Source: a virus
Lineage: Duplodnaviria > Heunggongvirae > Uroviricota > Caudoviricetes
Virus record (IMG/VR): IMGVR_UViG_3300043009_000101
DNA length: 64,000 bases
Strand: one strand, 5' to 3'
Of the stretch, positions 1 to 64,000 are shown piece after piece (positions within the stretch are counted from its first letter, which is position 1; every line of letters begins with the position of its first letter). Under the pieces are notes generated by a model. The model did no database searches. It was not told the origin of the DNA and saw only the letters and a list, made by a program, of their open reading frames with translations. The translations under genes were made by a program, and so were the position numbers.

Positions 1-717
1 GTATATTGCTACCAAAAGCAGACTGTCCGAAAGTACTTTCACCGTGCAGATTTGGGAACATACCGCCTTCATGTTGTGAAAATGCTGAATTCGTACCGAA
101 ATCGTGGTGGTCAAAAGCTGAACCAAATGGTCTATGAATAGATGTTCTGCGAATAGAAGATGTAGGTGTAATAGTATCCTCATCATCTTCATTATCCTCG
201 GCTGCATATCTTGCTCTATCATAAGGACTTGGATATATACAATCTGGCTCCGTACCGAAGTGATGTGGTGGTGTTGGTGCACCAAAATCAGATTCGTGGT
301 GGTAATCGTGGGCTTCTGTTTCGTAAGCATCTTTGGAAAGATTTACAACTGGACCAGAATGTGCATCCTCATTTTTATTTCTGTCAAGCCAAGCGTCATT
401 AAAAAAATCTACGAGAGAATCGAAAGAAATGTGTGTGTCTGGGTGCATAAAATCTCTTTCAAGCACAACTTCTGCTGATGTTCCTTTATCTTTGTAGCTG
501 CTTACAGGCAAATTTAAGGAATCGCTTAGATTGATACAGAAAGCTGCTAATCGTTTAGCAGATGTGCGGTAGTTAGCTGGTTTTACACATAAAATTTGTG
601 CTGGTAAACCTACACAATATAATTGATTCATGTGTTCATCTACAAATACTTTATCTAAATGTAAAGTTGTTTTAAATGGTGTTGGGTGTAATGTAATGCA
701 ATAGCCATAATGTTTCA
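1..717 (-). CDS. Hypothetical acidic/His-containing protein, 5' part only (runs off window start)
   Basis: Manual minus-strand translation from ATG at 717 (MKHYGYCITLHPTPFK...) reads open to position 1; the + strand ORFs here (134..478) look like antisense artefacts. AAAGGA about 14 nt upstream. Confidence 0.4.
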
Positions 718-854
718 TACTGGAATACCCTATCCTTTCTATGTACAAATTATACGATTTTCTAGAGCAAAAAGCAAGGTACATTGAGGATTAGTTGCAC
801 GGAAAAGAGGAATGGCATATAATAAGTATAGTATTAGTGGAGGTTTTACAAGGA

Positions 855-2024
855 ATGGACTGGGTTGATAAACGGGTTTCGGTAGAGTTATCGAAAGAGA
901 GAAGCAAATGGGTTGAAAAGCGACTGCACGAGGAAGGTGCTATTGTGGTAAAAGAAGATATACAGCAAGATAGTATAGATTTGCATGTAGTACCTATGGG
1001 AAAAGGTGTGGGCATCATATCTTATGCGGAGGCTGTTGTCGATTTACTTGATACCGATTTCAATCCAGCTTGGGTTTCTACGGGAAATCTGAAACCGTCT
1101 GTTTTTACATATATTATCTTACCTGAGTATTGCAAAGAAGCAAATAAATGCACTGCAACGGATATAAGCTGGGCAGAAATGCAAGAAATTGCAGACTGTA
1201 CTGGCATACCCGTGGGCGAAGGTGAAGAAGGCAAAAAGGGAAACTTGCTGGTTGTATTACCAAACAAAGTGCATGTAAATAATATGCAATATGTGCGACA
1301 TTGGTTTCAACATCGGGCGGAGCATAATAATATTTCCTACATTACTATGCGAGATTTACAAGTTGCTTTTCGGGAATGGAAATTACTTCACGGTGAAAAA
1401 GTACAAAAGAAAGTTGTAGATGTTTCTAGACAAAAACGATTTATGGAATCGAAATGGCTGGAATGTAAGAAGCATATACAAACTCCTTACAGAAACTTTT
1501 CTGAGGGAAAAGGAAAGCCTGAGAAATATGTGGTCATTGATACAGAATACAAACCAATTTCCCCGCAGCTTACCTATCCTGTACTTACAGAGATTGGTAT
1601 GGTAAAAGTAGAAAATGGTAAAATTGTAGATAAGTACCATAAATATGTGCGGAATGATATGTTTTTAGTGTCGCACATGAAGAAATATAAAAAGGTAACA
1701 ATGACTGGTGCAAATGTCATTACCGTAGATAGACTACTGAAAGAACTCTTAGAGTTTGTAGGAGATTATCAAGTTGTAGGACATCAAATTGGTACAGATA
1801 TGCTCGTATTGTCGATGAATTTGTGCCAGATGTTCGATTGGAAATGCTGGGATACATTGACTTTATGCCTGTCGGAGCTGGATGAAGATTATGGTACGGT
1901 AGCTTTGCCGAAATTGGCTGATATTCTTGGATTACATAAAAATCCGCATTGTGCATTGGACGATGCTATTACAACTTATGAACTGTTCGAGTATATCGGA
2001 CAAAAAGCAAAAGAAAGAAAATAA
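855..2024 (+). CDS. Protein with C-terminal DnaQ-like (DEDDh) 3'-5' exonuclease domain and an unassigned N-terminal domain
   Basis: C-terminal half has VVIDTEY (Exo I), YQVVGHQIGTD (Exo II) and HCALDDAITTYELF (Exo III, DEDDh) motifs. GTGGAGG RBS 12 nt before ATG at 855 (the track ORF starts at 795). Confidence 0.6.
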   Translation: MDWVDKRVSVELSKERSKWVEKRLHEEGAIVVKEDIQQDSIDLHVVPMGKGVGIISYAEAVVDLLDTDFNPAWVSTGNLKPSVFTYIILPEYCKEANKCTATDISWAEMQEIADCTGIPVGEGEEGKKGNLLVVLPNKVHVNNMQYVRHWFQHRAEHNNISYITMRDLQVAFREWKLLHGEKVQKKVVDVSRQKRFMESKWLECKKHIQTPYRNFSEGKGKPEKYVVIDTEYKPISPQLTYPVLTEIGMVKVENGKIVDKYHKYVRNDMFLVSHMKKYKKVTMTGANVITVDRLLKELLEFVGDYQVVGHQIGTDMLVLSMNLCQMFDWKCWDTLTLCLSELDEDYGTVALPKLADILGLHKNPHCALDDAITTYELFEYIGQKAKERK

Positions 2025-2054
2025 GGCAAGCACATGTGCTTGCCTTTTGTTTTT
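2025..2054 (+). terminator. Rho-independent terminator
   Basis: ggcaagcacatgtgcttgcc perfect hairpin followed by TTTTGTTTTT. Confidence 0.65.
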
Positions 2055-2138
2055 AAGAGTGAAAAAGAGTAAAGATGATATAATTATAGAATAATTGGAA
2101 TATTAAAAAAAAACAAACAAAGGAGCAAAATAATAACT

Positions 2139-2786
2139 ATGCAATACAACTTTGATAAAGATAAATACAACAGATTACTCGCAAGATACAGCAAAATGAA
2201 TGGCGAAAATTCCTCGATTTTGCGAGTTGTGAACTGGTTAAAAATAGGTTTAAATGTTTTTCTTATACTATGTGGCTGTATGTACCTGTTACTAGGCTTT
2301 ATGCTGCCTGAACTCATACCTCAAATCGTAATCGCTTGCCTCTGCTTGCTTATTATCTATGATTTAGGCATATATAAAATCATACCCACTATTTCCGATG
2401 GTGTATGCAAAATGTTTGGTGGCTCGAAAAAAGGTTTCTCGGCAGTAGAGTTAGAAATTTCTGATAGATATATTCGCATAGAATTTAAAACGGAAAATGG
2501 TGAAGAATACACTTACAGAATTCAGGCGGAAGATTTGTCTAAATTTAGCTTTGATGCAGTTAGTGAATGTCTGACCTTAGAAGCTGAGCCTGTAACAATC
2601 TGGCAGCAGAATGAGGACGGTAGTACAGATAGCATAAACTGGTATACCGTAGCCGTATTCTTACCTATACAATATACGGAAAAGCTGGATATACTGGAAG
2701 AGCTTGCTAGAATAATTAAAGCAAATGGTGGCTCACTGTTAATAGATAAAACTCGAATGACAGGTGAAGCAGTGCAGACAAAATAA
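2139..2786 (+). CDS. Hypothetical membrane protein (2 TM helices plus soluble C-terminal domain)
   Basis: AAGGAG RBS at 2121-2126; two hydrophobic helices, then an 'IEFKTENGEEYTYRIQAEDL' domain. Confidence 0.55.
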   Translation: MQYNFDKDKYNRLLARYSKMNGENSSILRVVNWLKIGLNVFLILCGCMYLLLGFMLPELIPQIVIACLCLLIIYDLGIYKIIPTISDGVCKMFGGSKKGFSAVELEISDRYIRIEFKTENGEEYTYRIQAEDLSKFSFDAVSECLTLEAEPVTIWQQNEDGSTDSINWYTVAVFLPIQYTEKLDILEELARIIKANGGSLLIDKTRMTGEAVQTK

Positions 2787-2881
2787 GAAGCAGAAAGGCA
2801 GCCGAAAGGCCGCCTTTTATTTACAAAGCATAAAGCTAGATTTACTTGTGGCGGATATAGCAAAAGTCCCCGTGCTTTAGC

Positions 2882-3205
2882 CTAATCCAGTATAGTATCC
2901 AGCAGTTGATTGAATGATAACTCTACAACCTGACCGCCCCGACTTTGAAAGATATATGTAACTAAACCGTCTGCCGTAATAAGATTTTCCCCTAAAAATC
3001 TGAGTTGCATATCTGCATATCTGCATGGGTATAGTTTTCCTTCTTTTAAACCTTTAACGGATGGTGTATCTTCGCCAAGTGCTATGGTGTTACCAGTTGA
3101 AACTTGACGGCATAAAGTTAAATCTTCCTCGCCGGGTGGTGTTTCTACAGTTTGTATTGGCTCTACTGTGCCGTAGGGGGTTGTGTAATTTTTTATTTTT
3201 CGCAT
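2882..3205 (-). CDS. Hypothetical protein
   Basis: ORF with AAGGTGAG RBS upstream of the ATG. Confidence 0.5.
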   Translation of the reverse strand: MRKIKNYTTPYGTVEPIQTVETPPGEEDLTLCRQVSTGNTIALGEDTPSVKGLKEGKLYPCRYADMQLRFLGENLITADGLVTYIFQSRGGQVVELSFNQLLDTILD

Positions 3206-3319
3206 TATCTCACCTTTTTCTAGCCTATATCTTTTATAGCTATTTTACAAAGTTTTTGGTAACGATTACAAAAGATATAGCTTTATAGAAAAATATGCAG
3301 AAAATAGGTGAGAAAAGAG

Positions 3320-3901
3320 TTAGAAATTTACGGTTTGTATTGAAGCCAGTATCATCTCTTGCAAGCTATACAGCTTATCATAGGTTGTTTGATAAGTTTT
3401 GAGCAAAGAAGCATACCCACTAAGCGGTGTGGCTTTATCTTCTTGATAGAGCTTAAATTTCTGCTCTGCATCTCGCAGATTGCTTTCTAAAACTCTAAGG
3501 TGCGATACAAAAACTGGCAATTCTGCTGGTACATCTATCTGGGCGACTTGCTGAACGAGTTGGTCTTCTAAATAGATATTTGGGACATCGGAATCACTTA
3601 CAACGGAATCGCTGTCATCCAATGCAGACATACGATACATCGCATTGGTGTCTAATCGTTTTACGATGAAAAATCCTTCACCTAAATGCAGATAATGAGT
3701 ATTTGTCTGAGCTACGTCTTCTAATACCGTACCCACGGGAAGATGGCGGAAGAAATCGTTGGATTTATCCTTAGTCTGCTTTTTGCTCAACTCAGATGTG
3801 ATAAAATTGGAAATCTGTTCTAAAGCATCTGTATCATATACAGCATAGTCTTCATAGAACTCTAAAAACTTGTGCATAATGGCTCCATCGTAGGCTCGCA
3901 T
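3320..3901 (-). CDS. Hypothetical protein
   Basis: 193-aa ORF; AAGGAG RBS 8 nt upstream. Confidence 0.55.
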   Translation of the reverse strand: MRAYDGAIMHKFLEFYEDYAVYDTDALEQISNFITSELSKKQTKDKSNDFFRHLPVGTVLEDVAQTNTHYLHLGEGFFIVKRLDTNAMYRMSALDDSDSVVSDSDVPNIYLEDQLVQQVAQIDVPAELPVFVSHLRVLESNLRDAEQKFKLYQEDKATPLSGYASLLKTYQTTYDKLYSLQEMILASIQTVNF

Positions 3902-3960
3902 GTGGTACTCCTTTGCTTAATTAAGTATATTGTACCGAATAATAGGTAGAAAAACAAGAA

Positions 3961-3994
3961 AAGGGAATTGCTTGCAATTTCCTTTTCTTGTTTG
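3961..3994. terminator. Hairpin followed by a T-run (possible bidirectional terminator or insulator)
   Basis: aagggaatt-gcttgc-aattccctt followed by ttcttgtttg. Confidence 0.3.
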
Positions 3995-4300
3995 TAGCCG
4001 GCAGCTGCATAATACAAATGAAACTGAAAATAGAACAGGCATGGAAAAGAAAAAAATAAAAAATTTTCGTTTTTTCCTTTTCAATTACACAGTTTATGTA
4101 AGTCTAAATGCTACTATACAGATGTAAAGAGATAAAGGAAATCTTCTTTCCTAGAAAGGATACAAAAATATGAAATACCTTAGGAAATCACCCACCTAAA
4201 CAGTTAACTAAAAAACTTAAATTAACCGATAGGTAAAGGAAAAATCAACATAAAAATATTTGAAAAAATTGAAATTCAGGCTATACATTCTAAGCTGTAT

Positions 4301-4310
4301 TTGCTATAAT
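4301..4310 (+). promoter_or_regulatory. Extended -10 promoter (TGcTATAAT)
   Basis: tttgctataat about 50 nt upstream of the small ORF at 4360. Confidence 0.35.
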
Positions 4311-4359
4311 GAAGTAGCCAAAGGAAGCAACACTTCCTACATAGAAAGGACAAAAACTT

Positions 4360-4560
4360 ATGAAAAACTCTACTGAAACAAATTCTACACTGCTGAAATC
4401 CTTGGAACGCTTTAATGGACTTGCCATTGATGACACAAATGATTTACATCAATTTGAACAGGATTGCATGACATTCGGAAATGAAAATCTCCCTGAAGAT
4501 TTTCATTTCCTTCAATCCCCGATACTTACCTATGAGGAACCGAGAACCTTATACCATTAG
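4360..4560 (+). CDS. Small hypothetical protein (66 aa)
   Basis: AAAGGA RBS; strong hairpin immediately downstream. Confidence 0.4.
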   Translation: MKNSTETNSTLLKSLERFNGLAIDDTNDLHQFEQDCMTFGNENLPEDFHFLQSPILTYEEPRTLYH

Positions 4561-4571
4561 TAAAAATTAAA

Positions 4572-4612
4572 TCTTCAAGCTTGCCTATATGCAAGTCAGG
4601 CAAGCTTGAAGA
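4572..4612 (+). terminator. Long perfect hairpin (15-bp stem) downstream of the small ORF
   Basis: tcttcaagcttgcct...aggcaagcttgaaga; weak T-tail, so could be an attenuator rather than a terminator. Confidence 0.4.
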
Positions 4613-4697
4613 AATTGTGTAATTTACTAAATTTGCCCTTGAACTATGTAGAAAGTTGTGCTAGTATTTAGACAGATAAACAAAGGAGGACTTATAA

Positions 4698-5435
4698 ATG
4701 TCTACATCAAAAAACCCCGAAATTCATTACACTGTAACTCTTGAACAGGCTATGCCTACTTATGAAGAAACTACCCGAAACATTCGCAAAGAAATCGAAA
4801 CAATGCGAGCAAATGGAAGCAAAAACATTCAGAAATTCTTTGAATACCCTATGCATGCTCGCTTTGAAAATCGTGAATTTGTCGCTTCTTGCAATGAAAT
4901 CAAATGGACTGTGGACGAAATTGAAGAAGAACTCGTTCCATTTGTAAAAGAAGTTTCCCGTAAATACCCTGTTGAATTCATGCTTCGCTGCTTGGCTGTA
5001 TGGAACTCAAAACCTGAGCAAATGAACTCATTCGTCTATTACTTCAAAGGTGAAGAAGTTGTAAAAGTATCTGAAACAATGAGCAACTTGAAAGATATTA
5101 TGTATCATGAGCCTTATGCCTTACAGCATGTTGACCCAGCACATTACTGGATGACTCTGGATGCAGATAAAGCAACTGCCTTTGAAAAATTGGAAACCCC
5201 GCTTCATCGAGAAGGTGAAGAAAATGGAAAAGTACGATTTGCTACAGATATTCGAAAATTCAACACATGGCAAGATAGAGATAAAGTACTGGCTGCCTTT
5301 TCCAAGGATTACCCTGATGACATCTTCAAACTGGAAATGGCTTCATATCTGCCAACTTCTTATGAAAACAACTATTACAAAAATGGCTTAGTTGGTACAA
5401 CAAGTACAAACTTCCCTGAGCCTGCATGGAACTAA
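4698..5435 (+). CDS. Hypothetical protein (245 aa)
   Basis: AAGGAGG RBS; clean terminator follows. Confidence 0.65.
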   Translation: MSTSKNPEIHYTVTLEQAMPTYEETTRNIRKEIETMRANGSKNIQKFFEYPMHARFENREFVASCNEIKWTVDEIEEELVPFVKEVSRKYPVEFMLRCLAVWNSKPEQMNSFVYYFKGEEVVKVSETMSNLKDIMYHEPYALQHVDPAHYWMTLDADKATAFEKLETPLHREGEENGKVRFATDIRKFNTWQDRDKVLAAFSKDYPDDIFKLEMASYLPTSYENNYYKNGLVGTTSTNFPEPAWN

Positions 5436-5457
5436 AAAACACAATTTCAGTAGAGAA

Positions 5458-5489
5458 AAAGGCAACTCTTGCGAGTTGCCTTTTTATTG
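5458..5489. terminator. Rho-independent terminator (bidirectional)
   Basis: A-run, ggcaactc-ttgc-gagttgcc, then TTTTTATT. Confidence 0.6.
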
Positions 5490-5559
5490 CTAGGGAGAAG
5501 AGGAATAGAAAAAAGAAGCCATTCCCTTGGGCATGGCTTCCTTTGTGTTTGGTTAGTAG

Positions 5560-6126
5560 CTAAGCTAATTCAAGCAAATCTTGTGCTGAATACAATCTGG
5601 CTGAACCTTTTAATTTATACCGTGCTTTCAATCTGGCTGCTTCACAGCACTCTTTGAAAAGCTCCACTGCTTCGGGTGTTTCCTCTAACTTCTTTAAGCA
5701 TCCGTTCAAAGTCTGCACTGGCTGGACTTTAATACCGTTTGCATGTATATTTGGTGTTGTACGATTCAGAATAATCGTCTTGGGTGCTCGCTGAATGGCA
5801 TTATTGGTGAAATCTTCTTCCAAAAAGTAATGTTCAATACCCGAGTAATCTGCAAAGATATAAACTACTTCGCCTGCAATCAATGCCTGTAATGCTTGCA
5901 GATTGCCTTCCTCCACAATTCGCTTCGCTAATGGTGTCGGCTTGTGTACTACATCCGCTGCATCGTATGGCTGCCAGTCATCTGTAATGGCTCTGTCCAA
6001 AAAGTTAGGCTTGTCCGATAGTTTCACCTTGCACCGATATGTAACAAGTCCAATCGGTGTCATCACCGTGGTTACTGGTTTTAAATCGGCTGGTGTGATT
6101 GTTCTGTCTGTTTTGTTATATTGCAT
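5560..6126 (-). CDS. Hypothetical protein (188 aa)
   Basis: AGAGGAA RBS upstream of the ATG. Confidence 0.55.
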   Translation of the reverse strand: MQYNKTDRTITPADLKPVTTVMTPIGLVTYRCKVKLSDKPNFLDRAITDDWQPYDAADVVHKPTPLAKRIVEEGNLQALQALIAGEVVYIFADYSGIEHYFLEEDFTNNAIQRAPKTIILNRTTPNIHANGIKVQPVQTLNGCLKKLEETPEAVELFKECCEAARLKARYKLKGSARLYSAQDLLELA

Positions 6127-6417
6127 GAAATTCCTCTTTCTTAAAAAAACTTTCTGATTGTATAGAATGGCTCTGCTAGGCTCATAATGAAGTTTAGAGA
6201 GCGATTTGTAGGAAGGTAGGGTAAATACTAGGGCGGAATGAAATCCGGCTTATATTTACTTTATGAAGCTATAATCTTCCCTTGGTTGTATTATATGCTT
6301 GCATGTGCTAATTGTCAAGTCGTAAGATAGAAAAACTTGTAAAAAAATTTTGTTTGTATAAAATGTTATTAGGAAAGATAGCAAACTAGGGCAAGAAAGA
6401 GATAGAGAAAGAAAAAA

Positions 6418-6456
6418 GAAAAGGAACAGCGAAAGCTGTTCCTTTTCTTTCATTTT
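6418..6456. terminator. Bidirectional terminator
   Basis: aaaaaagaaaa-ggaacagc-gaaa-gctgttcc-ttttctttcatttt. Confidence 0.5.
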
Positions 6457-6651
6457 GTTCGTTGCTAGATGCTAAAGGAGAATTAAGTAATCTAGCGACA
6501 ACTCTATTGGGTTGCACAGATAGGATACCATAGGCTAGGATAAAATGCAAGCAAAAATTTACTGGGTGAAGAAAGAAAAAGGGACAAGATACCTATTGGT
6601 GCTAAAGAACAGGCATACCGCATATGTGCGGTATGCCTGTTTGTTCTCGGA

Positions 6652-6948
6652 CTAATTGCAAGCTGCGACAATGATAAATACTATGATGAACAAAAGAATT
6701 AAAGCAAGTATTTGCTCAACAAACCATTTGAGCGAATACCCAAATATTCCTCGTAAACCATAAGGCCGATAGCCATACCCGTACCCGTAATGCCTGTACC
6801 TTCTAGGATGATAATGTGGCTCTGGATGGTGGTAATGATGTGGTGGCTCATGAGGATACCCTCCACCAAATCCATGTGGCTCTGGTTGGTGATGATGGAA
6901 ATCTCCGCCTCTGCCTCCGCCTCCGTGCGGGCCGCCGTGTTCGTGCAT
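6652..6948 (-). CDS. His/Gly/Pro/Tyr-rich low-complexity protein with a C-terminal TM anchor
   Basis: N-terminus HGGPHGGGGRGGDFHHHQPEPH...YGYGYGYRPYG; C-terminus ILALILLFIIVFIIVAACN; AAAGGAG RBS. Confidence 0.6.
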   Translation of the reverse strand: MHEHGGPHGGGGRGGDFHHHQPEPHGFGGGYPHEPPHHYHHPEPHYHPRRYRHYGYGYGYRPYGLRGIFGYSLKWFVEQILALILLFIIVFIIVAACN

Positions 6949-7026
6949 TGTTCTCGCTCCTTTCTTTGCTTTGTAATTCTATATTATACTATTCTATATA
7001 AAAGGCAATAGCTATCGTATATTGTA

Positions 7027-7410
7027 TTAGGAAATAGAACGAATATACACAGCTACAACGATAACTATTATCAAAATGATGATAACCGCAAAAATATAAC
7101 TAATTACTTCGTGAATCGCATAAGCAATAAATTCATTCAATGTTCTAGGCACATAATAATCATCATACCCGTAGCCATATCTGCGATTATATCTCCCATA
7201 TCTTCCATATCGGTTGTTGTGATGATGGTGTGGCGGCTCTTGATGGTGATGGTGCTGTGGCTCAAACCCGCCGTGCATGCCTGACCCGCCTGGACCACCT
7301 TGCCCGCCAAATCCGCCTGGTCGCCCTTGCATATTCCCGCCTTGATTACCTCGATTTCCTTGGTTTCCACCAAAATTTCCTCCGCTGCCGGAACCTCCAT
7401 GTTGTGGCAT
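7027..7410 (-). CDS. Paralogue: Gly/His/Tyr-rich low-complexity protein with a C-terminal TM anchor
   Basis: GGSGSGGNFGGNQGNRGNQGG...HHHHQEPPHHHH...RYGRYGRYNRRYGYGYDDYY plus a C-terminal hydrophobic helix; AAAGGAG RBS. Confidence 0.6.
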   Translation of the reverse strand: MPQHGGSGSGGNFGGNQGNRGNQGGNMQGRPGGFGGQGGPGGSGMHGGFEPQHHHHQEPPHHHHNNRYGRYGRYNRRYGYGYDDYYVPRTLNEFIAYAIHEVISYIFAVIIILIIVIVVAVYIRSIS

Positions 7411-7439
7411 TTTTCTTTACTCCTTTCAATGCTTTTCGA

Positions 7440-9250
7440 TTATAATACTGTTTTGGTTTAAATTATGCCTGTGCTAAATTGTTTGGAAGAAAAAATTTGC
7501 CTGAGATTAGCTATGCAAAGCAAAACAAGTTTGCTTTGCATAGCTAGAACTTGCCTTAGACAAAAACTTGCCTGAGATTAAAGCTCGACTTAGACAGAAA
7601 CTACAACAAGACAAGGAAGCGAGGTCAGGCATACGAACGGAGTGAGTATGACTAGGTTTCGCTTCCTTGTCTTTTATAAGAATATGGCTGACAAATACCC
7701 TGCTTGTGTATGCAAGATAAAAGAAAATTATCTGACTTTTCTAAGAAAAATGTGGCTTAACACACCACTTGAAAGCAAAGCTTTCAGGTGGTGTACTAAG
7801 GGTGCTGTAAAGTAGCACCCTTAGTGCTGCCACAAAGAGATAAAGTTGTTTCCTACCTAAAAGCTCAAATAGTGTATTTTCCGATTGCCCCTTATGTATG
7901 AGTAATACCAAAGGTATTACTCATACATAAGGTAAAGGCACATGCCTTTACCTTATGGCTGGGCAGCTTCTGCAAGCTCGGAAAATTAGCTAAATGAAGT
8001 TTTACGAAATAAAGCCCGCCAGTATAGGTGCTAGACAAAAATCAAGACAATTACCAATAAGTGCCCAGAAAAGAATAGGTATCCTTTTGGATACCTATTC
8101 TGTACGGTAAATACCATATGTATTTACCGTACCATATGGGGCAATGCTCAGAAATCGCTCTGGTGTGAAATATGGAAAGAAGATGCTTTATATAAAGCAT
8201 ATTTTGATACAAAGAGATGGTGCTTCGTGGCTTAACAGACCACTTGAAAGCTATGCTTTCAGGTGGTCTACTAAGGGTACTGCCTAGCCAGTACCCTTAG
8301 TAGTGCCACGCTAGTGCCAGCTTTTGTCTAGTACCTAGAAACTGGCTTGTGCAAAATACACTAGCTGCCTAAGAAAATCGCAGCAAGATAAAGCGAGCAC
8401 AAGATGAAACTCGTACAGGCAAGAAGCTAGCACCAGAAAAATATGCAACTAGACACTACCACCAAGATACCCAGCTTATGCCTGCAAGATAGAACTATTC
8501 CTTACAAAATGCTACGGCAAGGCAAAAGCTGGTGAAAACAGAAACTAAGACAAGATAAGAATTACAACAAGATAAGGGAGCGAGGTCAGGCATACGAACA
8601 TAGTGAGTATGGCTAGGTTTCGCTTCCTTATCTTGTATCAGGCACAATACGGACAATACCCAGTGTTCATGCATGCAAGATAGAAGAAAAATTATCTGAC
8701 TTGTCTAAGAAAAAATTAGATAAAATTGTTTTCAATCTAAAAGCTCAAATAGGCCACTTTCCGAGCTTGCAGAAGCTCGGAAAGTGTGCTAAATGAAGTT
8801 TTAGAAAATAAAGCCCGTCAGTATATGTGGAAAGGAAAAATCAAGACAATTACCCATAAGTATGTCTAGAAATCGTTCTAGTCCAAAATATTGAAAGAAG
8901 ATGCTTTACATAAAGCAGATTTCTGCATAAAGAGATGGTGCTAGTGCCAGCCTTTGTCTAGTACAGAGAACTAGCTTGTGCAAAATACACTAGCTGCCTA
9001 TAATATTGCAGCAAGAAAAAACTGGCACAAAATAAAAACTTGTACCAATAAAGAGCTAGCACCAGAAGAGAGCAAGGCTAGACAAGAACTACGACAAGGC
9101 AAGGAAGCGAAGTCCGATACGAAGTAGCGAGGTCTCGCTTCCTTGATTGCAGAAGAAAGCAAGGCTAGACAAAAATACCCAAGAAGATAAACTAATATAC
9201 TATATTCATAGTTGCAAAATATGATTAGAAAGAGTAAAATATACATAGCA
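7440..9250. repeat. 1.8-kb gene-free region of mosaic, segmentally duplicated non-coding modules and hairpins
   Basis: Modules ('gaaaattatctgacttttctaagaaaaa', 'ctaaaagctcaaatag', 'ctaaatgaagttttacgaaataaagcccgccagtatag', 'gtgccagcttttgtctagtac', hairpin caaggaagcgagg...cgcttccttg) recur at about 7600-8340, 8560-9150 and again at 13930-14480. Confidence 0.6.
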
Positions 9251-9300
9251 AATATAAAACAGTCAGGCAAATGCCTGACTGCTAGAAAAGGAGAGATATA

Positions 9301-9843
9301 ATGGCTGAAACAAACATTATCAACACAAAAGGTTTCCGCATGTCCTTCGATGTGCAGATTTCCGACAAACTTATTCAGGCATACCGTGAGAAAGGCTATG
9401 AGCTAAGACTGACAAGAGTGGTCGAGGCGGAGAGTTGTGCGGAGAGTGGGACGGAAGATGAAAATCAACTCATCTTTATGCTCAGCCTGACTGGTGATGG
9501 GTTTACTGCTGGCGGCTGCCTGTACTTCTCTGTGGACTATGTGCATGGATTGCTGCTTTGTAAATACAGCCTGAGTGAGCTGGAACCGTTCCTGTACTGC
9601 CGACTGGCTGAACTTGATGATTGCGGTGGCTGTGTGGATTTAATGGCTGGAAAGGGCATTCTGGTTTTGACAGAGGACTTGGCGGAACACATGCTGGAAC
9701 TGGCAATCTGGGATAAAAAGCCTGTTTCAGAAGATGCAGATATGTATGCAGACTTGGCTGCGAAAGCTATGGAAGTGCAAATAGAGTTGGAGCAGAATGT
9801 ATACCCGGAATTAGTCGGAAGAGTGCATTGGACGGATGATTAG
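9301..9843 (+). CDS. Hypothetical protein (GC-rich, about 48% GC)
   Basis: AAGGAG RBS; 180 aa; GC clearly above surroundings. Confidence 0.55.
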   Translation: MAETNIINTKGFRMSFDVQISDKLIQAYREKGYELRLTRVVEAESCAESGTEDENQLIFMLSLTGDGFTAGGCLYFSVDYVHGLLLCKYSLSELEPFLYCRLAELDDCGGCVDLMAGKGILVLTEDLAEHMLELAIWDKKPVSEDADMYADLAAKAMEVQIELEQNVYPELVGRVHWTDD

Positions 9844-9845
9844 CT

Positions 9846-10169
9846 ATGGCGATAACAGATAAATTGGATTTTACGGATATTTGCGAGTATCTGGAACAAT
9901 ACTACTATCACTTGGATATAGAGCAGAAATTTGTTGACGGTGAACTTCGTGCGGGCATTAAACTGCAAGTAAATGTTCACATGAACGATGGCTCAGAGCA
10001 AGTCGTTTCTTTACTAGACAGTGCTGAAAAAGACTGCATGGTTTCTTTAAAAGGAAAAAGAATGGAAAGCTGGGCTGGTGCAAAACCTGAGGCAAAACAT
10101 TATGCCCGCCTGAAAAGAAATGTAAACTACCCCTCTGCTAAAGCAAGGGTGCTTTCGGAACTGTTCTAG
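9846..10169 (+). CDS. Hypothetical protein, translationally coupled to the upstream gene
   Basis: Start 3 nt after the upstream stop; 107 aa. Confidence 0.5.
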   Translation: MAITDKLDFTDICEYLEQYYYHLDIEQKFVDGELRAGIKLQVNVHMNDGSEQVVSLLDSAEKDCMVSLKGKRMESWAGAKPEAKHYARLKRNVNYPSAKARVLSELF

Positions 10170-10174
10170 CAACA

Positions 10175-10480
10175 GTTTTGTAAGTTCTTCTGTTTTAACA
10201 AGGGACTCTTTCAATTCACAAATTTACCAGACTCAGTTATTAGAAATAGTAACTACGATAGCTAGGATGTAGACACCCTTGGTTGACACATCAGACCATT
10301 GCTCTGTCGTATACATTTAAGTTGGTAGAGGTAAGAAGAAGCCTGTGATGTATACATGTAAGCCTATCTTATCATTGTCGAGATGTAGTCAGGATGTTTT
10401 AATGGTAACAGTTAAAGCGGAATGCAGGACAACATTCAATATGCTTCGGCATATTGAATGTTGAATTACATGATTTAGTT
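10175..10480 (+). ncRNA. Candidate omega-RNA (OMEGA guide RNA) of the IscB
   Basis: About 300-nt ORF-free, structure-rich region directly 5' of iscB. It includes a perfect 14-bp hairpin with cUUCGg loop (caacattcaatatg-cttcgg-catattgaatgttg, 10430-10463). Position matches the known IscB-omegaRNA arrangement. Confidence 0.5.
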
Positions 10481-10499
10481 CATGAGAAAGGAAGCCTAT

Positions 10500-11834
10500 A
10501 TGGTTTATGTTTTAAATAAAGATGGTAAACCTTTAATGCCTACAAAACGGCATGGCAAAGTTAGACATCTTTTAAACAGCAAAAAAGCAAAAGTTGTAAG
10601 AAGAGAACCTTTTACAATTCAGTTGCTTTATGAGTCTACAAATTATACCCAAGAACTCACATTGGGTATTGACACAGGCAGTGGTACATTAGGTTCTGCT
10701 GTTTCAGATACAAATGGTAATATTGTTTATGCTGCACAAGTGCAAGTTAGAAACGATATTACTAGAAAAATGACAAGAAGAAGAAAATATCGAAGAACGA
10801 GAAGAAATAGAAAAACAAGATACCGTAAACCAAGATTTCTAAATAGAAAGAATAGTATTAAAACAGATAGATTCAGTCCAACAATGGTTAGTAAAATTCA
10901 TAGCCATACAAAAGAGATTGAATTTGTAAAAACAATACTCCCTATCAAAAATCTTGTATTAGAAACAGGTCAATTTGATACAGCTTTAATGAAAAACCCT
11001 GATTTAGCAGACCCGTCTGTAAAACCTTGGGGTTATCAGCAAGGACCAAATTATGGATATCAAAATACAAGAGCTCGTATTTTAGATAGAGATGAGCATA
11101 CTTGTCAGCATTGTCTTGGTAAATCTAAGGATACAAGCCTTGAAGTACACCATATTATTTTCAGAGCAGAAGGTGGTAGTGATGATGATGAGAATCTGAT
11201 TACATTATGCCATACTTGTCATACCCAATTACACAATGGAGAAATTGAACTTAAGCTCAAAGGTACTAAAAAAGGTAATTTAAGCTATGCTACTCAAATG
11301 AATAGTATTAGAAAACAATTACTTAGACAATACCCGGAAGCTAAGGAAACATTTGGCTATATTACAAAAGCAAATCGTTTCAACTTGAACATTGGTAAAG
11401 ACCATTACTTAGATGCTTGTGTAATAGCAAGTGGTGGTAAAGCCATTACTTTTAAAGCAGAAACACTGTACCTTAAAAAAGATGTTGCTAAAGGAGATTA
11501 TCAAAGAACAAATGGCAAAAGAAGTGAAAAGAAACTACCAAAAGGAAAAGTTCTAGGTTTTATAAAATTTGATAAGGTCAAATATAGAAACACAATTTAC
11601 TTTATTAAAGGAGTTCGTACACAAGGTACTTGTGAGTTAATGGATATTACAGGAAAAAAGATGAATTTTAGCTATTTGCCTTATGGCCTGAAAACTCCAA
11701 AGTTGCTTAACTGTACTAGAATACAACCTAGAAAGACAAGATTATGCATAGAAAGGAGGTTAGCTGCGATTCCCCCGCATCTAAAGATACGGTGGTTTCC
11801 TTGCGGCGATTCTCATGAAAATAATGAAATATAA
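10500..11834 (+). CDS. iscB: IscB, IS200/IS605-family RNA-guided nuclease (Cas9 ancestor)
   Basis: PLMP N-terminus (KPLMPT); RuvC-I IDTGSG; Arg-rich bridge helix RRRKYRRTRRNRKTRYRKPR; RuvC-II LVLETGQFD; HNH CQHC...LEVHHI...ENLITLCHTCH; RuvC-III DHYLDACVIA. AAAGGAAG RBS before ATG at 10500. Confidence 0.9.
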   Translation: MVYVLNKDGKPLMPTKRHGKVRHLLNSKKAKVVRREPFTIQLLYESTNYTQELTLGIDTGSGTLGSAVSDTNGNIVYAAQVQVRNDITRKMTRRRKYRRTRRNRKTRYRKPRFLNRKNSIKTDRFSPTMVSKIHSHTKEIEFVKTILPIKNLVLETGQFDTALMKNPDLADPSVKPWGYQQGPNYGYQNTRARILDRDEHTCQHCLGKSKDTSLEVHHIIFRAEGGSDDDENLITLCHTCHTQLHNGEIELKLKGTKKGNLSYATQMNSIRKQLLRQYPEAKETFGYITKANRFNLNIGKDHYLDACVIASGGKAITFKAETLYLKKDVAKGDYQRTNGKRSEKKLPKGKVLGFIKFDKVKYRNTIYFIKGVRTQGTCELMDITGKKMNFSYLPYGLKTPKLLNCTRIQPRKTRLCIERRLAAIPPHLKIRWFPCGDSHENNEI

Positions 11835-11874
11835 CTAAGCAGCCGCTCCGAAGGAGCGGCTGCTTTTGGCTGGT

Positions 11875-12650
11875 GCTAGATATTGTCTTGTGCTAGATAT
11901 TGTCTTGTGCATAATAGATACTGGTGCAAGATATAAACTCGTGCAAAACTAAAAACTTCGCCTGTATATTGCTAGGGCTGAAAAATACCCGATGAATGTG
12001 GCGGGAATAGAATTATTACCTATACAAAACAATAAAATTGCTCTGTGAAGATGGAAAGTTGGGCGAAGCAAAGTATAGTGCCAGCTAAGAACTACGGCAA
12101 ACAAGCAGTAAGGCAAGGCAGAAACTAATGCAGGCGGAAATTATGGTAAGATAAAAACTAATACAAGCAAGGGTGCGAGGTAACGAAATAAATTTCGTGC
12201 CTACGAAATTTATTATCTAGTGAAAGCTCTGCTTTCACTAGATAGAAAAGTTACCGAGGTCAGGCGAACGGAGTGAAGCCTAGGTTTCGCACCCTTGTAT
12301 TGTATAAAAAATACTAGTCTGATTCGTTGCGAATAAACATCTTGCCTGATTCCTTGCTAGTAGAGGAAATACAGACATCACAGAGTATAGATAATACGGA
12401 CACTGGCACACAGTAAGTGCTTGCACAAAAAGTAAAGGGCACAAGATTGTTTCTTGCACAAAGTAATGGAAAGCACAAGAAAATATCTTGCACAATACAA
12501 AGGGCGAATACTAGTGGCAATACCCGAATTTAGTGCTGAATTATACACTAATTATATAAATACTGATTTACATTTGTATATTGTTGTGCTAAAATAATGG
12601 CAGAAAGATATCTAGTAAAGATAAGAAAGAAAAACAAGAAAGATAAGGAG
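11875..12650. repeat. Non-coding repeat-rich region
   Basis: Tandem 'tgctagatattgtcttg' x2, composite hairpin caagggtgcgagg...(about 110 nt)...cctaggtttcgcacccttg (12166-12297), and reiterated 'ttgcacaa' motifs. Confidence 0.5.
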
Positions 12651-12658
12651 TAAAAAGT

Positions 12659-13786
12659 ATGGCAACTACAAATTTAAATCTGGAACCGTTCAGCAGCTAT
12701 CTGGAATATTATGGCTTTTATTTGCATACCCGAGAAGTAAAGGTTGATGACACAACAAAAACATATATCCAGTTCGTTGAGAAAATGGTGGATGATTCAG
12801 GTAAAGAATGGTACAAAATCATAGCTGGCATGTTCTTTGTGCTTGTGCAGAAGCCTAATTATGCGGCTCTCTATGTAATGTCAGAGGGAAAAGCAGAGAA
12901 AATTGTTGAAAGAAATGTATCTCAGGTGCATATTTCACATATATTTGAGGTGTTCTTCGGAACTATAAGGTTAATCGTAGCACAATTACGAGAAAATGAT
13001 GCATCAGAAGAAAGACTGGCTTCCTATGAAAAACTATCCTCTGTATTATACCATTACCGCCGTCATTTTGAGGAGGAGAACTGGGTTGTTCCTGTTTGTA
13101 CGATGCCATTGCACTCTATGGACAAACCTATGCACCAATATGTAATGAAGTCTATTTTGCAAAAAGAAGAACAATCTAGGAAAGAACTTTGCTTTGATAG
13201 TTTCTTGGCCTGCTTTGAGGATACCCAGCTTGGTATGCATATTCAACAAGAACAAACAGATAATGGCTTTGTCGTTTCTATTCAACCGTATGTTGAAGAT
13301 AATGGCGAAAAGCATACGCTTGGAAATGCTGGCTTTGTTGTAATGAATGGTACAGAATTTACTTGCCACTTCAATCTGCAAGAGGAGTTCCTTGTAAAAT
13401 TTACTACAAAAGAATCGAAATATGGTGCTTTGGACTTAGAGTATTATTCCACTCCTTTTGAAAAAGATGCAGGAATGTATGCTGCGGCTAACATCACTGC
13501 TGTATGCCTGATTGTGTGTATGACTAAAAAACATCTGCGGGAGAAAGCAGAACAAAAAGAAATCTATGAAATTATGCTGGAAAAAGCAGAACAATTTCTA
13601 AGAGATACACCACTACATTACTGGAATAATCTGAATTCAATAGACTTTCCAACTGGCACAAAGAAAGAAACTAAGCCTGTGGCATGCAATACTCAAGAAA
13701 TGCAGACTGGTTGGAAACAGAAATGGAAGAATGGGCTAGGCGGAAAATATGGCAAGAAAAATACCCAACTCATTCTAAATGAATAA
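12659..13786 (+). CDS. Hypothetical protein (375 aa)
   Basis: AAGGAG RBS; long clean ORF. Confidence 0.6.
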   Translation: MATTNLNLEPFSSYLEYYGFYLHTREVKVDDTTKTYIQFVEKMVDDSGKEWYKIIAGMFFVLVQKPNYAALYVMSEGKAEKIVERNVSQVHISHIFEVFFGTIRLIVAQLRENDASEERLASYEKLSSVLYHYRRHFEEENWVVPVCTMPLHSMDKPMHQYVMKSILQKEEQSRKELCFDSFLACFEDTQLGMHIQQEQTDNGFVVSIQPYVEDNGEKHTLGNAGFVVMNGTEFTCHFNLQEEFLVKFTTKESKYGALDLEYYSTPFEKDAGMYAAANITAVCLIVCMTKKHLREKAEQKEIYEIMLEKAEQFLRDTPLHYWNNLNSIDFPTGTKKETKPVACNTQEMQTGWKQKWKNGLGGKYGKKNTQLILNE

Positions 13787-13799
13787 GAAAGGCTGACTG

Positions 13800-14600
13800 A
13801 TTTGTGGGCAAGCAAAAAGATTATATGTGCCTGAGTGAAAATGGTGCTAGATAATGGCTGGTGCTAGAAAGAAACTGGTGCAAGGAAGAAACTGGTACAG
13901 GCAGAAGCCAGTACAAGCAGAAATGCCCCGAAAAGAATAGGTATCCTTTTGGATTTGTCCCTCATACTAGGTAAATTGGGACAATTTACCTAGTATGAAA
14001 GCAAACCACGGGGTTTGCTTTCATCATAGGGGCAACCTATTCTGTACGGTAAATCCCTACTGGATTTACCGTACCATATGGGGCACTGGTACAAGCGGAA
14101 ACTGGTACAGGCAGAAACTGGTACAAGCAGAAACTGGTACAGGCAGAAACCAGTACAAGCAAAAACTTGTACAAGCAAGGAAGCGAAGTCCGTTGAGGGT
14201 GTATACCCGAAAACGAGGTCTCGCTTCCTTTTCTTGTTTAGAATAATATGAAAAATAAAAGAAAATTATACGACTTTTCTAAGAAAAAAGTAGATAAAGT
14301 TGTTCTTGTTCTAAAAGCTCAGAAAGTGAAGTTTCTGGACTTGCAGAAACTCGGAAAATGCGGTTTCTGAGCTTTTACGAAATAAAGCTCACCAGTATAT
14401 GTGCTGGGTGAAAAAATGAACAATTACCAATAACTATGCCTAGAAATCGCTCTAGTGTGAAATATTCGAAACAAGTGCTTTATATAAAGGTGATTTTGGC
14501 ACAAGATAGATACAGGCACAAGATAGATACAGGCACAAGATAGATACAGGCAAAGAAAGGCAGCCGTGCTATGCACGGCTGCCTTTTATTACAAATATAT
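13800..14600. repeat. Non-coding repeat region (copy of the 7.4-9.2 kb modules plus 16-bp and 18-bp tandem repeats)
   Basis: actggtacaRgcagaa x~5 (14086-14178); hairpin caaggaagcgaagtccg...cgaggtctcgcttcctt (14175-14232); gcacaagatagatacag x3 (14499-14552). Confidence 0.6.
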
Positions 14601-14615
14601 GGGCTAGAAAGAAAA

Positions 14616-15548
14616 CTAGTGCGAGTTTCGGTCTGCCTGATGCAAGAGCAACAAGTCATTGTAAATACCCTCGCCTAGCAATTGGGTGTACTTCGCCTGC
14701 ATTTTTTGTTGGTTGCGGGTGTTCCAATTGTATGGGTGCATATGATAGCAGACGAGTGTGCTGACGAGAAGCTTATCGGCGGGATAATCATAAAATAAAG
14801 AAAGATACCCACCAACATTCGCATGCTGATAGTAATGCGAGATGCCGTTGGGGTCTGTGGTTTTCGTTCTGGGTTTGCCTATATCATGCAAGCTGGCTGC
14901 TATGGCAAGGGGAGAAGATGCGGGTGAGGAGAGAGCTACGGTGTTGGCAACTTCGCTTAGATGCTCGCCTAGGGTTCTGGTGTGATACGGGTTGTTCTGG
15001 TTGTAGTCTTGATACAGCTGCATTGGTGCAAGATAATCGCCATAATAGGTTGGGTAAGTTGAGGAGGGATAGTAAAGCTGTATATTATTCCACCCCTCGC
15101 CATAGCTCGGTGTGGTCCAGAGCCTGAGCATACGGTTGATAACTTTCTTGCCGGCATGTCTGCTTGGGCGAGATTTGTCTTGCTCGATGCATATCTCTGG
15201 CGGAGTGGCTACAATTATACAAGTACACTGCGGGAAAGGTGTGCTGGCTTTAGTACATGCTTCCCGTATCAGAGCAAGAGTGGGAATACGGTGCTTCGCC
15301 TGTAAATTCGTTGCATCATATATGACAGATTGCCCGTGAGTTATCGCTTCGGCTAGTCGCTGGTGCAATACCCGATAGAGTTCCTCATTCTTGCACTGCT
15401 CGTTCACATTGTGGAATAGTTCCTTGCGAAGTTCATCTGTGCTGAGCAAAATGGTTGGGTTTGAGGTGGAGCTGGCTGCGAGCAGCTGCTGTGCTAAGGT
15501 GCTCTTGCCACTTCCAGGCAAACCTACCAGCATCGTGAATTCTAACAT
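14616..15548 (-). CDS. Polynucleotide 5'-kinase (T4 Pnk-like P-loop) fused to an HD-domain phosphohydrolase
   Basis: GLPGSGKST Walker A, STDELR and VIYDATNL (compare T4 Pnk GCPGSGKST / VIISDTNL); C-terminal HD signature (SLHDIGK ... HQADRNSH). GC about 52%. Confidence 0.75.
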   Translation of the reverse strand: MLEFTMLVGLPGSGKSTLAQQLLAASSTSNPTILLSTDELRKELFHNVNEQCKNEELYRVLHQRLAEAITHGQSVIYDATNLQAKHRIPTLALIREACTKASTPFPQCTCIIVATPPEICIEQDKSRPSRHAGKKVINRMLRLWTTPSYGEGWNNIQLYYPSSTYPTYYGDYLAPMQLYQDYNQNNPYHTRTLGEHLSEVANTVALSSPASSPLAIAASLHDIGKPRTKTTDPNGISHYYQHANVGGYLSLFYDYPADKLLVSTLVCYHMHPYNWNTRNQQKMQAKYTQLLGEGIYNDLLLLHQADRNSH

Positions 15549-16852
15549 GGGCGGGAAACTCCTTGCACGGGGGAGGGCTGGTCGGAGAGTGTATTAAGAA
15601 AAGATTCTATCTCGTGCAATTTAAGGTATCTGCCTGCTCTTGTCTTGATGTAGTTGTTCTCTTTGCCGAGATACTCGTTCCGTACATACCCTCGATATGC
15701 TTTCGGTACATGCTGGTCTATCCACTGCATGTCGCTCTTGCGGTCTGGGTTGGTGCGGGCGGAGGAGAGCTGCATAATGTAGGAATGAGTGATGCTCTGC
15801 TTGGCTTGGATGTACTGGAACACGAGGGTGGCTTTGGCGAGGGCTTCTGGCTGATAGGCTGCGGGCAGCTTTGCATATAAGTCATCCCATGTGCCTTGGT
15901 CTATCGCTTGGATTATCGTGTTGGCTGAGGTGAGGGTGGCGAGAATCTTGTGCATGCCTACATAATCGTTGTACTTTATCTTGACTTTGTATCCGTCTAT
16001 GTCTAACACGAAGCCTTCGGCTTCGCTGCATTGCTTGCTGTCTAGGGCTTGGAGAACTTCGTCTAAGGTTGTTGTGTAAAGAGTTGTGGTAAGCAAATTG
16101 TAAGAGGCGGCGATGGTTGTAAGGAGGGAATAAGACAATTCCTCGCCTGTGGAAATGCTTCGCATTCCCACAAGGTATAAGCCTTGCTGCTCTTCGGTGT
16201 ATTGCACAATATGCTTATCGTTAAGGCTGATATACTCGAATATGGCTGTGTAATCCGAATAGGCTTGGAGGAATTGGAGATAGTTGGGATGCGACTGTAG
16301 GTAATGCATACCGCCAGCTAGACGATAACTAGATGCGGGGTCGAGGGACTGACTGCCTGACATGACAAGGTGGTTGTGAAACCACCTTGCACTTTGCATG
16401 GAACCGTCCAGCTTGTTCGTGAATTCTACACGATTGGCTGACTGTATGAGCTGCCGAATTCGTGCTTCGCTGTTCGCTTCGCACTCATTCAGATTCTGGA
16501 ACTTGCGGAATGGTGTGAGTATCAGCTCGCCTGTGTGAATGTCTAACACTAGACTGCGGCACTCTTTGTAGAATTCGTTGTGAACTTGCCAGAAATCTGG
16601 ATAGGATAAGGACTGGCTAATCGGCTTGAAGAGCTGATGAAAATTGCCGTATCGTATCAGCAGCATGCCTTCATATTCGTGGAAGATAAGCGGTGCTAAG
16701 AGTTCCGTGTAAGCGGGGTTGTCGAGTTGGGTGACCCAGTATTCTAGGCACGATGAAGATTCTGGATACTCCCAGAGTGCTTCTTCGCCAAATCGCTCGA
16801 TGTAGGCTGACTTGATTTCTTTGAACTTTGCTTGTACTGGATTCCAATTCAT
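15542..16852 (-). CDS. ATP-dependent RNA ligase (Rnl-type nucleotidyltransferase)
   Basis: Motif I KLDGSM, motif IV EGFVL, motif V KVKIK; overlaps the kinase gene by 7 nt (operon); GC-rich. Confidence 0.7.
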   Translation of the reverse strand: MNWNPVQAKFKEIKSAYIERFGEEALWEYPESSSCLEYWVTQLDNPAYTELLAPLIFHEYEGMLLIRYGNFHQLFKPISQSLSYPDFWQVHNEFYKECRSLVLDIHTGELILTPFRKFQNLNECEANSEARIRQLIQSANRVEFTNKLDGSMQSARWFHNHLVMSGSQSLDPASSYRLAGGMHYLQSHPNYLQFLQAYSDYTAIFEYISLNDKHIVQYTEEQQGLYLVGMRSISTGEELSYSLLTTIAASYNLLTTTLYTTTLDEVLQALDSKQCSEAEGFVLDIDGYKVKIKYNDYVGMHKILATLTSANTIIQAIDQGTWDDLYAKLPAAYQPEALAKATLVFQYIQAKQSITHSYIMQLSSARTNPDRKSDMQWIDQHVPKAYRGYVRNEYLGKENNYIKTRAGRYLKLHEIESFLNTLSDQPSPVQGVSRPC

Positions 16853-17259
16853 AGGGTGCTTTCCTTTCTAGTGTTGTTATATGTATATTATACTAAAGTA
16901 TAATGGAATTAGCAATAAAACTAGTGTTAGGGGGTTTAGTATCCACACGAAGCAATTCTATTGCTTTGTGTGGATAAAGAGGTCTAACAAGAAGCTACAT
17001 CAAGATGAATACGGGTGCAGATGAAAGGCTTCATCGAAAATACGGCGAAGAAAGAAGCTTCATCGAAAGACTAGGCGAATATAAAAGCTAGGAGAAAATA
17101 AAAAGCTTCATCAATATATCTGTATGGCAAGGCAGAATAATCAGCTATGCATAGCTGGGAATTTGGGGGGGCGGATAGAAAACTGCATCGGAATAGAAAA
17201 GCTTCGGTTAGATGGGTATTGGGGCAAGAAAAACGGGTGCAGCAGATAGGCAAACTTTT

Positions 17260-17399
17260 GCTATGCCAAGGTTAGCTATGCCAAGGTTAGCTATGCCAAG
17301 GTTAGCTATGCCAAGGTTAGCTATGCCAAGGTTAGCTATGCCAAGGTTAGCTATGCCAAGGTTAGCTATGCCAAGGTTAGCTATGCCAAGGTTAGCTAA
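17260..17399. repeat. Perfect tandem repeat, 15 bp x about 9.3 (gctatgccaaggtta)
   Basis: Directly visible; the + and - ORFs spanning it are repeat artefacts. Confidence 0.95.
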
Positions 17400-17405
17400 T
17401 ACAAA

Positions 17406-17455
17406 TGCAAGCACGAAGTCCGGTGAATGTAATGAACCGAGGTCTCGTGCTTGCT
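17406..17455. terminator. Composite hairpin element (family A) followed by a T-run
   Basis: caagcacgaagtccggtgaatgtaatgaaccgaggtctcgtgcttg, then ttttattaattttttttt. Identical core at 53719-53769. Confidence 0.5.
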
Positions 17456-17494
17456 TTTATTAATTTTTTTTTGGGGGGTTGGAATGGGCAAGGA

Positions 17495-17590
17495 CAAGAG
17501 CAAGAGCAAGAGCAAGAGCAAGAGCAAGAGCAAGAGCAAGAGCAAGAGCAAGAGCAAGAGCAAGAGCAAGAGCAAGAGCAAGAGCAAGAG
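17495..17590. repeat. Hexanucleotide microsatellite (CAAGAG)16, preceded by T9 G6
   Basis: Directly visible; T9 at 17464-17472, G6 at 17473-17478; a G7 tract at 17165-17171. Confidence 0.95.
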
Positions 17591-17926
17591 CGTATTAGAT
17601 GTGAATTCTCTGCAAGATATCTTCATAGAAAGTAAAAAAAAATCGGAAATTTACTTTTCCGATTTAGAAAGGTGGTGGCTCAACAAGGCAGAAAGTGAGC
17701 TTAACGGGTTTTAACTACCTAAAACTTAGCATAGTTATTCCTTCTTTTAGGCCTTCTGAACATCTTTTATACAGTTTTTCCTTTCAAAAATGTGCTGTTA
17801 GCAGAAAATCTATCAAAAGCAAATCTAATATTAGTATATCTAATATTATATAAGAAACCCCAAGATACACAATATGCTATTAAAACAAAAGGAATGTTCT
17901 AAAACATTCCTTTCATTCTAAGTAAA

Positions 17927-20900
17927 CTACTTTATTTGTTTTTTCCTCTTTCTCTTATCTAATACGAGAATACCCCCTGCACTAGTACCAAGTACTAAAG
18001 GTGTTAGTGATTTAAATACGCCTGTTCCCTTTTTACTTTGTGCAGCTAACACTGGTGCTAGTGGTATTTCCTGTATTGCGTCCATACAAATTACCTCTAC
18101 TTGCATATTATCTTGTATATTAGTAATCGTAATTTGATTGTCTATTGGTGTGATATCTTGCTCTACTCCATCATAATATACAGCTTGAAACAAATACCCA
18201 TTGTCTGGTTGAATAGTTAAGGTTATATTCTCCCCTGCTTGTATATTATTCAATTTAGTAGCTTCCACTGAGCAATTTTGTGTATAAAGGTCTATTGCTA
18301 AATATTTTGCAAGTTCTATTTGAATTGTATGTGAAGTTTCTAAATTTTTAAATGTATAGGAAACCTCATACCCATTTACAGGGTATTTTTTACCATCAAT
18401 AATGATATTTGATACATAATACCCACCAGCTTCGTAATACACCGTAAAATCATCACCTTTATGCAATTTATTGTTGGTAGGTGTAATTGTACCTGTATTA
18501 ACAGACGTTTCAACTGTAATATAAGGCAGATACTCAACTGTAATGGTATGATTTTCTGTAATATTATCAAAAGTATACATGGAATTATTTGCTAAACAGG
18601 AATCCACGGAATCTACCGTATCCGACATATCTTCCATACTCTCTGAAACCAAACTAGTTTCTAGTTGAACAGTAGTATCTTCAACTTCTGTGAATTCCGT
18701 AACAGAACTACTAGTGTTATCTTGTGCAAGTAATTCTGAATCTGGCACAATATCTATATAGGAGGAATCCACTAATACACTATTTAAATAGCTATTTTCA
18801 TTAGGACTATATTCTATTTTTACGCTATCGCCTTTGCGTATATTAGTTACAGTTTTAGTAATATTACCATTCAGTACTTTGGTAGTAATCGTTTTAAAAG
18901 GCTCATATACAACTTCCAATGTATGATTAGTTTCATTTATTGGCACTAATACTGTATTCTCCTCCGTATCTTTTAAGGTAGACGTAATATCTTCACCATC
19001 TAAAACAGCGGTTAACAAATATGCATTTGTATTTGGTGAAAATACTACCGTATACGTATCCTGACCTTTACATTCAGAAAAAGAACTTGTAATGATACCA
19101 TTGGTAACTTTTGTAGAAACAGAATAGTAAGGTAAACACGTAACAGTTATCGCTTGGTCTGCTTCTATATTTTCAAAAGTATATTCTTGTGAAAAATCTG
19201 TCACAGAAACATACTTATTGTTAACAAGAATAGTATCAATATAATACCCTTCATTTGCCTTATAAGTAATCTTTTGACTTGTTCCTTGTTTCTGTTGGTA
19301 TATTGCAGGCGTAATTTCACCATTTGAAATACTGGTAATAATAGATACATACTTTTTGTAGACAACTTTAATATCATGAGAATCCGTAATATTCTTAAAA
19401 GTATAAGATGTTTGATTTTCAGTATGATTAATCAGCTCTCCATCCACAAGTATTGTGTCTAAATAATAATTTTCATCAGGCTGAAACTCAACTACAAACT
19501 CAGAATTCAGAGGTAAATTGACAGCAGATGGTGTAATTGTACCATTAGTTACTGAAGTTGTGATACCTTGGTACGCAGCATATTCAACCTTAATAGTATG
19601 GTCTTTATCTATATCATTAAAAGTATATGAATTAGTATTCTCCGTTGTAATAGCTACCTCAGTATCGTCCACAAGCAGCCTTTTTAAATAATAATTTTCA
19701 TAACCTTTATACTGCACTGTAAAGTTAGTATTTTGCTGTATTGTAGAACTTGATTCTGTAATTTCACCATTTATTACTGTTGTTTTTATAAAATTATATT
19801 TTTTACAAACTAATTGAATTGTATGGTCCGTGTTAATATTACTGAACGTATATGTATCAGGATTCTTCACAATATCTATGGATTTACCGTCTATAAGCAC
19901 TTCATATAAATAATAGCCGTCCTCCGGTTTATAGGTTACTGTCCTATTTTCTCCCGCTTTAATTGTACTGCTCCCACCTGTAATTGTTCCATGTGTGGAA
20001 TTCGTTTTGATACTTAAATATTTCTTATAATTAACTTCTATGTTTTGAGTTTCAGTAATATTCTTAAAAGCATATTCTTGTTCATACTTTGTAATATCTA
20101 GCTCATTACCATTCAACACAATAGAACTTAAATAATAGCCATTTACTGGTGCATATTGCACACTTGCAGAATAAGGCTGTTGCTGATTATATATAGATTC
20201 TGTTATTGTTCCATTTACAGCAGAAGTCAATATAGAAACATATTGCTTATAAACAACAGTAATAGTGTGTGCTTCAGTTACGTTGTTAAAAGTATATTCA
20301 TTCTTATAGACAGTAACATCTTGTGCAATACCGTCTACATCAACAGACGCTAGGTAATAATTCTCATCTTTTGGTGCATACTCTATGGTAACAGAGGAAC
20401 CTTGTGTAATACTGCTTATAGTTGGCGTTATTGTACCATTTGTTACAGTTGTATGTATGCCAGAATAAGGCTTATATTCTACTTCAATACTTTGCTCCGC
20501 ATTGATATTGGTAAAAGTATAAGCGGATGCATAACTTTTTGTAGAAACTTCTGCACCATTTACCTTAACAGATGCTAAATAATACGAATCGTCCGTAGCA
20601 TTATATGTAATTGTTTTATCAGTATTCTTTTTTATCTTAGAATCTGTACTTGTAATAGTGCCATTCTTTACAGATGTTGTTATTGAAAGGTATTTTTCGC
20701 AAGTTATATTTATAGTATGATTTTCTGTAATAGATGTAAAAGTATAAGAACTTTCATAAATATCTAAATCCTGTTCCTCATTATCAACCTGTACAGATGC
20801 TACATAATAACCGTCATTAGCCTCATAAGTAACAGTAGGTGTATCACCTTTCTTTAACTTATTTGATGCACCTGTTATTTTACCATTCGTAATACTTGCG

Positions 20901-23900
20901 TCAATAGAATAGTACGGTACGTAAATCACATCTATTGTTTGGTCTGACGTAATGGATGCAAATTTATATGAGGATTCATAAGTTTCAGAAGAAACTGAGG
21001 AATCATTTACTTTTACAGATTCCAAATAATAACCATCTTTTGCAGAATAAGTTATTGTTTTTGTTAAAGGTTGTTTCTGATTTATAACAGAAGCTGTTAT
21101 TATTCCATTTTCAACAGATGTTTTTATAGAAACATACTTCTTATATACTACGGCAATAGTATGACTGCCTGTTACATTAGAAAATGTGTAGGAATCAGCA
21201 TAAGTTGTACTTGAAACGGAAGAACCGTCTACTATAACAGAATCTAAATAATAACTATCATCTGTTGGTTCATACTCTATCGTCACAGAACTACCAGAAG
21301 TAACTGAGTCTAAGGATGGCGTAATTGTACCCCCCTGTTACAGAAGTCTGTATGCCGGAATATGGTGCATAGGTAACTTCTATTGTCTGGTTAGACGTTA
21401 TATTTGAAAAAGTATAAGAACTAGCATACGTAGATGTAGATACCGCTGCACCATTTACTTGCACAGACAACAAATAATAAGAAGAATTTTTTGGTGAATA
21501 AGTTACAGTTTTAGAACTACCTGATTTAATTGCACTATCCGTATCTGTAATTATACCATTTGAAACATTAGTATTAACAGATAAATATTTTGTACATACC
21601 ACTTCTATAGTATGATTTGCAGACACAGAAGAAAATGTATATGCACTAGCATAAGTTGTTAATGATACAACAGAACCATCTACTTTAATGGATGAAATAT
21701 AATAACCTTCATCCGCAGAATAAGTTATCTTAGCAGTATCCCCTGCTTTTAATGTAGTTGATGAACCCGAAATCGTACCATGTGTAATGCTCGCTGCCAC
21801 AGTATAATAAGGAGCATACTCTACTTCTATTGACTGGTCTGATGTTACAGCAGAAAACTTATAAGTGGAAGCATAAGTTGTTGTAGACACCGCTGAACCA
21901 TTCACCTTAACTGATGCTAAATAATAAGCCGCAGTATTCTGTGGTGTATAAGTAATTGTTGTTGTTAATGGTTGCTTCTGCTTTGTCAGAGAAGAAGTAA
22001 TTGTTCCATTTGTTGCAGCCGTAGTTATAGAAACATACTTTTTATACACAACAGAAATAGTCTGATTTGAAGTAATATTAGAAAAAGTATAGGAATCAGC
22101 ATAACTCGTTGTAGAAACGGAAGAACCATTTACAGTTACGGAATCAAGATAATAACTACTGTCAGTTGGTGCATACGTTACAGTCTGTGAACCCCCAGAT
22201 TTAACAGTAGAAGAAGTAGGTGTAATTGTTCCGCCTGTAACAGTAGCTGCTACAGTTAAATATTTTGTAAATACAACAACAACTGTGTGGTTAGCTGTTA
22301 TATTTGAGAAAGTATATGAATCCGGGTAATTTGTTAGGTTAATTGTGGTTCCGTCTACTTTTACAGAGGACACGTAATAACCTGTAGATGGCTCATATGT
22401 AATTGTTTTTGATGCACCTGATTTTAGTTGTGTATCTGATACTGTTACTGTACCTGAACCTGTTTTAGATGTAGTTACAGAATAATATTTACTACATGTT
22501 ACCACAACAGTATGATTAGCAGCAACATTGGGAAAGGCAACAGAATTATTGATTATATTACCAATCTGTTCTACATCATCTACTTTTACAGAAGATACGT
22601 AATAACCTGAATTCGGTGTGAAAGTTACTGTTTGTGTGCTACCAGCTGCAACTGTACCTGTTGTAGGCGTAATTGTTCCGTTTGTAATAGATGTGGTTAA
22701 AGTATACTCCGTTGGTGCAGCTACAATATCGTCCTCAATAATTTCAACGGTAGCTTCATTAGTAGATACGCCTGTAACAGAACTAGTTACAGTTGGATTC
22801 CAATCAACAAATCCAGTGGCATACGTATATTTTCCTGATGGCTCACTAGGAGACGTCATATTAATCAAAGCATATACCGTACTATCAGCAGGTACTGTTG
22901 CTGCAGAACCACTTGCTGTATTCAACTTAATAGCGATACCTTTTATGTTTTCTTTAGATACAGAATTTGAATAGGTCAGCCAACTATTTGTTGTATCAGT
23001 TAATAAGTTTGGAGCAGAACTTGTAGTATAATAAATTTTTGGTGTATAACCACCACTTATTAATGCGGAGGTATCTATACCTGTACATACACCGTTCCAA
23101 TTGTTTTTAGCAGCAGTATTAAAGTATGCATAAAGAACAACATCTGTCATAGCAGTACCACTTGTTGTACCCATAACTTTATACGTATAATTAGAATCTT
23201 TGTTTGTTGTTGCTTTGGAAGCATAGCCTAATGTTTGAGTACCTGTTGCTAATAAGGTTGCACCTAATTGACTTGAATAAGAATAAGTTATTGTTTTAGT
23301 TGTTGTAAGACAGTAAGAATCTTTATCAAAAACACCATTTGAATCTAAATCTAATGGCTCTGTTGTAATAGGTGCTATTTTATACGTAGAATTATCATCA
23401 TTTATATATGGTTCTGTATATGTTCCTTTTACACTACTGTATGTAGTCAAGGTGGTTGTTAATTTATTACTTACAAGCATACTTTTTAAAACATCTTTTT
23501 CAACAGTAACAGGCACATATATATATCTGGATAATAAGTTGCTTTCCCAATAGATTTTGTATTTAAAGGATTATCTGTAAAATCCAAATAAGCAACTACA
23601 TAATTTTTACCGTCTTTAGTTTGCAACTCTTTTTTAAAATAATTAGGCAATTCAGCGTATGTCAAAGATGTACCATCTTTTAAAACATATCTGGTAGAAC
23701 TCGTAGTAGTAGGTTTCTTCATGTAAACATCAGAAATATTTACGGAATACCCGTCTGGTATTTCAAAACAAACATAAATTCTATCTATATAATCATTTTT
23801 AGCTTGCTTAAAATGTATAATTGGATAAGATATAAAATTAAAAGTACACTCACCCGTCTCACTATTGGAAGTAGCATTAGAAATAGAATTGTAAGATTGA

Positions 23901-25780
23901 ATAAATAATAGACTACTTAAAAACCTAACAGAACCTATACTCCTATAGATTGTACTACCATAAAGAGAAGTATCCCTTGCATTAACCAAACTTAACACAG
24001 AAGAATCCCCATCACTGGTTTTGTACATAGTAGTAGGCATAGCTGTAGTTGTATTTGCTTTATACGCACTCATACCCCAGCAGAAATAGACTTTGGAATC
24101 AGCAGCATAAGAATTTGCAAGTAAAATATCAAAACTCATAACCTGTCTGCCAGAACTTGTTATCGTGCTATTTAAACCATAATACTTATACTTAATAGCT
24201 ACAACTTTCTTACTACTCAAATCAATACAATAACCTTGTACTCTGCTTAGACCCTCCTGTGTTTGTGAAGTCAAATCAGTGTCTGGCAAAAACAGAGTGT
24301 ATTCAGATGCACCTGCATATCTCACATATAACTCCATATTATAGTCACTTGTAGTCTGCTTTGTATGAAAAACTGTTTCTCTAACGCCGTTTGTTGTAGG
24401 CATACTTTCGGAAATATATGCGGCTGTGATAGTGTAATCGCTATCTGTCAAAATATGCTGCGTGGTATCCGTAGCATAAACAGTGTCCATATAAGTTTCC
24501 ACATCAATACTCGTACCAGTATAACTAAATAAAAGAGATGTCTTATTAACTGCGGAAGCTTCATTTTGCTGCACAGCAACATTTGCTTCTACATTCACAG
24601 CATTTGCATCTTGTGCTAAAGTCAAAGTTTTATTTGCAGACAAAATATGGCTACTTGCTGTTACTGTAAAGGTATTACTGCATATATCCTCCATTGTATA
24701 TGTATCATATCCCCAATAAGCACCTCGAATTTTACCAGTAAACGTTATTGTACCACTTGTTGTGGTAGTGACTGCAAAAATACCTCTAAATAAATCACCA
24801 GAATTGTTACAACTATTAATTTTTATTGTAACAGAACCATTTGTCGGCGTATACTTTACTTTATTGTAATAATAAACAATATTACTATCACTGCTTGTCA
24901 AAGTAACTTCCGTAGCATAATTTTCATAGGCACTAGCATCTGTTATACCCCGAACCCAACCAGAAGAGCAACTACCGTTCACTATTACATTAGATTGTCT
25001 TGGCGTTGTCATATATGCATAATTTAAAACACCATGTGTACCGTTTAAATTTGTAGATATAGCATTCTCATGTTGTATAATCTGAAAAACACTTTTTCCT
25101 ATATAATCTCCTTCTGGTAAATAATCTGTGGTGGAAACACTTTCCGTAGTAATCTTTCCTGTGTAGCTGCGTTTAGAACGAGATACTACTAAATCCACAC
25201 TTTGAGTGACAATTACTTTATCATTTACAAGCATATCTACTTTATAAGTGTAAGTTTTGTCTTTTAAATACTGCACATAATTTTGCATCTGACTAGACGC
25301 AAAATTTAAAGATAAAGCAATTGTACCCTCTGCTGCACTGCCGGATGAATACGACTTTTTAGATGCCTCTAAACAATATCTGTCTGTTGTTCCAACTAAA
25401 CTTCCTTTAAAATTCGTATCTGTTAAAGGTGTAACATCAAAGAAAGCGGTATCGCCATAATCTGTAAGATTCATACCTGTGTATGTTTCCGATGCGGAAT
25501 ATACTCTAAAGGCTAATTTTCCAGCGGATAGGCTACTGCTTAAACTAGAATTGCTATAGTCTACCACTAGGGAGTATGCATCAGATGTATTTACAGATGT
25601 TGTTACGCTACTGGTATAAGTGGAGTTCTGATACCAGTTTACTTTCATCTGCCAACCATTGCTGCCACTCACATAGCTATTTGCTGTGCTTGCTTCTGCT
25701 GTTGCGGAACTGCCTGAATGCAACGAACCTAGCAAAAGTGGTATGCCTACAAGCAAAATCTTTTTTAATTGCTTTCGCAT
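17927..25780 (-). pseudogene. Giant (about 2620 aa) repeat-containing surface protein gene split into 3 ORFs by two frameshifts at simple-sequence tracts
   Basis: ORFs 23486..25780 (signal peptide plus N-terminal domain), 21291..23516 and 17927..21286 align collinearly with the intact paralogue 25941..31103. Breaks fall at (AT)5 23507-23516 and G6 21330-21335. Confidence 0.7.
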
Positions 25781-25940
25781 AACTATTCCTCCTATTCATA
25801 CAATATACAAAATTATTCTGTTTTAAGTATATTGTCATATCATTTCATTCATTTGGCAAATATTACGGAAAAAATATACTATAAAACATCAAACTAAAAC
25901 AAAAGGAATGCTATAAAGCATTCCTTTCTTCTTTAACAAA

Positions 25941-28900
25941 TTACTTTGTTTGTTTCTTCTTCTTTCGCTTTTCTAATGCAAGAATACCCGCTGCACTAGC
26001 ACTAAGAACTAAAGGAGTAATGGATTCAGATACGCCTGTGCCCTTTTTGCTTTGGGAAGCTAACACAGGTGCTAATGGTTCCAATGTTTCTTTTGTTACA
26101 ATGTCTTTGTAAATAATCTCAACTTGCATATCTGCTTGCATATTATCTATTACTATTTGATTATTTGTAGGTGTAATATCTTGTTCCATACCATCATAAT
26201 ACACAGATTGGAATACAAAACCATCTTTCGGTGTGATAGTAAGTGTTACATATTCACCACGCTTAATAGTATTAGTATTAGAAGCTTCTACATCACAATT
26301 TTGTGTTAAAACATTCAAATGTAAATACTGAATATAATCAGCAGTAATTGTATGTGAGGCATCAAGATTCTGGAATGTATACCCGTTTGTATATGAGTCT
26401 ACGGATACATCTTCACCATCTATCTGCAAGCTATCTAAATAATAATCTTCATTTGGCTCATATGTTACAGTATAATCATCTCCAAAATGTAATTTGGTAT
26501 TTGTATCTGTTATCTGTCCATTTGTAGAAGCTGTATCTACGGTTAAATACGGGAGATATTCAACATTTATCGTATGATTTTCTGTAATATTCTCAAATGT
26601 ATAAGAAGAATTATACGTTGCAGTCATAGCTTGTGTATCCTCAGCAGCATTTACTTCAAGTATATTTTCGGAAAGTATGCCACTTGCAGTATTATCAGTT
26701 AAATCTGATGCAATTTCTACGGGTTTACCGTCTACAACAACACTATTTAGATAAGAATCCGTATTAGGAGCATAAGTTACTTGCACAGTATCCCCTTTGC
26801 GAACTTTTGTTACAGTATCTGTAATTGTTCCATTCTTTACTTTTGTTGTAATTGTCTTAAAAGGCTCATATATCACTTTTAATTGATGATTACTATTCTC
26901 AATAGAAATGGCTACGGTATCTTGCTCTGTATCTTTTAAAGTTGCTGTTATATCTGTACCATCTAATGTTGCAGAAAGCAAATAACAATTCTCGTCTGGC
27001 TCTATCATTACAGTATAAATACCTGTACCTTCACACTGAGAAGAAGATTCTGTAATTTTACCATTTGTGGCTTCTGTGTTTACTGCATAATAAGGCAGAC
27101 ATTCAACAGTAATAGTCTGGTCTTCCGTAATATTTGTAAAAGTATACGTATTAGAATCTTCATTAATCGGAATATCTTTTGTATTTACTTTAATTGAGGC
27201 AATATAATATCCTTCGTCTGCTGAATAAGTAATATCATGATTTGTTCCTTGCTTTTGATTATAAATAGAAGGAGTTATCTGCCCGTTTTTAACATCGGTA
27301 ATAATAGAAACATATTTCTTATATACAATATCTATTGTATGACCTTCTGTTATATTTGTAAAAGTATATGCATTTGCATAAGTATTCTTATCTACGGCTG
27401 CACCATCTACGGTAACGGAATCCAAATAATAATTTTCGTCTTGCGGTATATATTCTACGGTAGCGGAAGAACCTGACGTAATATTAGATGTATTAGATGT
27501 TATTGTACCACCTGTGATTGTAGCTTGTATACCTAAATATTCTGTAAATACAATATCTACTGTGTGATTCTCTGTAATATTATCTAACTTATAAGAATTA
27601 GGGTATTTTGATAAATCAACTAACACACCATCAACTTTTACAGAAGATACATAATACCCGCTGGCTGGTGTATATTCAATCGTTTTAGAATCACCACTTT
27701 TTAATTCTGCATCAGATTCTGTTACAGTACCTGAGCCTGTTTTAGCTGTAATTACTGAAAAATAAGGCTCGCATGTAACGTCTACAGTATGATTTGCATC
27801 AATATTCGTAAATGCCAAAGTATTATTTGTGATAGTTGCAATCTGCTCTACATTATCTACTTTTACAGAAGATACATAATACCCTGACTTTGGTGTAAAT
27901 GTTACAGTTTTAGTATCGCCTGCTTGCACTACACATGTTGTTGGTGTAATTGTTCCATTTGTAATAGATGTTGTTAATGTATATTCCTTTTCTATATCAT
28001 CAGCAAACATTTCAACGGCAGCCTCATTGGTAGATAAGCCTTTGATATCACTAGCTACGGTTGGCTTCCAGTCAATGAATCCTGTTGCATAGGTGTACTG
28101 CCCTTTAGGTTTACTAGGTGAAGTCATATTTATTAATGCATAAAAAGAATTCCCTGCTGCTACATTTGCGGATGTACCACTGGAATTATTCAATTTTATT
28201 GCTATTCCTTTGATTTCAGATTTTGTAACTGATTCAGAATATGTATCCCATTTATTAGAGGAATCAGACAATAAACCTGGCGAATCACTTGTTGTATAAT
28301 ATATCTTTGGCGAGTATCCCGCACTTTTCAATGCAGATGTGTCTACGGAAGAGAATGTACCTGTCCAATCATTTTTGGAGGAAGTATTAAAGTAAGTATA
28401 GAGAGCTACGTCTGTCATCTCTACTCCGCTTGTTTCACCAATGATTTTAAATGTGTAATTAGAATCTTTATTTGTAGTACTTTGTGTTGCATAACCTAAT
28501 GTCTGTGTTCCTGTTGATAATAAAAGGCTGTTAATTTGAGTGGAATAAGAATATGATATAGATGTATTATATGTTTTTTTGGCAGCTATATAATTTGTTA
28601 GACCATCCCCGGCTACGTCAAAAGGTTCTTCTACAAAATTCCCCTCCGCACCTAAGGTACTGTATTTTGTATCTGGAATATCCTCCACCAAACTCAGATA
28701 GGTATCTATATTGATATTCACTTTATTATCTTGAACAATATCTTTCAAAACTTGAGAATCAGCAGACAAAGTGAAACTAATATCACCTATTGCTATTACT
28801 TCAGTACATTTTGCAGTATCAATAGGATTCTCAGAGAAATCAAAATCTACTATTAAATAATTAAAAGAATCTTGGTTATACACCTTATACGTTATATAAT

Positions 28901-31103
28901 TACTTATTGTATCCTTATTAACTATGGTACCGTCCCTTAGATATATTTTATCATTGTTTCCTGCATACATATAACTAATACCACTATTTAAAAACTCTAT
29001 GCCTGCCATATTTACCGAGAAATCTTCGGGTATAGCATAATACAAGTATAAATGCTTAATGTAATTACTTTTTGATTTACGCAAATCCAACGAAAAAGCT
29101 GTACTTACTGGTACATTTAAAGAACCAGTAGCTGTATCAATATAACTAATAGATTCAAATGGGTCATAATAATCTGCATGAAGTATACCATACAACCCTA
29201 CGGATAGAGATGCATCTAATATATTTGTAACATACGTAGTATCTGCTAGACTTCTAAATCTATATTTACCATAAGTTGTCATATCGTATTGCATTACTAA
29301 CTTTGTTAACTCTGTATTCTCAAAATTAAGGGACGTTATATTCGCCAGTAAAGAATCATCTGTACCAGTTTTGTACATATCCGCATAATAACTAAAATAC
29401 ACCTTGGAATCCTCTAACAATTCCTTTTTCAACTGTGCATCTACCCCAACACCAAAAGAACTAGATAAACTTTTAGACAATCCAATAAGTTTAAATTTAA
29501 CTGCAACAATATCTTCACTACTACTTAAAGCAATATATTTTAGACCAGTATGCTCCGTAGAAGTATTCCAGTTTTCGTCTAACCATAGAATATAATTAGA
29601 TGAGTCAGCATACTTTACATATATTTCAAAATTATAATCACTTGTATTATTTGTATGCAACTTAATAGCAGTCCTTTTTGCATCTGTTACGATATAAGCG
29701 TCCGCAAAATAAACACCTTTTATGGCATACTCTGTATTATTCAATTGTACCTGCGTACCATCTTGGTCTAGGCCATACATAGAATCCATACCTATCTCAA
29801 CGTCATAAGGCACACCTGTATAAGTTGTTGTAATACCTTTCTGGTTAGCATAGCCTATGCTATTTGTATTAATAGCCCTAGTTGAAGATGAATAATTCCA
29901 AAATTGTATACTACCTTCACCCGTAAAAACATACTTACTTGTATCCACAGTCAGAGTTTTATCATAAAGTGTGCTACGAGATGACATAGTATCATAGCCT
30001 AAGTAGCAGCCTGTAACTTTTACACCTAATTTCAAGGAACTACTAACTGTACTTGAACAAATATATAAATTAGGTACTAAATATTTAAAGGTTGAGTTAC
30101 TATTTGAAACTAGTTTAACAGTTATAATACCATTATTTACTGTATATTTTGTATCATTATAATAAATAAAATCATCCCCATCAAGACCAGTTATTGTTAC
30201 TTCGGGAGCATATTGTTCATATAAACTCACATCATTTAGACCGTATATCGCACCATAGCCTAGGGTATTACCCGTGCTGGCAGCCCCTTTGTTCTTGTAA
30301 AGTAAACTGTAATTCAAAGCACCATGTACACTGCTAGAATCCTCACCAAGTAATCCGTATAAATAAAAAATTGTTTTATTTGTATAATCACCCTCTGGTA
30401 AAGAATCTATGGATGCCTTATGTGTATAAAATGCTCTTGTACTATAATCAACATTCTCTCTATCTACTTGAAAGGAAACATCTTGTGTTGCATATACACT
30501 ATCTCCAATAAGTAATTGTACTGTGAAACTATATGTTCTATCTTTCATATAATTCGCCATTCTAAGAAACTTCATATCCCTAGTAATACCACTGGCTGGT
30601 TCAAACGAAAAAGACAATGTACCTATGGCAGCGTTACCACTAGTATATGATGTATTAGATGCCTCCAATGTATAACTATAATCATCTGCATATGTTCCCG
30701 TAAAATTATTATCTGTCAAAGTATTTACAGGATAATATACATTATCACCAAATACAGAACCTGTATAAGTATCATAAGGTGCCAATACTTTAATCTTAAA
30801 ATCTCCGGCTTTTATAGAACTACTTAATTTACTATTATTATAATCTACCACCAATGAGTATATGTCCGAACTTTCCAGTGAACTTGTTACGCTACTGGTA
30901 TACGAAGAATTTACATACCAATTCGCCTTAAGCTTCCAACCATCTGTGCCTGACACATAATCATTTGCGGATGTTGCATCTACAACCAATGAATCGGAAT
31001 TAGTACTAATATCTGCGTTAGTTGCTTTTCCCGTAGCAGCTAATGCCAGTAATACAGATACTATTGGTATGTACAGTTTGAATTTTTTTAATTTTCCCAA
31101 CAT
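25941..31103 (-). CDS. Giant cell-surface protein (1720 aa): signal peptide, ~950-aa N-terminal region, ~9 tandem ~80-aa beta-repeats, C-terminal hydrophobic anchor plus KR tail
   Basis: AAAGGAG RBS; N-terminus MLGKLKKFKLYIPIVSVLLALAATGKA; repeat consensus TITYxAxDGYYLxSVKVNGxxVSxxxYxxxYTFxNITxxHTIxVxY; C-terminus ...QSKKGTGVSESITPLVLSASAAGILALEKRKKKKQTK. Confidence 0.85.
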   Translation of the reverse strand: MLGKLKKFKLYIPIVSVLLALAATGKATNADISTNSDSLVVDATSANDYVSGTDGWKLKANWYVNSSYTSSVTSSLESSDIYSLVVDYNNSKLSSSIKAGDFKIKVLAPYDTYTGSVFGDNVYYPVNTLTDNNFTGTYADDYSYTLEASNTSYTSGNAAIGTLSFSFEPASGITRDMKFLRMANYMKDRTYSFTVQLLIGDSVYATQDVSFQVDRENVDYSTRAFYTHKASIDSLPEGDYTNKTIFYLYGLLGEDSSSVHGALNYSLLYKNKGAASTGNTLGYGAIYGLNDVSLYEQYAPEVTITGLDGDDFIYYNDTKYTVNNGIITVKLVSNSNSTFKYLVPNLYICSSTVSSSLKLGVKVTGCYLGYDTMSSRSTLYDKTLTVDTSKYVFTGEGSIQFWNYSSSTRAINTNSIGYANQKGITTTYTGVPYDVEIGMDSMYGLDQDGTQVQLNNTEYAIKGVYFADAYIVTDAKRTAIKLHTNNTSDYNFEIYVKYADSSNYILWLDENWNTSTEHTGLKYIALSSSEDIVAVKFKLIGLSKSLSSSFGVGVDAQLKKELLEDSKVYFSYYADMYKTGTDDSLLANITSLNFENTELTKLVMQYDMTTYGKYRFRSLADTTYVTNILDASLSVGLYGILHADYYDPFESISYIDTATGSLNVPVSTAFSLDLRKSKSNYIKHLYLYYAIPEDFSVNMAGIEFLNSGISYMYAGNNDKIYLRDGTIVNKDTISNYITYKVYNQDSFNYLIVDFDFSENPIDTAKCTEVIAIGDISFTLSADSQVLKDIVQDNKVNINIDTYLSLVEDIPDTKYSTLGAEGNFVEEPFDVAGDGLTNYIAAKKTYNTSISYSYSTQINSLLLSTGTQTLGYATQSTTNKDSNYTFKIIGETSGVEMTDVALYTYFNTSSKNDWTGTFSSVDTSALKSAGYSPKIYYTTSDSPGLLSDSSNKWDTYSESVTKSEIKGIAIKLNNSSGTSANVAAGNSFYALINMTSPSKPKGQYTYATGFIDWKPTVASDIKGLSTNEAAVEMFADDIEKEYTLTTSITNGTITPTTCVVQAGDTKTVTFTPKSGYYVSSVKVDNVEQIATITNNTLAFTNIDANHTVDVTCEPYFSVITAKTGSGTVTESDAELKSGDSKTIEYTPASGYYVSSVKVDGVLVDLSKYPNSYKLDNITENHTVDIVFTEYLGIQATITGGTITSNTSNITSGSSATVEYIPQDENYYLDSVTVDGAAVDKNTYANAYTFTNITEGHTIDIVYKKYVSIITDVKNGQITPSIYNQKQGTNHDITYSADEGYYIASIKVNTKDIPINEDSNTYTFTNITEDQTITVECLPYYAVNTEATNGKITESSSQCEGTGIYTVMIEPDENCYLLSATLDGTDITATLKDTEQDTVAISIENSNHQLKVIYEPFKTITTKVKNGTITDTVTKVRKGDTVQVTYAPNTDSYLNSVVVDGKPVEIASDLTDNTASGILSENILEVNAAEDTQAMTATYNSSYTFENITENHTINVEYLPYLTVDTASTNGQITDTNTKLHFGDDYTVTYEPNEDYYLDSLQIDGEDVSVDSYTNGYTFQNLDASHTITADYIQYLHLNVLTQNCDVEASNTNTIKRGEYVTLTITPKDGFVFQSVYYDGMEQDITPTNNQIVIDNMQADMQVEIIYKDIVTKETLEPLAPVLASQSKKGTGVSESITPLVLSASAAGILALEKRKKKKQTK

Positions 31104-31283
31104 TTTAGAATGTACTCCTTTCTTACAACTAAAATATTAGTTTCACTTAAGTAAATACAATTACTGTTTAATTTTAATCTCAAAAAATGCAAACTGCAAA
31201 CACACACAGGTCTAGCACTATACTTTATATAAAAATCATACTAGAAATAAAAAGGCAGCCTTTAGGCTTCCTTTTTATTTGTA

Positions 31284-31505
31284 TTAAGCAAAAATTGTAA
31301 TGTAAATAACTAAGGCAAAGAATGCAATAGCCAACAAATACGTGGTGATAACCATTACTTTCTCTGGCCCTCTATCTTTTGCAACTGCAAACAAGCTCAA
31401 ATCATTTGTTCCAGTAAATGCACCTGAGAATCCGTCTGATTCACCACTTTGCATCAACACAAGAACAATAATCAGTGCTGCTACAATCAGTAATACTGCT
31501 TCCAT
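31284..31505 (-). CDS. secG: Preprotein translocase subunit SecG
   Basis: 73 aa, two TM helices, LMQSGESDGFSGAFTG loop typical of SecG; AAGGAG RBS. Confidence 0.7.
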   Translation of the reverse strand: MEAVLLIVAALIIVLVLMQSGESDGFSGAFTGTNDLSLFAVAKDRGPEKVMVITTYLLAIAFFALVIYITIFA

Positions 31506-31519
31506 AATACCCTATCTCC

Positions 31520-32200
31520 TTATTCACTAAATAATTTATTATTAATTTTCTCAGCTGTAAAATCCATATCTGACGTTACAATCTGGGTGAATGTTTTATC
31601 ATCGTTAGTCACTGTTAAATCCACCATGGCCGCACCATTATCGAATGCTTTCTTAATGCCTTCTACAACGTCATCAGAATCTGCTTTTGTATACAAATCA
31701 CCGGATACAACCACACGAAATTGTGCGGCTTCTTTGTATTCGTCAAATGTCATACTTGGTTTTAATTCAGCGTTTGTACCTGTAATTGTACTAACTTCTA
31801 CAGATTCTGGAAAATAAGACTGAAACTCATCACTTACTTGTACAAGATATATGCTGTCAAGGAAGTTATCCTTGCATGTATCTGTATTGTAATAGTAGTA
31901 AACCATAAAGGAAATCATACCGTCTGCTTCATCATAACGAGAAGCTTCAGCCGTGTAGTTGTGGTATTTAGCTTCACCAGTATCGTATTTTGTAATATCG
32001 CTTAATTCGTATTCATCTTCAAAATTGTCAGACAAATATTGTTCTAATTTTTCTTTTGCTTCTTCTTCTGTTACTTCTGTTTCTACAATAGCAATATCTT
32101 CTTCCTCTTCGCTTGAATCAGAAGAGAAGAAAGAACAGCCAGCCATTGAAGTCAGTAATGTAAAGGATAAGACAGAAGCTGCCACTTTTTTAAGGTGCAT
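31520..32200 (-). CDS. Probable lipoprotein, acidic
   Basis: Signal peptide ending in the lipobox-like LTSMAGC; poly-Glu stretch. Confidence 0.65.
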   Translation of the reverse strand: MHLKKVAASVLSFTLLTSMAGCSFFSSDSSEEEEDIAIVETEVTEEEAKEKLEQYLSDNFEDEYELSDITKYDTGEAKYHNYTAEASRYDEADGMISFMVYYYYNTDTCKDNFLDSIYLVQVSDEFQSYFPESVEVSTITGTNAELKPSMTFDEYKEAAQFRVVVSGDLYTKADSDDVVEGIKKAFDNGAAMVDLTVTNDDKTFTQIVTSDMDFTAEKINNKLFSE

Positions 32201-32206
32201 AGATTA

Positions 32207-32944
32207 TTAACTTCCTTTCCTTGTTTTGATTGGAATACCCAGTTGCTTGAAAATAGGCTTCACTGGGCGGTCAAGGTCAAAAATTGCAACATATTGTTCC
32301 GTATTAGAATCATAAATGCAGCCCATTGGTATGTGCATTTGTATCAAGTCATGCATTGTCAACATTGCTGTCGTTTTGAGCATATCAGATAATTCCAATA
32401 CCGTGTAATTCTCTGGTAATTTATAAACTACGGTGTAAGAAATGAATTCGTTGTAAACAGGGCTTGCATTACAATCGAATGGTGCATCGTTCCAGTCATC
32501 ACCGTAATAATTTGTCGTAGCTTTGTTTCCGATATAGAAACGGACAAGTGAAGCACAAGTCTCCACATAGAGAAGTTTGTCCCCTTGATTGCCAATAAAA
32601 TCTCGGATGGGCAGTTCCTCGTTATCAGGCAATAGAATATACGGTTTTGTATAAGCTATTTTAGAGAACAAGGATTCAAAAACTTCTTTTGTCATTAGTG
32701 AAAGCTTCTTGCAATATTCCACATAGGTGTTCAAGCTTTCATCATAATAATTGATATCTATATAATCATCTGCATAAGCTGTTGTTAAGGATTCACAATA
32801 TGGAAACCTTGCATAAGCATCTTTGAGATAAATTGTACTCGTCCAATTCAATGTGATAGTTTTAGACTTACCGTTAGCAAAAGTAAACAGATAAGTAACT
32901 TCATCTATCTTTTGCACGGAATGTATGTAGGCTTGTGTTGGCAT
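32207..32944 (-). CDS. Hypothetical protein (245 aa)
   Basis: AAGGAGG RBS. Confidence 0.6.
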   Translation of the reverse strand: MPTQAYIHSVQKIDEVTYLFTFANGKSKTITLNWTSTIYLKDAYARFPYCESLTTAYADDYIDINYYDESLNTYVEYCKKLSLMTKEVFESLFSKIAYTKPYILLPDNEELPIRDFIGNQGDKLLYVETCASLVRFYIGNKATTNYYGDDWNDAPFDCNASPVYNEFISYTVVYKLPENYTVLELSDMLKTTAMLTMHDLIQMHIPMGCIYDSNTEQYVAIFDLDRPVKPIFKQLGIPIKTRKGS

Positions 32945-32969
32945 AGCTGCTTACCTCCTTATTGTATTG

Positions 32970-34181
32970 TTATGATGCTTGCAGCATTATCAACATTGTA
33001 AGAAGTCGCTTATCTTGTGTTCCTAATGTTCGGAAACTTCCGTAATACCGATTTTCACTGGCTGATGCTAATGCTAAATCAGAAAAATTATCCAGCACAT
33101 AATCGTAATCTTCGGAATTTGTAAATCTTACTTCAATGTAGGCATCATCTGAAATCATAGCATTAAAATTGTCATCAAGCAAGGTTTGAAACTCGTCTGT
33201 GCTAGATACCACCATGCCGTTACGAACAATATAGTTATCTTCCGTAGCAGTAGCAGTTGGTGAAGTTCCTCGCTCAGTTAGATTAATGCTATCGTCACGA
33301 GATTGTGCCATATCATCCGATGTCAAATTGAAGTATCTGTGGCTGATAAAGTCTGTTGTATTCTCTACTTCATCTTTATCAGTATTTGGGTCATCCCAAG
33401 AAACATCAACATAATACCAGTTATCATTGATATTCACGAAATTCCATTCATGCCCCATTGTTTCACCATCTGAATTTGTTGCATTTCCTACAACACTTCC
33501 GCATTGGATACCTAACTGATTCATCAAATAAGTGAATGTGCTGGCATACCCCATGCAGTTGGCTTTTCCCTCAATCAATGCTCCGTACATGGTGCGGAAG
33601 GAAGGCATAGAATTTTCTACATCTTCTTCATTGTCTGTGTAGTATTCAATATTGGAAACCATATAGTCGTGCACAAATAATTCTGCTTCATACTCGCTGG
33701 TTGTATTTGCTTTTACTTGGGTAACAATAGAATCTACAACAGCATTGACTTCGGCAAGTTTGGATTGGTATTCTTCCTTGGTCATAGTATAGACAGGTTT
33801 GTATTGAATCGCTTCTTCTGTGTTGTTTGACATGTAGTTATACTCATAAGATAAAGCACAATAGAAGATTTCAGGATGTTCCGACATCAAGATACCGTCA
33901 ATCTTTTTTAATGTATCTAATGGAACACTGTCAATATCAATCTCTTCGTCCCAATTTATAATACCCTCATAAATCAGATTGTAAGTATTCTTATCTTCTT
34001 CACTTAGATTGTCGTAATACCAATAACCTTCCAGCTGGTCTGGAATGGTTTTATCTTTTACTTCATATACAATAGGTTCTTCTTCCTCAACATGCTCCAA
34101 TTCTGGCACAAAGTCGCAGCCTGCCAAGGTGAAAGCAAGGCTGGTAGCAAGTCCTACCTTTAATAATCTATTAAAACTCAT
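32970..34181 (-). CDS. Lipoprotein with a transglutaminase-like cysteine-protease domain
   Basis: Lipobox FTLAGC; Cys-His-Asp core ANCMGYAS...GHEWNFV...YYVDVSWDDP. Confidence 0.7.
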   Translation of the reverse strand: MSFNRLLKVGLATSLAFTLAGCDFVPELEHVEEEEPIVYEVKDKTIPDQLEGYWYYDNLSEEDKNTYNLIYEGIINWDEEIDIDSVPLDTLKKIDGILMSEHPEIFYCALSYEYNYMSNNTEEAIQYKPVYTMTKEEYQSKLAEVNAVVDSIVTQVKANTTSEYEAELFVHDYMVSNIEYYTDNEEDVENSMPSFRTMYGALIEGKANCMGYASTFTYLMNQLGIQCGSVVGNATNSDGETMGHEWNFVNINDNWYYVDVSWDDPNTDKDEVENTTDFISHRYFNLTSDDMAQSRDDSINLTERGTSPTATATEDNYIVRNGMVVSSTDEFQTLLDDNFNAMISDDAYIEVRFTNSEDYDYVLDNFSDLALASASENRYYGSFRTLGTQDKRLLTMLIMLQAS

Positions 34182-34217
34182 AGCAGTTTAAACCTCCAAG
34201 TTTCTAGGTGGCTGGTA

Positions 34218-34385
34218 TCAGTCTCTTTCAGATTTTGTCAGCCTCGTTCTCAACCATTTCCAGAAATGTGTTTTCTGTTTTTCTGGTCTGTATTCGTCTA
34301 AGTCCTCGCCACACCACGGGCAATAGCTATCATCTTCACTCACAATAGTATTGCAAATTGGGCAAGCATGTAATTTCTCTACCAT
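34218..34385 (-). CDS. Small zinc-ribbon protein (55 aa), absent from the ORF track
   Basis: Manual translation: MVEKLHACPICNTIVSEDDSYCPWCGEDLDEY... (CPIC...CPWC); overlaps the stop of the upstream gene by 7 nt; weak RBS. Confidence 0.35.
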   Translation of the reverse strand: MVEKLHACPICNTIVSEDDSYCPWCGEDLDEYRPEKQKTHFWKWLRTRLTKSERD

Positions 34386-34933
34386 ATTGTAATAGTTAAG
34401 TTCCTTTCATTTTTGTAAGGTGGTGCTAATTTATCTGTTTTGCAGATAAAGAACACATACCCTAAATAAATATTAGGGAATAAACGAAACAATACTTCTT
34501 GTATCGCCTTTCGCCATGTGAATTGTTGTTTTGGGCCACAAAAATCAAATTTATGCTGTCTGCGAACAAATAAATAAACAGGAAGTGTAACTACATAGGC
34601 AGCAAACATATACAGCTCAATAATATTAGCATAAGTATATGCCGTCTGTGGCTGATTGCATTGCATATGCAAGGCATTGTTGAGCAGCTGCATACTGTAT
34701 TCTGTGCAGAAAGCAATCAGTACAGGCAGACATGTAAGCATGCCAAGTATAAGCACAACTATATCCCATTTTTTGAGCTTTTCTGCTGTGTAGGAATCGA
34801 GCAGTACTTTGTTTCGTTCGTATCTGCCTATGATTGGTATTAAAGCAAGATAGGGCTTATCTAAGCCCAATGCTATGTGCAATTTATACCTTATAAGACT
34901 AACATATAAAGCATAGAAAATTAGAAGAATCAT
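34379..34933 (-). CDS. Hypothetical membrane protein
   Basis: 184 aa, several hydrophobic helices. Confidence 0.5.
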   Translation of the reverse strand: MILLIFYALYVSLIRYKLHIALGLDKPYLALIPIIGRYERNKVLLDSYTAEKLKKWDIVVLILGMLTCLPVLIAFCTEYSMQLLNNALHMQCNQPQTAYTYANIIELYMFAAYVVTLPVYLFVRRQHKFDFCGPKQQFTWRKAIQEVLFRLFPNIYLGYVFFICKTDKLAPPYKNERNLTITIW

Positions 34934-34935
34934 TT

Positions 34936-35277
34936 CTAACCTTTCTCGTTAAAAATATTCAAAATCTGATTGTAGCGAACCTCTATTTCTGCGATACAGT
35001 GATATTCTGTCTGATTCATACAGAAATTCCATAATCTCTTCTTTTGCAAATCAGATAACTCAGTATCAATAGTTGGATGCAGATAAAGTTCTTGCATTAA
35101 AGCATCTTTACAGTATTCCAATTCTGCGGTTGCTCTATCTTTTTGAATATTCCATTCTTTTTCTGGCAGAGTGCCAGAATTCTTATACAACTCATTAAGC
35201 TGTTTCTGTTTAGTTATAATCGTTTTCTTCAAGTTTTGCACCGTAGCATCACATCTCAAGGTTGTTAAGTATTTCAT
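34936..35277 (-). CDS. Hypothetical protein (113 aa)
   Basis: Adjacent to the downstream gene (3-nt gap). Confidence 0.5.
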   Translation of the reverse strand: MKYLTTLRCDATVQNLKKTIITKQKQLNELYKNSGTLPEKEWNIQKDRATAELEYCKDALMQELYLHPTIDTELSDLQKKRLWNFCMNQTEYHCIAEIEVRYNQILNIFNEKG

Positions 35278-35382
35278 AAACCAAAAAATCCCCGCTTTCC
35301 TGCTTATCTACAATTAGTGTAACACAAACAAGTTTAAATACAAAAAAGCAAGATACTCGGTTCTTGCTCTTTTAATACAAAT

Positions 35383-35994
35383 TTAATAGCAAAACTCATC
35401 TATGGCTGTAACATAACAAGAATCTTTACAATACTTCAAAGCAAAAATTGCAAACTCTTTATCTTCTGACACCCAATGTGAAGAATTGCTCTTTTTTAAG
35501 CCACGAGTATCTATATCCCGCAAAAACTGATGGCAGCCATCTTTGGTGCAAATGCCGTAATATACACCTGTTGGGTCAGGTTCTACACTAAATATCAAAC
35601 GTCTTAAGGGTTTTTCACCTGCATAAGTAGGTTCAAATGTTTCTGTATAGCAAATGTTCATTTTAGTATCGTCTGTCATTGGTGCAGCTTCACTGATTGG
35701 ATTATCTACGTTATAATAATCACTCGTCTTCTTGGCATAAAGAATACCCTTGCGGTAATCATGCCCAAAATAAATGATAAACTGATGCAACTTGCCCTTT
35801 AACTGACGTGCTCGTTCTATCATTAAAGTTTCCAAAGGCGTTGAATTTACAGCATGTGTATCAATAGCAACGCTATACGGGTCAAATGTGTAAGCAACAT
35901 TTCCAATATTATCTACGGTTACGGTTATCTGCCACCAAATATCCCCTATGGTAAACAACAGTATATTTCTATCTTCATTTACGTATATTCTCAC
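35383..35994 (-). CDS. Hypothetical protein (203 aa)
   Basis: ORF only. Confidence 0.5.
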   Translation of the reverse strand: MRIYVNEDRNILLFTIGDIWWQITVTVDNIGNVAYTFDPYSVAIDTHAVNSTPLETLMIERARQLKGKLHQFIIYFGHDYRKGILYAKKTSDYYNVDNPISEAAPMTDDTKMNICYTETFEPTYAGEKPLRRLIFSVEPDPTGVYYGICTKDGCHQFLRDIDTRGLKKSNSSHWVSEDKEFAIFALKYCKDSCYVTAIDEFCY

Positions 35995-36025
35995 TTTACC
36001 ACCTCTTATTGTGCAAACAAAATAC

Positions 36026-36400
36026 TCATTCTATGGAAGCAAAATGAAGAACATATTGCTTCTGCTTATTTCGTACAAGAACAACATCTTGCCCGGCTGT
36101 TCTGTAAATATATTGAAATTTATTGGAACACAGCATTTGCTTTAGCATATTAGATGATATTGAAGGACTGGCTGTAAATACTTTGCTTTGAAATAATTCG
36201 AGCAAATGCTGCTTGTTTTCCTCGAAGATATAGGAAAGAACTTGCAGTTTTACATCATCGGTTTGGTCGAAATACCCATAGAATGTTGCTGCAAGTTCTA
36301 ATTCCTCTGGTGTTGCTTTATCTAAATTGTACCAAAGTAGCGTACAATTTGACTCGAGAATATTACTAAGCAATGTCAAACTGTCCTCTTCGCCAACCAA
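36026..36400 (-). CDS. Hypothetical protein (124 aa)
   Basis: ORF only; 5' end overlaps the upstream gene. Confidence 0.45.
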   Translation of the reverse strand: MVGEEDSLTLLSNILESNCTLLWYNLDKATPEELELAATFYGYFDQTDDVKLQVLSYIFEENKQHLLELFQSKVFTASPSISSNMLKQMLCSNKFQYIYRTAGQDVVLVRNKQKQYVLHFASIE

Positions 36401-37223
36401 CTGCTAACAATGCGGGTTTGATACGTGCTTCATAGCAGCGGTCATTCTCAATAGCATAGCACATACAATTACTGAGTACAGATAAATCTTCATCATTACT
36501 ATAACATTTTACAACCTCTTGTTCCACTAATAAGCGAATTACATCATTACGATGGTTGTTGCGATAATCTCGAACAAAATTCTCAAAATAATCTTTTGTT
36601 ACCGTCATACCAAACATAGAAAAAATAGGTTTTACATACCCACTGAAGCGGTACATATGGCCAGCGTCAAGCATTTCATATGGTAAAAAGTTTTCTGTTG
36701 CTTTTGTCCACAATTCGTTATTTAAGAAATCCCCCATAATTGCTGAACGTTTGTGTTCTGCAACCCAAGTTTTATGAAGCTCTCGTAAGCAGAAAAAAGC
36801 CGCTTTTCCGACATTATCTACACGAAATTGTTTCAGCCACTCTGCCATCTGAGTGTCATTCTTTACACCAAAAGGATAGTGTTTATCCTCGCTTTTTCCA
36901 ATGCAATATGCGTAAATACCTTTTATATTAGCCCAATAAAGTTGAGAATCGCCAATATAACGATTTCCACGCATAAGTTCCAGATAGTTTCCATATGCAA
37001 CAAGTACTTCTTTCATATATCGCTTTGCATGCACAACTGCCTCAACTTCTTTAAATGTATGCGTATTTAGGAAGATATCTGCTTCCGTTGGTTTTTTATT
37101 TCGTTTTCCTTTTTCATTTACAAGCACATAATGGGCAATACGATAATACGGACGATAAATCTTACTGTCAATCGTAGCATCTCTTTTATCTTCGCCATAG
37201 TAAATATATTCTCTTTCTTGCAT
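36366..37223 (-). CDS. Hypothetical protein (285 aa; start moved to the RBS-supported ATG)
   Basis: AAAGGAG RBS before MQEREYIYYG; the track ORF extended to 37304. Confidence 0.5.
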   Translation of the reverse strand: MQEREYIYYGEDKRDATIDSKIYRPYYRIAHYVLVNEKGKRNKKPTEADIFLNTHTFKEVEAVVHAKRYMKEVLVAYGNYLELMRGNRYIGDSQLYWANIKGIYAYCIGKSEDKHYPFGVKNDTQMAEWLKQFRVDNVGKAAFFCLRELHKTWVAEHKRSAIMGDFLNNELWTKATENFLPYEMLDAGHMYRFSGYVKPIFSMFGMTVTKDYFENFVRDYRNNHRNDVIRLLVEQEVVKCYSNDEDLSVLSNCMCYAIENDRCYEARIKPALLAVGWRRGQFDIA

Positions 37224-37328
37224 TTCAAGCAATCTCCTTTCGATAATACTTCTACTAAATATATGAAATTTCATAAGAATGAAAAAAAAAACAAAGGGCA
37301 GCAATATAGCCGTCCCTTTGTATGTATC

Positions 37329-38138
37329 TTATTTTTTCTTTCTTAATAAGCAGAACAATTTAATAATTAACCCAAGTAAGATAAGTGGTGAAGCATAAAC
37401 TAATACTACGAGTAAAGCTTTTATGATATTAATACAACCTGCATAGACCTTAGCCAAATGATACATTAAATACCCACCAAAATCCGTCACAAAAGCATCA
37501 CTGTAAATATCTACGGCCTCTAGGTAAATAGTATATTCATGATATTTCGTTGAAGCACCTTCAGGCGTATTTTCACTAAAATTCGTAATATGCAAAGATT
37601 CCAATGCTTCTAAATCATCTTCAAACTGTGTATAATTGCCTGTCGGAATATCTAATGTATAGTAAATTGTTGTATCATACGAATTTCTACTTACAACTTT
37701 TCCGTTGTACTTTGTTACCAAATCGCTAATGTCTGCTTTTGCTTTGGAATAATTTGTAGATTCTAAACTGTAATCTTTGCCTGCATAGTAAATATCATCA
37801 TCTGCTGTTACAGTTTCTACGGTTTCTGTAACTTTATTCAATGCATCATTTACTGTGCCAGTTGCTTCGTCTACGGTATCTTTGAACAAATTAGAAAACC
37901 ATGTAGAAGCAGAACCCGATACATCATCACCGTCCTCGGAAGCATCTTCGTCATCTACAAGGACATCATCGGATGTAGTTTCTGTATCATCATCGCCGAC
38001 AGTTTCCCAGTCATCACTGGCAGTTTTGGTAGTTTCTTTTGTTTTTTCAAGAGTAATAGTATCTTTGGCAAACACAGAAACTGGTGTTAATGCCATCACT
38101 GCAGCAAGGCCAAGTGAGGCAAAATGGTTTAATTTCAT
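37329..38138 (-). CDS. Secreted acidic protein with a C-terminal TM anchor
   Basis: Signal peptide MKLNHFASLGLAAVMALTPVSVFA, D/E-rich region, C-terminal hydrophobic helix plus RKKK. Confidence 0.6.
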   Translation of the reverse strand: MKLNHFASLGLAAVMALTPVSVFAKDTITLEKTKETTKTASDDWETVGDDDTETTSDDVLVDDEDASEDGDDVSGSASTWFSNLFKDTVDEATGTVNDALNKVTETVETVTADDDIYYAGKDYSLESTNYSKAKADISDLVTKYNGKVVSRNSYDTTIYYTLDIPTGNYTQFEDDLEALESLHITNFSENTPEGASTKYHEYTIYLEAVDIYSDAFVTDFGGYLMYHLAKVYAGCINIIKALLVVLVYASPLILLGLIIKLFCLLRKKK

Positions 38139-38251
38139 ATTTTAATAGCCTTCTTTCTAAACTCAATTGTATGAGTTCCTTTCAATATCTAATGTATATA
38201 GAAAAATCCCATTCTTTTGAATGGGATTTAAGAAAATACATAGAAATACGA

Positions 38252-39160
38252 CTATTCTTTTACAATCTCTTTAATGTTTGTCAGATTTGCTGTCATATCT
38301 TGCAGATTGCTAGGCACAACAATCTTGGTTGCTTTTCCGTCTGCAAGTTTTTCGTATGTTTTTAAACCTTCCAGAGCAAGATATTCTTGGCTTGGGTTTG
38401 CTTCTTTGATTTTACGAATACCCTCAGCCTGTGCTTCATATAGCTGCAAAATCGCTTGTGCCTGTCCTTCTGCTTCTTTAATTCGAGCTTCTTTGTTTGC
38501 TTCGGCAGCAAGAATTGTCGCTTGTTTATCTGCTTCTGCACGAAGAACTTTTGCTTCTTTTTCACCTTCTGCGGTTAAAATAGCTGCTTTCTTTGCACCT
38601 TCTGCTTGCAGAATTTTCTCACGGCGTTCACGTTCTGCTCGCATCTGTTTTTCCATGGCTTCTTGAATGTCTCGTGGTGGAATAATGTTTTTTACTTCTA
38701 CACGGTTGACTTTAATTCCCCAAGGGTCAGTTGCTTGGTCAATGACTTGACGGATTTGACTATTAATTTGGTCACGAGCAGTTAAGGTTGCATCTAAATC
38801 CATTTCACCAATTACATTACGAAGTGTTGTGGCTGTAAGGTTTTCAACGGCAGACATTGGGTTCTGAACTCCGTATGTGTAAAGTTTTGGGTCTGTGATT
38901 GTCATGTAAACAACGGTATCAATTTCCATTGTTACATTATCTTTTGTGATTACTCGCTGCGGTGGGTAATCTTGAATAAACTCTTTGAGTGTTACTTTCT
39001 TCACAACATTATCTAAAATTGGAAGTTTGAAGTTTACGCCTGTTCGCATAGTTGTTTTGTATGCACCAAGTCTTTCCACAACATATGCTTCTGCTTGCGG
39101 AACAATTACGATACAGGAAATACCGATGATTGCAACGAGTACGATTAAAATTAAGAGCAT
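38252..39160 (-). CDS. SPFH/Band-7 (stomatin/flotillin-like) protein
   Basis: N-terminal TM helix, SPFH core, C-terminal coiled coil (EAMEKQMRAERERREKILQAEG...). Confidence 0.85.
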   Translation of the reverse strand: MLLILIVLVAIIGISCIVIVPQAEAYVVERLGAYKTTMRTGVNFKLPILDNVVKKVTLKEFIQDYPPQRVITKDNVTMEIDTVVYMTITDPKLYTYGVQNPMSAVENLTATTLRNVIGEMDLDATLTARDQINSQIRQVIDQATDPWGIKVNRVEVKNIIPPRDIQEAMEKQMRAERERREKILQAEGAKKAAILTAEGEKEAKVLRAEADKQATILAAEANKEARIKEAEGQAQAILQLYEAQAEGIRKIKEANPSQEYLALEGLKTYEKLADGKATKIVVPSNLQDMTANLTNIKEIVKE

Positions 39161-39166
39161 GAATTT

Positions 39167-39634
39167 TTACCTTTCTTCTTTCTCTTGTGCGGGATTGTTT
39201 CTTTTTACTACGAGCTTGACACCTTCGATAGCTTCGACTGTTACAGTTTTCCCGATTGCAACTTCTTCGTCACATACTGCTGCCCAGTCTGTTCCGTCTA
39301 CGAGGACTCTGCCGCCAACTTGTTTATTGGCTGGTATTTTTTCAGCAACAATTGCTTCTCTACCAATTACACGGTCTGTATTAGTTGGTACGGGTTTGAC
39401 AGCAATTTTGCTAAGTGCAAGTTTGCGAAGCAAAAAGAGAGATAGAAAACTTACAATTACAAATACCCAGATTTGTACTTGCAGAGGAACATTGAATAAT
39501 GCAAGAATCATGGAAACCAAACATCCAAAGCAGAACCAAATAGATACAGCAGTTCCGGGTGTGATAATTTCAATGATGAACAAAATAAATGCTCCTATAA
39601 ACCATAATTCCCATTGTAGCATGGTTTTTTGCAC
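39167..39634 (-). CDS. NfeD-family membrane protein (partner of the SPFH gene)
   Basis: Three TM helices plus a C-terminal OB-like soluble domain; immediately upstream of the SPFH gene, the usual nfeD-spfh operon order. Confidence 0.7.
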   Translation of the reverse strand: MQKTMLQWELWFIGAFILFIIEIITPGTAVSIWFCFGCLVSMILALFNVPLQVQIWVFVIVSFLSLFLLRKLALSKIAVKPVPTNTDRVIGREAIVAEKIPANKQVGGRVLVDGTDWAAVCDEEVAIGKTVTVEAIEGVKLVVKRNNPAQEKEER

Positions 39635-39775
39635 CTCTTTCTCAGCTTTCTTAAGCTAGTAAAATTATAGCATACTGTATAGTGATTTTTAGAAAATGGC
39701 GGAGTAAGTAGGTATAAAAAAGGTTCTATACCTTTGAGGTGTAGAACCGAAATTGCGTCTAAAATAAAACAAATA

Positions 39776-39991
39776 TTATTTATCAGATTCGTATACTACG
39801 GTAGCAAGCATACGGTCTCCGCCAAGTACACCTTTGCTGCCTGCAACATCAAAATCAATTGTGTGTACATGATAGCCTTCTGTAGTTTTAGCATTGATTT
39901 TATCTTCTACTGCTTTTAAAGTTGCATCTGTCATTTTAATACCTTTCAGAGCTTCTTTCAGTTCATACTGTTCAATTACATAGTGTCGCAT
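39776..39991 (-). CDS. Small hypothetical protein (71 aa)
   Basis: AAAGGAG RBS supports the start at MRHYVIEQYE (the track ORF is longer). Confidence 0.45.
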   Translation of the reverse strand: MRHYVIEQYELKEALKGIKMTDATLKAVEDKINAKTTEGYHVHTIDFDVAGSKGVLGGDRMLATVVYESDK

Positions 39992-40134
39992 TAATATTTC
40001 TCCTTTTGTGCTTTGGTAGGCACAGTTATTTGCCACAAGACGTGGTTTCTGATAGATATACTCGTTTCCTTTAAATTTAAATGTGCGAAAGAAAAATTAG
40101 GTGTTAGAAAAGAAAACAAAAACCTTGCTTAGAA

Positions 40135-41343
40135 TTAAGCAAGGTTTCTTTGCATTAAATCGTATAAATAAGGTTCAAGCTGAGCAATAACATCACAAAC
40201 TAATGCATTACCCATAAGATAATATCTGGATTTCTCCGATACAGACGGAACATTTGTCCAATTATCTGGGAAAGTCATAATTCGCTCGGCTTCAATTGGT
40301 GTAATTCTGCGGATACCATTCTCATCTTCGACAAAATGAGATTCTCTGCGAACAGCGGATTCCGATGTTATCATTGTACGAGCTGGCTTTTTTAAATCAT
40401 CTGGGAAAGACATTGCCCCTTGTGTGAACACATATGGTCTGCCGTCATGCTTGCTGATGCGGTTTACTCGTTTGCCAGCTTTGGTTGTTGCAGCTTTTGT
40501 TTTTTCTTCGGGTGTTAGATACATATGTGATGGAATGTTATCGGCTGATTCAAGCACATCACCTAAAGTTACAGGCTTTGGTGTAATCGTATTTAATGGC
40601 TGCACCTTTTCCGTAGTAATGATACCCGATTCCATTAAGCCATTGGCATCAAAATCGAAACCAAACTGCATAATATCCCGCTCTGCTCGAATGTCTGTTG
40701 TTTGTACAAATCGTGTTTCTTGTAATGGCTGATATGGAAAAGCAAGTGTGAAAATATTCTCACCTTTGTATTTTCGATTCCATGCGAGAATATACACACG
40801 ATTTCTTTTTGTAGGAAAACCATAATCTGCAGCATTGATTACCCGCCAAGCTACATCGTATCCACAGTCATCAAATGCTTTTAGAATAATGCCAAAATCT
40901 CTTCCTCGCTGGTGCTTTGGTATTCGCAGCAAGTTCTCTACATTTTCTAATAAAACAAATGGTGTTTGCTTTGCTTTGAGAATATCTATAATTTCCCAGA
41001 AAAGTGTACCTCGTTTGCCTTTCAGACCTTTTCCTCCGCCAGCTACGGCTACGGAATAATCTTGACATGGAAAACCACCCACAAGCAAATCATGTTCTGG
41101 CAGAGTTGTTTTATCTATTAAAGTGATATCCTCGTTACTTACTTCGCCTCCGAAACGAGCTTTGTAACATTCGTATGCTGGCTGCATTTTTGTTTTAGGT
41201 TCGTACTGGTCTGCCCAGACAAAATCCCAATGTCCGTCATTTTCAATCGCTTTACCAGATTCATCGAAGGATTTGATATGATTTAAGCCAACACGGAAAC
41301 CGCCTACGCCAGCAAAAAGTTCACAAACTCTAAATTTTCTCAT
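40135..41343 (-). CDS. DNA (cytosine-5)-methyltransferase with no adjacent endonuclease (orphan)
   Basis: Motif I FAGVGGF, motif IV GGFPCQ, motif VI ENV; no endonuclease-like neighbour. Confidence 0.9.
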   Translation of the reverse strand: MRKFRVCELFAGVGGFRVGLNHIKSFDESGKAIENDGHWDFVWADQYEPKTKMQPAYECYKARFGGEVSNEDITLIDKTTLPEHDLLVGGFPCQDYSVAVAGGGKGLKGKRGTLFWEIIDILKAKQTPFVLLENVENLLRIPKHQRGRDFGIILKAFDDCGYDVAWRVINAADYGFPTKRNRVYILAWNRKYKGENIFTLAFPYQPLQETRFVQTTDIRAERDIMQFGFDFDANGLMESGIITTEKVQPLNTITPKPVTLGDVLESADNIPSHMYLTPEEKTKAATTKAGKRVNRISKHDGRPYVFTQGAMSFPDDLKKPARTMITSESAVRRESHFVEDENGIRRITPIEAERIMTFPDNWTNVPSVSEKSRYYLMGNALVCDVIAQLEPYLYDLMQRNLA

Positions 41344-41547
41344 TCTCTTTCTATTCTCTCTTTCACGGGTCTCTGACCTTACTTTATTTCTTCTTTAATT
41401 TTCATTTTAGCAAAAAATATTTAGGTATACAAAAAAAGTAATGGTTTGTGTAATAATTTGGTGCATTTGGTAAGAAATTGTGAAAGTGAAAGCGGTTGTA
41501 TGTTAGAAAAGGTTGGGGGGTGTAAAAAAAGGTATTTAGGCTGTTGC

Positions 41548-43527
41548 CTAAATACCCGCTAGATGCAATAAATCTTCTTCACTTAGAATTGGCACACCGA
41601 GTTGCTGTGCTTTTTTATTCTTTCCGCTTGTGGATGTTACATCATTATTAATAAGATAGTTTGTTTTACCAGTTACACTGCCTGTTACAGTTCCGCCTAA
41701 GGATTCAATCCATTCGGAAGCTTCGTTTCGATTCTTGAATTTGAATACTTTACCTGTGATACAGAAAGTCAAACCACTAAACGGCTGAGAAGAAGCCAAA
41801 GTATTGGCAGAAACACCCGCTGGTTCAATCGTACCCGAAGGCATAACGAAGTTCAAATTGCTGCAAGTTCTTACATACATGCCAAGATTATCACCTTGAC
41901 AGAAGAAATCGTAAATGGCTTCATTCATTTGTGTGCCAATACCCTCGATAGTGGCAAAGTTGAATCCTTGATACAGAGCATTGTAGAAATTGTTGTAATC
42001 ATAATTCATTGCTTTGGCAATATCTTTGGCAACTTTCTTACCAACATTTGGTATACCCATCGCATAAATTACTCTGTCTAAGGTTGTTGTTCTTGCCGTT
42101 TCGATAGCTTGCTGTAAAGCTTCATATGATTTCTCGCCAAAGCCTTCAATATCAGGCACAACAGGTATATCCAAAATCTCGAAAATACTGTCTGGTGTTG
42201 TAATGTAATGAGCCTGAACCAGTTTCTCTAAGGTGCTTTCAGATAAACCCACGATATTCAAAGCATTTCTTGAAACATAATGAGAAAGCTGTTTTAGTTT
42301 TCTGGCTGCACAATCTGGATTGGTGCAATACAGAACTTGGCTGCCGTCTGCTCCTTGACGAATCGTTGTAGGTGCTCCACAAACTGGGCATTGTGCTGGA
42401 ATTTCTGGGCGAGCTGGATTGGCTACAACTTTATCTATGGTAGGAATAATCATATTGGCTTTGTAAACTTCAACAACGGAATTTGGTGCAATTCCTTTTT
42501 CGTTCAAGAAAGAAATATTGTTGCCCGTTGCTCGGCTGACTTGTGTATTATCAATTTCTACGGTATCAAAAATAACAACTGGATTGATTCTGCCTGTACG
42601 GGAAGTCTGCCAGTCAATTTTACGAACTGTTGTCTGATATGTTTCATCTTGCCATTTAAATGCCATACCCCAGTTTGGATATTTATCGGTTGTTCCTCTT
42701 GCTCGTGCTTTCTGCAAGTCATCAATCATAAATACCAAGCCATCGACTGGATAGCCGTAGCGGGAAACAGCATTTGTGAATGATGCAATACCCTCAGGGA
42801 TGGATTCAGCGGGAATGGAAGCATATGGAACTGTGTCAAAATGCATAGTGGACAAGAAAGCAAGGTCTTGTGTAAATGTTTTGGACTTTGGCTGAACGAG
42901 TTCAAATGCTTTGAACTCGATATTACGGCTGGCTGCCTCTCTGCTGTCAAGTTTTCGTACACTGCCACTGGCTAAGGAACGAGCCGTAGTGTACTTCTGC
43001 ACACCATCTTTGAGAGAAGCATTGATACGATTTAATGTATCATAGGAAATCAGAGCTTCACCACGGACAACAAGATAGTCTGTATAAGGAATGGTCATAG
43101 GCAAGCCGTGAACATACGGTGCATTGTGAGTAACATTTTCACCAATCGTTCCGTTTCCACGGGTAACAAGTTTGGTGAGTTTTCCGTTGTCATATGTGGC
43201 TACTAATGTCAAACCGTCAAGTTTCCAAGACAGGACTACATTTTCATTTCTCGCCCAAGCTACGATTTGTGCGGGGTCTTTTGTTTTGTTTAAGGATAAA
43301 GCTCGTTTTTCATGTTCCTCTTTTTTCAGTTTGCTGACTACTTCATACCCTACTTGATGAATAATGCTATTTGGTACGATGTCATTTGTTGCTTTTTCAT
43401 AGGCTTCAAGCTGATTGTAAAGAGCATCATATTCTTTATCGGACATAACAGGCTGACCAAGAGAGTAATAAGACTTAGATGCCTGTTGTAATTTCTCGTT
43501 TAAGGCTACTGCTTCATTATGGTTCAT
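41548..43527 (-). CDS. ligA: NAD+-dependent DNA ligase LigA
   Basis: KLDG adenylation motif, Cys4 zinc finger CPVCGAP...CTNPDC, HhH and a C-terminal BRCT-like region; 659 aa. Confidence 0.9.
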   Translation of the reverse strand: MNHNEAVALNEKLQQASKSYYSLGQPVMSDKEYDALYNQLEAYEKATNDIVPNSIIHQVGYEVVSKLKKEEHEKRALSLNKTKDPAQIVAWARNENVVLSWKLDGLTLVATYDNGKLTKLVTRGNGTIGENVTHNAPYVHGLPMTIPYTDYLVVRGEALISYDTLNRINASLKDGVQKYTTARSLASGSVRKLDSREAASRNIEFKAFELVQPKSKTFTQDLAFLSTMHFDTVPYASIPAESIPEGIASFTNAVSRYGYPVDGLVFMIDDLQKARARGTTDKYPNWGMAFKWQDETYQTTVRKIDWQTSRTGRINPVVIFDTVEIDNTQVSRATGNNISFLNEKGIAPNSVVEVYKANMIIPTIDKVVANPARPEIPAQCPVCGAPTTIRQGADGSQVLYCTNPDCAARKLKQLSHYVSRNALNIVGLSESTLEKLVQAHYITTPDSIFEILDIPVVPDIEGFGEKSYEALQQAIETARTTTLDRVIYAMGIPNVGKKVAKDIAKAMNYDYNNFYNALYQGFNFATIEGIGTQMNEAIYDFFCQGDNLGMYVRTCSNLNFVMPSGTIEPAGVSANTLASSQPFSGLTFCITGKVFKFKNRNEASEWIESLGGTVTGSVTGKTNYLINNDVTSTSGKNKKAQQLGVPILSEEDLLHLAGI

Positions 43528-43529
43528 AT

Positions 43530-43781
43530 TTATGAGGATAACTCCTTTCTGAGTTGATTATATAGAATGCGATTATCGGGCTGCAACAATGTCGTACTAG
43601 GTGTATTCGTTTTGGTATCAATTGACTGAATTGTAATCGTTTGGCTGGCATCATCAAATTCTGTGCTGGTTATATACTGCTTGGGAATCCAAGTCTCGTT
43701 GCAGCCTACTTTATCTATAATGATAAGTGTAGGTGTGATTGTATATATCACACCATTTTTACGGTCTGTGAGTACGGACAC
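43530..43781 (-). CDS. Hypothetical protein (83 aa), abuts ligA
   Basis: ORF only. Confidence 0.45.
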   Translation of the reverse strand: MSVLTDRKNGVIYTITPTLIIIDKVGCNETWIPKQYITSTEFDDASQTITIQSIDTKTNTPSTTLLQPDNRILYNQLRKELSS

Positions 43782-43836
43782 GGGCGAACCTACTTTCTAT
43801 TTGAAAAGAGGAAGTCTAGTTAGGGCTTCCTCTATA

Positions 43837-44322
43837 TTATATAGAATTGGTGGGCTTTTGGGCAAAAATTTCAGAAGATTGGGCAAGAAAGACTTGCTGT
43901 AAAAGATTGATGATATGTGTGTAATCTTCTTGCGGGTCGATAATCATTGGTAAAGATTTAAACTGGGTTGTTTCATCGTCTACTCGCACAGATACGGGTG
44001 CATAGATGGTGAAGATGTGAGTTGTATTATCTATGACTATATTTGTGATATCAGCATAAGAGATTGTTGCAATACATTGGTCTTTTATGTCTACGATAAG
44101 TTCCGCTTCATTAAAAGTAAAACTTACGGGGATAGGTGTTGCGGCAACATGCCATTTGTAAAGAATACAGGCAAGCATAATAAGAAGAAAAAGAACAGAA
44201 TATTGCCAGCCCCAGCTTAGAAAAGCAGAGCAGATGAGAAAGAGCAAGGCAAAGGTAAAAATGTATTTGTCTAATTCTGTTCGCTTATACCAGAAGCCTG
44301 TGCTTGTTGTAGAAATAATCAT
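43837..44322 (-). CDS. Hypothetical membrane protein (2 TM helices plus soluble domain)
   Basis: ORF with hydrophobic helices. Confidence 0.5.
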   Translation of the reverse strand: MIISTTSTGFWYKRTELDKYIFTFALLFLICSAFLSWGWQYSVLFLLIMLACILYKWHVAATPIPVSFTFNEAELIVDIKDQCIATISYADITNIVIDNTTHIFTIYAPVSVRVDDETTQFKSLPMIIDPQEDYTHIINLLQQVFLAQSSEIFAQKPTNSI

Positions 44323-44394
44323 AAGAAAACCTCCGATATAATTATAGAAGATTTATGAAGAAAATTAGGGGGGATTAAAGAAAAAGAGAAAAGC

Positions 44395-44721
44395 TTAGCT
44401 TTTCTCTTTTAGAATGAGTTTGTATTTTGTATTGGTGACGGAATCGGTGAAGTTCCATTCTCCGAGCAGATAATCTTCTGGGTAGGACATGGTGATAAAT
44501 TCGCCTTGGGCATCGTACAGCTTTACGGTTGTATAGGGATACCCACGAGCTTTGGCAATGTAATCATCTGTAATCACATCAATATATGCTTCTGTTCCGT
44601 TGGAAAATGTTGTGATGTAGCTGATATCTTCACCAAGAATCTCGTAATCGGTGCGATTGCCTGAAAGAAAGTCCTCGATGATGTAGGCTTCTTCTTTTGG
44701 AATATAATAGGTTTTCTGCAT
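44395..44721 (-). CDS. Family-X single-domain protein (MQKTYYIP...YKLILKEKS)
   Basis: Conserved N-terminal MQKT-IYIP and C-terminal W.L.DP(Y/F)TK..YTLIVK-type motifs shared with at least 18 other domains in the window. Confidence 0.7.
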   Translation of the reverse strand: MQKTYYIPKEEAYIIEDFLSGNRTDYEILGEDISYITTFSNGTEAYIDVITDDYIAKARGYPYTTVKLYDAQGEFITMSYPEDYLLGEWNFTDSVTNTKYKLILKEKS

Positions 44722-44733
44722 GGCGGTATGGTA

Positions 44734-45054
44734 TTATTTAATGATAAGAATATGTTCTACATCGTTGAAGTCTTTACCAAGATTCCATCTTCCCTCAAAC
44801 TCCCGGCATGGCTCTGTTAGTTCTTCGCACCAGCCTTGGTCATCGACAAGAAGAAACTGGCAGTATGGTTTTGCTACTCCATCGTTGATTTCAACAACGA
44901 GGTAGCAAACAAAGCCGTCATCAAATTCAATCTTTTCCCAAATGTTGTCATCTGTTGTTAATCCATATTCTTCGGCAATTTCGTTGCCTGTCATACTCAG
45001 CAATTTGTGTAAGTAATCGCTGTATCCTTTTTCAAAATGTACTGTTTTCTGCAT
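44734..45054 (-). CDS. Family-X single-domain protein (start at MQKTVHF)
   Basis: Start placed at the family-consensus MQKT, 1 nt after the upstream stop. Confidence 0.65.
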   Translation of the reverse strand: MQKTVHFEKGYSDYLHKLLSMTGNEIAEEYGLTTDDNIWEKIEFDDGFVCYLVVEINDGVAKPYCQFLLVDDQGWCEELTEPCREFEGRWNLGKDFNDVEHILIIK

Positions 45055-45055
45055 A

Positions 45056-45724
45056 TTATTTTCTCTCACTTTCTGCTTTTACAATTAATGTGTATTTTGC
45101 CTTATTATATGGGTCTTGTACTGTTCTACTTCCAAGAATAGAGGAGGAACGGCGGGATACACCTATGATTAGGCCATCTACATCATACAGCAACACAATA
45201 GCAAACGGATATTTTACTGTACTGGAGTTCTCTTCCTCGGTGTCGTACCAATCTATAATAGATGTCCATACTTGAAGAGACATTTCCAAACCGTAATCAA
45301 ACTTCTTAGTGTAATATTCAGCCAGCCTCTCACCCGTAGGAAAATTACCCTTGACTGGTGTATGAAGAATACCCTCTAACTTATTTAATTCCTCGTCTGG
45401 AATATAAATCGTAAATTTTGTGGGTTCTTTCTTTGAAAGCAAGGTATAGTTGGCCTTAGTGAACGGGTCTTGTAAAGTCCACTTACCTAAGGCAGAAGAT
45501 ATAGGCTCTGTTTCGGCAATTATAGCACCGTTTGCATTTCTTAGATATACCGTGGCATAATCAGGGTCTCCTTGCCAAGTAGATAAACTCATCTCATACC
45601 CATTATCGAATACAGCTGTATGCTCATCTAAAAATTTAGCACAACTTCTTGCTTTTTGACTGATTGTTGACGATAGGTGCAAATCATACAATTCAGTTGC
45701 TCCTAGATATATTGTTTTTTGCAT
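45056..45724 (-). CDS. Family-X tandem two-domain protein
   Basis: MQKTIYLG...ANYTLLSKKE, then a second copy TIYIPDEELNKLEGILHTP...AKYTLIVKAESERK. Confidence 0.7.
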   Translation of the reverse strand: MQKTIYLGATELYDLHLSSTISQKARSCAKFLDEHTAVFDNGYEMSLSTWQGDPDYATVYLRNANGAIIAETEPISSALGKWTLQDPFTKANYTLLSKKEPTKFTIYIPDEELNKLEGILHTPVKGNFPTGERLAEYYTKKFDYGLEMSLQVWTSIIDWYDTEEENSSTVKYPFAIVLLYDVDGLIIGVSRRSSSILGSRTVQDPYNKAKYTLIVKAESERK

Positions 45725-45743
45725 TGATGTTGCCATATTCGTA

Positions 45744-46088
45744 TTATCTCTCACTTTCTGCTTTTACTATCATGTGGTAATCTTCTTTTGTATAGGGGTC
45801 TTGCAATTTCCAGTCGCAGCGAATAAAAGACAAACATTCCGTTTCTGCAAGCACATTGACATCCTCATTGTACAGAGTTGCTTTTGAATACGGATAGTCT
45901 GTGTCGCCTTCCATATTTAGAGTGGATACCCAAATGTCAAGGTACATGGTATATCCGTTGCTAAATTCTACAAAATAATAGGTATATGGCTCGAAATTAC
46001 TTACTTTACTGCTATCTGTAATTGGTGTATTTAAAAGCTTTTCTAAGCTATTTAATTCTACATCTGGAATGTATATGGTTCGTTGCAT
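45744..46088 (-). CDS. Family-X single-domain protein (MQRTIYIPDVELNSLEKLLNTP...HMIVKAESER)
   Basis: Family motifs as above. Confidence 0.7.
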   Translation of the reverse strand: MQRTIYIPDVELNSLEKLLNTPITDSSKVSNFEPYTYYFVEFSNGYTMYLDIWVSTLNMEGDTDYPYSKATLYNEDVNVLAETECLSFIRCDWKLQDPYTKEDYHMIVKAESER

Positions 46089-46187
46089 GGGTAAACCTCC
46101 TTGGTTTTTGTACCATTAGTTATACACAATTTAGAGGGAATGAAGTGCAAAAAATAATATAGATTAGGAAAGAAAGAGGTGCAGACT

Positions 46188-46808
46188 ATGAGTTGGTTAG
46201 TAAGAGAAACTTGGTATCCAGAAAAAACATCGGCAACAGAAATTTATTCCTATTTCTATGAATCTGCTTTAAATGAGTGCTGTGGCGGAAGAGAGCCGAT
46301 TATAGATAAATTACAGACATTTAAAGGCATTTGCAACAGCTATGAGGAAGCAAAAAACTATGTGCAAAGCCATATAGCTGATGATGGCTGCGGAAGAATA
46401 CAATACTATGCTCCTGTTGGTACAAATAAAAAGGCAGAAGACCTTATGCGAAGAATCAGAAAGGAACAAGAAAGTCTTCTAGCATATACCAGAGAGCATT
46501 CCGTGACAGGACAAAAAGCGGCTTATGTTTCTTGTCCGAAATGTGGCAGCAAGCTGGCTCGTGAGTATTTGGAAAGTCGAGAGACTGGCGGTTATATCAA
46601 GCTGGAAGGAGATAATGTGCTGAGCAGAAAATATGTTGCAACTTTCTGTCCAGTATGTGGTGAAGAACTTATCAGCAATACAGGGCGAGATGTAGTTGCA
46701 AGAAAGAGACAGAAAATCAAAGACTTGCGGGATGAATATGTGCAAGCAAAAAGTAAATGCAAGAAAGAAATCCGCTGGTATGTTTATATGCAAGCATACT
46801 TGGGATAG
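46188..46808 (+). CDS. Hypothetical protein with two CxxC zinc-ribbon motifs
   Basis: AAGAGGTG RBS before ATG at 46188; CPKCGSKL...CPVCGEEL; the only plus-strand gene in this island. Confidence 0.55.
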   Translation: MSWLVRETWYPEKTSATEIYSYFYESALNECCGGREPIIDKLQTFKGICNSYEEAKNYVQSHIADDGCGRIQYYAPVGTNKKAEDLMRRIRKEQESLLAYTREHSVTGQKAAYVSCPKCGSKLAREYLESRETGGYIKLEGDNVLSRKYVATFCPVCGEELISNTGRDVVARKRQKIKDLRDEYVQAKSKCKKEIRWYVYMQAYLG

Positions 46809-46883
46809 ATGTGAAAGAAGAAAAGAAGAAAAATGACAGGCTTACAGCCTGTCCTTTTTCTAGTTGGGGGTGGTGTGGCAGAG

Positions 46884-47612
46884 CTAGACAGTTTCTACGG
46901 TTAAAGTAAACTGTCCTCTGTTTTTGGTTTGCAATTCATAGAAGCCAAGAATGGTTTTTGTTTTCTCAACTGTGGCTGCTAGAATAGAATGTTCTGTGAG
47001 CAAGTCGATATGAAGCAGCGGATATTCCTCGCTGGCATGGTACTGGATATAGAAATGTGCATCTACATCCTCACCCATTTCAATTCCCTTTTCCCATAGA
47101 ATATCTCCGTCTTGGATACCCATGCTCGCAAGCATAGGAGAAGAACGAAGAAAAATTCCATCTACAAGCTTGGCTTCTTTCTTTTCAAAGCCTACTTTGA
47201 CTTCATTGCCGTATCGACTGTATTTGTAATGCTTGCTGCGAATGCCCATATACTCCATGCCTGATACTTCTTGGTCTTGCACGATGACACGGTAGTTGTT
47301 GCCAGTAATTGGTTCTTTAATGGTATATGTGCCTAGAATCGTAGATGGCTTTGGTTTTTTGGTTTTTGCAAGCAGCTGTGCAGAGGAATCGAATAGATAA
47401 GCAACAACGGAAGGCTGGTTGAAGCCTTCACTAGAACCTAAAACAATAATCTGCATGAATGTTCCGTCTGGAAATGGTACTTGATAGCTGGCTAAACCGT
47501 GAAAAGTGTCTAAGCCTACTGCTTCGAGTATTCCTGTACCGCAAGACATATATAGTGCTATATTTTCTATATCTTCCTTGGGAAGTCGAATGATTTTCTG
47601 AAAAGACTGCAT
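46884..47612 (-). CDS. Family-X related protein (242 aa; N-terminal family domain plus C-terminal extension)
   Basis: MQSFQKIIRLPKEDIENI..., VVAYLFDSSAQLLAKT..., NNYRVIVQDQE match family positions. Confidence 0.55.
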   Translation of the reverse strand: MQSFQKIIRLPKEDIENIALYMSCGTGILEAVGLDTFHGLASYQVPFPDGTFMQIIVLGSSEGFNQPSVVAYLFDSSAQLLAKTKKPKPSTILGTYTIKEPITGNNYRVIVQDQEVSGMEYMGIRSKHYKYSRYGNEVKVGFEKKEAKLVDGIFLRSSPMLASMGIQDGDILWEKGIEMGEDVDAHFYIQYHASEEYPLLHIDLLTEHSILAATVEKTKTILGFYELQTKNRGQFTLTVETV

Positions 47613-47697
47613 GAGAAAAAGCCCTCCTAAAATTTCTGTGTAATACTATATATAATAGGAAATTTGGAGAGCTTGCTTGTGTGTTGGAATATAAAAA

Positions 47698-48552
47698 TTA
47701 TTTCAATTTGTTAAGAATACCCGCTTGCAAATCATGCAGATTATACAAATGCGGAATGGAATTGAAAACATCTTGCAGAGTTTTCTTGGAGCTGAGCCAG
47801 CCGTTGCCGTCTGTGAACCAAACGAATACGGGCTGCGGATTGTCAGAAGCTGGCGGATTGGAAGTGATTTGCTGAGAAATCAGCTTGTAGCTTCTCGCTG
47901 TTTCAGAAATCTTCGAGCCGTGGGTGGCATAGAAATTGGTTTCGATTAGGTAGATATGCTTGTTGCGAACTAGTGCAAAATCGAATTTCTTTGTTGTGAG
48001 GTAAGATAAATCTAAACCAAACTGTTTCTTTAAGAATGGAAGGGTTGGTTCTTTGAAATAATCTTTATTTGGAAGAAGGTGGGAAGATGTGAAATAGGAT
48101 TCGACAATTTCTTCCATCTTGTTTCCACTTCGGTTCTTACGGGCATTGGTATCTAATCCAACTTCGATACCCAGTGCATAATCGTAAAGATTGTGAATGT
48201 TGTGGTTTTGCAGCATGTCAAACAAACCAGTTTCTTTCATGAACTCTATGTAATCTTCGGTGGTATTTACTGTATTGATATTGTCGAAGTCGAACTGCTT
48301 TGCCTGAACGGAAAGCTGGCTGGTGCGAATTGCAAGAAGATACGGTATCACTTTGAGTGATTGCGGATAGGTTTCGCAGATATATCGGAAATCTTGCTCG
48401 ATGTTGGAACTGCCAATTAGGGAGTTTAGAAGATTGAGTTCCACTTTGTACTGAGCAAGATGCTCGTAAACTTTGTTGAAATCGACAAAATAATCATAGG
48501 TGGCTAAGTTTGGTGTGAATGTTGCTAACCATTCGTTGAAATCCCTTTCCAT
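47698..48552 (-). CDS. Type II restriction endonuclease, DpnII/MboI family
   Basis: FNEWL...KVY...LNSLIGSSNIEQDF...IYLIETNFY..GSKISETARSYKLI...HLYNLHDLQAGILNKLK matches my recollection of R.DpnII end to end; AAGGAGG RBS. Confidence 0.7.
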   Translation of the reverse strand: MERDFNEWLATFTPNLATYDYFVDFNKVYEHLAQYKVELNLLNSLIGSSNIEQDFRYICETYPQSLKVIPYLLAIRTSQLSVQAKQFDFDNINTVNTTEDYIEFMKETGLFDMLQNHNIHNLYDYALGIEVGLDTNARKNRSGNKMEEIVESYFTSSHLLPNKDYFKEPTLPFLKKQFGLDLSYLTTKKFDFALVRNKHIYLIETNFYATHGSKISETARSYKLISQQITSNPPASDNPQPVFVWFTDGNGWLSSKKTLQDVFNSIPHLYNLHDLQAGILNKLK

Positions 48553-48649
48553 AGAAATCCTCCTTAAAAAACTTTCTAGGTATATTGTAGCAAGGAGGAG
48601 GGTTGAGTGATGTTGGAACGGGTGGCTAGTGGCTAGTGGTTAGACTGAG

Positions 48650-49639
48650 CTAGATGAGATTCTCGTCTAGAAACTGCATCAATTCTTTTGCTACTGCATA
48701 CACAACATCTACAGTAACAGCATTGCCAAACTGCTTATATGCCTGAGTGTCGGATACAACTTGCTGCCAATCACTTGGGAAACCTTGCAGCTTTCTCGCT
48801 TCATTTGGTGTCAGTCTGCGAATATTCGTTTTAGTTTCATCACAATACCGTTCATAATTCACATTATCCGTATAATAATTGTCTTGGCTTGCTCTGTGCA
48901 TTTTGTGCATAGTTGCAACTAAGGTGTTGCAAATCTTATTATCTATTGTTGGCTCAGCCTTAAAGTTTTTCGTTCCCTCGCTCATAAGTGCTTTGATAAG
49001 TACTTTGCTGACAAAATACTTGGCAGGAACATCTTCATCAAGCAAATCTTGTGCAGTCAACTGCAATGGCTGGGTCTGTGGCTGTGGGAAAGCAAACTGT
49101 GTATCTTTAAAAGCATCTTTTCGCAAAGCTACAATAAATACCCGCTTCCTTCTTTGTGGAATGCCAAAATCTGCTGTATTCAGAACTTGATAATTTACTG
49201 CATACCCGCATTCTTCGAGTTCGTCTTTGATTCTTTGGAATGTCTTGCCTTTGTCGTGTGTAACAAGGTTCTTTACATTTTCCAAAACAACTGCTTTGGG
49301 ATGATGCTTGAGTATAATGCTCTTAATAATAAAGAACAATGCCCCTCTGCCTTTTTCATCCTCAAAACCTTGCCTTTTGCCAATACTAGAAAATGGCTGG
49401 CATGGAAATCCGCCAACTAAAATGTCGTGAGGCGGAATTTCATCTAAATGCTCTGTAATATCTCCTTCTACAATGTCTGTGCGAATGTTGGCTCGAAATG
49501 TCTGGCATGCATATTTGTCTATGTCATTGGACCAAACCATATCAAAGCCTGCATTGGAAAAGGCTAAATCAAATCCGCCAATGCCTGCAAAAAGGCTCAC
49601 TGTTTTGTATTTGTAAGTTGTATGTGTAATTCTTTCCAT
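48650..49639 (-). CDS. DNA (cytosine-5)-methyltransferase (M subunit of the adjacent DpnII-like endonuclease)
   Basis: FAGIGGF, GGFPCQPFS, ENV motifs; immediately upstream of the endonuclease on the same strand. Confidence 0.9.
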   Translation of the reverse strand: MERITHTTYKYKTVSLFAGIGGFDLAFSNAGFDMVWSNDIDKYACQTFRANIRTDIVEGDITEHLDEIPPHDILVGGFPCQPFSSIGKRQGFEDEKGRGALFFIIKSIILKHHPKAVVLENVKNLVTHDKGKTFQRIKDELEECGYAVNYQVLNTADFGIPQRRKRVFIVALRKDAFKDTQFAFPQPQTQPLQLTAQDLLDEDVPAKYFVSKVLIKALMSEGTKNFKAEPTIDNKICNTLVATMHKMHRASQDNYYTDNVNYERYCDETKTNIRRLTPNEARKLQGFPSDWQQVVSDTQAYKQFGNAVTVDVVYAVAKELMQFLDENLI

Positions 49640-49757
49640 TGAAAAACCTCCTGTATATTGTAGATTTTTTCTGTTGGACGGAATGATGCAGGGTTTCGTT
49701 TGGTGCTATGAAATATGCAAAAAAAAGATACCCTTGGGTATCTTGCTGAGGTGAAAA

Positions 49758-50096
49758 TTAGGTTCTTACTTTTACATTTACGGTATAATGCTCACCTTCG
49801 ATGCCTTCCAAAGTCCAAGACTTGAAGAAATCTTCTTCCCAATTGCTTTCATCTACAAGCTGGTCATCTGCATCGAGATTGTACAGCACGGCTCTTGCCC
49901 ATTGTTTCAGGCCGCCGGGTGCAACGATAAGTTCTATGTCCATAATGTAAGTATGTGGGAATTCCACGGATTCGGTATAGGCAACTCCGTCTTGCAAACC
50001 GTATTTGGTGAAAACTTCTTCACTGGTAGAATCTAAAATATCATTAATTTTTCTGGCTGTTTGCTTTGGTACATATACTGTCTTTTCTGGCATGGC
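49758..50096 (-). CDS. Family-X single-domain protein (start at MPEKTVYVPKQ, AAGGAGG RBS)
   Basis: The track ORF is longer (192 aa), but the RBS and family N-terminus put the start at 50096; C-terminus YTVNVKVRT. Confidence 0.65.
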   Translation of the reverse strand, partial: AMPEKTVYVPKQTARKINDILDSTSEEVFTKYGLQDGVAYTESVEFPHTYIMDIELIVAPGGLKQWARAVLYNLDADDQLVDESNWEEDFFKSWTLEGIEGEHYTVNVKVRT

Positions 50097-50419
50097 TTGT
50101 TCCTCCTTGTGCTTATTAAAGCTACAACTATTATAGAAAAATTGAACGGGCGAAAACGAGAAACAGATGAAGATGCGGGTGCGACAAATCGGGGAATATG
50201 GAACGGGTATAGAGAGTTGGAACAAGATAATTGTGGGCGGAAATAGGTTGAGGGAAGATTTAGCTAAAACAAAAAGGCGAAATGTAGCTATCCGTAGGAT
50301 AGGTCGCATTTCGCCTGTAATATTATATTGAAACAAATTCTGCTGAGTGCAGTGAATACTAGTATAAGACTACTAGTGCTAGTGAAATACCCAAGCTGGC
50401 TATATGGCTGGTGAGGGGC

Positions 50420-50863
50420 TTACAGAGTGATTTGCAGCAACACTTTCTTGCGATTGGGTGTGATAAAATGCTGGGTTATCGTAAAGCCAAAGTACTCGCT
50501 GAAAAAATCATATGCATCGCCTTTGGGCAATGGTTCAAACGGTATTGGTTCAAAGGTCAAAGTATCATAGTCGAAAGTGTATGCTCCATCTGTCAGATGC
50601 TCCGCCAATTCCTGTGCTTCTGCTAGTGTGAGAGATATGTATTGTCGCATCGGCATCTGGTGGCAGCGATTGGAGTAACAGCCGGGGTTGATTTGCAAGG
50701 CGGCTGGGTGTAGGGAAAAGTTTTCTATGGTAAAATCATAGAAATCTTTTAGATAAACTATCTTTGCTTTCTTCGTGCGGGCTTTGGTTTTGGATAAGAT
50801 GTAGGCAAAAGATTCTGGGTTTGGAAAAATGACGGAAACAACCTCGTAGCCGTATCGTTTCAT
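50420..50863 (-). CDS. Hypothetical protein (147 aa)
   Basis: AAAGGAG RBS before MKRYGYEVVSV; no motif recognised. Confidence 0.5.
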   Translation of the reverse strand: MKRYGYEVVSVIFPNPESFAYILSKTKARTKKAKIVYLKDFYDFTIENFSLHPAALQINPGCYSNRCHQMPMRQYISLTLAEAQELAEHLTDGAYTFDYDTLTFEPIPFEPLPKGDAYDFFSEYFGFTITQHFITPNRKKVLLQITL

Positions 50864-50953
50864 ATGAGGGAACTCCTTTCGTTGCATATTCTATACATAG
50901 TATAGGAGTTTTAAAAGAATATTGCTAGAGAAGAGTTCTGTTGGAGCATTGTA

Positions 50954-51316
50954 TTATTGCAGCTGCTTGCGGTATTGGGTATATGAAACAATCCAGAGGA
51001 ATACGAGCAATAAGGCTTCCAGCTGGTAGAACATATAATATAGAGTAAAGAAATCATAGGATGTGGCTAGTGTGGTGATAAGGCAAAGTGCGAGTAATAC
51101 CGTAAGGCAATCTGTAGTGAGATGACGAAGCTGATGCTTGTAGGAGGAATTACTCTTGTACATACAGAACAGCAAAATACCAATATCTGCAAGTAAAGTG
51201 AAAATGGTGAATGCACTGCTTCTGCTGGAAATAGAAAGCCATGGGCAGCTGATGAATGCAATAGATATGGCTGTGATTAGAAAGATGCGGCTGAAGATAA
51301 TGTTGCATTTAGACAT
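50954..51316 (-). CDS. Hypothetical small membrane protein (about 4 TM helices)
   Basis: AAAGGAG RBS before MSKCNIIF; the upstream part of the track ORF is translated repeat DNA. Confidence 0.4.
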   Translation of the reverse strand: MSKCNIIFSRIFLITAISIAFISCPWLSISSRSSAFTIFTLLADIGILLFCMYKSNSSYKHQLRHLTTDCLTVLLALCLITTLATSYDFFTLYYMFYQLEALLLVFLWIVSYTQYRKQLQ

Positions 51317-51472
51317 GGTTTGGGTTAGTTCTCCTTTGCTTAGATAATATAGATATAGTTTATCACGAGCAATAGGAAATCTGGGACGGAACGGAGAGTT
51401 TGGTGCAGATAGGTTTGGGGCAAGATAGGGTTGGGTGCAGATAGAACTAGGGCAAGATAGAGCTGAAACAAG

Positions 51473-51582
51473 AAAAGGCACGAGGCTTGGTCGGACGGGA
51501 TAAATCCCTTGAACAAGGGATTTATCAAAATAGGGAAGCATATGCTTCCCTATTTTAGTCAGTCCGAGGTTTCGTGCCTTTA
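51473..51582. repeat. Composite hairpin element (family A) with two nested inner hairpins
   Basis: aaaaggcacgagg...gggataaatccctt-gaac-aagggatttatc...tagggaagca-tatgcttcccta...ccgaggtttcgtgccttt. Confidence 0.55.
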
Positions 51583-51584
51583 AT

Positions 51585-52313
51585 CTATTTTTCTTTCTTA
51601 AAATTCTTAGATATTACTGCATTAAATTGCTGCGGGTCGAACCAATAGCAGCCATTACAAACCTTGGTGTGTTCATCACCAAAAATATAGCTCTCGGAGT
51701 ACCCTAGCTGCTTAGCATCATATCGTATGCCTGATTCTCTGCATTCTTTACAATGTTGTCGCTTAGCTATATTTACTGCTTTGCTAAGTACTTGGAAATC
51801 TTCCAATTTTTGTTCGTTTGGATTCTCGTTTTCTCTATCATCATATCTACCGTTCTTATGGTCTATTTCCATACCGTTACTGGATATTATATCTAATACT
51901 GCACAGTGCTTGCCTTTAAGTGCTTTCTGCACATCTGTAGAAATGGTACGGGCAGATTTTGTTCGATTCTTATTGAAGCCATCTAATTTTACAGAAGCTA
52001 CTCTTGGGCCTTTCTTCGTTCTTGTAATTAAATATCGTTTACCTAGATAAGAAACAGAATCTCTAGCCCAAGTACAACCATTGGTTGTTTCAAAACTAGA
52101 ATGTATTGTTTTGAGATATTCTATACTGAGCTTCTTGCCAATACCATACTCCACATCAGATAATATTTCAAAAATCTGGCCAAGATATGCAGAAGTTAGG
52201 TGTATATCTTGCAAATTTGTCTGCACATAGGTAATTAGAGCTTGTTTATCTTGTTGCTGAAAAAGAAGTTCAAGTTGTGCAATCTGTGTTTCGTTTAAGT
52301 CCTTCATATGCAA
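51585..52313 (-). CDS. HNH-family endonuclease (candidate type II restriction endonuclease)
   Basis: EIDHKNGRYDD...NPNEQ...HCKEC (HNH/His-Me core) plus CxxC pairs; 6 nt downstream of the C5-methyltransferase gene. Confidence 0.65.
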   Translation of the reverse strand: MHMKDLNETQIAQLELLFQQQDKQALITYVQTNLQDIHLTSAYLGQIFEILSDVEYGIGKKLSIEYLKTIHSSFETTNGCTWARDSVSYLGKRYLITRTKKGPRVASVKLDGFNKNRTKSARTISTDVQKALKGKHCAVLDIISSNGMEIDHKNGRYDDRENENPNEQKLEDFQVLSKAVNIAKRQHCKECRESGIRYDAKQLGYSESYIFGDEHTKVCNGCYWFDPQQFNAVISKNFKKEK

Positions 52314-52319
52314 ATTTCC

Positions 52320-53516
52320 CTATCCCACATATTCGAAAGTAAACAATTTCTCAAAAATACGAACCATTACAGGCACAACAATAGAATTACCAAACTGTTT
52401 GCGGGCTTTGGAATCAGATTGCACAGATAAAATCTTCGTAATATTTTCCTCTGAAACACCCATTAGTCTGCCGAATTCTTTTACAGATAATTTACGGACA
52501 TTGCCTGTGGCATCAATTACAGCAGTTACAGTATTGTGGTTCTCTTTAATCGTAGGAACAATACCGTTGATGCTCACTATCTTGCTGGAATCGAACTTAC
52601 TCTTCATATAATTGCCTAAGGAAACAATACTATTAAACCGTTCTAGTTGGTTTATGAAATCTGTATCTTTATACTTTTCTGCACAGCTTTTAGCATACTC
52701 GTTGTGAATATATAATCTGGATTCAGGCTGAATGTCTGTATCTAAATAATCCCGCAAATATTTTGTAAGCGAAATCGGTTCAGGAAAAGTGTACGGAGTT
52801 GGATGATTTAGAATACTCACCATATAGCACCGTTCCCTATTCTGTGGTATATTTCCATATTCTGCTGCATTCAGAACCTGATACGAATTTGTATACCCGA
52901 TTGATTCCAAATAAGCACACCAATCATCAAAATCTGCTTTGTTTCGCTTGGAAATGATTTGCTTTACATTTTCCATAAACAGAATCTGCGGAAGTTCTTT
53001 CCGTGAAGCAATCAATTCGTTGAACAACCTTTCAATTTCCCAAAGCAAACCGCTCCTCGTACCACTGCCTTTTTTCATGCCTCGCAAATTCCCACTCATA
53101 GACAAATCTACACAAGGAAAACTGTATGTGAGCATGTAAGTATAAGTTTCTGTGTTGGTGATACCCAGTTCTTCTGCCTGTATTCTTGTGATACTGCCAA
53201 GGTTGTGTGTGGCTGCAAATTCGTTGTAAACTTTTCTGCACCAAGGTTCTTTTTTCTTCAACAATGCTTCTTTGCTTAATGCCTGTTTGTCGTCTATGGT
53301 GATTTGCAAGTTGGCAAGATAGTTCACCACTTCTTCGAAACTGAGATTGGCAGATGCATCTGGTATGACTTCGGTATGCACGGCTGCATACGATGTGTTG
53401 GCTGCTACATTCCATTCAGATATGCGGTAATGCTCGTAATCTATATCTAATTGGTCTAGTGCCATTGCTTGGCTGCCATAGCCTGCAAATAGTTCTATTA
53501 ATCTTACTTTCTTCAT
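52320..53516 (-). CDS. DNA (cytosine-5)-methyltransferase with variant motif I
   Basis: LFAGYGS (motif I), SFPCVDLS (PC), FMENV; 398 aa. Confidence 0.85.
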   Translation of the reverse strand: MKKVRLIELFAGYGSQAMALDQLDIDYEHYRISEWNVAANTSYAAVHTEVIPDASANLSFEEVVNYLANLQITIDDKQALSKEALLKKKEPWCRKVYNEFAATHNLGSITRIQAEELGITNTETYTYMLTYSFPCVDLSMSGNLRGMKKGSGTRSGLLWEIERLFNELIASRKELPQILFMENVKQIISKRNKADFDDWCAYLESIGYTNSYQVLNAAEYGNIPQNRERCYMVSILNHPTPYTFPEPISLTKYLRDYLDTDIQPESRLYIHNEYAKSCAEKYKDTDFINQLERFNSIVSLGNYMKSKFDSSKIVSINGIVPTIKENHNTVTAVIDATGNVRKLSVKEFGRLMGVSEENITKILSVQSDSKARKQFGNSIVVPVMVRIFEKLFTFEYVG

Positions 53517-53584
53517 GCATATTCCCTTTCTCTATGTTTAGATTAACATAGTGGAAATGGAAAACTGGTTGGAACAGATGGTTG

Positions 53585-53715
53585 GGTGCAGATAGTACTG
53601 ACACAAGATAGTACTGCCACAAGATAGTACTGCCACAAGATAGTACTGCCACAAGATAGTACTGCCACAAGATAGTACTGCCACAAGATAGTACTGCCAC
53701 AAGATAGTACTGCCA
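53585..53715. repeat. Tandem repeat, 18 bp x about 7 (ccacaagatagtactg...)
   Basis: Directly visible; translated artefact ORFs cover it. Confidence 0.95.
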
Positions 53716-53718
53716 CAA

Positions 53719-53769
53719 GAAAAGGCACGAAGTCCGGTGAATGTAATGAACCGAGGTCTCGTGCCTTTT
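53719..53769 (-). terminator. Family-A hairpin acting as a terminator for the upstream 3-gene array
   Basis: aaaaggcacgaagtccggtgaatgtaatgaaccgaggtctcgtgcctttt; on the minus strand the stem is followed by TTTTCTTG. Confidence 0.55.
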
Positions 53770-53781
53770 ACTTACTGAATA

Positions 53782-54159
53782 TTATTTTGTTGTTTTTACC
53801 TTTACGGTATAGGAATTCAGAACAGTATTTCCAAACTCGTCTGTGGATACATCTTCGAACTGGTACTCATCGAAAAAATCTAAATCGGATTGGTAAGATA
53901 ATTCCACGGAATCGTCTTCTGTACGATAGAATACCGCAAGAATATCTGGATAGGCGGAAGCATCATCTGGCACAATAATTTTAATCTGGGCATAATGTCC
54001 GTCAGCAAATTTTGCTTCGTAAAGTTCTTCCTCATACCGATGCATGCCGTATTTATTATAGATTTGCTCGCCTGTGCTGTTGAGTAAGTTCTTTACTGAC
54101 TTAGTTTCGGCGGGTGTGAGTTTGATTGTTGATGTGTATTTATGTGCATATTTAGGCAT
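53782..54159 (-). CDS. Family-X (subfamily 2) protein, MPKYAHKYTSTIKLT...NSYTVKVKTTK
   Basis: First of three tandem paralogues. Confidence 0.65.
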   Translation of the reverse strand: MPKYAHKYTSTIKLTPAETKSVKNLLNSTGEQIYNKYGMHRYEEELYEAKFADGHYAQIKIIVPDDASAYPDILAVFYRTEDDSVELSYQSDLDFFDEYQFEDVSTDEFGNTVLNSYTVKVKTTK

Positions 54160-54168
54160 TGGGACGGT

Positions 54169-54582
54169 TTACTTCTCCTTTTCTGTATATGGCTTTATTC
54201 TGACTGTATATAGATTGCGAGCGGGATTGCCCGTGGATTCCGTGGTATCTAGCTCAAATACCCAGTTCCCAAAGAAATAGGATTCTTCACCCGTTAGAGA
54301 CTGATAGTCCAGCGGGCTGTCTGTATCTGTGGGAAGATAAAATTCTGCTTCTGTATATGGTGCATACATGTCTAAGCTGGGTGAATTCAGAGAAATGACA
54401 GCAATATGCCCGTCTGTGAATGTGGCTTGGCATTGATACAATACGGTACGATATGTGCCGTTGTAGAGGGTATCTATCTGCTCGTCTGTGAGATTTTCCC
54501 AGTCTAGTATTTCTTGGACTAGGTTCGTATCTTCTTTGCTTAACTTGATTGTTGCTTGATATTTGTGAAGATATCTTGACAT
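54169..54582 (-). CDS. Family-X (subfamily 2) protein, MSRYLHKYQATIKLS...LYTVRIKPY
   Basis: Tandem paralogue. Confidence 0.65.
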   Translation of the reverse strand: MSRYLHKYQATIKLSKEDTNLVQEILDWENLTDEQIDTLYNGTYRTVLYQCQATFTDGHIAVISLNSPSLDMYAPYTEAEFYLPTDTDSPLDYQSLTGEESYFFGNWVFELDTTESTGNPARNLYTVRIKPYTEKEK

Positions 54583-54587
54583 AGTTT

Positions 54588-54989
54588 TTATTCGTCTCCG
54601 AAAGGCTTTACAATAGCCGTATACAGATTTACAACAGGTTCGCCGTTGGCATCGGTTGTTTCTACTTCAAACTTCCAATCTTGAATTATATAAGGATATG
54701 GACTTGTTGCAATTTTGGAATCCGTGACAATACCATTTCTTATTGCATAAAAATGTGCTTCACCATAGATTACAGAACCAAACTGTGTGGCACAAAGGGA
54801 AACATCTGCAATATGCCCATCACGAAACTTCAATCTGCAAGAATACAATACTAATTTATCTGTTGCCTGCTGCATAGGTGCAAGCTGCTCTGCTGTTAAA
54901 TTCTCGGGCTTATTCACAAAAAGCATATAGTTAGAATCTGCTTCACTCAGCTTGATTGTAGATTGATATTTATGAAGATATTTTGGCAT
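54588..54989 (-). CDS. Family-X (subfamily 2) protein, MPKYLHKYQSTIKLS...LYTAIVKPF
   Basis: Tandem paralogue. Confidence 0.65.
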   Translation of the reverse strand: MPKYLHKYQSTIKLSEADSNYMLFVNKPENLTAEQLAPMQQATDKLVLYSCRLKFRDGHIADVSLCATQFGSVIYGEAHFYAIRNGIVTDSKIATSPYPYIIQDWKFEVETTDANGEPVVNLYTAIVKPFGDE

Positions 54990-55061
54990 GGTAAGAATCG
55001 CCTCGCTTTCACTTTATACAATAGATATAGAAAATTTGGGTGAGTGGGAGTGAAAAAAAAA

Positions 55062-55502
55062 TCAGAGCTTGTATGCATCTTGATTTCTATGCGGGATACC
55101 CAGATGAAGCTGATGCATCAAATGTTCTCTGTGGGCATGCAGCCGCTGCTCGTAAATCTGTCTGTGGGTGTCTATCTCGGACGGAATGATATGCTGGTCT
55201 GCATTGAGTGCTACCTTTGTACTGGAACTGGAGAGGGCGGTTTCTAAGGTATAAATCGCTGCTGCTGTAATGGTGATGTCCACTCTGGCTTGCATAGAAT
55301 ATCGCATGGCTGTTTCCAGCTTGCATGTAATCTTGCCAAATCGAAACAAGCCTGTGGTTAGATTAATATCGAAATCTGTGCAAGCTATCAGTCTGTTATG
55401 GCTGAGTATATAGGCTGTGCCACCTTGCTTGCCGAGATAGACAAGGGATGGTCCGTATTCGAATATGTCTGGTTTGATGATGTCTCCTACTTGCAGTCGC
55501 AT
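55062..55502 (-). CDS. Hypothetical protein (146 aa, GC-rich) sitting between two paralogue arrays
   Basis: AAAGGAG RBS; about 50% GC against about 36% for its neighbours. Confidence 0.5.
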   Translation of the reverse strand: MRLQVGDIIKPDIFEYGPSLVYLGKQGGTAYILSHNRLIACTDFDINLTTGLFRFGKITCKLETAMRYSMQARVDITITAAAIYTLETALSSSSTKVALNADQHIIPSEIDTHRQIYEQRLHAHREHLMHQLHLGIPHRNQDAYKL

Positions 55503-55639
55503 GATGGCTCCTTTCTGGGTTGTATGTAATTATATTGGTTTCTTGATTGTAAAGAAAGTATAGCACGAAAAGAGAGGTGTGGTAAAGGTGGAAAAGGAAA
55601 CAAAAAAGGAACAGCTGTTGGCTGTTCCTTTTTTTGTAA

Positions 55640-56419
55640 TTATTCTGCTATTCCAATCTGGAAATGGAAAGGTTCCTTAGAATCCTCTTTTACTTTTGTA
55701 AATTCATAATCACCCAAGATATTTGCAGAAGGATAGTCCTCGGAAGCCATATGATATGCAACCTGTTCCACTGCGTCCACATTGTCGTCTACATAGTATA
55801 GCAACTGTATTTGTACATAAGGATAATATTCAGCACGATTTGCTTCAATAGAAATTCTTAAATACCGATAGCCAGTAGAATCTATTACTATATTTTCTTG
55901 CCACAATGTTTTTGTTTCTTCTGTATTATCTGAATTACCTGAGAAACAAATACTTGTAGGTGTTTTAAGTAATAAATTTAGCTTTTGTACAACAGTTTTT
56001 GGCATACAAAATTTATTATCTCCAGAATAGTAGAAAGCATAGAAAACAGGCAAGTTGAAAGTGTTGCAAACATAACCCTTTGTATTTGGACTAATCCATC
56101 CTTTACAATTATCATCTAAGATTAAAGTATAGGTGTCTTGTGTATAAGGGTCTTTTACTACATATTTTCCAAGAAAATCTTCATGGGGTGTACTCATATC
56201 CAACATATTGGAATTTTCGTCATACAATACGGCTGCATAAGCAACATATTCATCTTCACCCGGGTCATAAGGTGTTACAACTACTGTAAAACCCGTTGGG
56301 AATTGCCAGCTTTTAGCCACAAGAGGTGCATATTTAGTGAAATCACAGGCTTCCATCCATTCTATATGCAGCCTGTGCATTCTTGGATTTAAATGTAATG
56401 TTTTTTGGTAATTTTGCAT
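55640..56419 (-). CDS. Family-X (subfamily 3) two-domain protein, MQNYQKTLHLNP...
   Basis: N-terminal domain ...LGKYVVKDPYTQDTYTLILDDN; second domain begins ...MPKTVVQKLNLLLKTP. Confidence 0.7.
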   Translation of the reverse strand: MQNYQKTLHLNPRMHRLHIEWMEACDFTKYAPLVAKSWQFPTGFTVVVTPYDPGEDEYVAYAAVLYDENSNMLDMSTPHEDFLGKYVVKDPYTQDTYTLILDDNCKGWISPNTKGYVCNTFNLPVFYAFYYSGDNKFCMPKTVVQKLNLLLKTPTSICFSGNSDNTEETKTLWQENIVIDSTGYRYLRISIEANRAEYYPYVQIQLLYYVDDNVDAVEQVAYHMASEDYPSANILGDYEFTKVKEDSKEPFHFQIGIAE

Positions 56420-56442
56420 AGTGTATTTTCTCCTTTATTTAA

Positions 56443-57195
56443 TTAGTCTGTTGTTCCGATATAGAAATTATAGAAATCTGGTAAGCAATAGCCTTGCTCA
56501 TTTGCAAGTTCATATGCCCCAAGTATATTTGCAGGTTTATTTTCTGTGGTTTTATGTGCTGTAGCTTTATGTGTACCAAATTGGCCTTTATCACCATCTG
56601 GGCCATCTGGTGTCAACAACTGAAGTAATACATAGGGATAATTCTCGTTACGGTCTGCTTCAATAGTCATTCTCAGATACCAATACCCGTCAGCATCAAC
56701 GGTTACATTCTTTTCCCACAAAATTTTATTTTTACTAGTTAGTTTACCGTGGGCTTCAACTGGTGTTTGCAGTAGGATATTCAACTTGTTTACTTCACTC
56801 TTTGGCATATACAGCTGCTCAAACAAACCAGTAGTGTCCCCTTTCAAAGCATAACCTTCGGTGTTGAATGTAATCCAATCCTTACAATTATTATCAAGAA
56901 TTAAGGTATAAACATCTTGTGTATACGGATTTGTAACTGTATATTTACCAAGATAATCTGTATGTGTTTCACTCATATTGATGAGATTGGAATTAGCATC
57001 CCAAAGATATGCGACAAAACCTACATTATTATCATTTGTTCCAAAAACACTTACTTGCATTATCAGACCTGTTGGAAACTGGTAACTTTGTACAAAATAA
57101 GAGGCTACATATTCTACATAATCTTGGCTTAGTGCATATAAAGCAGAAAGCACATCTGTTGGTTTTAAATGTAATGTTTTTTGATATTTTTGCAT
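56443..57195 (-). CDS. Family-X (subfamily 3) two-domain protein, MQKYQKTLHLKP...
   Basis: AAAGGAG RBS; LYMPKSEVNKLNILLQTPVEAHGKL second domain. Confidence 0.7.
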   Translation of the reverse strand: MQKYQKTLHLKPTDVLSALYALSQDYVEYVASYFVQSYQFPTGLIMQVSVFGTNDNNVGFVAYLWDANSNLINMSETHTDYLGKYTVTNPYTQDVYTLILDNNCKDWITFNTEGYALKGDTTGLFEQLYMPKSEVNKLNILLQTPVEAHGKLTSKNKILWEKNVTVDADGYWYLRMTIEADRNENYPYVLLQLLTPDGPDGDKGQFGTHKATAHKTTENKPANILGAYELANEQGYCLPDFYNFYIGTTD

Positions 57196-57217
57196 AAAAA
57201 GTTTCTCCTTTATTTAA

Positions 57218-57937
57218 TTATTCTGTTGTTCCGATATAGAAATCTGTAGGTAAATCCACATCAGATATATTCATAAGTTCATATGCACCAAGAATATTTG
57301 CGGGTTTATTCTCGGTTGCTTTATTTGTACCAACTTGGTACTCATCGCCATCGAGTGTCAGCACCTGAAGTTGTACATAAGGATAATACTCTGTACTGTC
57401 TGCTTCAATAGAGATTCTCATATACCAATATCCTTCATTGTCAACAGTTACATTTCTTTTCCACAAAGTTTTAGATTTACTCATTAGTTTTCCGTGAGCT
57501 TCAACTGGTGTTTGCAACAAGATATTTAGTTTCTGTACTTCACTCTTTGGCATATACAGATGCTTGCACCAATCTTTGTTCCATTTTAAAACATATCCCG
57601 TTGTGTTTGGAGTAATCCAACCCTTACAATTATCATCAAGAATCAAGGTATAAACATCTTGTGTATAAGGATTTGTAACTGTATATTTACCGAGATAATC
57701 TGTATGTGCATCGCTCATATTGATGAGATTTGAATTAGCATCCCAAAGATATGCCACAAAGCCTACATTATTATCATCAGCACTAAACACACTTACCTGC
57801 ATTATGAGACCTGTGGGAAACTGATAGCTTTGTGCTAAGTCAGGAGCTGCCGTTAAAGTAGATTCCCTTATGTCTTTATTCAAATCGTATAGCACATTGA
57901 GTGGGCTTAAATGCAATGTCTTTTGATATTTTTGCAT
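57218..57937 (-). CDS. Family-X (subfamily 3) two-domain protein, MQKYQKTLHLSP...
   Basis: Same architecture, about 80% identical to its neighbours. Confidence 0.7.
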   Translation of the reverse strand: MQKYQKTLHLSPLNVLYDLNKDIRESTLTAAPDLAQSYQFPTGLIMQVSVFSADDNNVGFVAYLWDANSNLINMSDAHTDYLGKYTVTNPYTQDVYTLILDDNCKGWITPNTTGYVLKWNKDWCKHLYMPKSEVQKLNILLQTPVEAHGKLMSKSKTLWKRNVTVDNEGYWYMRISIEADSTEYYPYVQLQVLTLDGDEYQVGTNKATENKPANILGAYELMNISDVDLPTDFYIGTTE

Positions 57938-57954
57938 AAAAAGTTTATTCTTTC

Positions 57955-58686
57955 TTACTTTTCAGTTGTTCCGATATAGAAATCTGTTAGTAAATCAGAC
58001 TCATAGTTTTCACTAAATTCATATACACCAAGAATATTTGCAGGTTTATTCTCAGTTGCTTTATGTACACCAACTTGAGCTAATAAATCATCCGCACATA
58101 GCACTTGAAGTTGTACATAAGGATAATCCTCTGTAATATCTGCTTCAATAGACATAATCATATAATAAAATCCTTCCATATCAATAGGTACATACCTTTC
58201 CCACAAAGTTTTATTTGTATGAGTTAGTTTACCATGAGCTTCAACTGGTGTTTGTAGCAATATGTTCAGTCTGTGTACTTCACTCTTGGGCATATATAGC
58301 TGTGTACACATAGTTGCATGGAAAGCATTATAGTTCACAACATACCCTTCTGTGTTTGTAGTAATCCACCCCTTGCAATTATCATCAAGAATCAAGGTAT
58401 AAACATCTTGTGTATAAGGATTTGTAACTGTATATTTACCAAGATACTCTGTATGAACATCACTCATATTGATGAGATTGGAATTAGCATCCCAAAGATA
58501 TGCTACGAAACCCAAGGTAGTGTTATCAGAACTACACACACTTACTTGCAATATAAGACCTGTTGGAAACTGATAACTTTGTACTAAATGTCTTGCTGCA
58601 TCCGCAGCATTATCAATTTGGCCATTATTTAAAACAAAGAGTACTCCGCGGGGATTTAAATGTAATGTTTTTTGGTAAGTTTGCAT
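57955..58686 (-). CDS. Family-X (subfamily 3) two-domain protein (start at MQTYQKTLHLNP)
   Basis: GGAGAAAGGAA RBS before ATG at 58686 (the track ORF starts 24 codons earlier). Confidence 0.7.
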   Translation of the reverse strand: MQTYQKTLHLNPRGVLFVLNNGQIDNAADAARHLVQSYQFPTGLILQVSVCSSDNTTLGFVAYLWDANSNLINMSDVHTEYLGKYTVTNPYTQDVYTLILDDNCKGWITTNTEGYVVNYNAFHATMCTQLYMPKSEVHRLNILLQTPVEAHGKLTHTNKTLWERYVPIDMEGFYYMIMSIEADITEDYPYVQLQVLCADDLLAQVGVHKATENKPANILGVYEFSENYESDLLTDFYIGTTEK

Positions 58687-58949
58687 ATTATATTCCTTTC
58701 TCCATTTATTATCATTTATTATATTGAGGAATGCTTGTACCATTAGATACTGATACACACCTCTTAAATTATAAGAAATTCCTACTAAGATAATTGAAAA
58801 AATATCTAAGTGCTGTATTCATAATACTAGATAAAAACTGTTGCAAGCAAATTGGCTGCAAGTACAGGCTGCACAATTTCGGAATACCCGTTGCATTCAT
58901 GCTTACATATTCTTTTGGTGTGCCTACACTCATTTCTAGAAATAGGTCA

Positions 58950-59445
58950 GACAGCTACATGAAGTGAATCTGAGGGCAAATTCTAAGCGATGTGAATAAA
59001 TACTTGGTGCGGAAATGTTGTTCGTTAGAGAGCGATTATGAGGGCGATAGGGCAAGGTGAAAATATAGCAGCTAGACTGAGAAAATACCCTCGGAAATTA
59101 GAGGGAAAAGTTAGGCATACCTAGGGCTGGTGGCTGCATAAAGTGAATCTGAGAGCGAAGTATGATGTGGGTGAATAAATACTAATGCAAGAAAATTTAT
59201 TCATTAGAATGCGATTGTGTGGGTGATAGAGTGATGTGCTATGAAAGAAAATCAGTCTTTGACTGGGAAGTTACCTGTGAAATAAGAGGGAAAATATAGG
59301 TGGACATAGGGCTGTCGGCTCCATAAAGTGATTGTGCGGGCAAAGTATGAGGTAGGTGAACAAATACTAATGCAAGAAAAGTTCTTCGTTAGAATGCGAT
59401 TGTGTGGCTGATAGGGTGGACTGAAAATTCACTATCACAAGATGA
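58950..59445. repeat. Tandem repeat, about 180 bp x 3 (about 80% identity), upstream of the subfamily-3 array
   Basis: Units begin at about 58956, 59138 and 59316 (cataaagtga.t.tg.g.gc.aagtatgatgtgggtgaataaatactaatgcaagaaaa.tt.ttc.ttagaatgcgattgtgtgg.tgatag.gtg). Confidence 0.8.
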
Positions 59446-59451
59446 AAACTA

Positions 59452-59484
59452 TACAAAGAAAAGGCACGAGATACCGTGCCTTTA
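59452..59484 (-). terminator. Rho-independent terminator for the gene at 59488..59850
   Basis: aaggcacg-agatac-cgtgcctt, with a TTTTCTTTG tail on the minus strand. Confidence 0.6.
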
Positions 59485-59487
59485 TGC

Positions 59488-59850
59488 TTATGCATACTTA
59501 TTAATGATTTCCAGAATACCCGCTGTGGCTTGCTGAGTTGCCTGACATTCTGCATCCGTCTGTACTCGGAATGTAGGGGCTTGGTTCTTTACAATTACTT
59601 GCACAAGCTCTTTGATTTCTTTCTTGTGCTGGTCGGAATATCTTCCGGGTTGAATAGTATATGTTGCAGCTCGAAAATATGTCGTCTTTCCGTCTGTTGT
59701 AGTTGGCACCGTTTTGTTGTACTGAAGTGTGTTCGCTTCATCAAAATAGTACCCGTTGCCAAGGTAGAGAATGGAGGGGGAGGCTGCTGTTGTCAGCTTG
59801 CTTCCAATTCCTACATTCTTTGCCTGTACTTTGACTTTTTTCTTGCTCAT
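59488..59850 (-). CDS. Hypothetical protein (120 aa)
   Basis: AGGAGG RBS. Confidence 0.6.
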   Translation of the reverse strand: MSKKKVKVQAKNVGIGSKLTTAASPSILYLGNGYYFDEANTLQYNKTVPTTTDGKTTYFRAATYTIQPGRYSDQHKKEIKELVQVIVKNQAPTFRVQTDAECQATQQATAGILEIINKYA

Positions 59851-59923
59851 ATTTGTTCCTCCTAAATGCTATGAATCTTACTTGTGTTGAAATGTGTGCG
59901 ATGGTTCGTTGTGGGTATATGTC

Positions 59924-60439
59924 CTATTTCCCTTTTACTACAAACTGCTTGCCATGACTGTGAAAGGATAAATGTGCTTTATGCTCGGTGTCTTTCAACC
60001 AACCATCTACCATCGTCCACAATTCTTCCCTTTCATTCAACATCTTTTCGCAAAGCTTCGCATACTCAGCTTTGCCTGCTTTGTACTCGCTCAGCTGCTC
60101 CGCTGTCAACTCCGGCTTCGCACCATCTTCTTCTGGTGCAGTCAATATTCTTTCTGTCGGCAGCAAGTCTTCTCGCAAACTTTCCAGGTCTTCTGCAATA
60201 CCCAGACATTCCATCGCTTTATCCGTTACTTCATCAGGCAAGTCCTTGTGCCCTACTTTCTCATATACTTTGTCCCCAAATCGTACATGACATCCTTCTT
60301 CGTCTGCCTCGCTCTTGCCTGTCAGCTCCCGCAAATCGTACATGTTCGTTAAATAAATGCTATCCCCTAGATATAACAGGCGGTCTGTGATGCCGCTGTC
60401 TTTGTCTTCGTAAAGATAAATATCACCAAGTTCTATCAT
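59924..60439 (-). CDS. Hypothetical acidic protein (171 aa, GC-rich)
   Basis: AAAGGAA RBS before ATG (MIELGDIY...). Confidence 0.5.
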   Translation of the reverse strand: MIELGDIYLYEDKDSGITDRLLYLGDSIYLTNMYDLRELTGKSEADEEGCHVRFGDKVYEKVGHKDLPDEVTDKAMECLGIAEDLESLREDLLPTERILTAPEEDGAKPELTAEQLSEYKAGKAEYAKLCEKMLNEREELWTMVDGWLKDTEHKAHLSFHSHGKQFVVKGK

Positions 60440-61185
60440 ATAACTCACCGTTCCTTTCTGTGTTCCTTTGCTTCTATTATACTATGTGCCTTTTTGTGGA
60501 ACAAAAACGGTGGCAAACAGTTCTCACCAATACAAAAACCCCTTGTGGGGTTTTGTGTTGGTAAATACTGAATGAAGCTGAATTCAGAAAAAGGTATCTA
60601 TGCATATGCTTCGCCCTGCGGCCAGATTCCCTCTGCAAGAATACAGTATCTGTGCCTGATAATACCCTGTTGCCAGAATGCAACTAACTCCGCTTCGCAC
60701 AATATGTTGCTGCTTGCATATGCTTTCTAGCCGCAAGATATACATACCGCCAAGTCAGGCGGAACAGAAAATACCCAACAACAGTAGAAAAGAAGAGGTA
60801 TCTTTCAGCTAACCTGAATACGGTGGAAATAATATCTTCGCCTAAAAAATGTATTGCATGCAATACATTTCTGTGCCTAGTTGCAACTAATACCCTCGTC
60901 TTGTCGAATACACCGCATCTGCTTATGCATGTGTTCTTGCTGCTAGTCTGTATCTGGCGAAATAGTATCTTGCAACTAAACAAATCTTAGGCGGGCTTGC
61001 ACTCGTTGGAAACAAGTGCAACTTAATCCACCATTACTGCATGCAACTGCAACTGTGGCGGAGATACTTGCTTTCACATAAACCGTATCTGCTGCAATTA
61101 CCCTCATTGCCACAATGCATATAATTCTGTCTGCTCCTAATCGAATAATTGCTTTCAAATAATCTGTGTCTGAGAGGAGGAATAT

Positions 61186-61330
61186 CTTTCGGCTGGATAA
61201 AACACAGGCGTGCAGCGAGGCACGCCTGGGTTTTTATGGTTCAAGGAGAAAACATATGCAAATAAGGAATCGTTCTTGGAAAGAACTGAAATAGCTTGCA
61301 TATAGAATAGGAATAGGAACTTATTCAGGC
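61186..61330 (+). repeat. Copy 1 of a duplicated about 145-bp element: hairpin (ggcgtgcagcgaggcacgcc) + T-run + SD + tiny ORF + second hairpin
   Basis: ggctggataaaacacaggcg-[hairpin]-tgggtttttatggttcaaggagaaaacatATGcaaataaggaatcgttcttggaaagaac...aatagcttgcatatagaatagg. Confidence 0.5.
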
Positions 61331-61654
61331 ACACCGCAAGCTTGCGGTGTGCCTGCTCTGGCCGAAGACAAAAAATAGAACGAATATCTGCGGTTAGCTT
61401 ACTTCGTGCAATAGCATATACCCGCATAAACCTGTCTGATTGTACTTGTATCTTTCCGCTAAATCGCTGTCTGCCAAATAATATTCTCTGTCTGCCAAAT
61501 AATATTCTCTGTCTGCAAAATAAAATGCAAGAATGAAATCGTATGCAACTTGCTGCAAAAAAAATACCCTCGACTAATCGAATCCTGTCTGCCACCCACT
61601 GCATGGGGAATATTTCTGATGCCTAACCTGGGCTAAGAGGTATAGCGGCTTGCG

Positions 61655-61795
61655 GCTGGATAAAACATAGGCGGGCTTTAGCCCGCCTGTGTTCCCTCGT
61701 TCGAGGAGGAATGTATGCAAGGTGGCAATCGTTCTTGCAAAGAACAGGTAATAGCTTGCATATAGAATAGGGCTAGGAACTTAATATGCCTACAA
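61655..61795 (+). repeat. Copy 2 of the same element, with a different but still complementary hairpin (ggcgggctttagcccgcc)
   Basis: ggctggataaaacataggcg-[hairpin]-tgtgttccctcgttcgaggaggaatgtATGcaaggtggcaatcgttcttgcaaagaac...aatagcttgcatatagaatagg. Confidence 0.5.
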
Positions 61796-62452
61796 GTGAA
61801 CTGGCAGAAAACAACCTTTGTGGCAAAAATACCCGCACTTGTTCCCATGATTTCCATGATTTCCCTAATCGCCTGACCGCCTGACCGCCTAACCTGTGCG
61901 GTGCATTATATTCTCTTTCGCCTCACATTATAAATGGAAGTATTTGCGATATGCCTGATTAGATGATATGCCTGAATATATCTATGCCTGAATACACAGG
62001 CGGAGGCGAGACGGAGCAGTGCGGAGTACTCGGTCTACCGCCTGTGCTATCTAGCAACTTGATATTAAGTGCATCGAAATGTAGATTGCATCGAAATGTC
62101 CATTTCGCCTGATAGATATAGGGAATTGCAGACAGTACTGGAAATAGTCAGGCTAGGTGCAGACAGTACTGGGAATAGTTAGGCTGGGCAGACATACAGG
62201 GCAAGCGGAATGAAAGCAAGGTATTCAGAAACTAGATACCCTCGCTGTGTTGGTGTGCAGTGAAGTAGTATGCAGAGAATGCAAAGTATAGTATTAGAAT
62301 AAAGATAGTACAGGCTAGGGAAAGATAAATGGGGAGAAAAGGCGGAAGAAAGATAAGGCGGGAATAGAAAGATGAAGAGAATACGGATGAAAACAGTGAT
62401 GGTTGAAGATAAGACAAAGCACCCGCCTTGGCGGGTGCTTTGGCTTTGCTGA

Positions 62453-63187
62453 TTAGAATTGGGGCAGATATGCTGGCGAGATGATGCCTTGCATAGCGAG
62501 TATATAATAGATTGCTGTGAACAGCATTATGCAGAGTACAAATACCCACAGAAAATGTAAGATAGGGTGGTAGGCTGTGGGGCGAGCAGGATAGGCTGCC
62601 GCTGATTCCTCGCTCTGCACTATCTTCCCAGTCTGTCCGTTCATAAACCATAACCCTCGGTTCGTCTTGAATGCATACGTTGGTACGATTATCAGACTGT
62701 AATGCGTGTTCTCCGTTCGCTCATTTATCGTCTTTAACTTGCCTGAAGGGTAGCCCTCGGGCAAACCAGAACACGTCAGGGCTGTCGTCTTTAACGTTAA
62801 ATGCACTTTCTTGTTCACTAGCTTTACTAAAAACTTGTCCTGCGGCCTGTACTCTACTTGCAGTATCGTACAGGCTCTCGTGTACTGGTTGTCAAACGGC
62901 TTCGCCTGATAAAATGTGTATGGCTCGAGGCGGTCAAGTATTCCCGCCTCAAGCTCGTATGTAGCACAAATCGGTATGTTCTCCATCATCGCCTTTACTT
63001 GCAACTTCTCGCCTTCGGCGGTTTCATATATGCCATATCCATCTGTGTCATATGCCCATATGGGTATGTATAATGGCTGCTGGGCTTCTACCTCTAAACC
63101 ATATCTCTCGATGAGATGCTGCCTTGCCTGCATCTCATCTAACAGATACGGGATTACATAACGGGGCTCTTCTTGTACCTTGCTCAC
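62453..63187 (-). CDS. Hypothetical protein with a C-terminal TM helix (244 aa, GC-rich)
   Basis: Long ORF at about 50% GC; no motif recognised. Confidence 0.5.
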   Translation of the reverse strand: MSKVQEEPRYVIPYLLDEMQARQHLIERYGLEVEAQQPLYIPIWAYDTDGYGIYETAEGEKLQVKAMMENIPICATYELEAGILDRLEPYTFYQAKPFDNQYTRACTILQVEYRPQDKFLVKLVNKKVHLTLKTTALTCSGLPEGYPSGKLKTINERTENTHYSLIIVPTYAFKTNRGLWFMNGQTGKIVQSEESAAAYPARPTAYHPILHFLWVFVLCIMLFTAIYYILAMQGIISPAYLPQF

Positions 63188-63369
63188 GGCTTCGCCTCCT
63201 CTTCAAATTTGGCTTGCCGCCTGTATGCATAATTCGGCAACTCATAGCCTTCCACTTCTGCTCCTTTCGGGGCAGAAGTGTATTTCTTCTTGTGGTATCG
63301 CCATGTGTCTGCTACTGCTATTGCTAAGGATAACAGTATGATTACGGTTAAAATGATTTCTGCTTTCAT
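63184..63369 (-). CDS. Possible small membrane protein (61 aa)
   Basis: MKAEIILTVIILLSLAIAVA...; 4-nt overlap with the downstream gene; no clear RBS. Confidence 0.3.
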   Translation of the reverse strand: MKAEIILTVIILLSLAIAVADTWRYHKKKYTSAPKGAEVEGYELPNYAYRRQAKFEEEAKP

Positions 63370-63579
63370 ATCTTCTATATTGGTTTTCACCTCGTGGCGA
63401 AACACACCACTAAACACAAGGTGCTTCGTGGCTGCGGCAAAGTTCTCTTTTCTTCCATGAGAGGTTGTTGGGTGCAGACAATCTGTCAGCTTGCATGCTA
63501 GGAAACGAATAATTTGCTTGCAGAGTTCCCTAGGTTGGCAGCATACAGGCACTAGGTCGCTCGGCTGCTTGTATTATTA

Positions 63580-64000
63580 AGAACAGTAGGGCTTCGATTC
63601 TATAAGCCAAGGCAGTAGGGCTTCATTTAGATAAGCCAAGGCGGTAGGGCTTCATTTAGATAAGCCAAAGTAAAACTAAGCCAAGAGCAGACGAGCAGTC
63701 TTTAGGTCGCTCGTCTGCCTGTATTATTAAAAGCAGTCAGGCTTTAAGCAGATAGGCCAAGGCGGTTGGGCTTCATTTAGATATGCCAAGGCAGTAGGGC
63801 TTCATTTAGATATGCCAAGGCAGTAGGGCTTCATTTAGATATGCCAAGGCAGTAGGGCTTCATTTAGATATGCCAAGGCAGTAGGGCTTCATTTAGATAT
63901 GCCAAGGTAAAACTAAGCCAAGAGCAGACGAGCAGTCTTTAGGTCGCTCGTCTGCCTGTATTATTAAAAGCAGTCAGGCTTTAAGCAGATAGGCCAAGGC
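63580..64000. repeat. Higher-order tandem repeat: 28-bp units (gccaaggcagtagggcttcatttagata) in about 230-bp super-units bounded by hairpins
   Basis: At least 10 copies of the 28-mer; boundary element 'taaaactaagccaagagcagacgagcagtctttaggtcgctcgtctgcctgtattattaa' occurs twice; runs to the window edge. Confidence 0.9.

Follow-up and report, generated by a model that had tools for sequence, protein, structure and literature searches.

In T4-type phages, the PeSL cassettes (promoter-early plus stem-loop) are proposed to insulate transcription and to act as recombination points for modular shuffling; chimeric PeSLs arise by exchange, and one reported crossover lies inside the stem-loop's loop (PMC2839356, PMC4122927). 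Huge phages carry intergenic palindromes, some of which are predicted Rho-independent terminators and the larger of which have no known function (bioRxiv 10.1101/572362; methods PMC7162821). The hairpins described here, from a 64,000-nt window of an uncultured megaphage, look like an unusual form of a known phage regulatory repeat, not a new RNA class.

A family of composite hairpins

A sequence-only reading had reported a repeat family of composite hairpins in this DNA. The family is real: the eight listed copies were all recovered, at coordinates exact or a few bases off; each folds strongly, and they share the frame CGARGTC ... AGGTYTCG. A covariance-model search, as that reading suggested, added two minimal members, D1 (63687-63718) and D2 (63924-63955), and gave no match in 30 simulated sequences; the analysis as a whole covered ~72 kb of the ~577-kb genome (the longest contig with the phage's genes is 576,898 bp; all assemblies compared are ~100% identical). 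The family thus has at least ten copies, all on the + strand and all in non-coding or intergenic DNA. A strict scripted pattern, requiring a perfect stem (6 bp or longer), RGTC, 3-130 nt, AGGTY and then the complementary stem, returned seven matches, every one on the + strand, and none in each of 30 Markov-simulated windows. RNA minimum free energies of the copies range from -21.7 to -63.8 kcal/mol (z-scores -3.7 to -10; 0 of 200 shuffles fold equally well), and folding is much better than that of shuffles for both strands. No relative was found outside this phage.

The outer stems had been described as differing between copies with their arms still complementary. The arms are indeed complementary, but the stems are not copy-specific, the eight copies sharing four classes, to which the D-type members add a fifth lower-stem class. 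Class aaggaagcg (t1) is found in copies 1, 2, 3 and 5. Copy 1 (7608-7673; 62.8 bits) pairs aagacaaggaagcg with cgcttccttgtctt around an A-type core and is the opening element of the non-coding module M1; its tandem paralogue, copy 2 (8570-8633; 60.9 bits), has one G.T in the stem and an A-type core and opens module M2. Copy 3 (9100-9145) has a B-type core with the tip ATACGAAGTAG and lies 155 nt upstream of an IscB-containing + strand cassette, and copy 5 (14177-14230), with a B-type core and a GGGT/ACCC tip hairpin, opens module M3 between convergent genes. Class aaaggcacg (t2) belongs to copy 7 (51474-51581; 29.6 bits), a composite with the variant frame CGAGGCT/GGTTTCG and a twin-hairpin unit (51491-51567) in its interior, and to copy 8 (53720-53769; 71 bits), which has a B1 core. 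Copy 6 (17407-17454; 67.4 bits) combines the gcaagcacg stem (t3) with a B1 core; to its left is a 15-nt x 9.3 array and to its right a 6-nt x 16 array. Class caagggtgcg is that of copy 4 (12168-12297; 26.2 bits for the 3' part), a composite that runs from the t4 stem (caagggtg) through CGAGGT, a twin-hairpin unit (12180-12254) and CGAGGT again to a short A-type core. D1 (20.9 bits) reads GCAGACGAGC-AGTC-TTT-AGGTC-GCTCGTCTGC; it retains RGTC/AGGTY and the bulged A, and both sides of the CGA/TCG pairs found elsewhere in the family are altered in it. D2 duplicates D1 in tandem at a period of 237 nt, and a truncated D-type 3' half on the same strand (TAGGTCGCTCGGCTGC, 63553-63568), read directly from the sequence, lies without a 5' arm at the tandem repeat edge.

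Tandem arrays adjoin the 5' side of every copy, with periods of 15-17 or 29 nt and the motif CAAG/AGATA in common. A 16-nt x 8.2 array lies between copy 8 and the C5 methylase gene, which starts at 53516. One example of the arrays is at 53590-53720 (+ strand); others are at 7548-7602, 14085-14177, 17260-17398, 51398-51460, 63584-63668 and 63750-63907. Simple hairpins at 59460, 14556 and 2023 lack the core but carry stems that are the same or similar. The first (59460-59483, + strand; acaaaga-AAAGGCACG ... CGTGCCTTT, loop only 6 nt) is a core-less cassette whose lower stem and 5' flank are the same as those of copies 7 and 8. The second (14556-14586, + strand; AAAGGCAGCCGTGC/GCACGGCTGCCTTT) is perfect, has its distal stem in common with copies 7 and 8, and follows a 17-nt array, the stop codon of Pnk, a minus-strand gene, being 29 nt away.

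Arm complementarity and apparent exchange of cores

To count arm pairing, the alignment was trimmed to the lower stem and frame and the tips were replaced by GAAA. Of its cells, 89.7% pair; sliding the 3' partner by 1-3 columns lowers this to 41-52%. Nine pairs are altered on both sides, and the observed covariation score was reached by none of 500 shuffles. No copy with non-complementary arms was seen. The compensatory stem changes had been taken to imply selection on the structure, but they do not establish selection on an RNA structure, because five stem classes provide few independent covariation events and because covariation of stems is weak evidence for a structured RNA when cores appear to move between them. 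Copies 6 and 8 have an identical core, as had been claimed, although the identity extends over 40 nt (GCACG...CGTGC) and not 34, and it sits inside unrelated, non-alignable flanks. Between the homologous modules M1/M2 and M3 the core is switched from A type to B type, and copies 7 and 8 and the 59460 hairpin have a common flank and stem around three different interiors. From such comparisons, cores look to have been exchanged between stems.

Copies 1 and 4 differ by a symmetric 4-bp gain, ATAC/GTAT, in both arms, which points to arm-to-arm copying at the DNA level as a mimic of compensatory change; the creation of hairpins and the imitation of compensatory substitutions by template switching are both documented (PMC8794818). 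This raises the possibility that the family is a functionless by-product of mutation, in which replication or repair readily produces palindromes and tandem repeats, and makes them uniform, through template switching and slippage, the copies being one lineage of such sequences copied around with their flanks. The window has a ~12-fold excess of perfect hairpins (stems of 9 bp or more; 49 versus 4.25 expected; 40 of the 49 outside ORFs), many tandem arrays occupy the same non-coding regions, and homologous twin-hairpin units show paired arm changes (7751-7834 versus 8225-8311; 8063-8143 versus 13924-14085), all of which would suit such an origin. Arm-to-arm copying should, however, remove mismatches, and every one of the ten copies retains R.Y, G.T, T.G and a bulged A in a genome where nearly all other stems are perfect; moreover, the elements are placed at gene boundaries and not at random. 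We regard a purely mutational origin as distinctly unlikely.

The conserved imperfect helix

The sole conserved part of the family is the short imperfect helix that contains these pairs, 5'-RGTC opposite 5'-GGTY (R.Y, G.T, T.G, C-G), followed by the bulged A. Its non-Watson-Crick pairs are kept in every copy, whereas the lower stems are altered at seven positions on both arms, the tips range from 3 to ~90 nt, and the other hairpins of the genome are essentially perfect. This pattern argues for a constraint on the imperfection itself.

An alternative reading is a hairpin for RNA processing or protein binding, and not primarily for termination, which would set mRNA 3' ends and stability in the manner of the RNase III sites of T7 and Bacillus phage SP82, the imperfect helix and bulged A guiding an RNase III-type enzyme or a phage RNA-binding protein to cut or bind. 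The helix is of suitable form, ~17-25 bp with an irregular conserved segment in its middle and variable sequence elsewhere. A Firmicutes-like host is suggested by strong Shine-Dalgarno sites and by a Bacillus phage as the best cultured-phage match (36% identity), and B. subtilis has an RNase III of narrow specificity with known targets in phage SP82, according to a passage of PMC4838370 that cites Panganiban and Whiteley 1983. The irregular positions are all of wobble type on the + strand and form an internal loop on the - strand; by our own estimate this strand preference is statistically weak, as it involves two shared positions and one that differs between types. An RNA signal is expected to be fixed relative to transcription, but the copies are fixed relative to the genome with flanking genes running both ways, and no Rfam match was found for them. 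We consider this explanation unlikely.

Gene context and proposed transcription termination

On the minus strand, the order hairpin, array, gene start recurs at copies 1, 6, 7, 8 and D1, the gene starts beyond hairpin and array lying at 7410 (copy 1), 16852 (copy 6), 53516 (copy 8) and 63552 (D1). The copies also bracket accessory cassettes, including IscB with its omega RNA: two ORFs, HEARO and RRXRR-HNH lie between copies 3 and 4, an orphan ORF between copies 4 and 5, Pnk and RNA ligase between copies 5 and 6, and the IceA-like and C5 methylase genes between copies 7 and 8. All ten copies share one genomic orientation while the flanking genes run in both directions, an arrangement that a purely transcriptional signal does not predict.

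Uniform orientation at eight independent loci regardless of gene direction (two-sided binomial P ~0.008), together with the bracketing, would be in keeping with a site that acts as folded single-stranded DNA, either an attC-like cassette recombination site or the landing and recognition site of a small insertion process that targets hairpin tips, with RGTC/AGGTY recognised by a recombinase or HUH-type nuclease. The architecture is attC-like (paired ends, irregular middle, bulged base, and a terminal structure that varies from 3 to 90 nt); the twin-hairpin unit of copy 4 has a duplicated CGAGGT, one on each side, and CGARGT/CKAGGT flanks every tip on both sides; ~80-nt twin-hairpin insertions occur in the genome, including within copies 4 and 7 and within another hairpin; and cores have been gained or lost among homologous cassettes. 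Several features are difficult to reconcile with such a site. The scan of window ORFs revealed no integrase, Y1/HUH transposase or RAYT, the attC R boxes (RYYYAAC/GTTRRRY) are absent, and target-site duplication is not seen consistently at the other twin-hairpin insertions. The D-type core of only 12 nt is too small for a mobile unit, a reciprocal crossover within the frame would leave non-complementary arms, which no copy shows, and cassette content is the same in all assemblies compared. We consider a folded-DNA site improbable, and the most doubtful of the explanations discussed.

The capacity of the copies to terminate transcription is plausible, as had been suggested, given their strong stems, the T-rich flanks read outward on both sides, and the position of copies 7 and 8 just past stop codons. 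The accompanying statement that several copies lie directly 3' of genes holds for these two only: copy 7 is 3 nt past the stop codon of the minus-strand IceA-like gene and copy 8 is 12 nt past that of the minus-strand gene 53782-54159, and several others are 330-550 nt from the nearest gene end. The 12-nt tails contain 2-9 T on the + side and 4-7 on the - side, the + strand tail of copy 3 being poor (2 T in 12). A simple terminator scan, limited to loops of 3-8 nt and so excluding the family, flagged none of its copies. In style the lower stems agree with the ordinary hairpins of the genome, built of A-tract, stem and T-tract, and many of the perfect hairpins are of the AAAGG...CCTTT type just past genes. 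No sigma-70-like promoter was found in the arrays next to the hairpins, which makes the PeSL analogy incomplete, and no candidate binding protein was found among ~40 ORFs scanned against Pfam.

The copies look like bidirectional transcription stops bracketing accessory gene cassettes, and the reading that we tentatively favour, at somewhat less than even confidence, is that they are two-way terminator or insulator cassettes with a conserved factor-recognition module. Each cassette would be a repeated intergenic unit specific to this one megaphage, composed of a short tandem array, a strong stem-loop with an A-tract/GC-stem/T-tract lower stem, and T-rich stretches to either side. PeSLs (PMC2839356) and the perfect intergenic hairpins of huge phages (bioRxiv 10.1101/572362) are precedents. 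The hairpin in RNA from either strand may stop or attenuate transcription, which would insulate adjacent gene cassettes from one another. The invariant imperfect helix and bulged A may provide a second signal, most plausibly by marking the hairpin for a phage or host factor that recognises or cleaves it. The family probably expanded as whole cassettes were duplicated and as inner parts were exchanged between, or inserted into, different lower stems, arm complementarity being maintained by selection for hairpin stability, by arm-to-arm template switching, or by both.

Comparison with known systems

Membership of the REP/BOX/MITE elements, as had been suggested, is not supported. REP/BIME elements with RAYT and the end hairpins of IS200/IS605 are, like the copies, short intergenic palindromes that are imperfect and strand-biased and carry a bulged base, and an IS200/IS605-superfamily gene (IscB-like, with HEARO RNA) lies nearby; however, its unit (~10122-11866) has its own ends, which do not include hairpin copies. 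No GTAG head, target-site duplication, TnpA, or transposase or RAYT in the window was found, and the copies have only ~10 nt in common, whereas REPs are alike over their whole length.

Integron attC sites resemble the copies in keeping structure more than sequence, in their paired ends, irregular middle and extrahelical base, in a terminal structure of widely varying length, and in uniform orientation and the bounding of gene cassettes. In contrast, the copies lack the R''/R' core sequences, carry their conserved bases in the middle of the element and not at its ends, and bound cassette genes that run in both directions; no integron integrase was found in the window. The RNase III hairpins of T7 and SP82 are likewise repeated and intergenic, with about two helical turns and a conserved irregular segment, a likeness in form, but are all oriented with transcription, unlike the copies.

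PeSLs are, like the copies, repeated composite intergenic elements around a terminator stem-loop that flank accessory or orphan genes and cluster around them (PMC2839356, PMC4122927). In the copies, 15-29-nt tandem arrays replace the AT-rich region and promoter, no sigma-70-like promoter being detectable; a conserved imperfect helix lies within the stem, where PeSLs have a GGGG...CCCC stem; and orientation is relative to the genome, not to the downstream gene. Mini-circle and strain-difference evidence belongs to the PeSL side of this comparison. Huge phages resemble this genome in their many perfect intergenic hairpins (bioRxiv 10.1101/572362; methods PMC7162821). Those palindromes are each described as unique within their genome (bioRxiv 10.1101/572362), whereas here ten hairpins, with a common internal module, upstream arrays and recurring stems, form one family.

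A family of composite hairpins with an imperfect core helix

All eight hairpin copies listed by the sequence-only reading were located where it had placed them (copies 1-8, plus-strand starts 7608, 8570, 9100, 12168, 14177, 17407, 51474 and 53720), and the pattern CGARG[TC] ... [AG]GGTYTCG with outward stem extension recovers every one, all on the plus strand. Their perfect outer stems span 7-12 bp, that of copy 2 being limited by one G.T, and each copy folds far better than its own shuffles on either strand, with RNA energies of -20 to -64 kcal/mol. The plus-strand fold is 1-11 kcal/mol more stable than the minus-strand fold because three positions are of the G.U type on that strand. The arms are complementary despite their differing sequence, as had been claimed: in an alignment of the lower stem plus the frame (CGARGTC ... 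AGGTYTCG), with tips swapped for GAAA, 89.7% of cells pair versus 41-52% for slid partners, nine pairs are changed on both sides, and the covariation score is reached by no shuffle. A broader search, requiring a perfect stem of 6 bp or more, then RGTC, an interval of 3-130 nt, AGGTY and the complementary stem, gave seven matches on the plus strand, none on the minus strand and none in each of 30 simulated sequences. The hairpin family is confirmed, far beyond chance.

The covariance-model search that the sequence-only reading had asked for was run over the window, filters off, with a model trained on the six simple copies. These scored 61-71 bits, copy 7 scored 29.6 and copy 4 scored 26.2, and two unlisted plus-strand members, D1 (63687-63718) and D2 (63924-63955), emerged at 20.9 bits. 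Both read GCAGACGAGC-AGTC-TTT-AGGTC-GCTCGTCTGC; the CGA/TCG pairs, constant throughout the other eight copies, are substituted on both sides, yet AGTC/AGGTC and the bulged A are kept around a 3-nt tip, so the true core is 5'-RGTC opposite 5'-GGTY. Its pairs run R.Y, G.T, T.G and C-G, followed by the bulged A, and R.Y is never Watson-Crick, being G.T in A-type and C-type cores and A.C in B-type and D-type cores. Copy 7 is the exception, with a frame CGAGGCT that reorders the last two pairs and a fold that has no bulge. Core type A is found in copies 1, 2 and 4, B in copies 3, 5, 6 and 8, C in copy 7 and the minimal D in D1 and D2; the lower stems fall into five classes, and tip length varies between 3 and about 90 nt, some tips being branched twin hairpins. 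The truncated 3' half of a family hairpin lies at 63553-63568. Three non-Watson-Crick positions and the bulged A are retained across the ten copies (copy 7 folding without the bulge), while lower stems and tips change freely and nearly all other stems in the genome are perfect; the imperfection itself looks selected. None of the hairpins matches any Rfam 15 family at gathering or E-value threshold, and K-turn, loop E, hammerhead and twister motifs were ruled out by frame inspection together with the lack of Rfam matches.

Source genome and gene content

The window has a low GC content (32-46%) and belongs to an uncultured phage-like genome, which must be megaphage-sized because its proteins recur on contigs of up to 576,898 bp. 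Strong Shine-Dalgarno sites at the genes, and an RNA ligase whose best cultured-phage match is to a Bacillus jumbo phage (36% identity), suggest a Firmicutes-like host. This Rnl1-type ligase is encoded beside a polynucleotide kinase/HD protein; a NAD-dependent DNA ligase, an RNase T-like exonuclease and three C5 DNA methylases are also present. One of the methylases adjoins an IceA-like (NlaIII-type) nuclease in a restriction-modification-like pair (51585-53516, minus strand) between copies 7 and 8, and the other two are encoded at 40135-41343 and 48650-49639. No tRNA gene and no Rfam match at gathering score was found in the window. The minus-strand stretches 17927-31103 and 55640-58758 encode very large proteins with repeats of roughly 75 residues (1119, 741, 764 and 1720 aa, with a 222-228-nt period) and, apart from these, a tandem set of four paralogous genes (~240-267 aa), of which the one scanned (55640-56419) matched neither Pfam nor PHROGs. 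The sole homologues among 5.8 billion proteins are from this phage itself.

A HEARO/omega-RNA match at 10122-10392 on the plus strand (82.3 bits, just under the gathering score of 83; E about 1e-16) is directly followed by an ORF of 450 aa with RRXRR and HNH domains (10482-11834, plus strand), the pair resembling an IscB-like RNA-guided nuclease unit within a megaphage. No adjoining TnpA was found, and the unit carries its own terminator at 11837-11865. Family hairpins as the ends of this element were ruled out, as the HEARO RNA begins at 10122 and the unit has that terminator.

Arrays, modules and other hairpins around the copies

On the plus strand, every copy is directly preceded by a tandem array, degenerate or perfect, with a period of 15, 16, 17 or 29 nt and a common CAAG/AGATA motif, ending in ...ACAAG. 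Intergenic arrays overall have periods of 6, 15, 16, 17 or 29 nt, reach 16 copies, and for the most part share a CAAG/AGATA-like motif and abut hairpins; they lie at 7548-7602, 11873-11910, 13858-13896, 14085-14177, 14498-14556, 17260-17398, 17495-17591, 51398-51460, 53590-53720, 63584-63668 and 63750-63907. The array at 17257-17398 differs by one unit in copy number between assemblies. Independent short-read assemblies end exactly at hairpin/array blocks (about 12232, 12301, 13953 and 63917-64131), and these regions are probably under-represented or collapsed in the metagenome assemblies of this phage. In type III toxin-antitoxin loci, tandem repeats are followed by a terminator and then the toxin gene; such arrays were ruled out here, the repeats being too short and no consistent same-strand gene lying downstream.

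Copies 1, 2 and 5 each open one of three paralogous non-coding modules of ~450 nt, M1 (7590-8420), M2 (8550-9100) and M3 (14150-14560), with 60% mean column identity and a long imperfect hairpin in each (e.g. 8736-8805). M1 and M2 share a conserved minus-strand promoter-like site, TTGTCT-18-TATACT (8050-8021 and 8849-8820), pointing towards the family hairpin, and the modules are possible minus-strand genes for non-coding RNAs terminating there. Hidden coding through stop-codon reassignment was rejected, no single reassignment giving a long ORF in the non-coding blocks.

Perfect hairpins (stem of at least 9 bp, loop of at most 12 nt) number 49 in the window against 4.25 expected, 40 of them outside ORFs. 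Many are of the AAAGG...CCTTT type and closely follow genes, the typical appearance of two-way intrinsic terminators, and the family lower stems share this style. Some simple hairpins have no conserved core: that at 59460-59483 has a stem and 5' flank identical to those of copies 7 and 8, and those at 14556-14586 and 2023-2046 have the same or similar stems to the family. Three tandem non-coding repeats (58943-59430; ~180-185 nt, 68-83% identity, no Rfam match) lie between the 59460 hairpin and the minus-strand gene start at 58758. The excess of hairpins and arrays would fit a family that is a functionless by-product of a palindrome-prone replication system, an explanation made improbable by the retained mismatches and by the placement at gene boundaries.

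Proposed function

We tentatively propose, with slightly less than even confidence, that the hairpins are two-way terminator/insulator stem-loops of a repeated array-plus-hairpin cassette, whose imperfect helix serves a factor as a determinant of recognition or cleavage. The stem-loops would stop transcription in both directions and insulate neighbouring units, and the conserved helix would be read or cut by a putative factor. In an intrinsic terminator, a U-rich tract comes directly after a stable GC-containing stem-loop, and the copies show this arrangement; a generic terminator scan missed them because its loop limit is 3-8 nt. The 12-nt tails hold 2-9 T on the plus side and 4-7 T on the minus side, and most copies are T-rich on both outer sides. 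The earlier suggestion that copies with T-tails directly 3' of genes can act as terminators stands as to the stable GC-containing stems and U-rich tails, with the reservations that the plus tail of copy 3 is poor in T and that two copies lie just after stops: copies 7 and 8 are 3 and 12 nt past the stop codons of minus-strand genes, and the other copies are 134-1689 nt from the nearest listed gene boundary. On the minus strand, the order hairpin, array, next gene start holds for copies 1, 6, 7, 8 and D1.

The copies also bracket accessory units. Between copies 3 and 4 are ORF180, ORF107, the HEARO RNA and the IscB-like ORF; the orphan ORF375 lies between copies 4 and 5, the minus-strand kinase (Pnk) and RNA ligase between copies 5 and 6, and the minus-strand IceA-like nuclease and C5 methylase between copies 7 and 8. 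The ten copies, at eight independent loci, have one genomic orientation while their flanking genes point both ways (two-sided P about 0.008). This fixed orientation argues against a purely transcriptional signal, as do the poor plus tail of copy 3 and the arrays, since no sigma-70-like promoter was detected in them or beside the hairpins by a scan that a phage-specific promoter type could escape. It also counts against RNase III-type processing or a protein-binding RNA, with which the helix length and internal irregularity are compatible and which has precedent in T7 and SP82 (PMC4838370); we consider that explanation unlikely. Pfam scans of ~40 window ORFs and PHROGs scans of 20 gave no candidate partner protein.

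Apparent modular exchange and twin-hairpin units

On several grounds, the inner part and the lower stem seem to have had partly independent histories. A stretch of 40 identical nt (GCACG...CGTGC) unites copies 6 and 8, whose distal stems, arrays and downstream flanks cannot be aligned; M1/M2 and M3 have homologous flanks and stems of the class aaggaagcg but differ in core (A-type versus B-type); and copies 7 and 8 and the 59460 hairpin have a common flank and stem around three different interiors. Copies 1 and 4 are also distinguished by four extra base pairs (ATAC/GTAT), added symmetrically to the two inner-stem arms.

Seven twin-hairpin units of ~80 nt, each built from a closing stem of 4-6 bp and a pair of directly adjoining perfect hairpins (about 12-20 bp), occur at 7751-7834, 7884-7964, 8063-8143, 8225-8311, 12180-12254, 51491-51567 and 13924-14085, the last of which encloses a further unit (13954-14035). 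M1 contains four of them as clean insertions when compared with M2/M3. Copies 4 and 7 are composite because each holds one inside, that of copy 4 being flanked by a duplicated CGAGGT. Most units are unrelated in sequence, two pairs are homologous at non-homologous sites with paired arm changes, and no consistent target-site duplication was found at them; the units could be very small mobile elements, or could have arisen by template switching. Perfect hairpins at 7890-7932 (20-bp stem) and 7926-7957 (15-bp stem) are mutually exclusive with CATAAGG in common, an arrangement that fits alternative structures of an attenuator-like kind or could be a relic of template switching.

Template switching yields one-step symmetric changes that mimic compensatory substitution (PMC8794818). 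The inference that compensatory stem changes imply selection on the structure therefore holds only in part: the covariation is real, and it is weak evidence for a selected RNA fold because modular exchange and template switching mimic compensation. The lesson for method is that perfect stem covariation between repeats can come from modular exchange and arm-to-arm copying, and so does not by itself prove a structured RNA.

The gain and loss of cores, the duplicated CGAGGT, the uniform orientation, the bracketed accessory cassettes and an attC-like architecture would fit a site for single-strand DNA recombination or insertion, attC-like or IS200-like. Such a site is quite improbable, however, given that no recombinase occurs among the window ORFs scanned, core boxes are absent, the D core is just 12 nt and the assemblies, all ~100% identical, show no polymorphism. 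A long shot in the same direction is that the hairpins would be folded single-stranded DNA sites of an integron-like cassette system without integron core sequences, of fixed orientation and with tips that accept small hairpin insertions, the RGTC/AGGTY helix serving a putative recombinase or nuclease; the cassettes it would delimit are those for IscB, RNA repair and restriction-modification.

Searches for relatives

The other assemblies obtained (JGI 3300035506 and 3300043086; Logan SRR11793927/8) are 99.97-100% identical to the window, so strain variation is absent from the comparison. They added ~8 kb upstream of the window, with no copies, and contigs end within the 29-nt array near 63.9-64.1 kb. 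The B-type core pattern, CGAAGTCCG N CGAGGTCTCG (slightly tighter for the genome collection), gave 19 matches in the viral, at least 120 in the metagenome and 78 in the genome collection; among those listed all are chance matches, almost all in GC-rich DNA and without a flanking stem of more than 4 bp, and the pattern is too weak for the metagenome collection. The A-type pattern had no match in viral contigs. Cultured phages yielded no match by megablast or blastn, the orphan ORF had no homologue and the RNA ligase none in viral contigs, and the paralogue search returned local paralogues only. The element was found by neither regex nor covariance model at the nearest relatives of the RNA ligase (48-54% amino-acid identity) or at 19 loci with RRXRR-HNH genes, and in other low-GC phage loci totalling about 380 kb the covariance model had no similar match. 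With about 72 kb of genome viewed, the element is thus far confined to one phage population; it constitutes a genuine and well-defined hairpin family, composite in structure and lineage-specific.

Comparison with known element classes

Membership of the REP, MITE and attC classes each fails on at least one defining feature. REP/BIME elements are conserved imperfect palindromes of 20-40 nt with a GTAG head in all copies and an associated RAYT (Y1 HUH transposase). The REP- or MITE-like identity offered by the sequence-only reading does not hold: RGTC/AGGTY is all that the copies have in common (with CG added in eight of the ten), and there are five different stems and no GTAG head. No RAYT gene was found among ~40 window ORFs scanned with Pfam (20 of these also with PHROGs). 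MITEs are bounded by terminal inverted repeats, flanked by a target-site duplication and highly alike overall from copy to copy; here the flanks run in inverted rather than direct orientation (acaag ... cttgt), a target-site duplication is absent, and full-length similarity is restricted to the pairs 1/2, 6/8 and D1/D2. An attC site carries R''/R' sites (RYYYAAC ... GTTRRRY) at its ends, with an IntI integrase and attI nearby. The family shares the extrahelical base, unpaired centre and variable terminal structure, a resemblance of architecture only; its ends are instead CAAGG.../...CCTTG, AAAGG.../...CCTTT or GCAGA.../...TCTGC, and no recombinase, integron integrase included, was found among the window ORFs scanned.

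The closest concept is the PeSL cassette of T4-type phages, a repeated promoter-plus-terminator stem-loop that flanks orphan genes and mediates their shuffling (PMC2839356). The stem-loop is present here and family copies flank accessory genes, whereas the consensus promoter motif joined to it in PeSLs was looked for and not found. Huge phages have many perfect intergenic hairpins, described as unique within a genome (bioRxiv 10.1101/572362); those studied here form a family. If they are plain terminators, the finding is ordinary. Our preferred reading is that the family represents an unusual variant among phage intergenic terminator/regulatory cassettes; if so, this megaphage would partition a plastic, accessory-gene-rich region with dedicated two-way stem-loop insulators bearing a second, conserved recognition module, the 10-nt imperfect helix would be a handle for finding the factor that reads it, and the regulatory-cassette idea, known mainly from T4-type phages, would extend to huge phages.

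Follow-up and report, generated by a model that had tools for sequence, protein, structure and literature searches.

A probable non-autonomous ISC-type insertion sequence carrying iscB and a HEARO-type omega-RNA at the end of an ORFan gene

The window, a stretch of 64,000 nucleotides that was analysed as a whole, contains a locus of about 1.7 kb, extending from position 10122 to 11814-11821, that most probably is a non-autonomous insertion sequence of the IS200/IS605 family (ISC-type). It carries only iscB and an omega-RNA and would work by restorative homing, and we assign this interpretation a probability of roughly 0.87. Directly in its favour are the protein family and its catalytic motifs, the homology and covariation of the omega-RNA, both boundaries, a further copy whose flank differs, and the purifying selection on iscB. 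Against it count the failure to find an empty-site allele, the lack of a TnpA in the 64 kb, the slightly worn state of the window copy compared with its sister copy, and upstream promoter candidates that are consensus matches only. IscB is an RNA-guided nuclease and the ancestor of Cas9.

The IscB protein and its gene

The open reading frame at 10482-11834 on the plus strand encodes 450 amino acids and contains, in this order, the motifs KPLMPT and IDTGSG, an arginine-rich stretch, ETGQFD, CQHC...VHHI...NLITLCHTCH and DHYLDACVIA. Its N-terminal part is covered by the complete Pfam profile RRXRR (PF14239; 2.2e-53, 181 bits at a cutoff of 25, all 174 profile positions), and an HNH domain (PF01844; 8.5e-13) at residues 208-252 follows the RuvC-II motif and precedes RuvC-III. 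The insertion of HNH within the RuvC fold is the feature that separates IscB from IsrB. More than 7,000 homologues were found, and in the PDB, IscB chains such as 7UTN and 7XHT match best (about 1e-43), with Cas9 chains far lower. Residues D64, E161, H223/H224, N238, H247, H308 and D311 (numbering of the 450-residue frame) do not vary in an alignment with eight homologues, and the catalytic D/E/H/N/H/D residues align with the corresponding residues of OgeuIscB. The initial annotation had described an intact IscB with all hallmark elements in order and intact catalytic residues, and this agrees with our analysis: as judged from its sequence the protein is intact, and the copy is apparently functional, with a predicted nuclease activity.

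Translation from the in-frame ATG at 10482 yields 450 residues and from the ATG at 10500 yields 444. The true start is probably the latter and not ATG 10482, as all relatives begin with MVYVL there and the ribosome-binding site AAAGGAAG is located 6 nt upstream. The iscB coding sequence is thus placed at 10500-11834 (plus strand) on the basis of Pfam, the homologue alignment, the PDB matches, the dN/dS value and a comparison of the C-terminus with the second copy, L001. In that comparison, a 1-nt deletion in the window copy causes the frame to run through the transposon left end (LE) into the flank, so that the ~20 codons at its end result from frameshifted read-through. In the homologue alignment, this change lies beyond the region that is conserved in the family.

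Boundaries of the element

The initial annotation had proposed to define the ends by searching for other copies, and such a copy (L001/L002) was indeed found in other metagenome contigs. It is 94% identical over exactly 10121-11821 and its flanks are unrelated. The left limit of the element is G10122, as indicated by the second copy and by the Rfam model, and it lies 48 nt inside the upstream reading frame; the boundary is set there because the base preceding the scaffold varies among loci. On the right the element ends at 11814-11821, and the transposon proper probably ends at 11814. A target-site duplication is not visible at the junctions of either the window copy or L001.

Both ends carry hairpins with a CTAAAG loop (10131-10149 and ~11772-11795), which are homologous to the hairpins of TnpA-carrying relatives. 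The LE subterminal hairpin at 11772-11795 (plus strand), with the core CCGCATC-TAAA-GATACGG, was recognized from the end layout of the relatives and from DNA folds, and it is overlapped by the tail of the iscB frame. It folds with -6.8 kcal/mol (z ~0) in the window, versus -14 kcal/mol (z -3.9) in L001. The layout of LE hairpin, ~25-nt spacer and AT-rich motif is the same in non-autonomous and TnpA-carrying relatives, which end ~20-70 nt past their last gene (iscB, or tnpA if present).

The flanking DNA accounts for what lies outside these limits. In the ORF annotated at 9846-10169, the final 16 codons and the stop (10122-10169) come from the element, which leaves an ORFan gene with a part outside the element at 9846-10121 (plus strand), as delimited by the ORF list, by a database match to itself only, and by the onset of L001 similarity. 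Among 5.8 billion proteins only this ORF itself was found, so that no uninterrupted allele was recovered. Neither of the two ORFs at 9301-10169 matches a Pfam family, in line with their earlier description as hypothetical, and the plus-strand promoter candidates upstream of 9301 are consensus matches only. On the other side, a GC-rich hairpin at 11837-11865 (plus strand) was picked up by a scan for terminator-like structures and lies in the flank, beyond the stretch that the window has in common with L001. Because only TTGG follows on the plus strand, the scan lists it for the minus strand alone. This hairpin is likely the terminator of the interrupted upstream operon, now also situated downstream of iscB.

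A different anatomy had been proposed initially, in which the element spans 10170-11869, the omega-RNA is contained in the ORF-free gap, and a 3' hairpin with a T-run at 11839-11869 marks the right end. The gap at 10170-10481 does lack long ORFs, and both hairpins on which that proposal drew exist, the 3' one with a 13-bp stem. However, 10121/10122 is where both the covariance-model match and the sequence shared with the second copy start, the similarity stops at 11821 and hence before the hairpin, and the relatives end with an LE hairpin and ATAAA instead of a terminator. This anatomy can be regarded as refuted.

The omega-RNA

Judged by its covariance-model match, the RNA encoded 5' of iscB on the same strand is a HEARO-type omega-RNA. 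The scaffold extends over 10122-10499 (plus strand), its 5' end being the transposon right end (RE), and is delimited by the HEARO match, by the boundary in common with L001 and by RNAalifold. The position and strand given in the initial annotation stand, but the RNA starts at G10122 and not at 10170, and it is ~378 nt long instead of ~300 nt. The covariance-model search that had been recommended gave a match of HEARO (RF02033) to 10122-10392 with 82.3 bits, an E-value of 1.8e-16 and coverage of model positions 1-211 of 211. As this score lies 0.7 under the curated cutoff of 83, standard Rfam annotation misses the omega-RNA of the window: a scan of the whole window at the gathering threshold gave no match, and HEARO emerges only with an E-value threshold. 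The sister copy reaches 90.2 bits and nine relatives reach 99-127, so that all ten tested related loci are above the Rfam cutoff, and their matches begin at the scaffold start GT[G/A]AAC or at most one base off. The shortfall in the window goes along with an insertion of 53 nt and with a first hairpin that is weakened. The model spans only the first 271 nt of the scaffold, and about 107 nt more, including two hairpins, precede the start codon.

The region can be aligned with omega-RNAs of relatives that pass the gathering cutoff. An RNAalifold analysis of 22 relatives gave 56 consensus pairs, 37 of which display double-sided compensatory changes (counted without a shuffle control), and an independent run yielded 13 helix segments that are 80-100% canonical. 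The window copy and L001 themselves differ by one compensatory pair, C>T at 10314 together with G>A at 10350. The minimum free energy of the whole upstream region is not unusually low (z = -1.45), and the structure thus rests on the covariance model and on covariation, not on folding energy.

The first stem-loop of the scaffold, CCCTCTGC-TAAA-GCAAGGG at 10131-10149 (plus strand), was defined from alignments of the relatives and DNA folds. A hairpin of the form CC..CTAAAG..GG is present at this place in all relatives, and DNA folds indicate that the window version is weaker than that of L001. On the opposite strand, the same segment is the RE subterminal hairpin, which a TnpA would recognise. 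It is followed at 10155-10207 (plus strand) by the 53-nt insertion, which is lineage-specific, as the alignments contain it only in the window and in L001, and which appears as inserted residues in the Rfam alignment. In folds it holds a 7-bp hairpin (10159-10165/10171-10177) whose loop includes the TAG stop of the upstream ORF.

The omega-RNA terminal hairpin at 10430-10463 (plus strand) has a UUCG loop. Its stem is perfect, as had been noted before, but comprises 15 bp and not 14 when the loop-closing C-G pair is counted. Folds of the individual omega-RNA 3' parts place a hairpin at this terminal position in 23 of 23 relatives, with many different stem sequences. On the strength of these folds and of the alignments, the 15-bp hairpin is an enlarged form of the 4-7 bp terminal hairpin of the relatives. 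The possibility that it serves as a terminator or element end was considered and rejected, since it is the homologue of that terminal hairpin.

Guide and target-adjacent motif

Because the scaffold begins at G10122, the guide is predicted at about 10102-10121 (plus strand), that is, in the 16-20 nt of flanking DNA directly 5' of it. This position is taken from the known layout of IscB omega-RNAs (Meers et al., bioRxiv 10.1101/2023.03.14.532601), and the guide length would be of the same order. Among the window, L001 and 19 other loci (about 20 related loci), the 25 nt that precede the scaffold show no relation to one another, and the guide 16-mer occurs once in the window. The predicted target matching the segment ~10102-10121 reads GCCCGCCTGAAAAGAAAT.

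At the other end, both copies terminate in CATGAAAA, and the relatives terminate in ATAAA at the same position. The last bases common to both copies, ATGAA(AA) at 11815-11821 (plus strand), likely represent the target-adjacent motif rather than element sequence. The predicted ATGAAA fits the published NWRRNA motif of OgeuIscB, which is a resemblance and not a test. Empty-site alleles were not found in three scans, which covered viral and metagenome contigs with the left flank joined to the right flank across 0-15 nt, and metagenome contigs with 22 nt of the left flank alone; nor was the window's own contig, Ga0376461_0000030 of sample 3300035506 with 112,780 bp, found in these collections.

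Transposase, relatives and selection

No Y1 transposase had been seen near the locus initially, and a tblastn search with the TnpA proteins of five related elements confirmed this for the entire 64-kb window (best E 0.035). For want of a TnpA the element is filed as non-autonomous, but this is nothing special, as a lack of TnpA is the commonest state of ISC and IscB elements (Meers et al., bioRxiv 10.1101/2023.03.14.532601; review PMC13565253). Some close relatives possess a 134-residue Y1 TnpA (PF01797, 4e-32) directly downstream of iscB. The nearest relatives of this kind show ~61-63% protein identity and come from MAGs of gut Firmicutes.

Between the window copy and L001, iscB shows a dN/dS of 0.19 at a dS of 0.19, which indicates that the gene is under selection, and the omega-RNA region has diverged by 4%. 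The window IscB has no excess of derived amino-acid changes: at conserved positions it carries 6 derived substitutions versus 9 in the sister copy, and at outgroup-invariant columns 1 versus 5.

In a rival view, the locus is an immobilised, decaying relic, which has lost excision or a working ribonucleoprotein and retains a reading frame that is intact in appearance only. The terminal hairpins that are weaker than in the sister copy, the frameshifted C-terminal tail, the HEARO score just under the Rfam cutoff and the missing TnpA would all suit such a relic. It is difficult to reconcile, however, with the low dN/dS and the retention of every catalytic residue, with a window lineage that has fewer derived substitutions than its sister, and with an omega-RNA divergence far below that of synonymous sites; the altered tail, moreover, is outside the family-conserved region. 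We consider a relic quite improbable.

Proposed mechanism

For the favoured reading, a mobile element working by restorative homing, the following course can be proposed. The element would have inserted in sense orientation at the extreme 3' end of the ORFan gene, between its last codons and the terminator hairpin. Transcription of the upstream operon would then read through the flank into the element, and this read-through would supply the omega-RNA, with the 5'-most 16-20 nt as guide and 10122-10499 as scaffold, to which IscB translated from ATG 10500 would bind. A TnpA acting in trans, presumably encoded elsewhere, may excise the element, and the rejoined empty site would consist of the guide-matching flank followed by ATGAA(AA). 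This empty site would be cut by the HNH and RuvC domains of the IscB-omega-RNA complex, and the element would be regained by recombination with an occupied copy.

The host replicon

For both exact IscB protein variants, that of the window and that of the second copy, the longest contig on record measures 576,898 bp, which suggests that two copies of the element reside in one replicon. This replicon is at least 577 kb in size, rich in ORFans and equipped with several restriction-modification genes, and no counterpart was found among the phage, plasmid and IMG/VR records searched. The segment 9250-12650 gave no megablast match in phage and plasmid collections, and two ORFs have no relatives in IMG/VR. 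For about 40 ORFs, PHROGs and Pfam matches were limited to methyltransferases, restriction enzymes, ligases and repeat domains, and there are no tRNAs.

It can be asked in this context whether IscB has been domesticated and is kept by the large replicon, for example to cut competing or uninfected genome variants, and is not a selfish transposon at all. An ORFan-rich contig of this size with several restriction-modification genes, the lack of a nearby TnpA and the purifying selection on iscB could be understood in this way. On the other hand, the guide is nothing more than neighbouring flank sequence, as it is in any ordinary copy, and neither a CRISPR array nor another source of guides is present; the second copy with different flanks indicates transposition, and both TnpA-type ends are kept. 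Domestication thus appears very improbable to us. A further idea is that the element has multiplied inside a giant ORFan-dominated replicon, be it a huge phage or a giant extrachromosomal element of another kind, that homing by IscB could work there as a gene drive among co-resident variants of the genome, and that the enlarged omega-RNA could be an adaptation of this lineage. We regard this combination as unlikely.

Comparison with known systems and implications

In its domain order the protein resembles OgeuIscB (PDB 7UTN, 7XHT), with PLMP, RuvC-I, bridge helix, RuvC-II, HNH, RuvC-III and a C-terminal TAM-interacting region, both lack a REC lobe, and in both a large structured RNA is encoded 5' of the gene in the same orientation. 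The match to OgeuIscB (E ~1e-43) consists of two separate stretches, the N-terminal and the catalytic regions, and the protein is shorter, with 444 residues here and ~421 in its clade versus 496 in OgeuIscB. The omega-RNA of the window, in turn, is longer than those of its own clade owing to the 53-nt insertion and the 15-bp terminal hairpin. With respect to HEARO (RF02033), the full-length match and the position and orientation relative to the HNH/RuvC reading frame agree, whereas the score just under the cutoff and the end of the model ~107 nt before the start codon differ.

The layout agrees with the one described by Meers et al. (bioRxiv 10.1101/2023.03.14.532601), in which the RE provides the scaffold, the guide comes from outside the element, transcripts start outside it, and genes lying upstream tend to have its orientation. 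The present locus shares the RE-derived scaffold, the outside guide and the co-oriented upstream gene with ISGst of Geobacillus stearothermophilus (bioRxiv 10.1101/2023.03.14.532601) and with ISC elements (PMC13565253, its ref. 72), which likewise have an AT-rich motif flanking the LE and are usually non-autonomous. It differs from them in its host, an ORFan-rich metagenomic replicon, and in that no cognate TnpA is seen in the available data.

Little of this is biologically new, as IscB-omega-RNA elements, the frequent absence of TnpA and transcription from outside are already established. The locus shows, however, that the Rfam cutoff for HEARO can narrowly miss a genuine omega-RNA. It also shows that an IscB omega-RNA begins inside the gene where the element landed, so that boundaries should be taken from a comparison of copies and not from gaps between ORFs. 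For the family, it offers a candidate that belongs to a compact IscB clade (about 421-444 residues), has a defined guide position and is predicted to use an ATGAA(A) motif, and the giant replicon around the element may be of more interest than the element itself.

IscB protein

The plus-strand ORF at 10482-11834 (450 aa) carries every motif that the initial annotation had listed, and its product is, as judged from the sequence, an IscB: Pfam returns RRXRR PF14239 over the full profile (2.2e-53) and HNH PF01844 (8.5e-13), and IscB chains are the top matches among solved structures (OgeuIscB 7UTN/7XHT, about 1e-43), in line with the original call. A search of 5.8 billion proteins yielded more than 7,000 homologues, mostly of 421 aa and with 65-70% identity to the window protein. 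Both gut Firmicutes MAGs and IMG/VR viral contigs commonly contain relatives at about 60-67% identity. The closest homologue, P0001 (434 aa, 92% identity), is encoded on two short JGI contigs, L001 and L002, which hold a second copy of the element. An alignment of the window IscB with eight homologues shows no variation at the catalytic residues of RuvC and HNH. All aligned relatives begin with MVYVL, equivalent to ATG 10500, and as AAAGGAAG lies 6 nt 5' of this codon, it is likely the start codon of iscB.

Element boundaries

The search for other copies, suggested at the outset as a way to define the ends, fixed the limits, as by BLAST the second copy is 94% identical to the window over exactly 10121-11821, with no similarity beyond. 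The base preceding GT[G/A]AAC varies across about 20 loci, which places the left boundary at G10122. This second-copy similarity and the match to the HEARO RNA family thus move the left boundary from the previously assigned 10170 to a position 48 nt within the upstream ORF 9846-10169, the final 16 codons and stop of which are element sequence; this ORF has no homologue except itself. On the right side, both copies end ...CATGAAAA, beyond which the window continues with TAATGAAAT... and L001 with AGAACTCG... A 3' hairpin had been put forward as a possible end of the element, but the shared sequence stops before it, giving a boundary at 11814-11821. Because similarity stops at 11821, the 13-bp hairpin at 11837-11865 belongs to the flank. 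It scored as terminator-like in a scan, and the simplest reading makes it the terminator of the operon (9301-10169) that received the element. No empty-site allele was found.

Omega-RNA scaffold

At the Rfam gathering threshold the entire window gave zero matches. Under an E-value threshold, HEARO RF02033, the family now called IscB omega-RNA, is matched at 10122-10392 over 211/211 model positions (82.3 bits, E 1.8e-16), so that the covariance model does recognize the proposed omega-RNA, though with a score that falls 0.7 bits short of the 83-bit cutoff. The same model scores 90-127 bits in ten related loci, where matches begin within 0-1 base of the conserved GT[G/A]AAC. A consensus structure from 22 aligned scaffolds comprises 56 pairs, 37 of which stay paired via two-sided changes, and a separate RNAalifold run gave 13 helix segments that are canonical in 80-100%. 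The MFE of the upstream region alone is unexceptional (z = -1.45).

After the first stem-loop, the window's lineage possesses a specific 53-nt insertion (10155-10207) with its own 7-bp hairpin, in the loop of which the stop codon of the upstream ORF is located. The omega-RNA of L038, a Ruminococcaceae MAG copy, contains its own insertion of ~32 nt (~130-175) after the ACCAGACC helix; this site differs from that of the window's insertion, indicating that scaffold insertions are recurrent in the clade. The hairpin noticed initially at 10430-10463 (15 bp, UUCG loop) is the terminal hairpin of the omega-RNA. As relatives carry a hairpin of 4-7 bp with many differing stem sequences at the equivalent place, it represents a genuine conserved omega-RNA element, whose enlargement to 15 bp is specific to the window's lineage.

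Transposon ends and transposase

Related elements come in two sizes: those of about 1.6 kb carry only iscB, and those of about 2.0 kb also encode a 134-aa Y1 transposase (PF01797, 4e-32) directly 3' of it. In the latter, autonomous relatives, tnpA is co-oriented with iscB, the beginning of tnpA overlaps the final ~14 iscB codons, and a left end (LE) of about 70 nt follows (TnpA at 4233-4637 in loci L046 and L054, 1525-1929 in L042, and 4233-4610 in L040, cut at the locus end). Both types terminate with a CTAAAG-loop hairpin, a spacer of about 25 nt and TATAAA; the first stem-loop of the omega-RNA shows the same kind of CTAAAG-loop hairpin. The window LE is laid out in the same way: the hairpin core occupies 11775-11792 and, beyond a spacer, ATGAA(AA) lies at 11815-11821. 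The motif is probably TTCAT on the TnpA strand, and hence ATGAA on the iscB strand, a reading we infer because relatives have TTTAT. According to Meers et al. (bioRxiv 10.1101/2023.03.14.532601), the transposon right end (RE) gives rise to the IscB scaffold, the guide sequence and the start of transcription lie beyond the element, and the motif is found next to the LE; the window layout agrees with this. A tblastn search of the 64-kb window with five related TnpA proteins found no TnpA; the best E value was 0.035. The reported absence of TnpA is thereby confirmed, but it is not a special feature, as TnpA is missing from most IscB/ISC elements (bioRxiv 10.1101/2023.03.14.532601; PMC13565253).

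Condition of the window copy

Between window and second copy dN/dS is 0.19 (dS 0.19, dN 0.036), and when differences are polarised with outgroups, the window copy shows no surplus of derived amino-acid changes. The omega-RNA regions differ at 16/379 positions, including one compensatory pair, 10314/10350. The ends of the window copy seem slightly worn: its RE hairpin has fewer pairs, and its LE region has a folding energy of -6.8 kcal/mol (z about 0), compared with -14 kcal/mol (z -3.9) in L001. Whereas the L001 iscB terminates at a TAA within the loop of the LE hairpin, the window iscB is frameshifted by a 1-nt deletion near 11776, and its ORF crosses the LE and motif into the flank and ends ...ENNEI*. 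None of these end and tail changes touches the part of the protein that is conserved. The longest contig on record for each of the two exact IscB sequences is 576,898 bp, which suggests that the two copies may reside on one replicon.

Surrounding replicon

IscB-carrying contigs extend up to that length. At 14616-63552 the window is ORFan-rich, mostly on the minus strand, and matches no phage hallmark genes. It encodes an AAA_33 kinase/HD protein (14616-15548) adjoining a T4-type RNA ligase (15542-16852), an NAD-dependent DNA ligase (41548-43527), three C-5 DNA methyltransferases (40135-41343, 48650-49639, 52320-53516), DpnII-type (47698-48552) and IceA-type (51585-52313) restriction enzymes, and four giant proteins of 741-1720 aa, three with InlB B-repeats. 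The remaining window ORFs belong to no Pfam or PHROG family, the window contains no tRNA genes, and it had no matches in the phage, plasmid and IMG/VR data tried. Upstream of the interrupted gene, ORF 9301-9843, without a Pfam family, is locally GC-rich (about 0.51 versus about 0.38 around it).

Intergenic regions around small gene cassettes (7548-9280, 11870-12650, 13790-14600) are made up of dispersed repeat modules without an Rfam family match. The repeat families measure 50-240 nt at 65-90% identity (e.g. 8688-8930 versus 14262-14504), and units of 16-17 nt are repeated in short tandem arrays at 7548-7602, 11873-11910, 13858-13896, 14085-14177 and 14498-14556. A perfect inverted repeat occurs within this repeat-rich intergenic sequence at 7890-7932, its 20-bp arms separated by 3 nt. 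Among IMG/VR contigs with related elements, Rfam identified a Pistol ribozyme at 174-246 of L011, about 2.5 kb 5' of the element there, and tRNA gene clusters adjoining the elements in L009 and L018.

Proposed mechanism

The best-supported account is standard IscB homing. Read-through transcripts of the upstream operon would yield an RNA with a guide at about 10102-10121 and a scaffold at 10122-10499, and IscB would bind this omega-RNA (10102-10499). A consensus scan found no plus-strand promoter-like sites at 10170-10480, which weakly supports dependence on outside transcription. Within the window, the guide 16-mer occurs only once. Excision by TnpA would leave a rejoined site, the guide-matching flank followed by ATGAA, that may then be cut and repaired from the occupied copy. 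The initial annotation recognized the locus correctly, but it is an ordinary non-autonomous IscB-omega-RNA insertion sequence.

Follow-up and report, generated by a model that had tools for sequence, protein, structure and literature searches.

A compositionally atypical two-gene cassette pairing an Rnl1-family ligase with a kinase-HD protein: a putative RNA-repair operon

Within the window (i.e. the whole 64-kb stretch of DNA that was analysed) we identified a compact cassette of two minus-strand genes, in which an ATP-dependent RNA ligase of the Rnl1 family is followed by a protein that joins a polynucleotide kinase to an HD phosphohydrolase. The cassette carries its own expression signals (a promoter-like site, ribosome-binding sites and a terminator hairpin), and its features are the following:

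15542 to 16852, minus strand: gene for the Rnl1-family ATP-dependent RNA ligase, 436 aa (open reading frame, Pfam PF09511, fold match)
14616 to 15548, minus strand: gene for the polynucleotide 5'-kinase with C-terminal HD phosphohydrolase, 310 aa (open reading frame)
15075 to 15548, minus strand: kinase domain, aa 1-~158 (AAA_33, bacterial Pnkp kinase segment)
14619 to 15011, minus strand: HD phosphohydrolase domain, aa ~180-310 (Pfam HD, HDIG)
16887 to 16915, minus strand: sigma-70-like promoter candidate, TTGCTA-17 nt-TATAAT (10/12 consensus matches)
16859 to 16867, minus strand: Shine-Dalgarno-like AAAGGAAAG, 5' of the ligase start (sequence match)
15559 to 15564, minus strand: AAGGAG ribosome-binding site of the kinase-HD gene, within the 3' end of the ligase gene
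14556 to 14586, no strand assigned: perfect hairpin with a 14-bp stem, A- and T-runs on either side (repeat search)
14605 to 14621, plus strand: border direct repeat, left copy TAGAAAGAAAACTAGTG, overlapping both the final His codon and the stop of kinase-HD
16910 to 16926, plus strand: border direct repeat, right copy TAGCAATAAAACTAGTG, 58-74 nt upstream of the ligase ATG

In line with the original prediction of a pair of overlapping genes, the two open reading frames were recovered with exactly the predicted limits and share 7 nt (15542-15548). This overlap, together with the location of the downstream AAGGAG inside the ligase 3' end, suggests that translation of the two genes is coupled. 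AAGGAG-type sites are found at an equal distance from the start in most genes of the window. The promoter candidate lies ~35 nt upstream of the ligase ATG and should be read as a consensus match alone, as sigma-70-like sites in the region are no more numerous than in shuffled sequences. At the other end of the cassette, the hairpin lies 30 nt 3' of the kinase-HD stop and is a probable (bidirectional) intrinsic terminator.

The product of the upstream gene belongs to the Rnl1 family by Pfam (RNA_lig_T4_1: 69.2 bits, 6e-19, cut-off 28.3), by PDB sequence (best match T4 Rnl1 2C5U, 2.4e-8) and by fold, the AlphaFold (AF2) model (pLDDT 88.5) finding as best Foldseek matches the T4 Rnl1 structures 2C5U, 5TT6 and 9DO4 (E 4.8e-15, ~390-406 aligned columns), followed by fungal Trl1 ligase domains. 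The nucleotidyltransferase motifs I, IV and V that had been proposed for this protein are all present (KLDGSM 147-152, EGFVL 279-283 and KVKIK 289-293). Its catalytic residues, K147 (motif I), E206 (motif III), E279-G280 (motif IV) and K291/K293 (motif V), align in the PDB sequence alignment with the motif residues of T4 Rnl1 (which we take to be K99, E159, E227-G228 and K240/K242), and the four motifs do not vary among 29 ligase homologues. The position of T4 Rnl1 K119, a residue presumably essential in that enzyme, holds Ser/Gly in the alignment of the cassette ligase. The fold consists of an adenylyltransferase domain and an all-helical C-terminal domain (aa ~295-423 in the model), and an OB domain is absent. 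Assignment to a DNA-ligase or capping family, which would have spoken against the original prediction, was not obtained: Pfam returned no DNA-ligase family, DNA ligases reached in Foldseek only E >=1e-3 and TM <=0.29, and mRNA-capping families were absent from the Pfam, PDB sequence and fold searches. As the score against the T4 RnlA equivalog model of NCBIfam (TIGR02308) falls far under its cut-off (64.2 vs 242), we regard the ligase as a family member and not as an RnlA equivalog; more generally, we do not claim orthology of the two cassette proteins to the characterised T4 RnlA or bacterial Pnkp. The ligase is predicted to be an ATP-dependent sealer of 5'-phosphate/3'-OH RNA ends, such as those of a tRNA anticodon loop.

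The best PHROG match of the ligase (phrog_562) bears the name ‘RNA ligase and tail fiber protein attachment catalyst’ and most relatives are carried by viral contigs, so that one could envisage a role in phage morphogenesis (or another function outside repair), the protein being retained as a tail-fibre attachment catalyst similar to T4 RnlA/gp63. We hold this to be highly improbable, since the nucleotidyltransferase catalytic residues are all invariant across the family, and the tight pairing with an end-healing enzyme suits RNA repair and not fibre attachment. Furthermore, the searches of the window yielded no phage genes for structural proteins, terminase or tail, and stand-alone homologues of the ligase have cellular genes for neighbours (fumarate hydratase, MFS transporter), their contigs having been assigned to archaeal MAGs by binning.

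The N-terminal half of the downstream protein carries the kinase signature that had been predicted for it (GLPGSGKST, aa 9-17; VIYDATNL, aa 75-82) and matches AAA_33 well above threshold (81.5 bits, 9.6e-23, Pfam cut-off 27), while the bacterial Pnkp model TIGR04075 of NCBIfam matches the kinase segment only (50.8 bits vs a cut-off of 750). Among 33 homologues the P-loop (G9-K15-S16), D38, R41, D78 and R127 are invariant and R130 is at least 90% conserved; all of them match the kinase of Clostridium thermocellum Pnkp (CthPnkp) residue for residue. The roles of these residues (general-base Asp, substrate-binding Arg and lid arginines) are presumably those known from the Shuman-lab structures, with D38 as the candidate general base. 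The CthPnkp kinase is also the nearest solved relative, both by sequence (4GP7, 2.5e-8) and by fold (4GP6, 5e-9). In the AF2 model of the kinase-HD protein (pLDDT 95.4) the kinase fold is nearer to polynucleotide kinases than to small-molecule kinases, the top 16 Foldseek matches comprising the CthPnkp kinase, mammalian PNKP and fungal kinases (which we take to be of the Trl1 type); T4 Pnk matches as well.

An HD domain makes up the C-terminal half (Pfam HD: 25.3 bits, 2e-5, cut-off 22; HDIG also matches), and the protein shows no match to a HAD (DxDxT) phosphatase domain, which agrees with the earlier view that an HD domain stands in place of the T4 HAD phosphatase. The H..HD..H..H..D metal-ligand signature is complete: the domain contains H189, H196, H221-D222, K225, H242, H269 and D306 (signature LHDIGKP), of which H189, H196, H221-D222, H242 and H269 are invariant and D306 is either invariant or close to it, according to the alignment used. 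When its profile was compared with the PDB, the nearest match was 3WFP (‘Poly A polymerase’, 1.7e-9), whose HD domain shares HDIGKP with it. Presumably 3WFP is the Aquifex A-adding enzyme, which adds A to tRNA, and by sequence the HD domain lies nearest to those of CCA/A-adding enzymes. Three observations lead us to predict that it is an RNA 3'-end phosphoesterase, acting as a 2',3'-cyclic phosphodiesterase or 3'-phosphatase on RNA ends: the Pnk of Rhodothermus phage RM378, for which PMC1997131 (citing Blondal 2005) describes an experimentally shown 3'-phosphatase activity of the HD domain; the HD domain of the E. coli CCA enzyme, for which the title of Yakunin 2004 (cited in PMC2190708) names phosphodiesterase and phosphatase activities; and three loci related to the cassette (L042, L045 and L051), in which a stand-alone kinase and a calcineurin-like phosphoesterase replace the fused HD protein.

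Since the kinase fold matches mammalian DNA-repair PNKP too, we considered whether the cassette may instead be a DNA end-processing module, in which the kinase-HD protein would heal 5'-OH/3'-phosphate breaks, in the manner of mammalian PNKP, and the ligase would seal nicks in DNA or DNA:RNA hybrids. The Deinococcus radiodurans HD-PNKP, studied for DNA end-healing, phosphorylates DNA oligonucleotides (PMC1997131), and the genes neighbouring the cassette include LigA (NAD-dependent DNA ligase), methylases and restriction enzymes. We nevertheless judge such a function very unlikely: the ligase is of the Rnl1 clade and lacks an OB domain (E>1e-3 for DNA ligases vs 5e-15 for T4 Rnl1), the HD domain is nearest to that of a presumed tRNA A-adding enzyme, and LigA already supplies the window with a separate DNA ligase. 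Moreover, ~30 related loci contain a Pol-beta-type nucleotidyltransferase gene within the cassette, one representative of which resembles the RNA-ligase-associated RlaP family weakly, with a score below threshold.

We compared the cassette with characterised systems. The T4 genes for Pnkp and Rnl1 are unlinked, and those of the cassette are adjacent and overlapping. T4 Pnkp and Rnl1 together provide the same three activities that are predicted here from sequence (5'-kinase, 3'-end phosphoesterase and Rnl1-type ligase); T4 Pnkp likewise has its kinase at the N-terminus, its phosphatase being of the HAD (DxDxT) type where the cassette has HD, and the fold of T4 Rnl1, including its helical C-terminal domain, is that of the cassette ligase in the model. 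As cited in PMC11208441, the repair of tRNA by T4 to counter an anticodon nuclease is an established paradigm (Amitsur 1987). The bacterial Pnkp/Hen1 and Pnkp1-Rnl-Hen1 systems (C. thermocellum, Capnocytophaga) follow the same healing-plus-sealing logic with a calcineurin-type metallophosphoesterase, an Rnl4-type ligase (as a domain fused in Pnkp or as a separate Rnl) and the 2'-O-methyltransferase Hen1; unlike Pnkp/Hen1, the cassette proteins have neither a calcineurin-type metallophosphoesterase nor a fused ligase domain, and for the 375-aa open reading frame flanking the cassette Pfam gave no match. Fungal and plant Trl1 (ligase-kinase-CPDase) shares the three-activity logic as well, its ligase domains being the second-best fold match of the cassette ligase and Trl1-type kinase domains also matching the cassette kinase by fold. 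Trl1, however, unites its activities in one polypeptide, and its 2H cyclic phosphodiesterase produces a 2'-phosphate for which Tpt1 is needed, whereas the cassette consists of separate genes and uses HD; no Tpt1 came up in searches directed at other features.

Phage RM378 combines its Pnk (Rm378p110), which is likewise built of kinase and HD and not HAD, with an Rnl1-type ligase of ~438 aa (RNA ligase 1, Rm378p103). Both domains of the Pnk align with the cassette protein (HD aa 199-306 with RM378 aa 44-156; kinase aa 6-147 with RM378 aa 190-334), from which it follows that the two enzymes carry their domains in opposite order, RM378 Pnk having HD in its N-terminal part (aa ~44-156) and the kinase in its C-terminal part (aa ~188-335). 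The proteins are only distantly similar (Pnk 23-25% identical; ligase ~21%, over part of its length), and the RM378 Pnk and ligase genes lie ~6.5 kb apart on opposite strands, while those of the cassette adjoin. As of 2007 the RM378 enzyme was the sole HD-type Pnkp with a demonstrated phosphatase activity (PMC1997131), which, given its opposite domain order, makes a kinase-then-HD member a reasonable target for enzymology.

Closer in architecture are the pairs already annotated in cultured Bacillus phages (KoopaTroopa, Tsamsa-like and vB_BauM_KLEB27-3), which share the gene order of the cassette (ligase 5', kinase-then-HD 3') at 25-30% (kinase-HD) and 21-36% (ligase) identity. In KoopaTroopa (PP965177) the genes, annotated as ‘RNA ligase’ and ‘HD-domain containing protein’, likewise overlap, and the kinase-HD proteins align over their full length (cassette aa 1-310 vs 1-324, E 1e-31). 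KLEB27-3 encodes an ‘RNA ligase’ (36% identity to the cassette ligase across 97% of its length) and a ‘polynucleotide kinase’, with three small genes between them where the cassette genes overlap. These pairs reside in bona fide phage genomes, in contrast to the cassette, whose window shows no phage structural genes. We know of no kinase-then-HD member, those of the Bacillus phages included, that has been characterised biochemically.

Beyond these phages, a kinase-HD gene lies immediately downstream of the ligase gene on the same strand at 87 of 95 loci (22 of the 31 ligase lineages defined at 70% identity), the conserved pairs being mostly in large phages and Firmicutes MAGs. Such conserved synteny supports a functional linkage of the two proteins; together with the domain searches and the modelled folds, it agrees with the healing-and-sealing role originally proposed for the pair. 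Clustered at 50% identity, the kinase-HD branch comprises 501 or more groups. The ligase/kinase-HD module is already common in phages and in Firmicutes mobile DNA. The cassette has nothing unusual among such modules and is one more example in a large branch in which a kinase with a CCA-enzyme-like HD domain is paired with an Rnl1 ligase. The annotation names that follow, ‘RNA ligase (Rnl1 family)’ and ‘polynucleotide kinase/HD phosphatase’, are routine.

The base composition of the cassette departs from that of its surroundings (GC 48.6%, flanks 37-40%, window 37.7%), so that the contrast noted in the original prediction stands, its figure of about 52% being an overestimate. The raised GC is limited to the two coding regions, which also differ in GC3 (0.54-0.58) and show a reversed coding-strand GC skew (-0.17), while the other 40 long open reading frames have a GC of 38.1 +/- 3.7% and a GC3 of 0.33 +/- 0.08; two further open reading frames (9301-9843 and 62453-63187) also reach ~47% GC. 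The atypical GC, GC3 and skew make a foreign origin plausible. Horizontal acquisition had been argued from composition and from repeat-rich flanks, and only the former argument holds. Four tandem-repeat tracts do adjoin the cassette (14085-14177, 14498-14556, 17260-17398 and 17495-17591); similar arrays, however, are present in intergenic DNA throughout the window, which leaves them uninformative on the origin of the cassette, and we rejected them as an insertion signature. A better clue to insertion is the direct repeat of 10-17 nt at the borders, whose copies are identical at 15 of 17 positions and share an identical 10-nt core; this 10-mer occurs twice in the 64 kb, at the cassette borders only (0.33 occurrences expected). 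Had the cassette been inserted with duplication of its border, the empty site would hold a single TAGMAAKAAAACTAGTG. Longer inverted or direct repeats bracketing the cassette were not found, and the cassettes of relatives showed no consistent bracketing repeat. The closest relatives (52-54% identity) lie on DNA of 29-35% GC, and ~50% GC was seen at just one locus (Lachnospiraceae L009, 43% identical); a compositional donor was not identified among the relatives.

Taken together, we consider it probable that the locus is a self-contained two-gene operon for the repair of RNA, most likely tRNA, carried on a compositionally foreign 2.3-kb segment in a Bacillota-type genome or mobile element. Cleavage by a ribotoxin or anticodon nuclease (of the host or of a competitor) would leave one end with a 2',3'-cyclic phosphate and one with a 5'-OH. 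The C-terminal HD domain, as a metal-dependent phosphoesterase, would open and remove the 2',3'-cyclic (or 3'/2') phosphate to yield a 2',3'-diol, and the N-terminal P-loop kinase would phosphorylate the 5'-OH at the expense of an NTP. The Rnl1-type ligase, adenylylated on K147, would then transfer AMP to the 5'-phosphate and join this end to the 3'-OH.

The search for a cognate partner, as suggested originally, came out negative: PADLOC matched no ribotoxin, anticodon nuclease or other known defence protein among 20 open reading frames of the window. A search of the 64 kb for tRNA genes was also negative, PHROG scans of 14 neighbouring open reading frames returned nucleic-acid enzymes only, and a 764-aa neighbour has no viral relatives. 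Because the window shows no phage structural genes, a role in phage counter-defence lacks contextual support here. This absence of phage hallmarks and of nearby matches to known defence proteins, the presence of the exact cassette proteins on contigs of up to 577 kb and the lone ligases beside ordinary metabolic genes on archaeal-MAG-binned contigs would also fit a housekeeping or stress function, in which the host repairs RNA damaged spontaneously or by its own toxin-antitoxin RNases. We regard this as unlikely, given that the cassette is compositionally foreign with a border repeat on both sides, that its relatives are overwhelmingly on viral contigs or beside recombinases and methylases, and that the distribution is patchy and not lineage-wide (14 of 185,579 species genomes match, as counted with two short, strict peptide patterns).

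Returning to the RNA-repair operon on a mobile element, a bolder and doubtful version would see in the cassette a recently captured counter-defence ‘moron’ of a huge, unclassified Bacillota-associated extrachromosomal element or megaphage, with a kinase-then-HD fusion that arose independently of RM378 Pnk. This version draws on the contigs of up to 577 kb that carry the exact proteins, the first 14.6 kb of the window (about half non-coding), the open reading frames without Pfam or PHROG match (the majority of those tested), the LigA, for which IMG/VR contains no sequence more than 40% identical, and the intergenic tandem repeats described below.

The perfect tandem repeats of 15-31 nt strewn through the intergenic DNA of the window recall those of archaeal Borgs, and with the single-strand coding they suggested a Borg-like element. 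We provisionally set this identification aside on account of the AAGGAG(G) sites in most genes, the sigma-70-like promoter and the intrinsic-terminator hairpins, of the GC content (37.7% vs 32-35% in Borgs; PMC11208441), and of the nearest cassette relatives, which are in Firmicutes MAGs and phages. Stop-codon recoding was likewise tried as an explanation for the low coding density at 1-14.6 kb and did not clearly restore it; TAA, TAG and TGA all terminate long open reading frames of the window.

Both genes of the cassette were recovered by the ORF scan exactly at their originally predicted coordinates, together with all of the motifs quoted for them, and overlap by 7 nt:

15542-16852, minus strand: ligase gene (gene 2), ORF of 436 aa
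14616-15548, minus strand: kinase-HD gene (gene 1), ORF of 310 aa

Since the AAGGAG of the kinase-HD gene sits within the 3' end of the ligase gene, a promoter-like site (consensus match TTGCTA-17-TATAAT) lies ~35 nt 5' of the ligase ATG, and a perfect 14-bp hairpin flanked by A and T runs follows the kinase-HD stop, the pair looks like an autonomous, translationally coupled transcription unit.

The gene 2 protein scored 69.2 bits against Pfam RNA_lig_T4_1 (cut-off 28.3), had T4 Rnl1 entries as its sole matches in a PDB sequence search, and aligned K147 (motif I), E206 (III), E279-G280 (IV) and K291/K293 (V) with the T4 catalytic residues; all 29 ligase homologues compared retain the residues of these motifs unchanged, along with R99 and K117-F118, which precede motif I. 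Its AlphaFold model (pLDDT 88.5), all-helical beyond aa 295 as in the T4 Rnl1 C-terminal domain, had T4 Rnl1 as top fold match (E 4.8e-15), followed by fungal Trl1 ligase domains and then by Rnl3, Rnl5 and Rnl2. As DNA ligases appeared in the fold search at E>1e-3 only, and mRNA-capping families in none of the searches, the original reading of gene 2 as an RNA ligase stands, and sequence and model assign it to the Rnl1 type.

Gene 1, likewise as anticipated, is predicted to encode a polynucleotide kinase fused to an HD phosphohydrolase with conserved metal-signature residues:

aa 1-~158: kinase domain (AAA_33, 9.6e-23; kinase segment of the bacterial Pnkp model)
aa ~180-310: HD domain (above the Pfam HD threshold)

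The nearest solved sequence and fold for the kinase domain is the Clostridium thermocellum Pnkp kinase domain, with mammalian PNKP, fungal kinase structures (presumably of Trl1 type) and T4 Pnk as the next structural matches. Across 33 kinase-HD homologues the P-loop, D38, R41, D78 and R127 are invariant. The HD domain has invariant H189, H196, H221-D222, K225, H242 and H269 (D306 being near-invariant). A profile of the latter matched the HD domain of PDB 3WFP ('Poly A polymerase', which we take to be the Aquifex A-adding enzyme) at 1.7e-9, the HDIGKP signature being common to both, and the full-length AlphaFold model reached a pLDDT of 95.4.

The ligase and kinase-HD genes belong together. 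A word-indexed search returned 437 ligase and 1,771 kinase-HD hits, and essentially full-length kinase-HD proteins formed 501 clusters (50% identity) among 1.84 billion representatives at E<=1e-30. Around ligase homologues we compared 95 loci (14 species genomes, 78 IMG/VR contigs and 3 self copies), in 87 of which a kinase-HD gene lies directly downstream on the same strand; when the ligases are dereplicated at 70% identity, the pairing holds in 22/31 lineages, the unpaired cases being mainly stand-alone ligases amid ordinary cellular genes on contigs binned to archaeal MAGs. In ~30 loci of relatives (L022, at 6301-7104, plus about 29 more from IMG/VR) a Pol-beta-type nucleotidyltransferase gene is part of the cassette, placed between ligase and kinase-HD; one representative gave a weak, sub-threshold match to RlaP, an RNA-ligase-associated family (PMC7824862, PMC12776372). 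Furthermore, 3 loci carry a stand-alone kinase and a calcineurin-like phosphoesterase in place of the fused HD (e.g. L042, 6348-7402, in another relative), a swap that is expected if the HD domain supplies the 3'-end-healing step. A ~188-aa ORF, also a frequent neighbour (51/94 loci), has a metallophosphoesterase-like N-terminal motif and no Pfam match.

[quoted passage not shown] The HD domain would remove a 2',3'-cyclic or 3'-phosphate, the kinase would phosphorylate the 5'-OH, and the ligase would seal the break via a K147-AMP intermediate. The cognate ribotoxin or anticodon nuclease to be sought according to the original prediction did not emerge: PADLOC matched no known defence protein among 20 window ORFs, and no tRNA gene was found in the 64-kb window.

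Proposals of a kinase+HD subfamily of Pnkp date back to the early 2000s. The biochemically characterised Pnk of Rhodothermus phage RM378 is presumably, judging by domain content, encoded by the following gene:

L121 (the RM378 locus) 48060-49145: Rm378p110, RefSeq 'probable poly A polymerase'

Direct alignment revealed that RM378 Pnk has its HD domain N-terminal and its kinase C-terminal, whereas the window protein has the reverse order; moreover, the RM378 ligase gene lies ~6.5 kb from the Pnk gene on the opposite strand, while the window genes overlap. A 2007 paper presents RM378 Pnk as the only kinase+HD Pnkp with phosphatase activity shown in the HD domain (PMC1997131). Cultured Bacillus phages already have, in annotated form, the kinase-then-HD order and the ligase-kinase-HD operon of the window: in KoopaTroopa the gene labelled 'RNA ligase' likewise overlaps the one labelled 'HD-domain containing protein' (whose product aligns over its full length with the window kinase-HD, E 1e-31), and KLEB27-3 has a ligase 36% identical to the window's and a 'polynucleotide kinase'. 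In a comparative survey of jumbo phages, polynucleotide kinases and phosphatases (the phosphatases usually HAD, in a few cases calcineurin-like or HD) accompany Rnl1/Rnl2 ligases (PMC7824862). Given this annotated architecture and the surveyed pairing, the cassette is of an already known type, an ordinary and well-populated RNA repair module of phages and mobile elements. Its appeal lies mainly in the kinase-then-HD branch, which to our knowledge has never been assayed.

The compositional contrast that had been noted is real, with the cassette at 48.6% GC rather than about 52% (window 37.7%, flanks 37-40%). Relative to 40 other long ORFs of the window, both genes lie ~2.8 sd higher (GC 48.4-48.8% against 38.1 ± 3.7%), with GC3 of 0.54 and 0.58 (0.33 ± 0.08) and a coding-strand GC skew of -0.17 (mostly positive in the others); in a 200-nt profile the rise is limited to the coding regions, with 33-38% just beyond. 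ORFs 9301-9843 and 62453-63187 are comparably GC-rich, so the window is mosaic. Composition supports a foreign origin of the cassette; the tandem repeats, which had also been invoked, do not, since perfect or near-perfect arrays (6-31 nt units, many with GCA/AGATAG-like cores in common) are scattered in intergenic DNA of the whole window and are a property of the genome:

7548-7602, 11873-11910, 13858-13896, 14085-14177, 14498-14556: tandem arrays, 7.5-14.6 kb
17024-17103, 17260-17398, 17495-17591: tandem arrays, 17.0-17.6 kb
51398-51460, 53590-53720, 61467-61523, 61948-61994, 62127-62194, 63584-63907: tandem arrays, 51.4-63.9 kb

A better clue to acquisition comes from the 10-mer AAAACTAGTG, a direct repeat with only two copies in 64 kb (0.33 expected), both at the cassette borders and in the same orientation; it extends to 15/17 identity:

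14612-14621: left copy, overlapping the kinase-HD stop
16917-16926: right copy, 65 nt upstream of the ligase ATG

The repeat may be the scar of an insertion or may have arisen by chance, and the relatives have no consistent equivalent. A compositional donor search identified no donor, and the nearest relatives (52-54% identity) reside on DNA of 29-35% GC.

The exact cassette proteins also occur on JGI and Logan contigs of up to 577 kb; over 21.3 kb, the sole difference between the JGI copy and the window is one 6-nt gap, and 2 short Logan contigs stop beside arrays. The array pattern resembles Borg tandem repeats, but the bacterial-looking host signals (strong AAGGAG sites, sigma-70-like promoters, intrinsic terminators) suggest that the host or element is of Bacillota type. 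In the window no genes for phage structural proteins were detected, and a search of IMG/VR did not return the window itself.

ORFs of at least 150 aa cover ~48% of 1-14600 and ~85% at 17-59 kb, a sparseness that stop-codon recoding does not explain; within 6126-9301 (3 kb) long ORFs are absent, and Rfam at its gathering thresholds gave no match. An IscB/OMEGA-type element occupies 10122-11834 (plus strand), its RNA directly upstream of an ORF without the Shine-Dalgarno site that most neighbouring genes have:

10122-10392, plus strand: HEARO RNA, Rfam RF02033 (82.3 bits, gathering score 83, E 2e-16)
10482-11834, plus strand: RRXRR+HNH ORF, 450 aa (Pfam RRXRR 2e-53)

Four consecutive giant ORFs (17927-31103, minus strand; 1119, 741, 764 and 1720 aa) have very low GC3 (about 0.2) and probably encode cell-surface adhesin-like proteins: the 1119-aa ORF is made up of ~80-aa repeats, with a hydrophobic helix and KRKRKK at its end, the 741-aa ORF matches a divergent InlB B-repeat domain (Flg_new_2), and a PHROG search of the 1119-aa and 1720-aa ORFs gave no hits. 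DNA-modification genes are densely grouped at 40135-53516 (minus strand):

40135-41343, 48650-49639, 52320-53516, minus strand: three C5 cytosine methylases
47698-48552, minus strand: DpnII-family endonuclease
51585-52313, minus strand: IceA-like protein
41548-43527, minus strand: divergent NAD-dependent DNA ligase, with no IMG/VR match above 40% identity

What the first reader, a model, noticed from the sequence alone, without database searches (positions are those of the whole stretch)
17927..25780. Giant surface-protein gene broken exactly at an (AT)5 dinucleotide tract and a G6 homopolymer, consistent with phase variation or homopolymer sequencing error
- The three ORFs 23486..25780, 21291..23516 and 17927..21286 are collinear with the intact 1720-aa paralogue next door.
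- First junction: (AT)5 at 23507-23516. Removing one AT unit fuses ...TYYPDIY to VPVTVEKDVL..., which aligns with the paralogue's ...DISFTLSADSQVLKD.
- Second junction: G6 on the coding strand (C6 at 21330-21335). Removing one G gives ...SVTGG-TITPSLDSV..., matching the repeat consensus.
- Both lesions lie on slippage-prone simple-sequence tracts.
Basis: partly seen in the sequence, partly recalled or inferred. Interest (0 to 1): 0.75.

Follow-up and report, generated by a model that had tools for sequence, protein, structure and literature searches.

The report
Surface-protein gene broken by two slippage frameshifts
One copy of a duplicated giant cell-surface protein gene has been cut into three pieces by two small insertions at short simple-sequence runs; the breaks are real, identical in every available assembly, and most likely mark a young pseudogene rather than an on/off switch.

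Summary
ORFs 25780..23486, 23516..21291 and 21286..17927 (- strand) are one gene. Deleting one AT unit and one G gives a single 2,616-codon ORF with no other stop.

Both frameshift intervals hold a rare tract. This is the only (AT)>=5 in 64 kb and one of five G/C>=6 runs (joint chance about 1e-4). Internal repeat units place lesion 2 exactly in the G run.

Sequencing error is unlikely. Eight independently assembled contigs (six JGI, two SRA runs) carry the same three fragments. One JGI contig differs from the window by a single hexamer-repeat unit in about 41 kb.

Phase variation is not shown and is disfavoured:
- Both tracts are one unit below published cut-offs.
- They are absent from the paralogue and from homologous repeat units.
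- They lie mid-gene.
- Two reversions would be needed to restore the full protein.

No recoding signals were found, and fragments B and C lack Shine-Dalgarno-led starts.

Best reading: a recent slippage pseudogene, or a truncated 764-aa secreted derivative, in a family with at least four intact paralogues. The replicon is an unidentified element of at least 577 kb in a low-GC Gram-positive-type host. This is ordinary biology and of low interest.

The parts
23486..25780 (-). Fragment A: codons 1-754 of the original gene plus a 10-codon out-of-frame tail (MCLLLLKKMF*). It carries the signal peptide and most of the N-terminal head.
   Evidence: ORF list and translation. It is 34% identical to the paralogue's head. 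ATG 25780 is preceded by an AGGAGG Shine-Dalgarno sequence.
25788..25793 (-). Shine-Dalgarno sequence AGGAGG, 7 nt upstream of ATG 25780. It is the only strong ribosome-binding site of the whole 7.85-kb unit.
   Evidence: Sequence read. The start-codon/Shine-Dalgarno scan finds none in the first 120 codons of the B or C frames.
23517..23526 (-). (AT)5 tract, lesion 1. One extra AT unit relative to the in-frame state (AT)4. It moves reading from frame 2 to frame 1.
   Evidence: It is the only (AT)>=5 tract in the window. The alignment to the paralogue is ungapped once one unit is removed.
21291..23516 (-). Fragment B: the rest of the head (54% identical to the paralogue) and repeat units 1-6, then a 12-codon out-of-frame tail. 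It has no start codon led by a Shine-Dalgarno sequence and no signal peptide.
21330..21335 (-). G6 on the coding strand, lesion 2. One extra G relative to the in-frame G5 (GTA ACA GGG GGT ACA). It returns reading to frame 2.
   Evidence: homologous units have exactly 3 nt where this unit has 4. It is the only G/C>=6 run inside a coding region of the window.
17927..21286 (-). Fragment C: repeat units 7 to about 20, then the C-terminal sorting-signal-like end (SKKGTG, about 17 hydrophobic residues, KRKRKKQIK).
   Evidence: Pfam Flg_new_2 hit.
17880..17913 (-). Hairpin plus T-run just after the TAG stop of fragment C. It is homologous to the terminator that follows the paralogue.
   Evidence: Read from the sequence: AAAGGAATGTTTTAGAACATTCCTTTTGTTTTA against AAAGGAATGCTTTATAGCATTCCTTTTGTTTTA.
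25901..25928 (-). Intrinsic terminator of the upstream paralogue (12-bp stem plus T-run). It separates the two transcription units.
   Evidence: Terminator scan and sequence.
25941..31103 (-). Intact tandem paralogue of 1,720 aa: signal peptide, head of about 1,040 aa, about 9 repeat units and the same type of C-terminal end. It serves as the reference for the repair.

Best explanation
The 7.85-kb stretch is a single gene for a giant secreted cell-surface protein.

Protein layout when repaired (2,616 aa):
- a signal peptide;
- a beta-rich head of about 1,000 aa, which it shares with a sparse uncharacterised family;
- about 20 tandem units of about 75 aa of the divergent InlB-B-repeat (Flg_new_2) type;
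- a C-terminal hydrophobic segment with a basic tail.

The gene is a tandem duplicate of the intact 1,720-aa gene upstream. It has its own Shine-Dalgarno sequence and its own terminator.

Two replication-slippage insertions of one repeat unit each, (AT)4->(AT)5 at codon 754 and G5->G6 at codon 1483, have broken it. Translation from the only ribosome-binding site now stops at 23486. The product is at most a 764-aa secreted head fragment without stalk or anchor. Fragments B and C are untranslated remnants.

The lesions are real DNA changes and are fixed at consensus level in the one known strain. The absence of any other stop in 2,616 codons means the inactivation is recent. At least four intact family members on the same replicon make the loss tolerable.

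Shown: gene unity, the position and nature of both lesions, their reproducibility across assemblies, and the lack of independent starts. Inferred: slippage as the mutational mechanism, pseudogene status, recency and surface location.
For: Gene unity and repair:
- A single ORF results from deleting one AT unit and one G.
- Frame analysis confines the shifts to 82-bp and 44-bp intervals.

Position of the lesions:
- Each interval holds a tract that is rare in the window.
- DNA of homologous repeat units pins lesion 2 to the G run.
- The alignment to the paralogue is ungapped through lesion 1 after repair.

Expression signals:
- AGGAGG precedes A and AAGGAG precedes the paralogue. No start led by a Shine-Dalgarno sequence occurs in the first 120 codons of the B or C frames.
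- Homologous terminators follow both genes.

Reproducibility:
- The same fragments are called on 6 JGI/IMG and 2 Logan contigs. No longer variant sits in their 90% clusters.
- DNA is identical over both tracts in JGI 3300035506, SRR11793927 and SRR11793928.
- A 16-copy hexamer array nearby does differ between assemblies.

Tract properties:
- Both tracts are below phase-variation cut-offs (PMC6321876).
- Neither tract is conserved in the paralogue or in sister repeat units.

Redundancy and protein type:
- There is a tandem paralogue plus a second cluster of three remote paralogues in the same samples.
- Remote relatives have the same head followed by Cna_B or MucBP stalks and C-terminal membrane-anchor-like ends.
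Against: - No reads were available, so sub-consensus tract-length variants cannot be excluded.
- All eight assemblies are essentially one clone: 0 substitutions in about 41 kb against the JGI contig. 'Fixed' therefore means fixed in one lineage over a short time.
- No orthologue from another strain exists in the databases searched, so the ancestral tract lengths are inferred, not observed.
- The complete lack of further decay in 1,862 downstream codons fits a reversible OFF state equally well.
- Lesion 1 is placed in the AT tract mainly on statistical grounds. The local homology score only weakly prefers it (+2 against -1 BLOSUM62).
Confidence: 0.6

Rival explanations
1. Contingency locus. The two tracts act as reversible slippage switches. 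Between them they toggle three products: a 764-aa secreted head, a secreted head of about 1,495 aa with six repeats, and the full 2,616-aa anchored protein. The sampled population happens to be OFF/OFF.
For: - Both lesions lie exactly on simple-sequence tracts.
- There is no other damage in 2,616 codons.
- The product is a surface protein in a multigene family, the usual setting for phase variation.
- The replicon shows active repeat slippage elsewhere: 16 against 17 hexamer copies.
Against: - G6 and (AT)5 are below the cut-offs of >=7 and >=6 units (PMC6321876). That paper notes that even tracts at the cut-offs may switch too slowly.
- The tracts are not conserved in the paralogue or in homologous repeat units.
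- They lie mid-gene.
- Double reversion is needed for the full-length product.
- All 8 assemblies show identical lengths.
Confidence: 0.2
2. Sequencing or assembly artefact. The true tracts are G5 and (AT)4, and the gene is intact.
For: Homopolymers and dinucleotide runs are classical sites of indel error. Both lesions are single-unit insertions.
Against: - The same lengths appear in independent assemblies from a JGI metagenome and two SRA runs. The same fragment proteins are called on six JGI contigs.
- Longer runs in the window (A10, A9, T9, G7) show no disagreement between assemblies.
- Other long genes are intact: the 1,720-aa paralogue and the 659-aa LigA.
Confidence: 0.04
3. Programmed recoding. 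Ribosomes shift -1 (or +2) near the first junction and +1 at the G run, and so make the full-length protein from the frameshifted mRNA.
For: - A lysine-codon run, TTG AAA AAG, lies two codons before the stop of frame A. It resembles the A AAA AAG -1 slippery site only imperfectly.
- GGG GGG would allow tRNA-Gly re-pairing in the +1 frame.
Against: - There is no stimulatory RNA structure downstream of either site. The folds are weaker than shuffled controls, with z +1.4 and +2.0.
- No upstream Shine-Dalgarno-like stimulator is present.
- The first base of the heptamer does not fit X XXY YYZ.
- Two different recoding events would be needed in one gene.
- The paralogue and the remote relatives are single ORFs.
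- A shift at AAAAAG would add a residue and a hydrophobic MCLLLLKK stretch that does not match the paralogue.
Confidence: 0.03
4. Three genuine separate genes, as the automatic annotation calls them.
For: JGI and Logan gene callers list products of 764, 741 and 1,119 aa.
Against: - B and C start at GTG codons with no Shine-Dalgarno sequence and have no signal peptide.
- The breaks fall inside a conserved head region and inside a repeat unit.
- The three are collinear with one paralogue.
Confidence: 0.02

Closest known systems
Frameshift pseudogenes made by replication slippage at short homopolymer or dinucleotide runs in redundant bacterial surface-protein (adhesin) genes
   Same: One-unit insertions sit at simple-sequence tracts. 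An intact paralogue lies next door. The downstream fragments lack starts. The lesions are identical in all sampled genomes.
   Different: There are two lesions and no other decay. No orthologues exist to date the events. The replicon is an unidentified element of at least 577 kb.
SSR-driven phase-variable (contingency) genes of Campylobacter, Neisseria, Haemophilus and mycoplasmas (PhasomeIt criteria, PMC6321876)
   Same: Intragenic G and AT tracts whose length sets the reading frame of a surface-protein gene in a multigene family.
   Different: The tracts are shorter than the accepted cut-offs. They are not conserved in homologues, lie mid-gene rather than near the 5' end, and show no length variation. 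Two tracts are OFF at once.
Gram-positive MSCRAMM-type wall-anchored adhesins (head plus Cna_B, MucBP or other Ig-like stalk repeats plus a C-terminal sorting signal)
   Same: Signal peptide, large head, long array of beta-domain repeats, C-terminal hydrophobic segment with a basic tail. Remote relatives of the head carry Cna_B and MucBP stalks.
   Different: There is no LPXTG motif and no match to anchor models. The stalk is made of Flg_new_2 / InlB-B-like units. The head has no Pfam family.
Inocles, giant plasmid-like elements of oral Streptococcus that encode LPXTG-like surface proteins (PMC12340149)
   Same: A large low-GC element that consists mostly of hypothetical genes, with DNA-repair genes and secreted, anchored surface proteins.
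   Different: This is only an analogy for the context. No sequence relationship was tested or found. The size here is at least 577 kb, against about 395 kb for Inocles.

Membership tests
SSR-mediated phase-variable (contingency) locus | Tract long enough to be hypermutable (published cut-offs: >=7 G/C, >=6 dinucleotide units) | tested here: not met
   G6 and (AT)5. Cut-offs from PMC6321876.
SSR-mediated phase-variable (contingency) locus | A change in tract length toggles the reading frame of the gene | tested here: met
   Removing one unit at each tract restores a 2,616-codon ORF.
SSR-mediated phase-variable (contingency) locus | Tract-length polymorphism within or between populations | tested here: inconclusive
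   All 8 contigs carry the same fragments, and 3 assemblies are identical in DNA. The samples are one clone, and reads were not available.
SSR-mediated phase-variable (contingency) locus | Tract conserved as a feature of homologous genes | tested here: not met
   The paralogue has no G>=5 or (AT)>=4 tract. Sister repeat units read AAT GGT or GGC GGA at the same place.
Frameshift pseudogene | Reading frame disrupted relative to an intact homologue, with collinear fragments | tested here: met
Frameshift pseudogene | Downstream fragments lack their own translation signals | tested here: met
   No start led by a Shine-Dalgarno sequence in the first 120 codons of the B or C frames. A and the paralogue have AGGAGG and AAGGAG.
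Frameshift pseudogene | No full-length product is made | not testable with these tools
   This needs proteomics or ribosome profiling. The RNA folds give no support for recoding.
LPXTG sortase-anchored surface protein | LPXTG (or accepted variant) motif recognised by anchor models | tested here: not met
   No Gram_pos_anchor or LPXTG model hit in Pfam or NCBIfam, even at E<=1. The sequence reads SKKGTG.
LPXTG sortase-anchored surface protein | N-terminal signal peptide, and a C-terminal hydrophobic segment followed by a basic tail | tested here: met
   By inspection of the translations: MRKQLKKILLVGIPLLLGSLHSGSSATAEA... and ...LTPLVLGTSAGGILVLDKRKRKKQIK. No predictor was run.
Programmed ribosomal frameshift site | Canonical slippery sequence plus a downstream stimulatory structure, conserved in homologues | tested here: not met
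   Only an imperfect G AAA AAG is present. Downstream folds are weaker than shuffled controls. The paralogue is a single ORF.
Flg_new_2 (divergent InlB B-repeat) domain proteins, PF18998 | Match to the Pfam model above the gathering score | tested here: met
   63.8 bits (paralogue), 36 bits (B) and 24.4 bits (C) against a cut-off of 23.6. About 20 units were found with a locally built HMM.

The most novel reading that the evidence does not exclude
The two short tracts form a two-step contingency switch on a giant extrachromosomal element. Slippage at (AT)n and Gn would let the element present its host with a surface protein in three forms: a secreted head, a secreted head with a short stalk, or the full wall- or membrane-anchored 2,616-aa fibre. 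The element, or its host's lack of mismatch repair, would make tracts as short as 5-6 units switch at useful rates.
Probability: 0.1. Interest if true: 0.45.

Novelty: new member of a known kind. Interest (0 to 1): 0.2.

Why it matters
The practical value is for annotation. The three 'hypothetical proteins' called in public assemblies are fragments of one 2,616-aa surface-protein gene. The lesions are genuine and not sequencing errors.

Biologically, it is a textbook case of a redundant duplicate lost to slippage at short simple-sequence runs. It would gain interest only if reads showed tract-length heterogeneity, because that would show phase variation on a giant extrachromosomal element with unusually short tracts.

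The surrounding replicon is the more unusual object. It is at least 577 kb, consists mostly of unknown genes, holds many perfect tandem repeats and carries a family of giant surface proteins. It deserves its own look.

Tried and rejected
- Searches for other strains or tract-length variants. I used patterns with a variable-length gap across each tract. There were no matches in viral contigs, genome contigs or metagenome contigs. The pattern itself works on the window. These collections evidently do not hold the element.
- Word-indexed protein search with the repaired N-terminal 1,173 aa. It found only fragment A and the paralogue.
- The same search with the last 450 aa of fragment C. It returned nothing, even though C is in the collection. 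I treat this as a failure of the tool's sensitivity, not as evidence.
- AlphaFold2 on the paralogue's head with a 3-row alignment. Mean pLDDT was 39.4, too poor for a fold search, so none was run.
- Genome-contig scan with the remote relative P0128. It matched only Cna_B stalk repeats in assorted Firmicutes and other MAGs, which says nothing about the head or the host.
- Phage and plasmid collections. LigA is at most 43% identical to phage records, and the head has no plasmid match.
- Borg identity, suggested by the perfect tandem repeats. I set it aside because expression signals are bacterial (AGGAGG Shine-Dalgarno sequences, intrinsic terminators) and LigA's named relatives are Lachnospiraceae/Eubacteriales.
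- Literature search for the sample accessions found nothing.
- The T10 run at 37282-37291 looked like a possible switch. It is the U-tract of a terminator.
- Look-ups of P0130 and P0132 failed. P0206 worked.
Full report
**1. The observation**

- On the - strand, three ORFs follow one another: 25780..23486 (A, 764 aa), 23516..21291 (B, 741 aa) and 21286..17927 (C, 1,119 aa). They lie downstream of an intact 1,720-aa ORF at 31103..25941.
- A six-frame analysis shows the coding frame going 2 -> 1 -> 2. The first change must fall in 23489-23570 and the second in 21294-21337, the only stretches where both frames are open.
- The coding strand reads ...TAT TAT CCA G(AT)5 GTG CCT... at the first junction and ...GTA ACA GGGGGG TAC AAT TAC GCC... 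at the second.
- Deleting one AT unit and one G gives a 7,851-nt ORF of 2,616 codons with no internal stop. It is 40% identical to the paralogue over residues 1-1588 and 48% over the C-terminal 690 residues.

**2. Are the lesions really in the tracts?**

- Statistics. The window holds exactly one (AT)>=5 tract and five G/C runs of >=6. The other four runs (17165, 17473, 41515, 44368) are all intergenic. The chance that a random 82-bp window and a random 44-bp window both contain any strong simple-sequence tract is about 1e-4.
- Lesion 2. The gene's own repeats give a DNA-level answer. Sister units read GTAACA-AAT-GGTACAATAACGCCA and GTAACT-AAT-GGTACAATTACACCA. The broken unit reads GTAACA-GGGG-GGTACAATTACGCCA. 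So 4 nt stand where one codon should be, inside the G run.
- Lesion 1. The alignment with the paralogue runs ungapped through the repaired junction: PDIY-VPVTVEK-DVLK against GDIS-FTLSADS-QVLK. The alternative of staying in frame A up to the AAAAAG run adds a residue and scores lower (-1 against +2). That discrimination is weak. The placement rests mainly on the uniqueness of the tract.

**3. One gene, not three**

- A is preceded by AGGAGG at 7 nt and the paralogue by AAGGAG. The first 120 codons of the B and C frames contain no start codon with a Shine-Dalgarno sequence.
- B and C have no signal peptide.
- A strong terminator (25928-25901) follows the paralogue. A homologous hairpin with a T-run follows C. 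The locus is therefore a tandem duplication of a complete transcription unit.

**4. What the protein is**

- A and the paralogue start with typical signal peptides. Both genes end in SKKGTG, about 17 hydrophobic residues and a KRK-rich tail.
- Pfam finds only Flg_new_2 (divergent InlB B-repeat). A local HMM counts about 20 units of about 75 aa in the repaired protein and about 9 in the paralogue. Lesion 2 falls at the start of unit 7.
- No LPXTG or anchor model matches.
- A profile of the head of about 1,000 aa, searched against 1.84 billion representatives, found 78 remote relatives beyond the window's own three sequences. These are mostly 1,000-2,400-aa proteins matched at corresponding positions.
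- The five relatives I scanned carry Cna_B or MucBP stalks or no Pfam domain. Most of the 19 I inspected have signal peptides and C-terminal hydrophobic ends.
- Two of these relatives (1,488/1,511 aa and 1,512 aa) and a 1,217-aa one lie together elsewhere in the same samples. The replicon therefore has at least four intact family members.
- A structure prediction of the head was too poor to use (pLDDT 39).

**5. Sequencing error?**

- Fragment A and the paralogue are each found on the same 8 contigs: JGI 3300035506 and five further JGI contigs, four of them 0.2-1 Mb and the longest 576,898 bp, plus Logan assemblies of SRR11793927 and SRR11793928.
- B and C occur as proteins of 741 and 1,119 aa on 6 JGI contigs and on 1-2 Logan contigs. 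Their 90% clusters hold no longer member.
- The DNA of L001-L007 is identical to the window across both tracts.
- The JGI contig is a different assembly from the window, because its CAAGAG array has 17 copies against 16.
- Independent assemblies agreeing at G6 and (AT)5, and at A10, A9, T9 and G7 elsewhere, make error very unlikely.

**6. Phase variation?**

In favour:
- the tract-located lesions;
- the absence of further damage;
- the surface-protein family setting.

Against:
- The tracts are one unit below the cut-offs used to nominate phase-variable genes (>=7 G/C, >=6 dinucleotide repeats). The authors of those cut-offs caution that even tracts at the cut-off may switch too slowly (PMC6321876).
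- The paralogue has no comparable tract, and sister repeat units lack the G run.
- The tracts lie at codons 754 and 1483.
- Two reversions are needed for the full-length product.
- No assembly shows another length, although a truly unstable repeat 3.7 kb away from the G6 tract does vary.

The power of this last point is limited. The assemblies are essentially clonal, with 0 substitutions in about 41 kb, and I could not see reads.

**7. Recoding?**

- TTG AAA AAG lies two codons before the stop of frame A, and GGG GGG could allow +1 re-pairing.
- The 100 nt downstream of each site fold more weakly than shuffled controls (z +1.4 and +2.0).
- The heptamer is imperfect.
- Two different events would be required.
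- The homologues are single ORFs.

I rate this at about 3%.

**8. Conclusion**

The most likely history is this. A tandem duplicate of a giant surface-protein gene acquired two one-unit slippage insertions, (AT)4->(AT)5 and G5->G6. It now encodes at most a 764-aa secreted head fragment. The event is recent, because there is no other decay, and it is tolerated because intact paralogues remain. A slow, reversible switch cannot be excluded without reads.

My probabilities:

| Reading | Probability |
|---|---|
| Pseudogene | 0.6 |
| Phase variation | 0.2 |
| Sequencing or assembly error | 0.04 |
| Programmed recoding | 0.03 |
| Three separate genes | 0.02 |
| Unassigned | remainder |

**9. Context**

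- The window and its flanks encode LigA, UvrD, RNase HIII, DEDD exonucleases, three Dcm methyltransferases, an IceA-like nuclease, an RNA ligase with a kinase/HD partner, and an IscB-type nuclease with its HEARO RNA. Otherwise there are unknown proteins, no tRNAs and no Rfam hits at gathering threshold.
- LigA's nearest relatives are unnamed metagenome proteins at 55-57% identity, then Lachnospiraceae/Eubacteriales at about 45%.
- Nothing similar is in the phage, plasmid, IMG/VR or GTDB collections.
- Together with the 576,898-bp contigs, this suggests a giant extrachromosomal or phage-like element of a low-GC Gram-positive-type host. I did not establish that.

**10. Novelty and score**

The phenomenon is well known. 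The gene and its family are new and unannotated. Interest is 0.2.

Noticed in passing
window 10122-11834 (+): IscB/OMEGA-type locus. A HEARO RNA (RF02033) match at 10122-10392 scores 82.3 bits, just under the gathering score of 83, with E 2.6e-16. It lies directly upstream of a 450-aa RRXRR + HNH protein at 10482-11834.
   Followed up: partly
window 7548-7602, 11873-11910, 13858-13896, 14085-14177, 14498-14556, 17260-17398, 51398-51460, 53590-53720, 61467-61523, 61948-61994, 62127-62194, 63584-63907: Many perfect or near-perfect tandem repeat arrays with 15-17, 21 and 29-31 bp units, up to 9 copies. They lie mostly between genes, and several units share GCCAAG / GCAAGATAG-like cores. This density is unusual and recalls the tandem repeats of Borg elements, but the expression signals here are bacterial. 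Their function is unknown.
   Followed up: partly
window 17484-17714 (+), repeat 17495-17591: (CAAGAG)16 lies in frame in a small ORF reading MGKD(KS)16VLDV... The JGI 3300035506 contig has 17 copies. This is the only difference found in about 41 kb compared between the two assemblies. T9 and G6 runs sit just upstream of its ATG.
   Followed up: partly
window 14616-16852 (-): RNA-repair-like gene pair: a T4-type RNA ligase (RNA_lig_T4_1) at 15542-16852 overlaps an AAA_33 kinase + HD phosphohydrolase at 14616-15548. The pair sits at the point where gene orientation switches from + to - and cumulative GC skew peaks.
   Followed up: no
window 40135-41343, 48650-49639, 51585-53516 (-): Three DNA cytosine-5 methyltransferase genes. 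One is adjacent to an IceA (NlaIII-like endonuclease) homologue at 51585-52313.
   Followed up: no
L008 6217-19260 (Logan SRR11793928_7706); same layout in L009: A second cluster of three intact remote paralogues of the giant protein (1,512, 1,217 and 1,511 aa) lies next to two DUF285 proteins, in the same samples as the window. Their C-termini carry different xxxTG-like motifs (LPANTG, EQSTG) before the hydrophobic end.
   Followed up: partly
window 32970-34181 (-): A transglutaminase-core protein. Its best NCBIfam match is the MAG6410 family of transglutaminase-related lipoproteins, at E 6e-27 but far below the curated cut-off. It lies three genes upstream of the paralogue, and a SecG-like 73-aa gene lies just before the paralogue.
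   Followed up: no
whole window and flanks (L024, L025): The replicon is unidentified. Contigs reach 576,898 bp. Genes are mostly unknown apart from replication and repair enzymes (LigA, UvrD, RNase HIII, exonucleases). No tRNA or rRNA lies in the 64 kb. Nothing similar is in the phage, plasmid, IMG/VR or GTDB collections. It may be a new giant extrachromosomal element of a Firmicutes-like host.
   Followed up: partly
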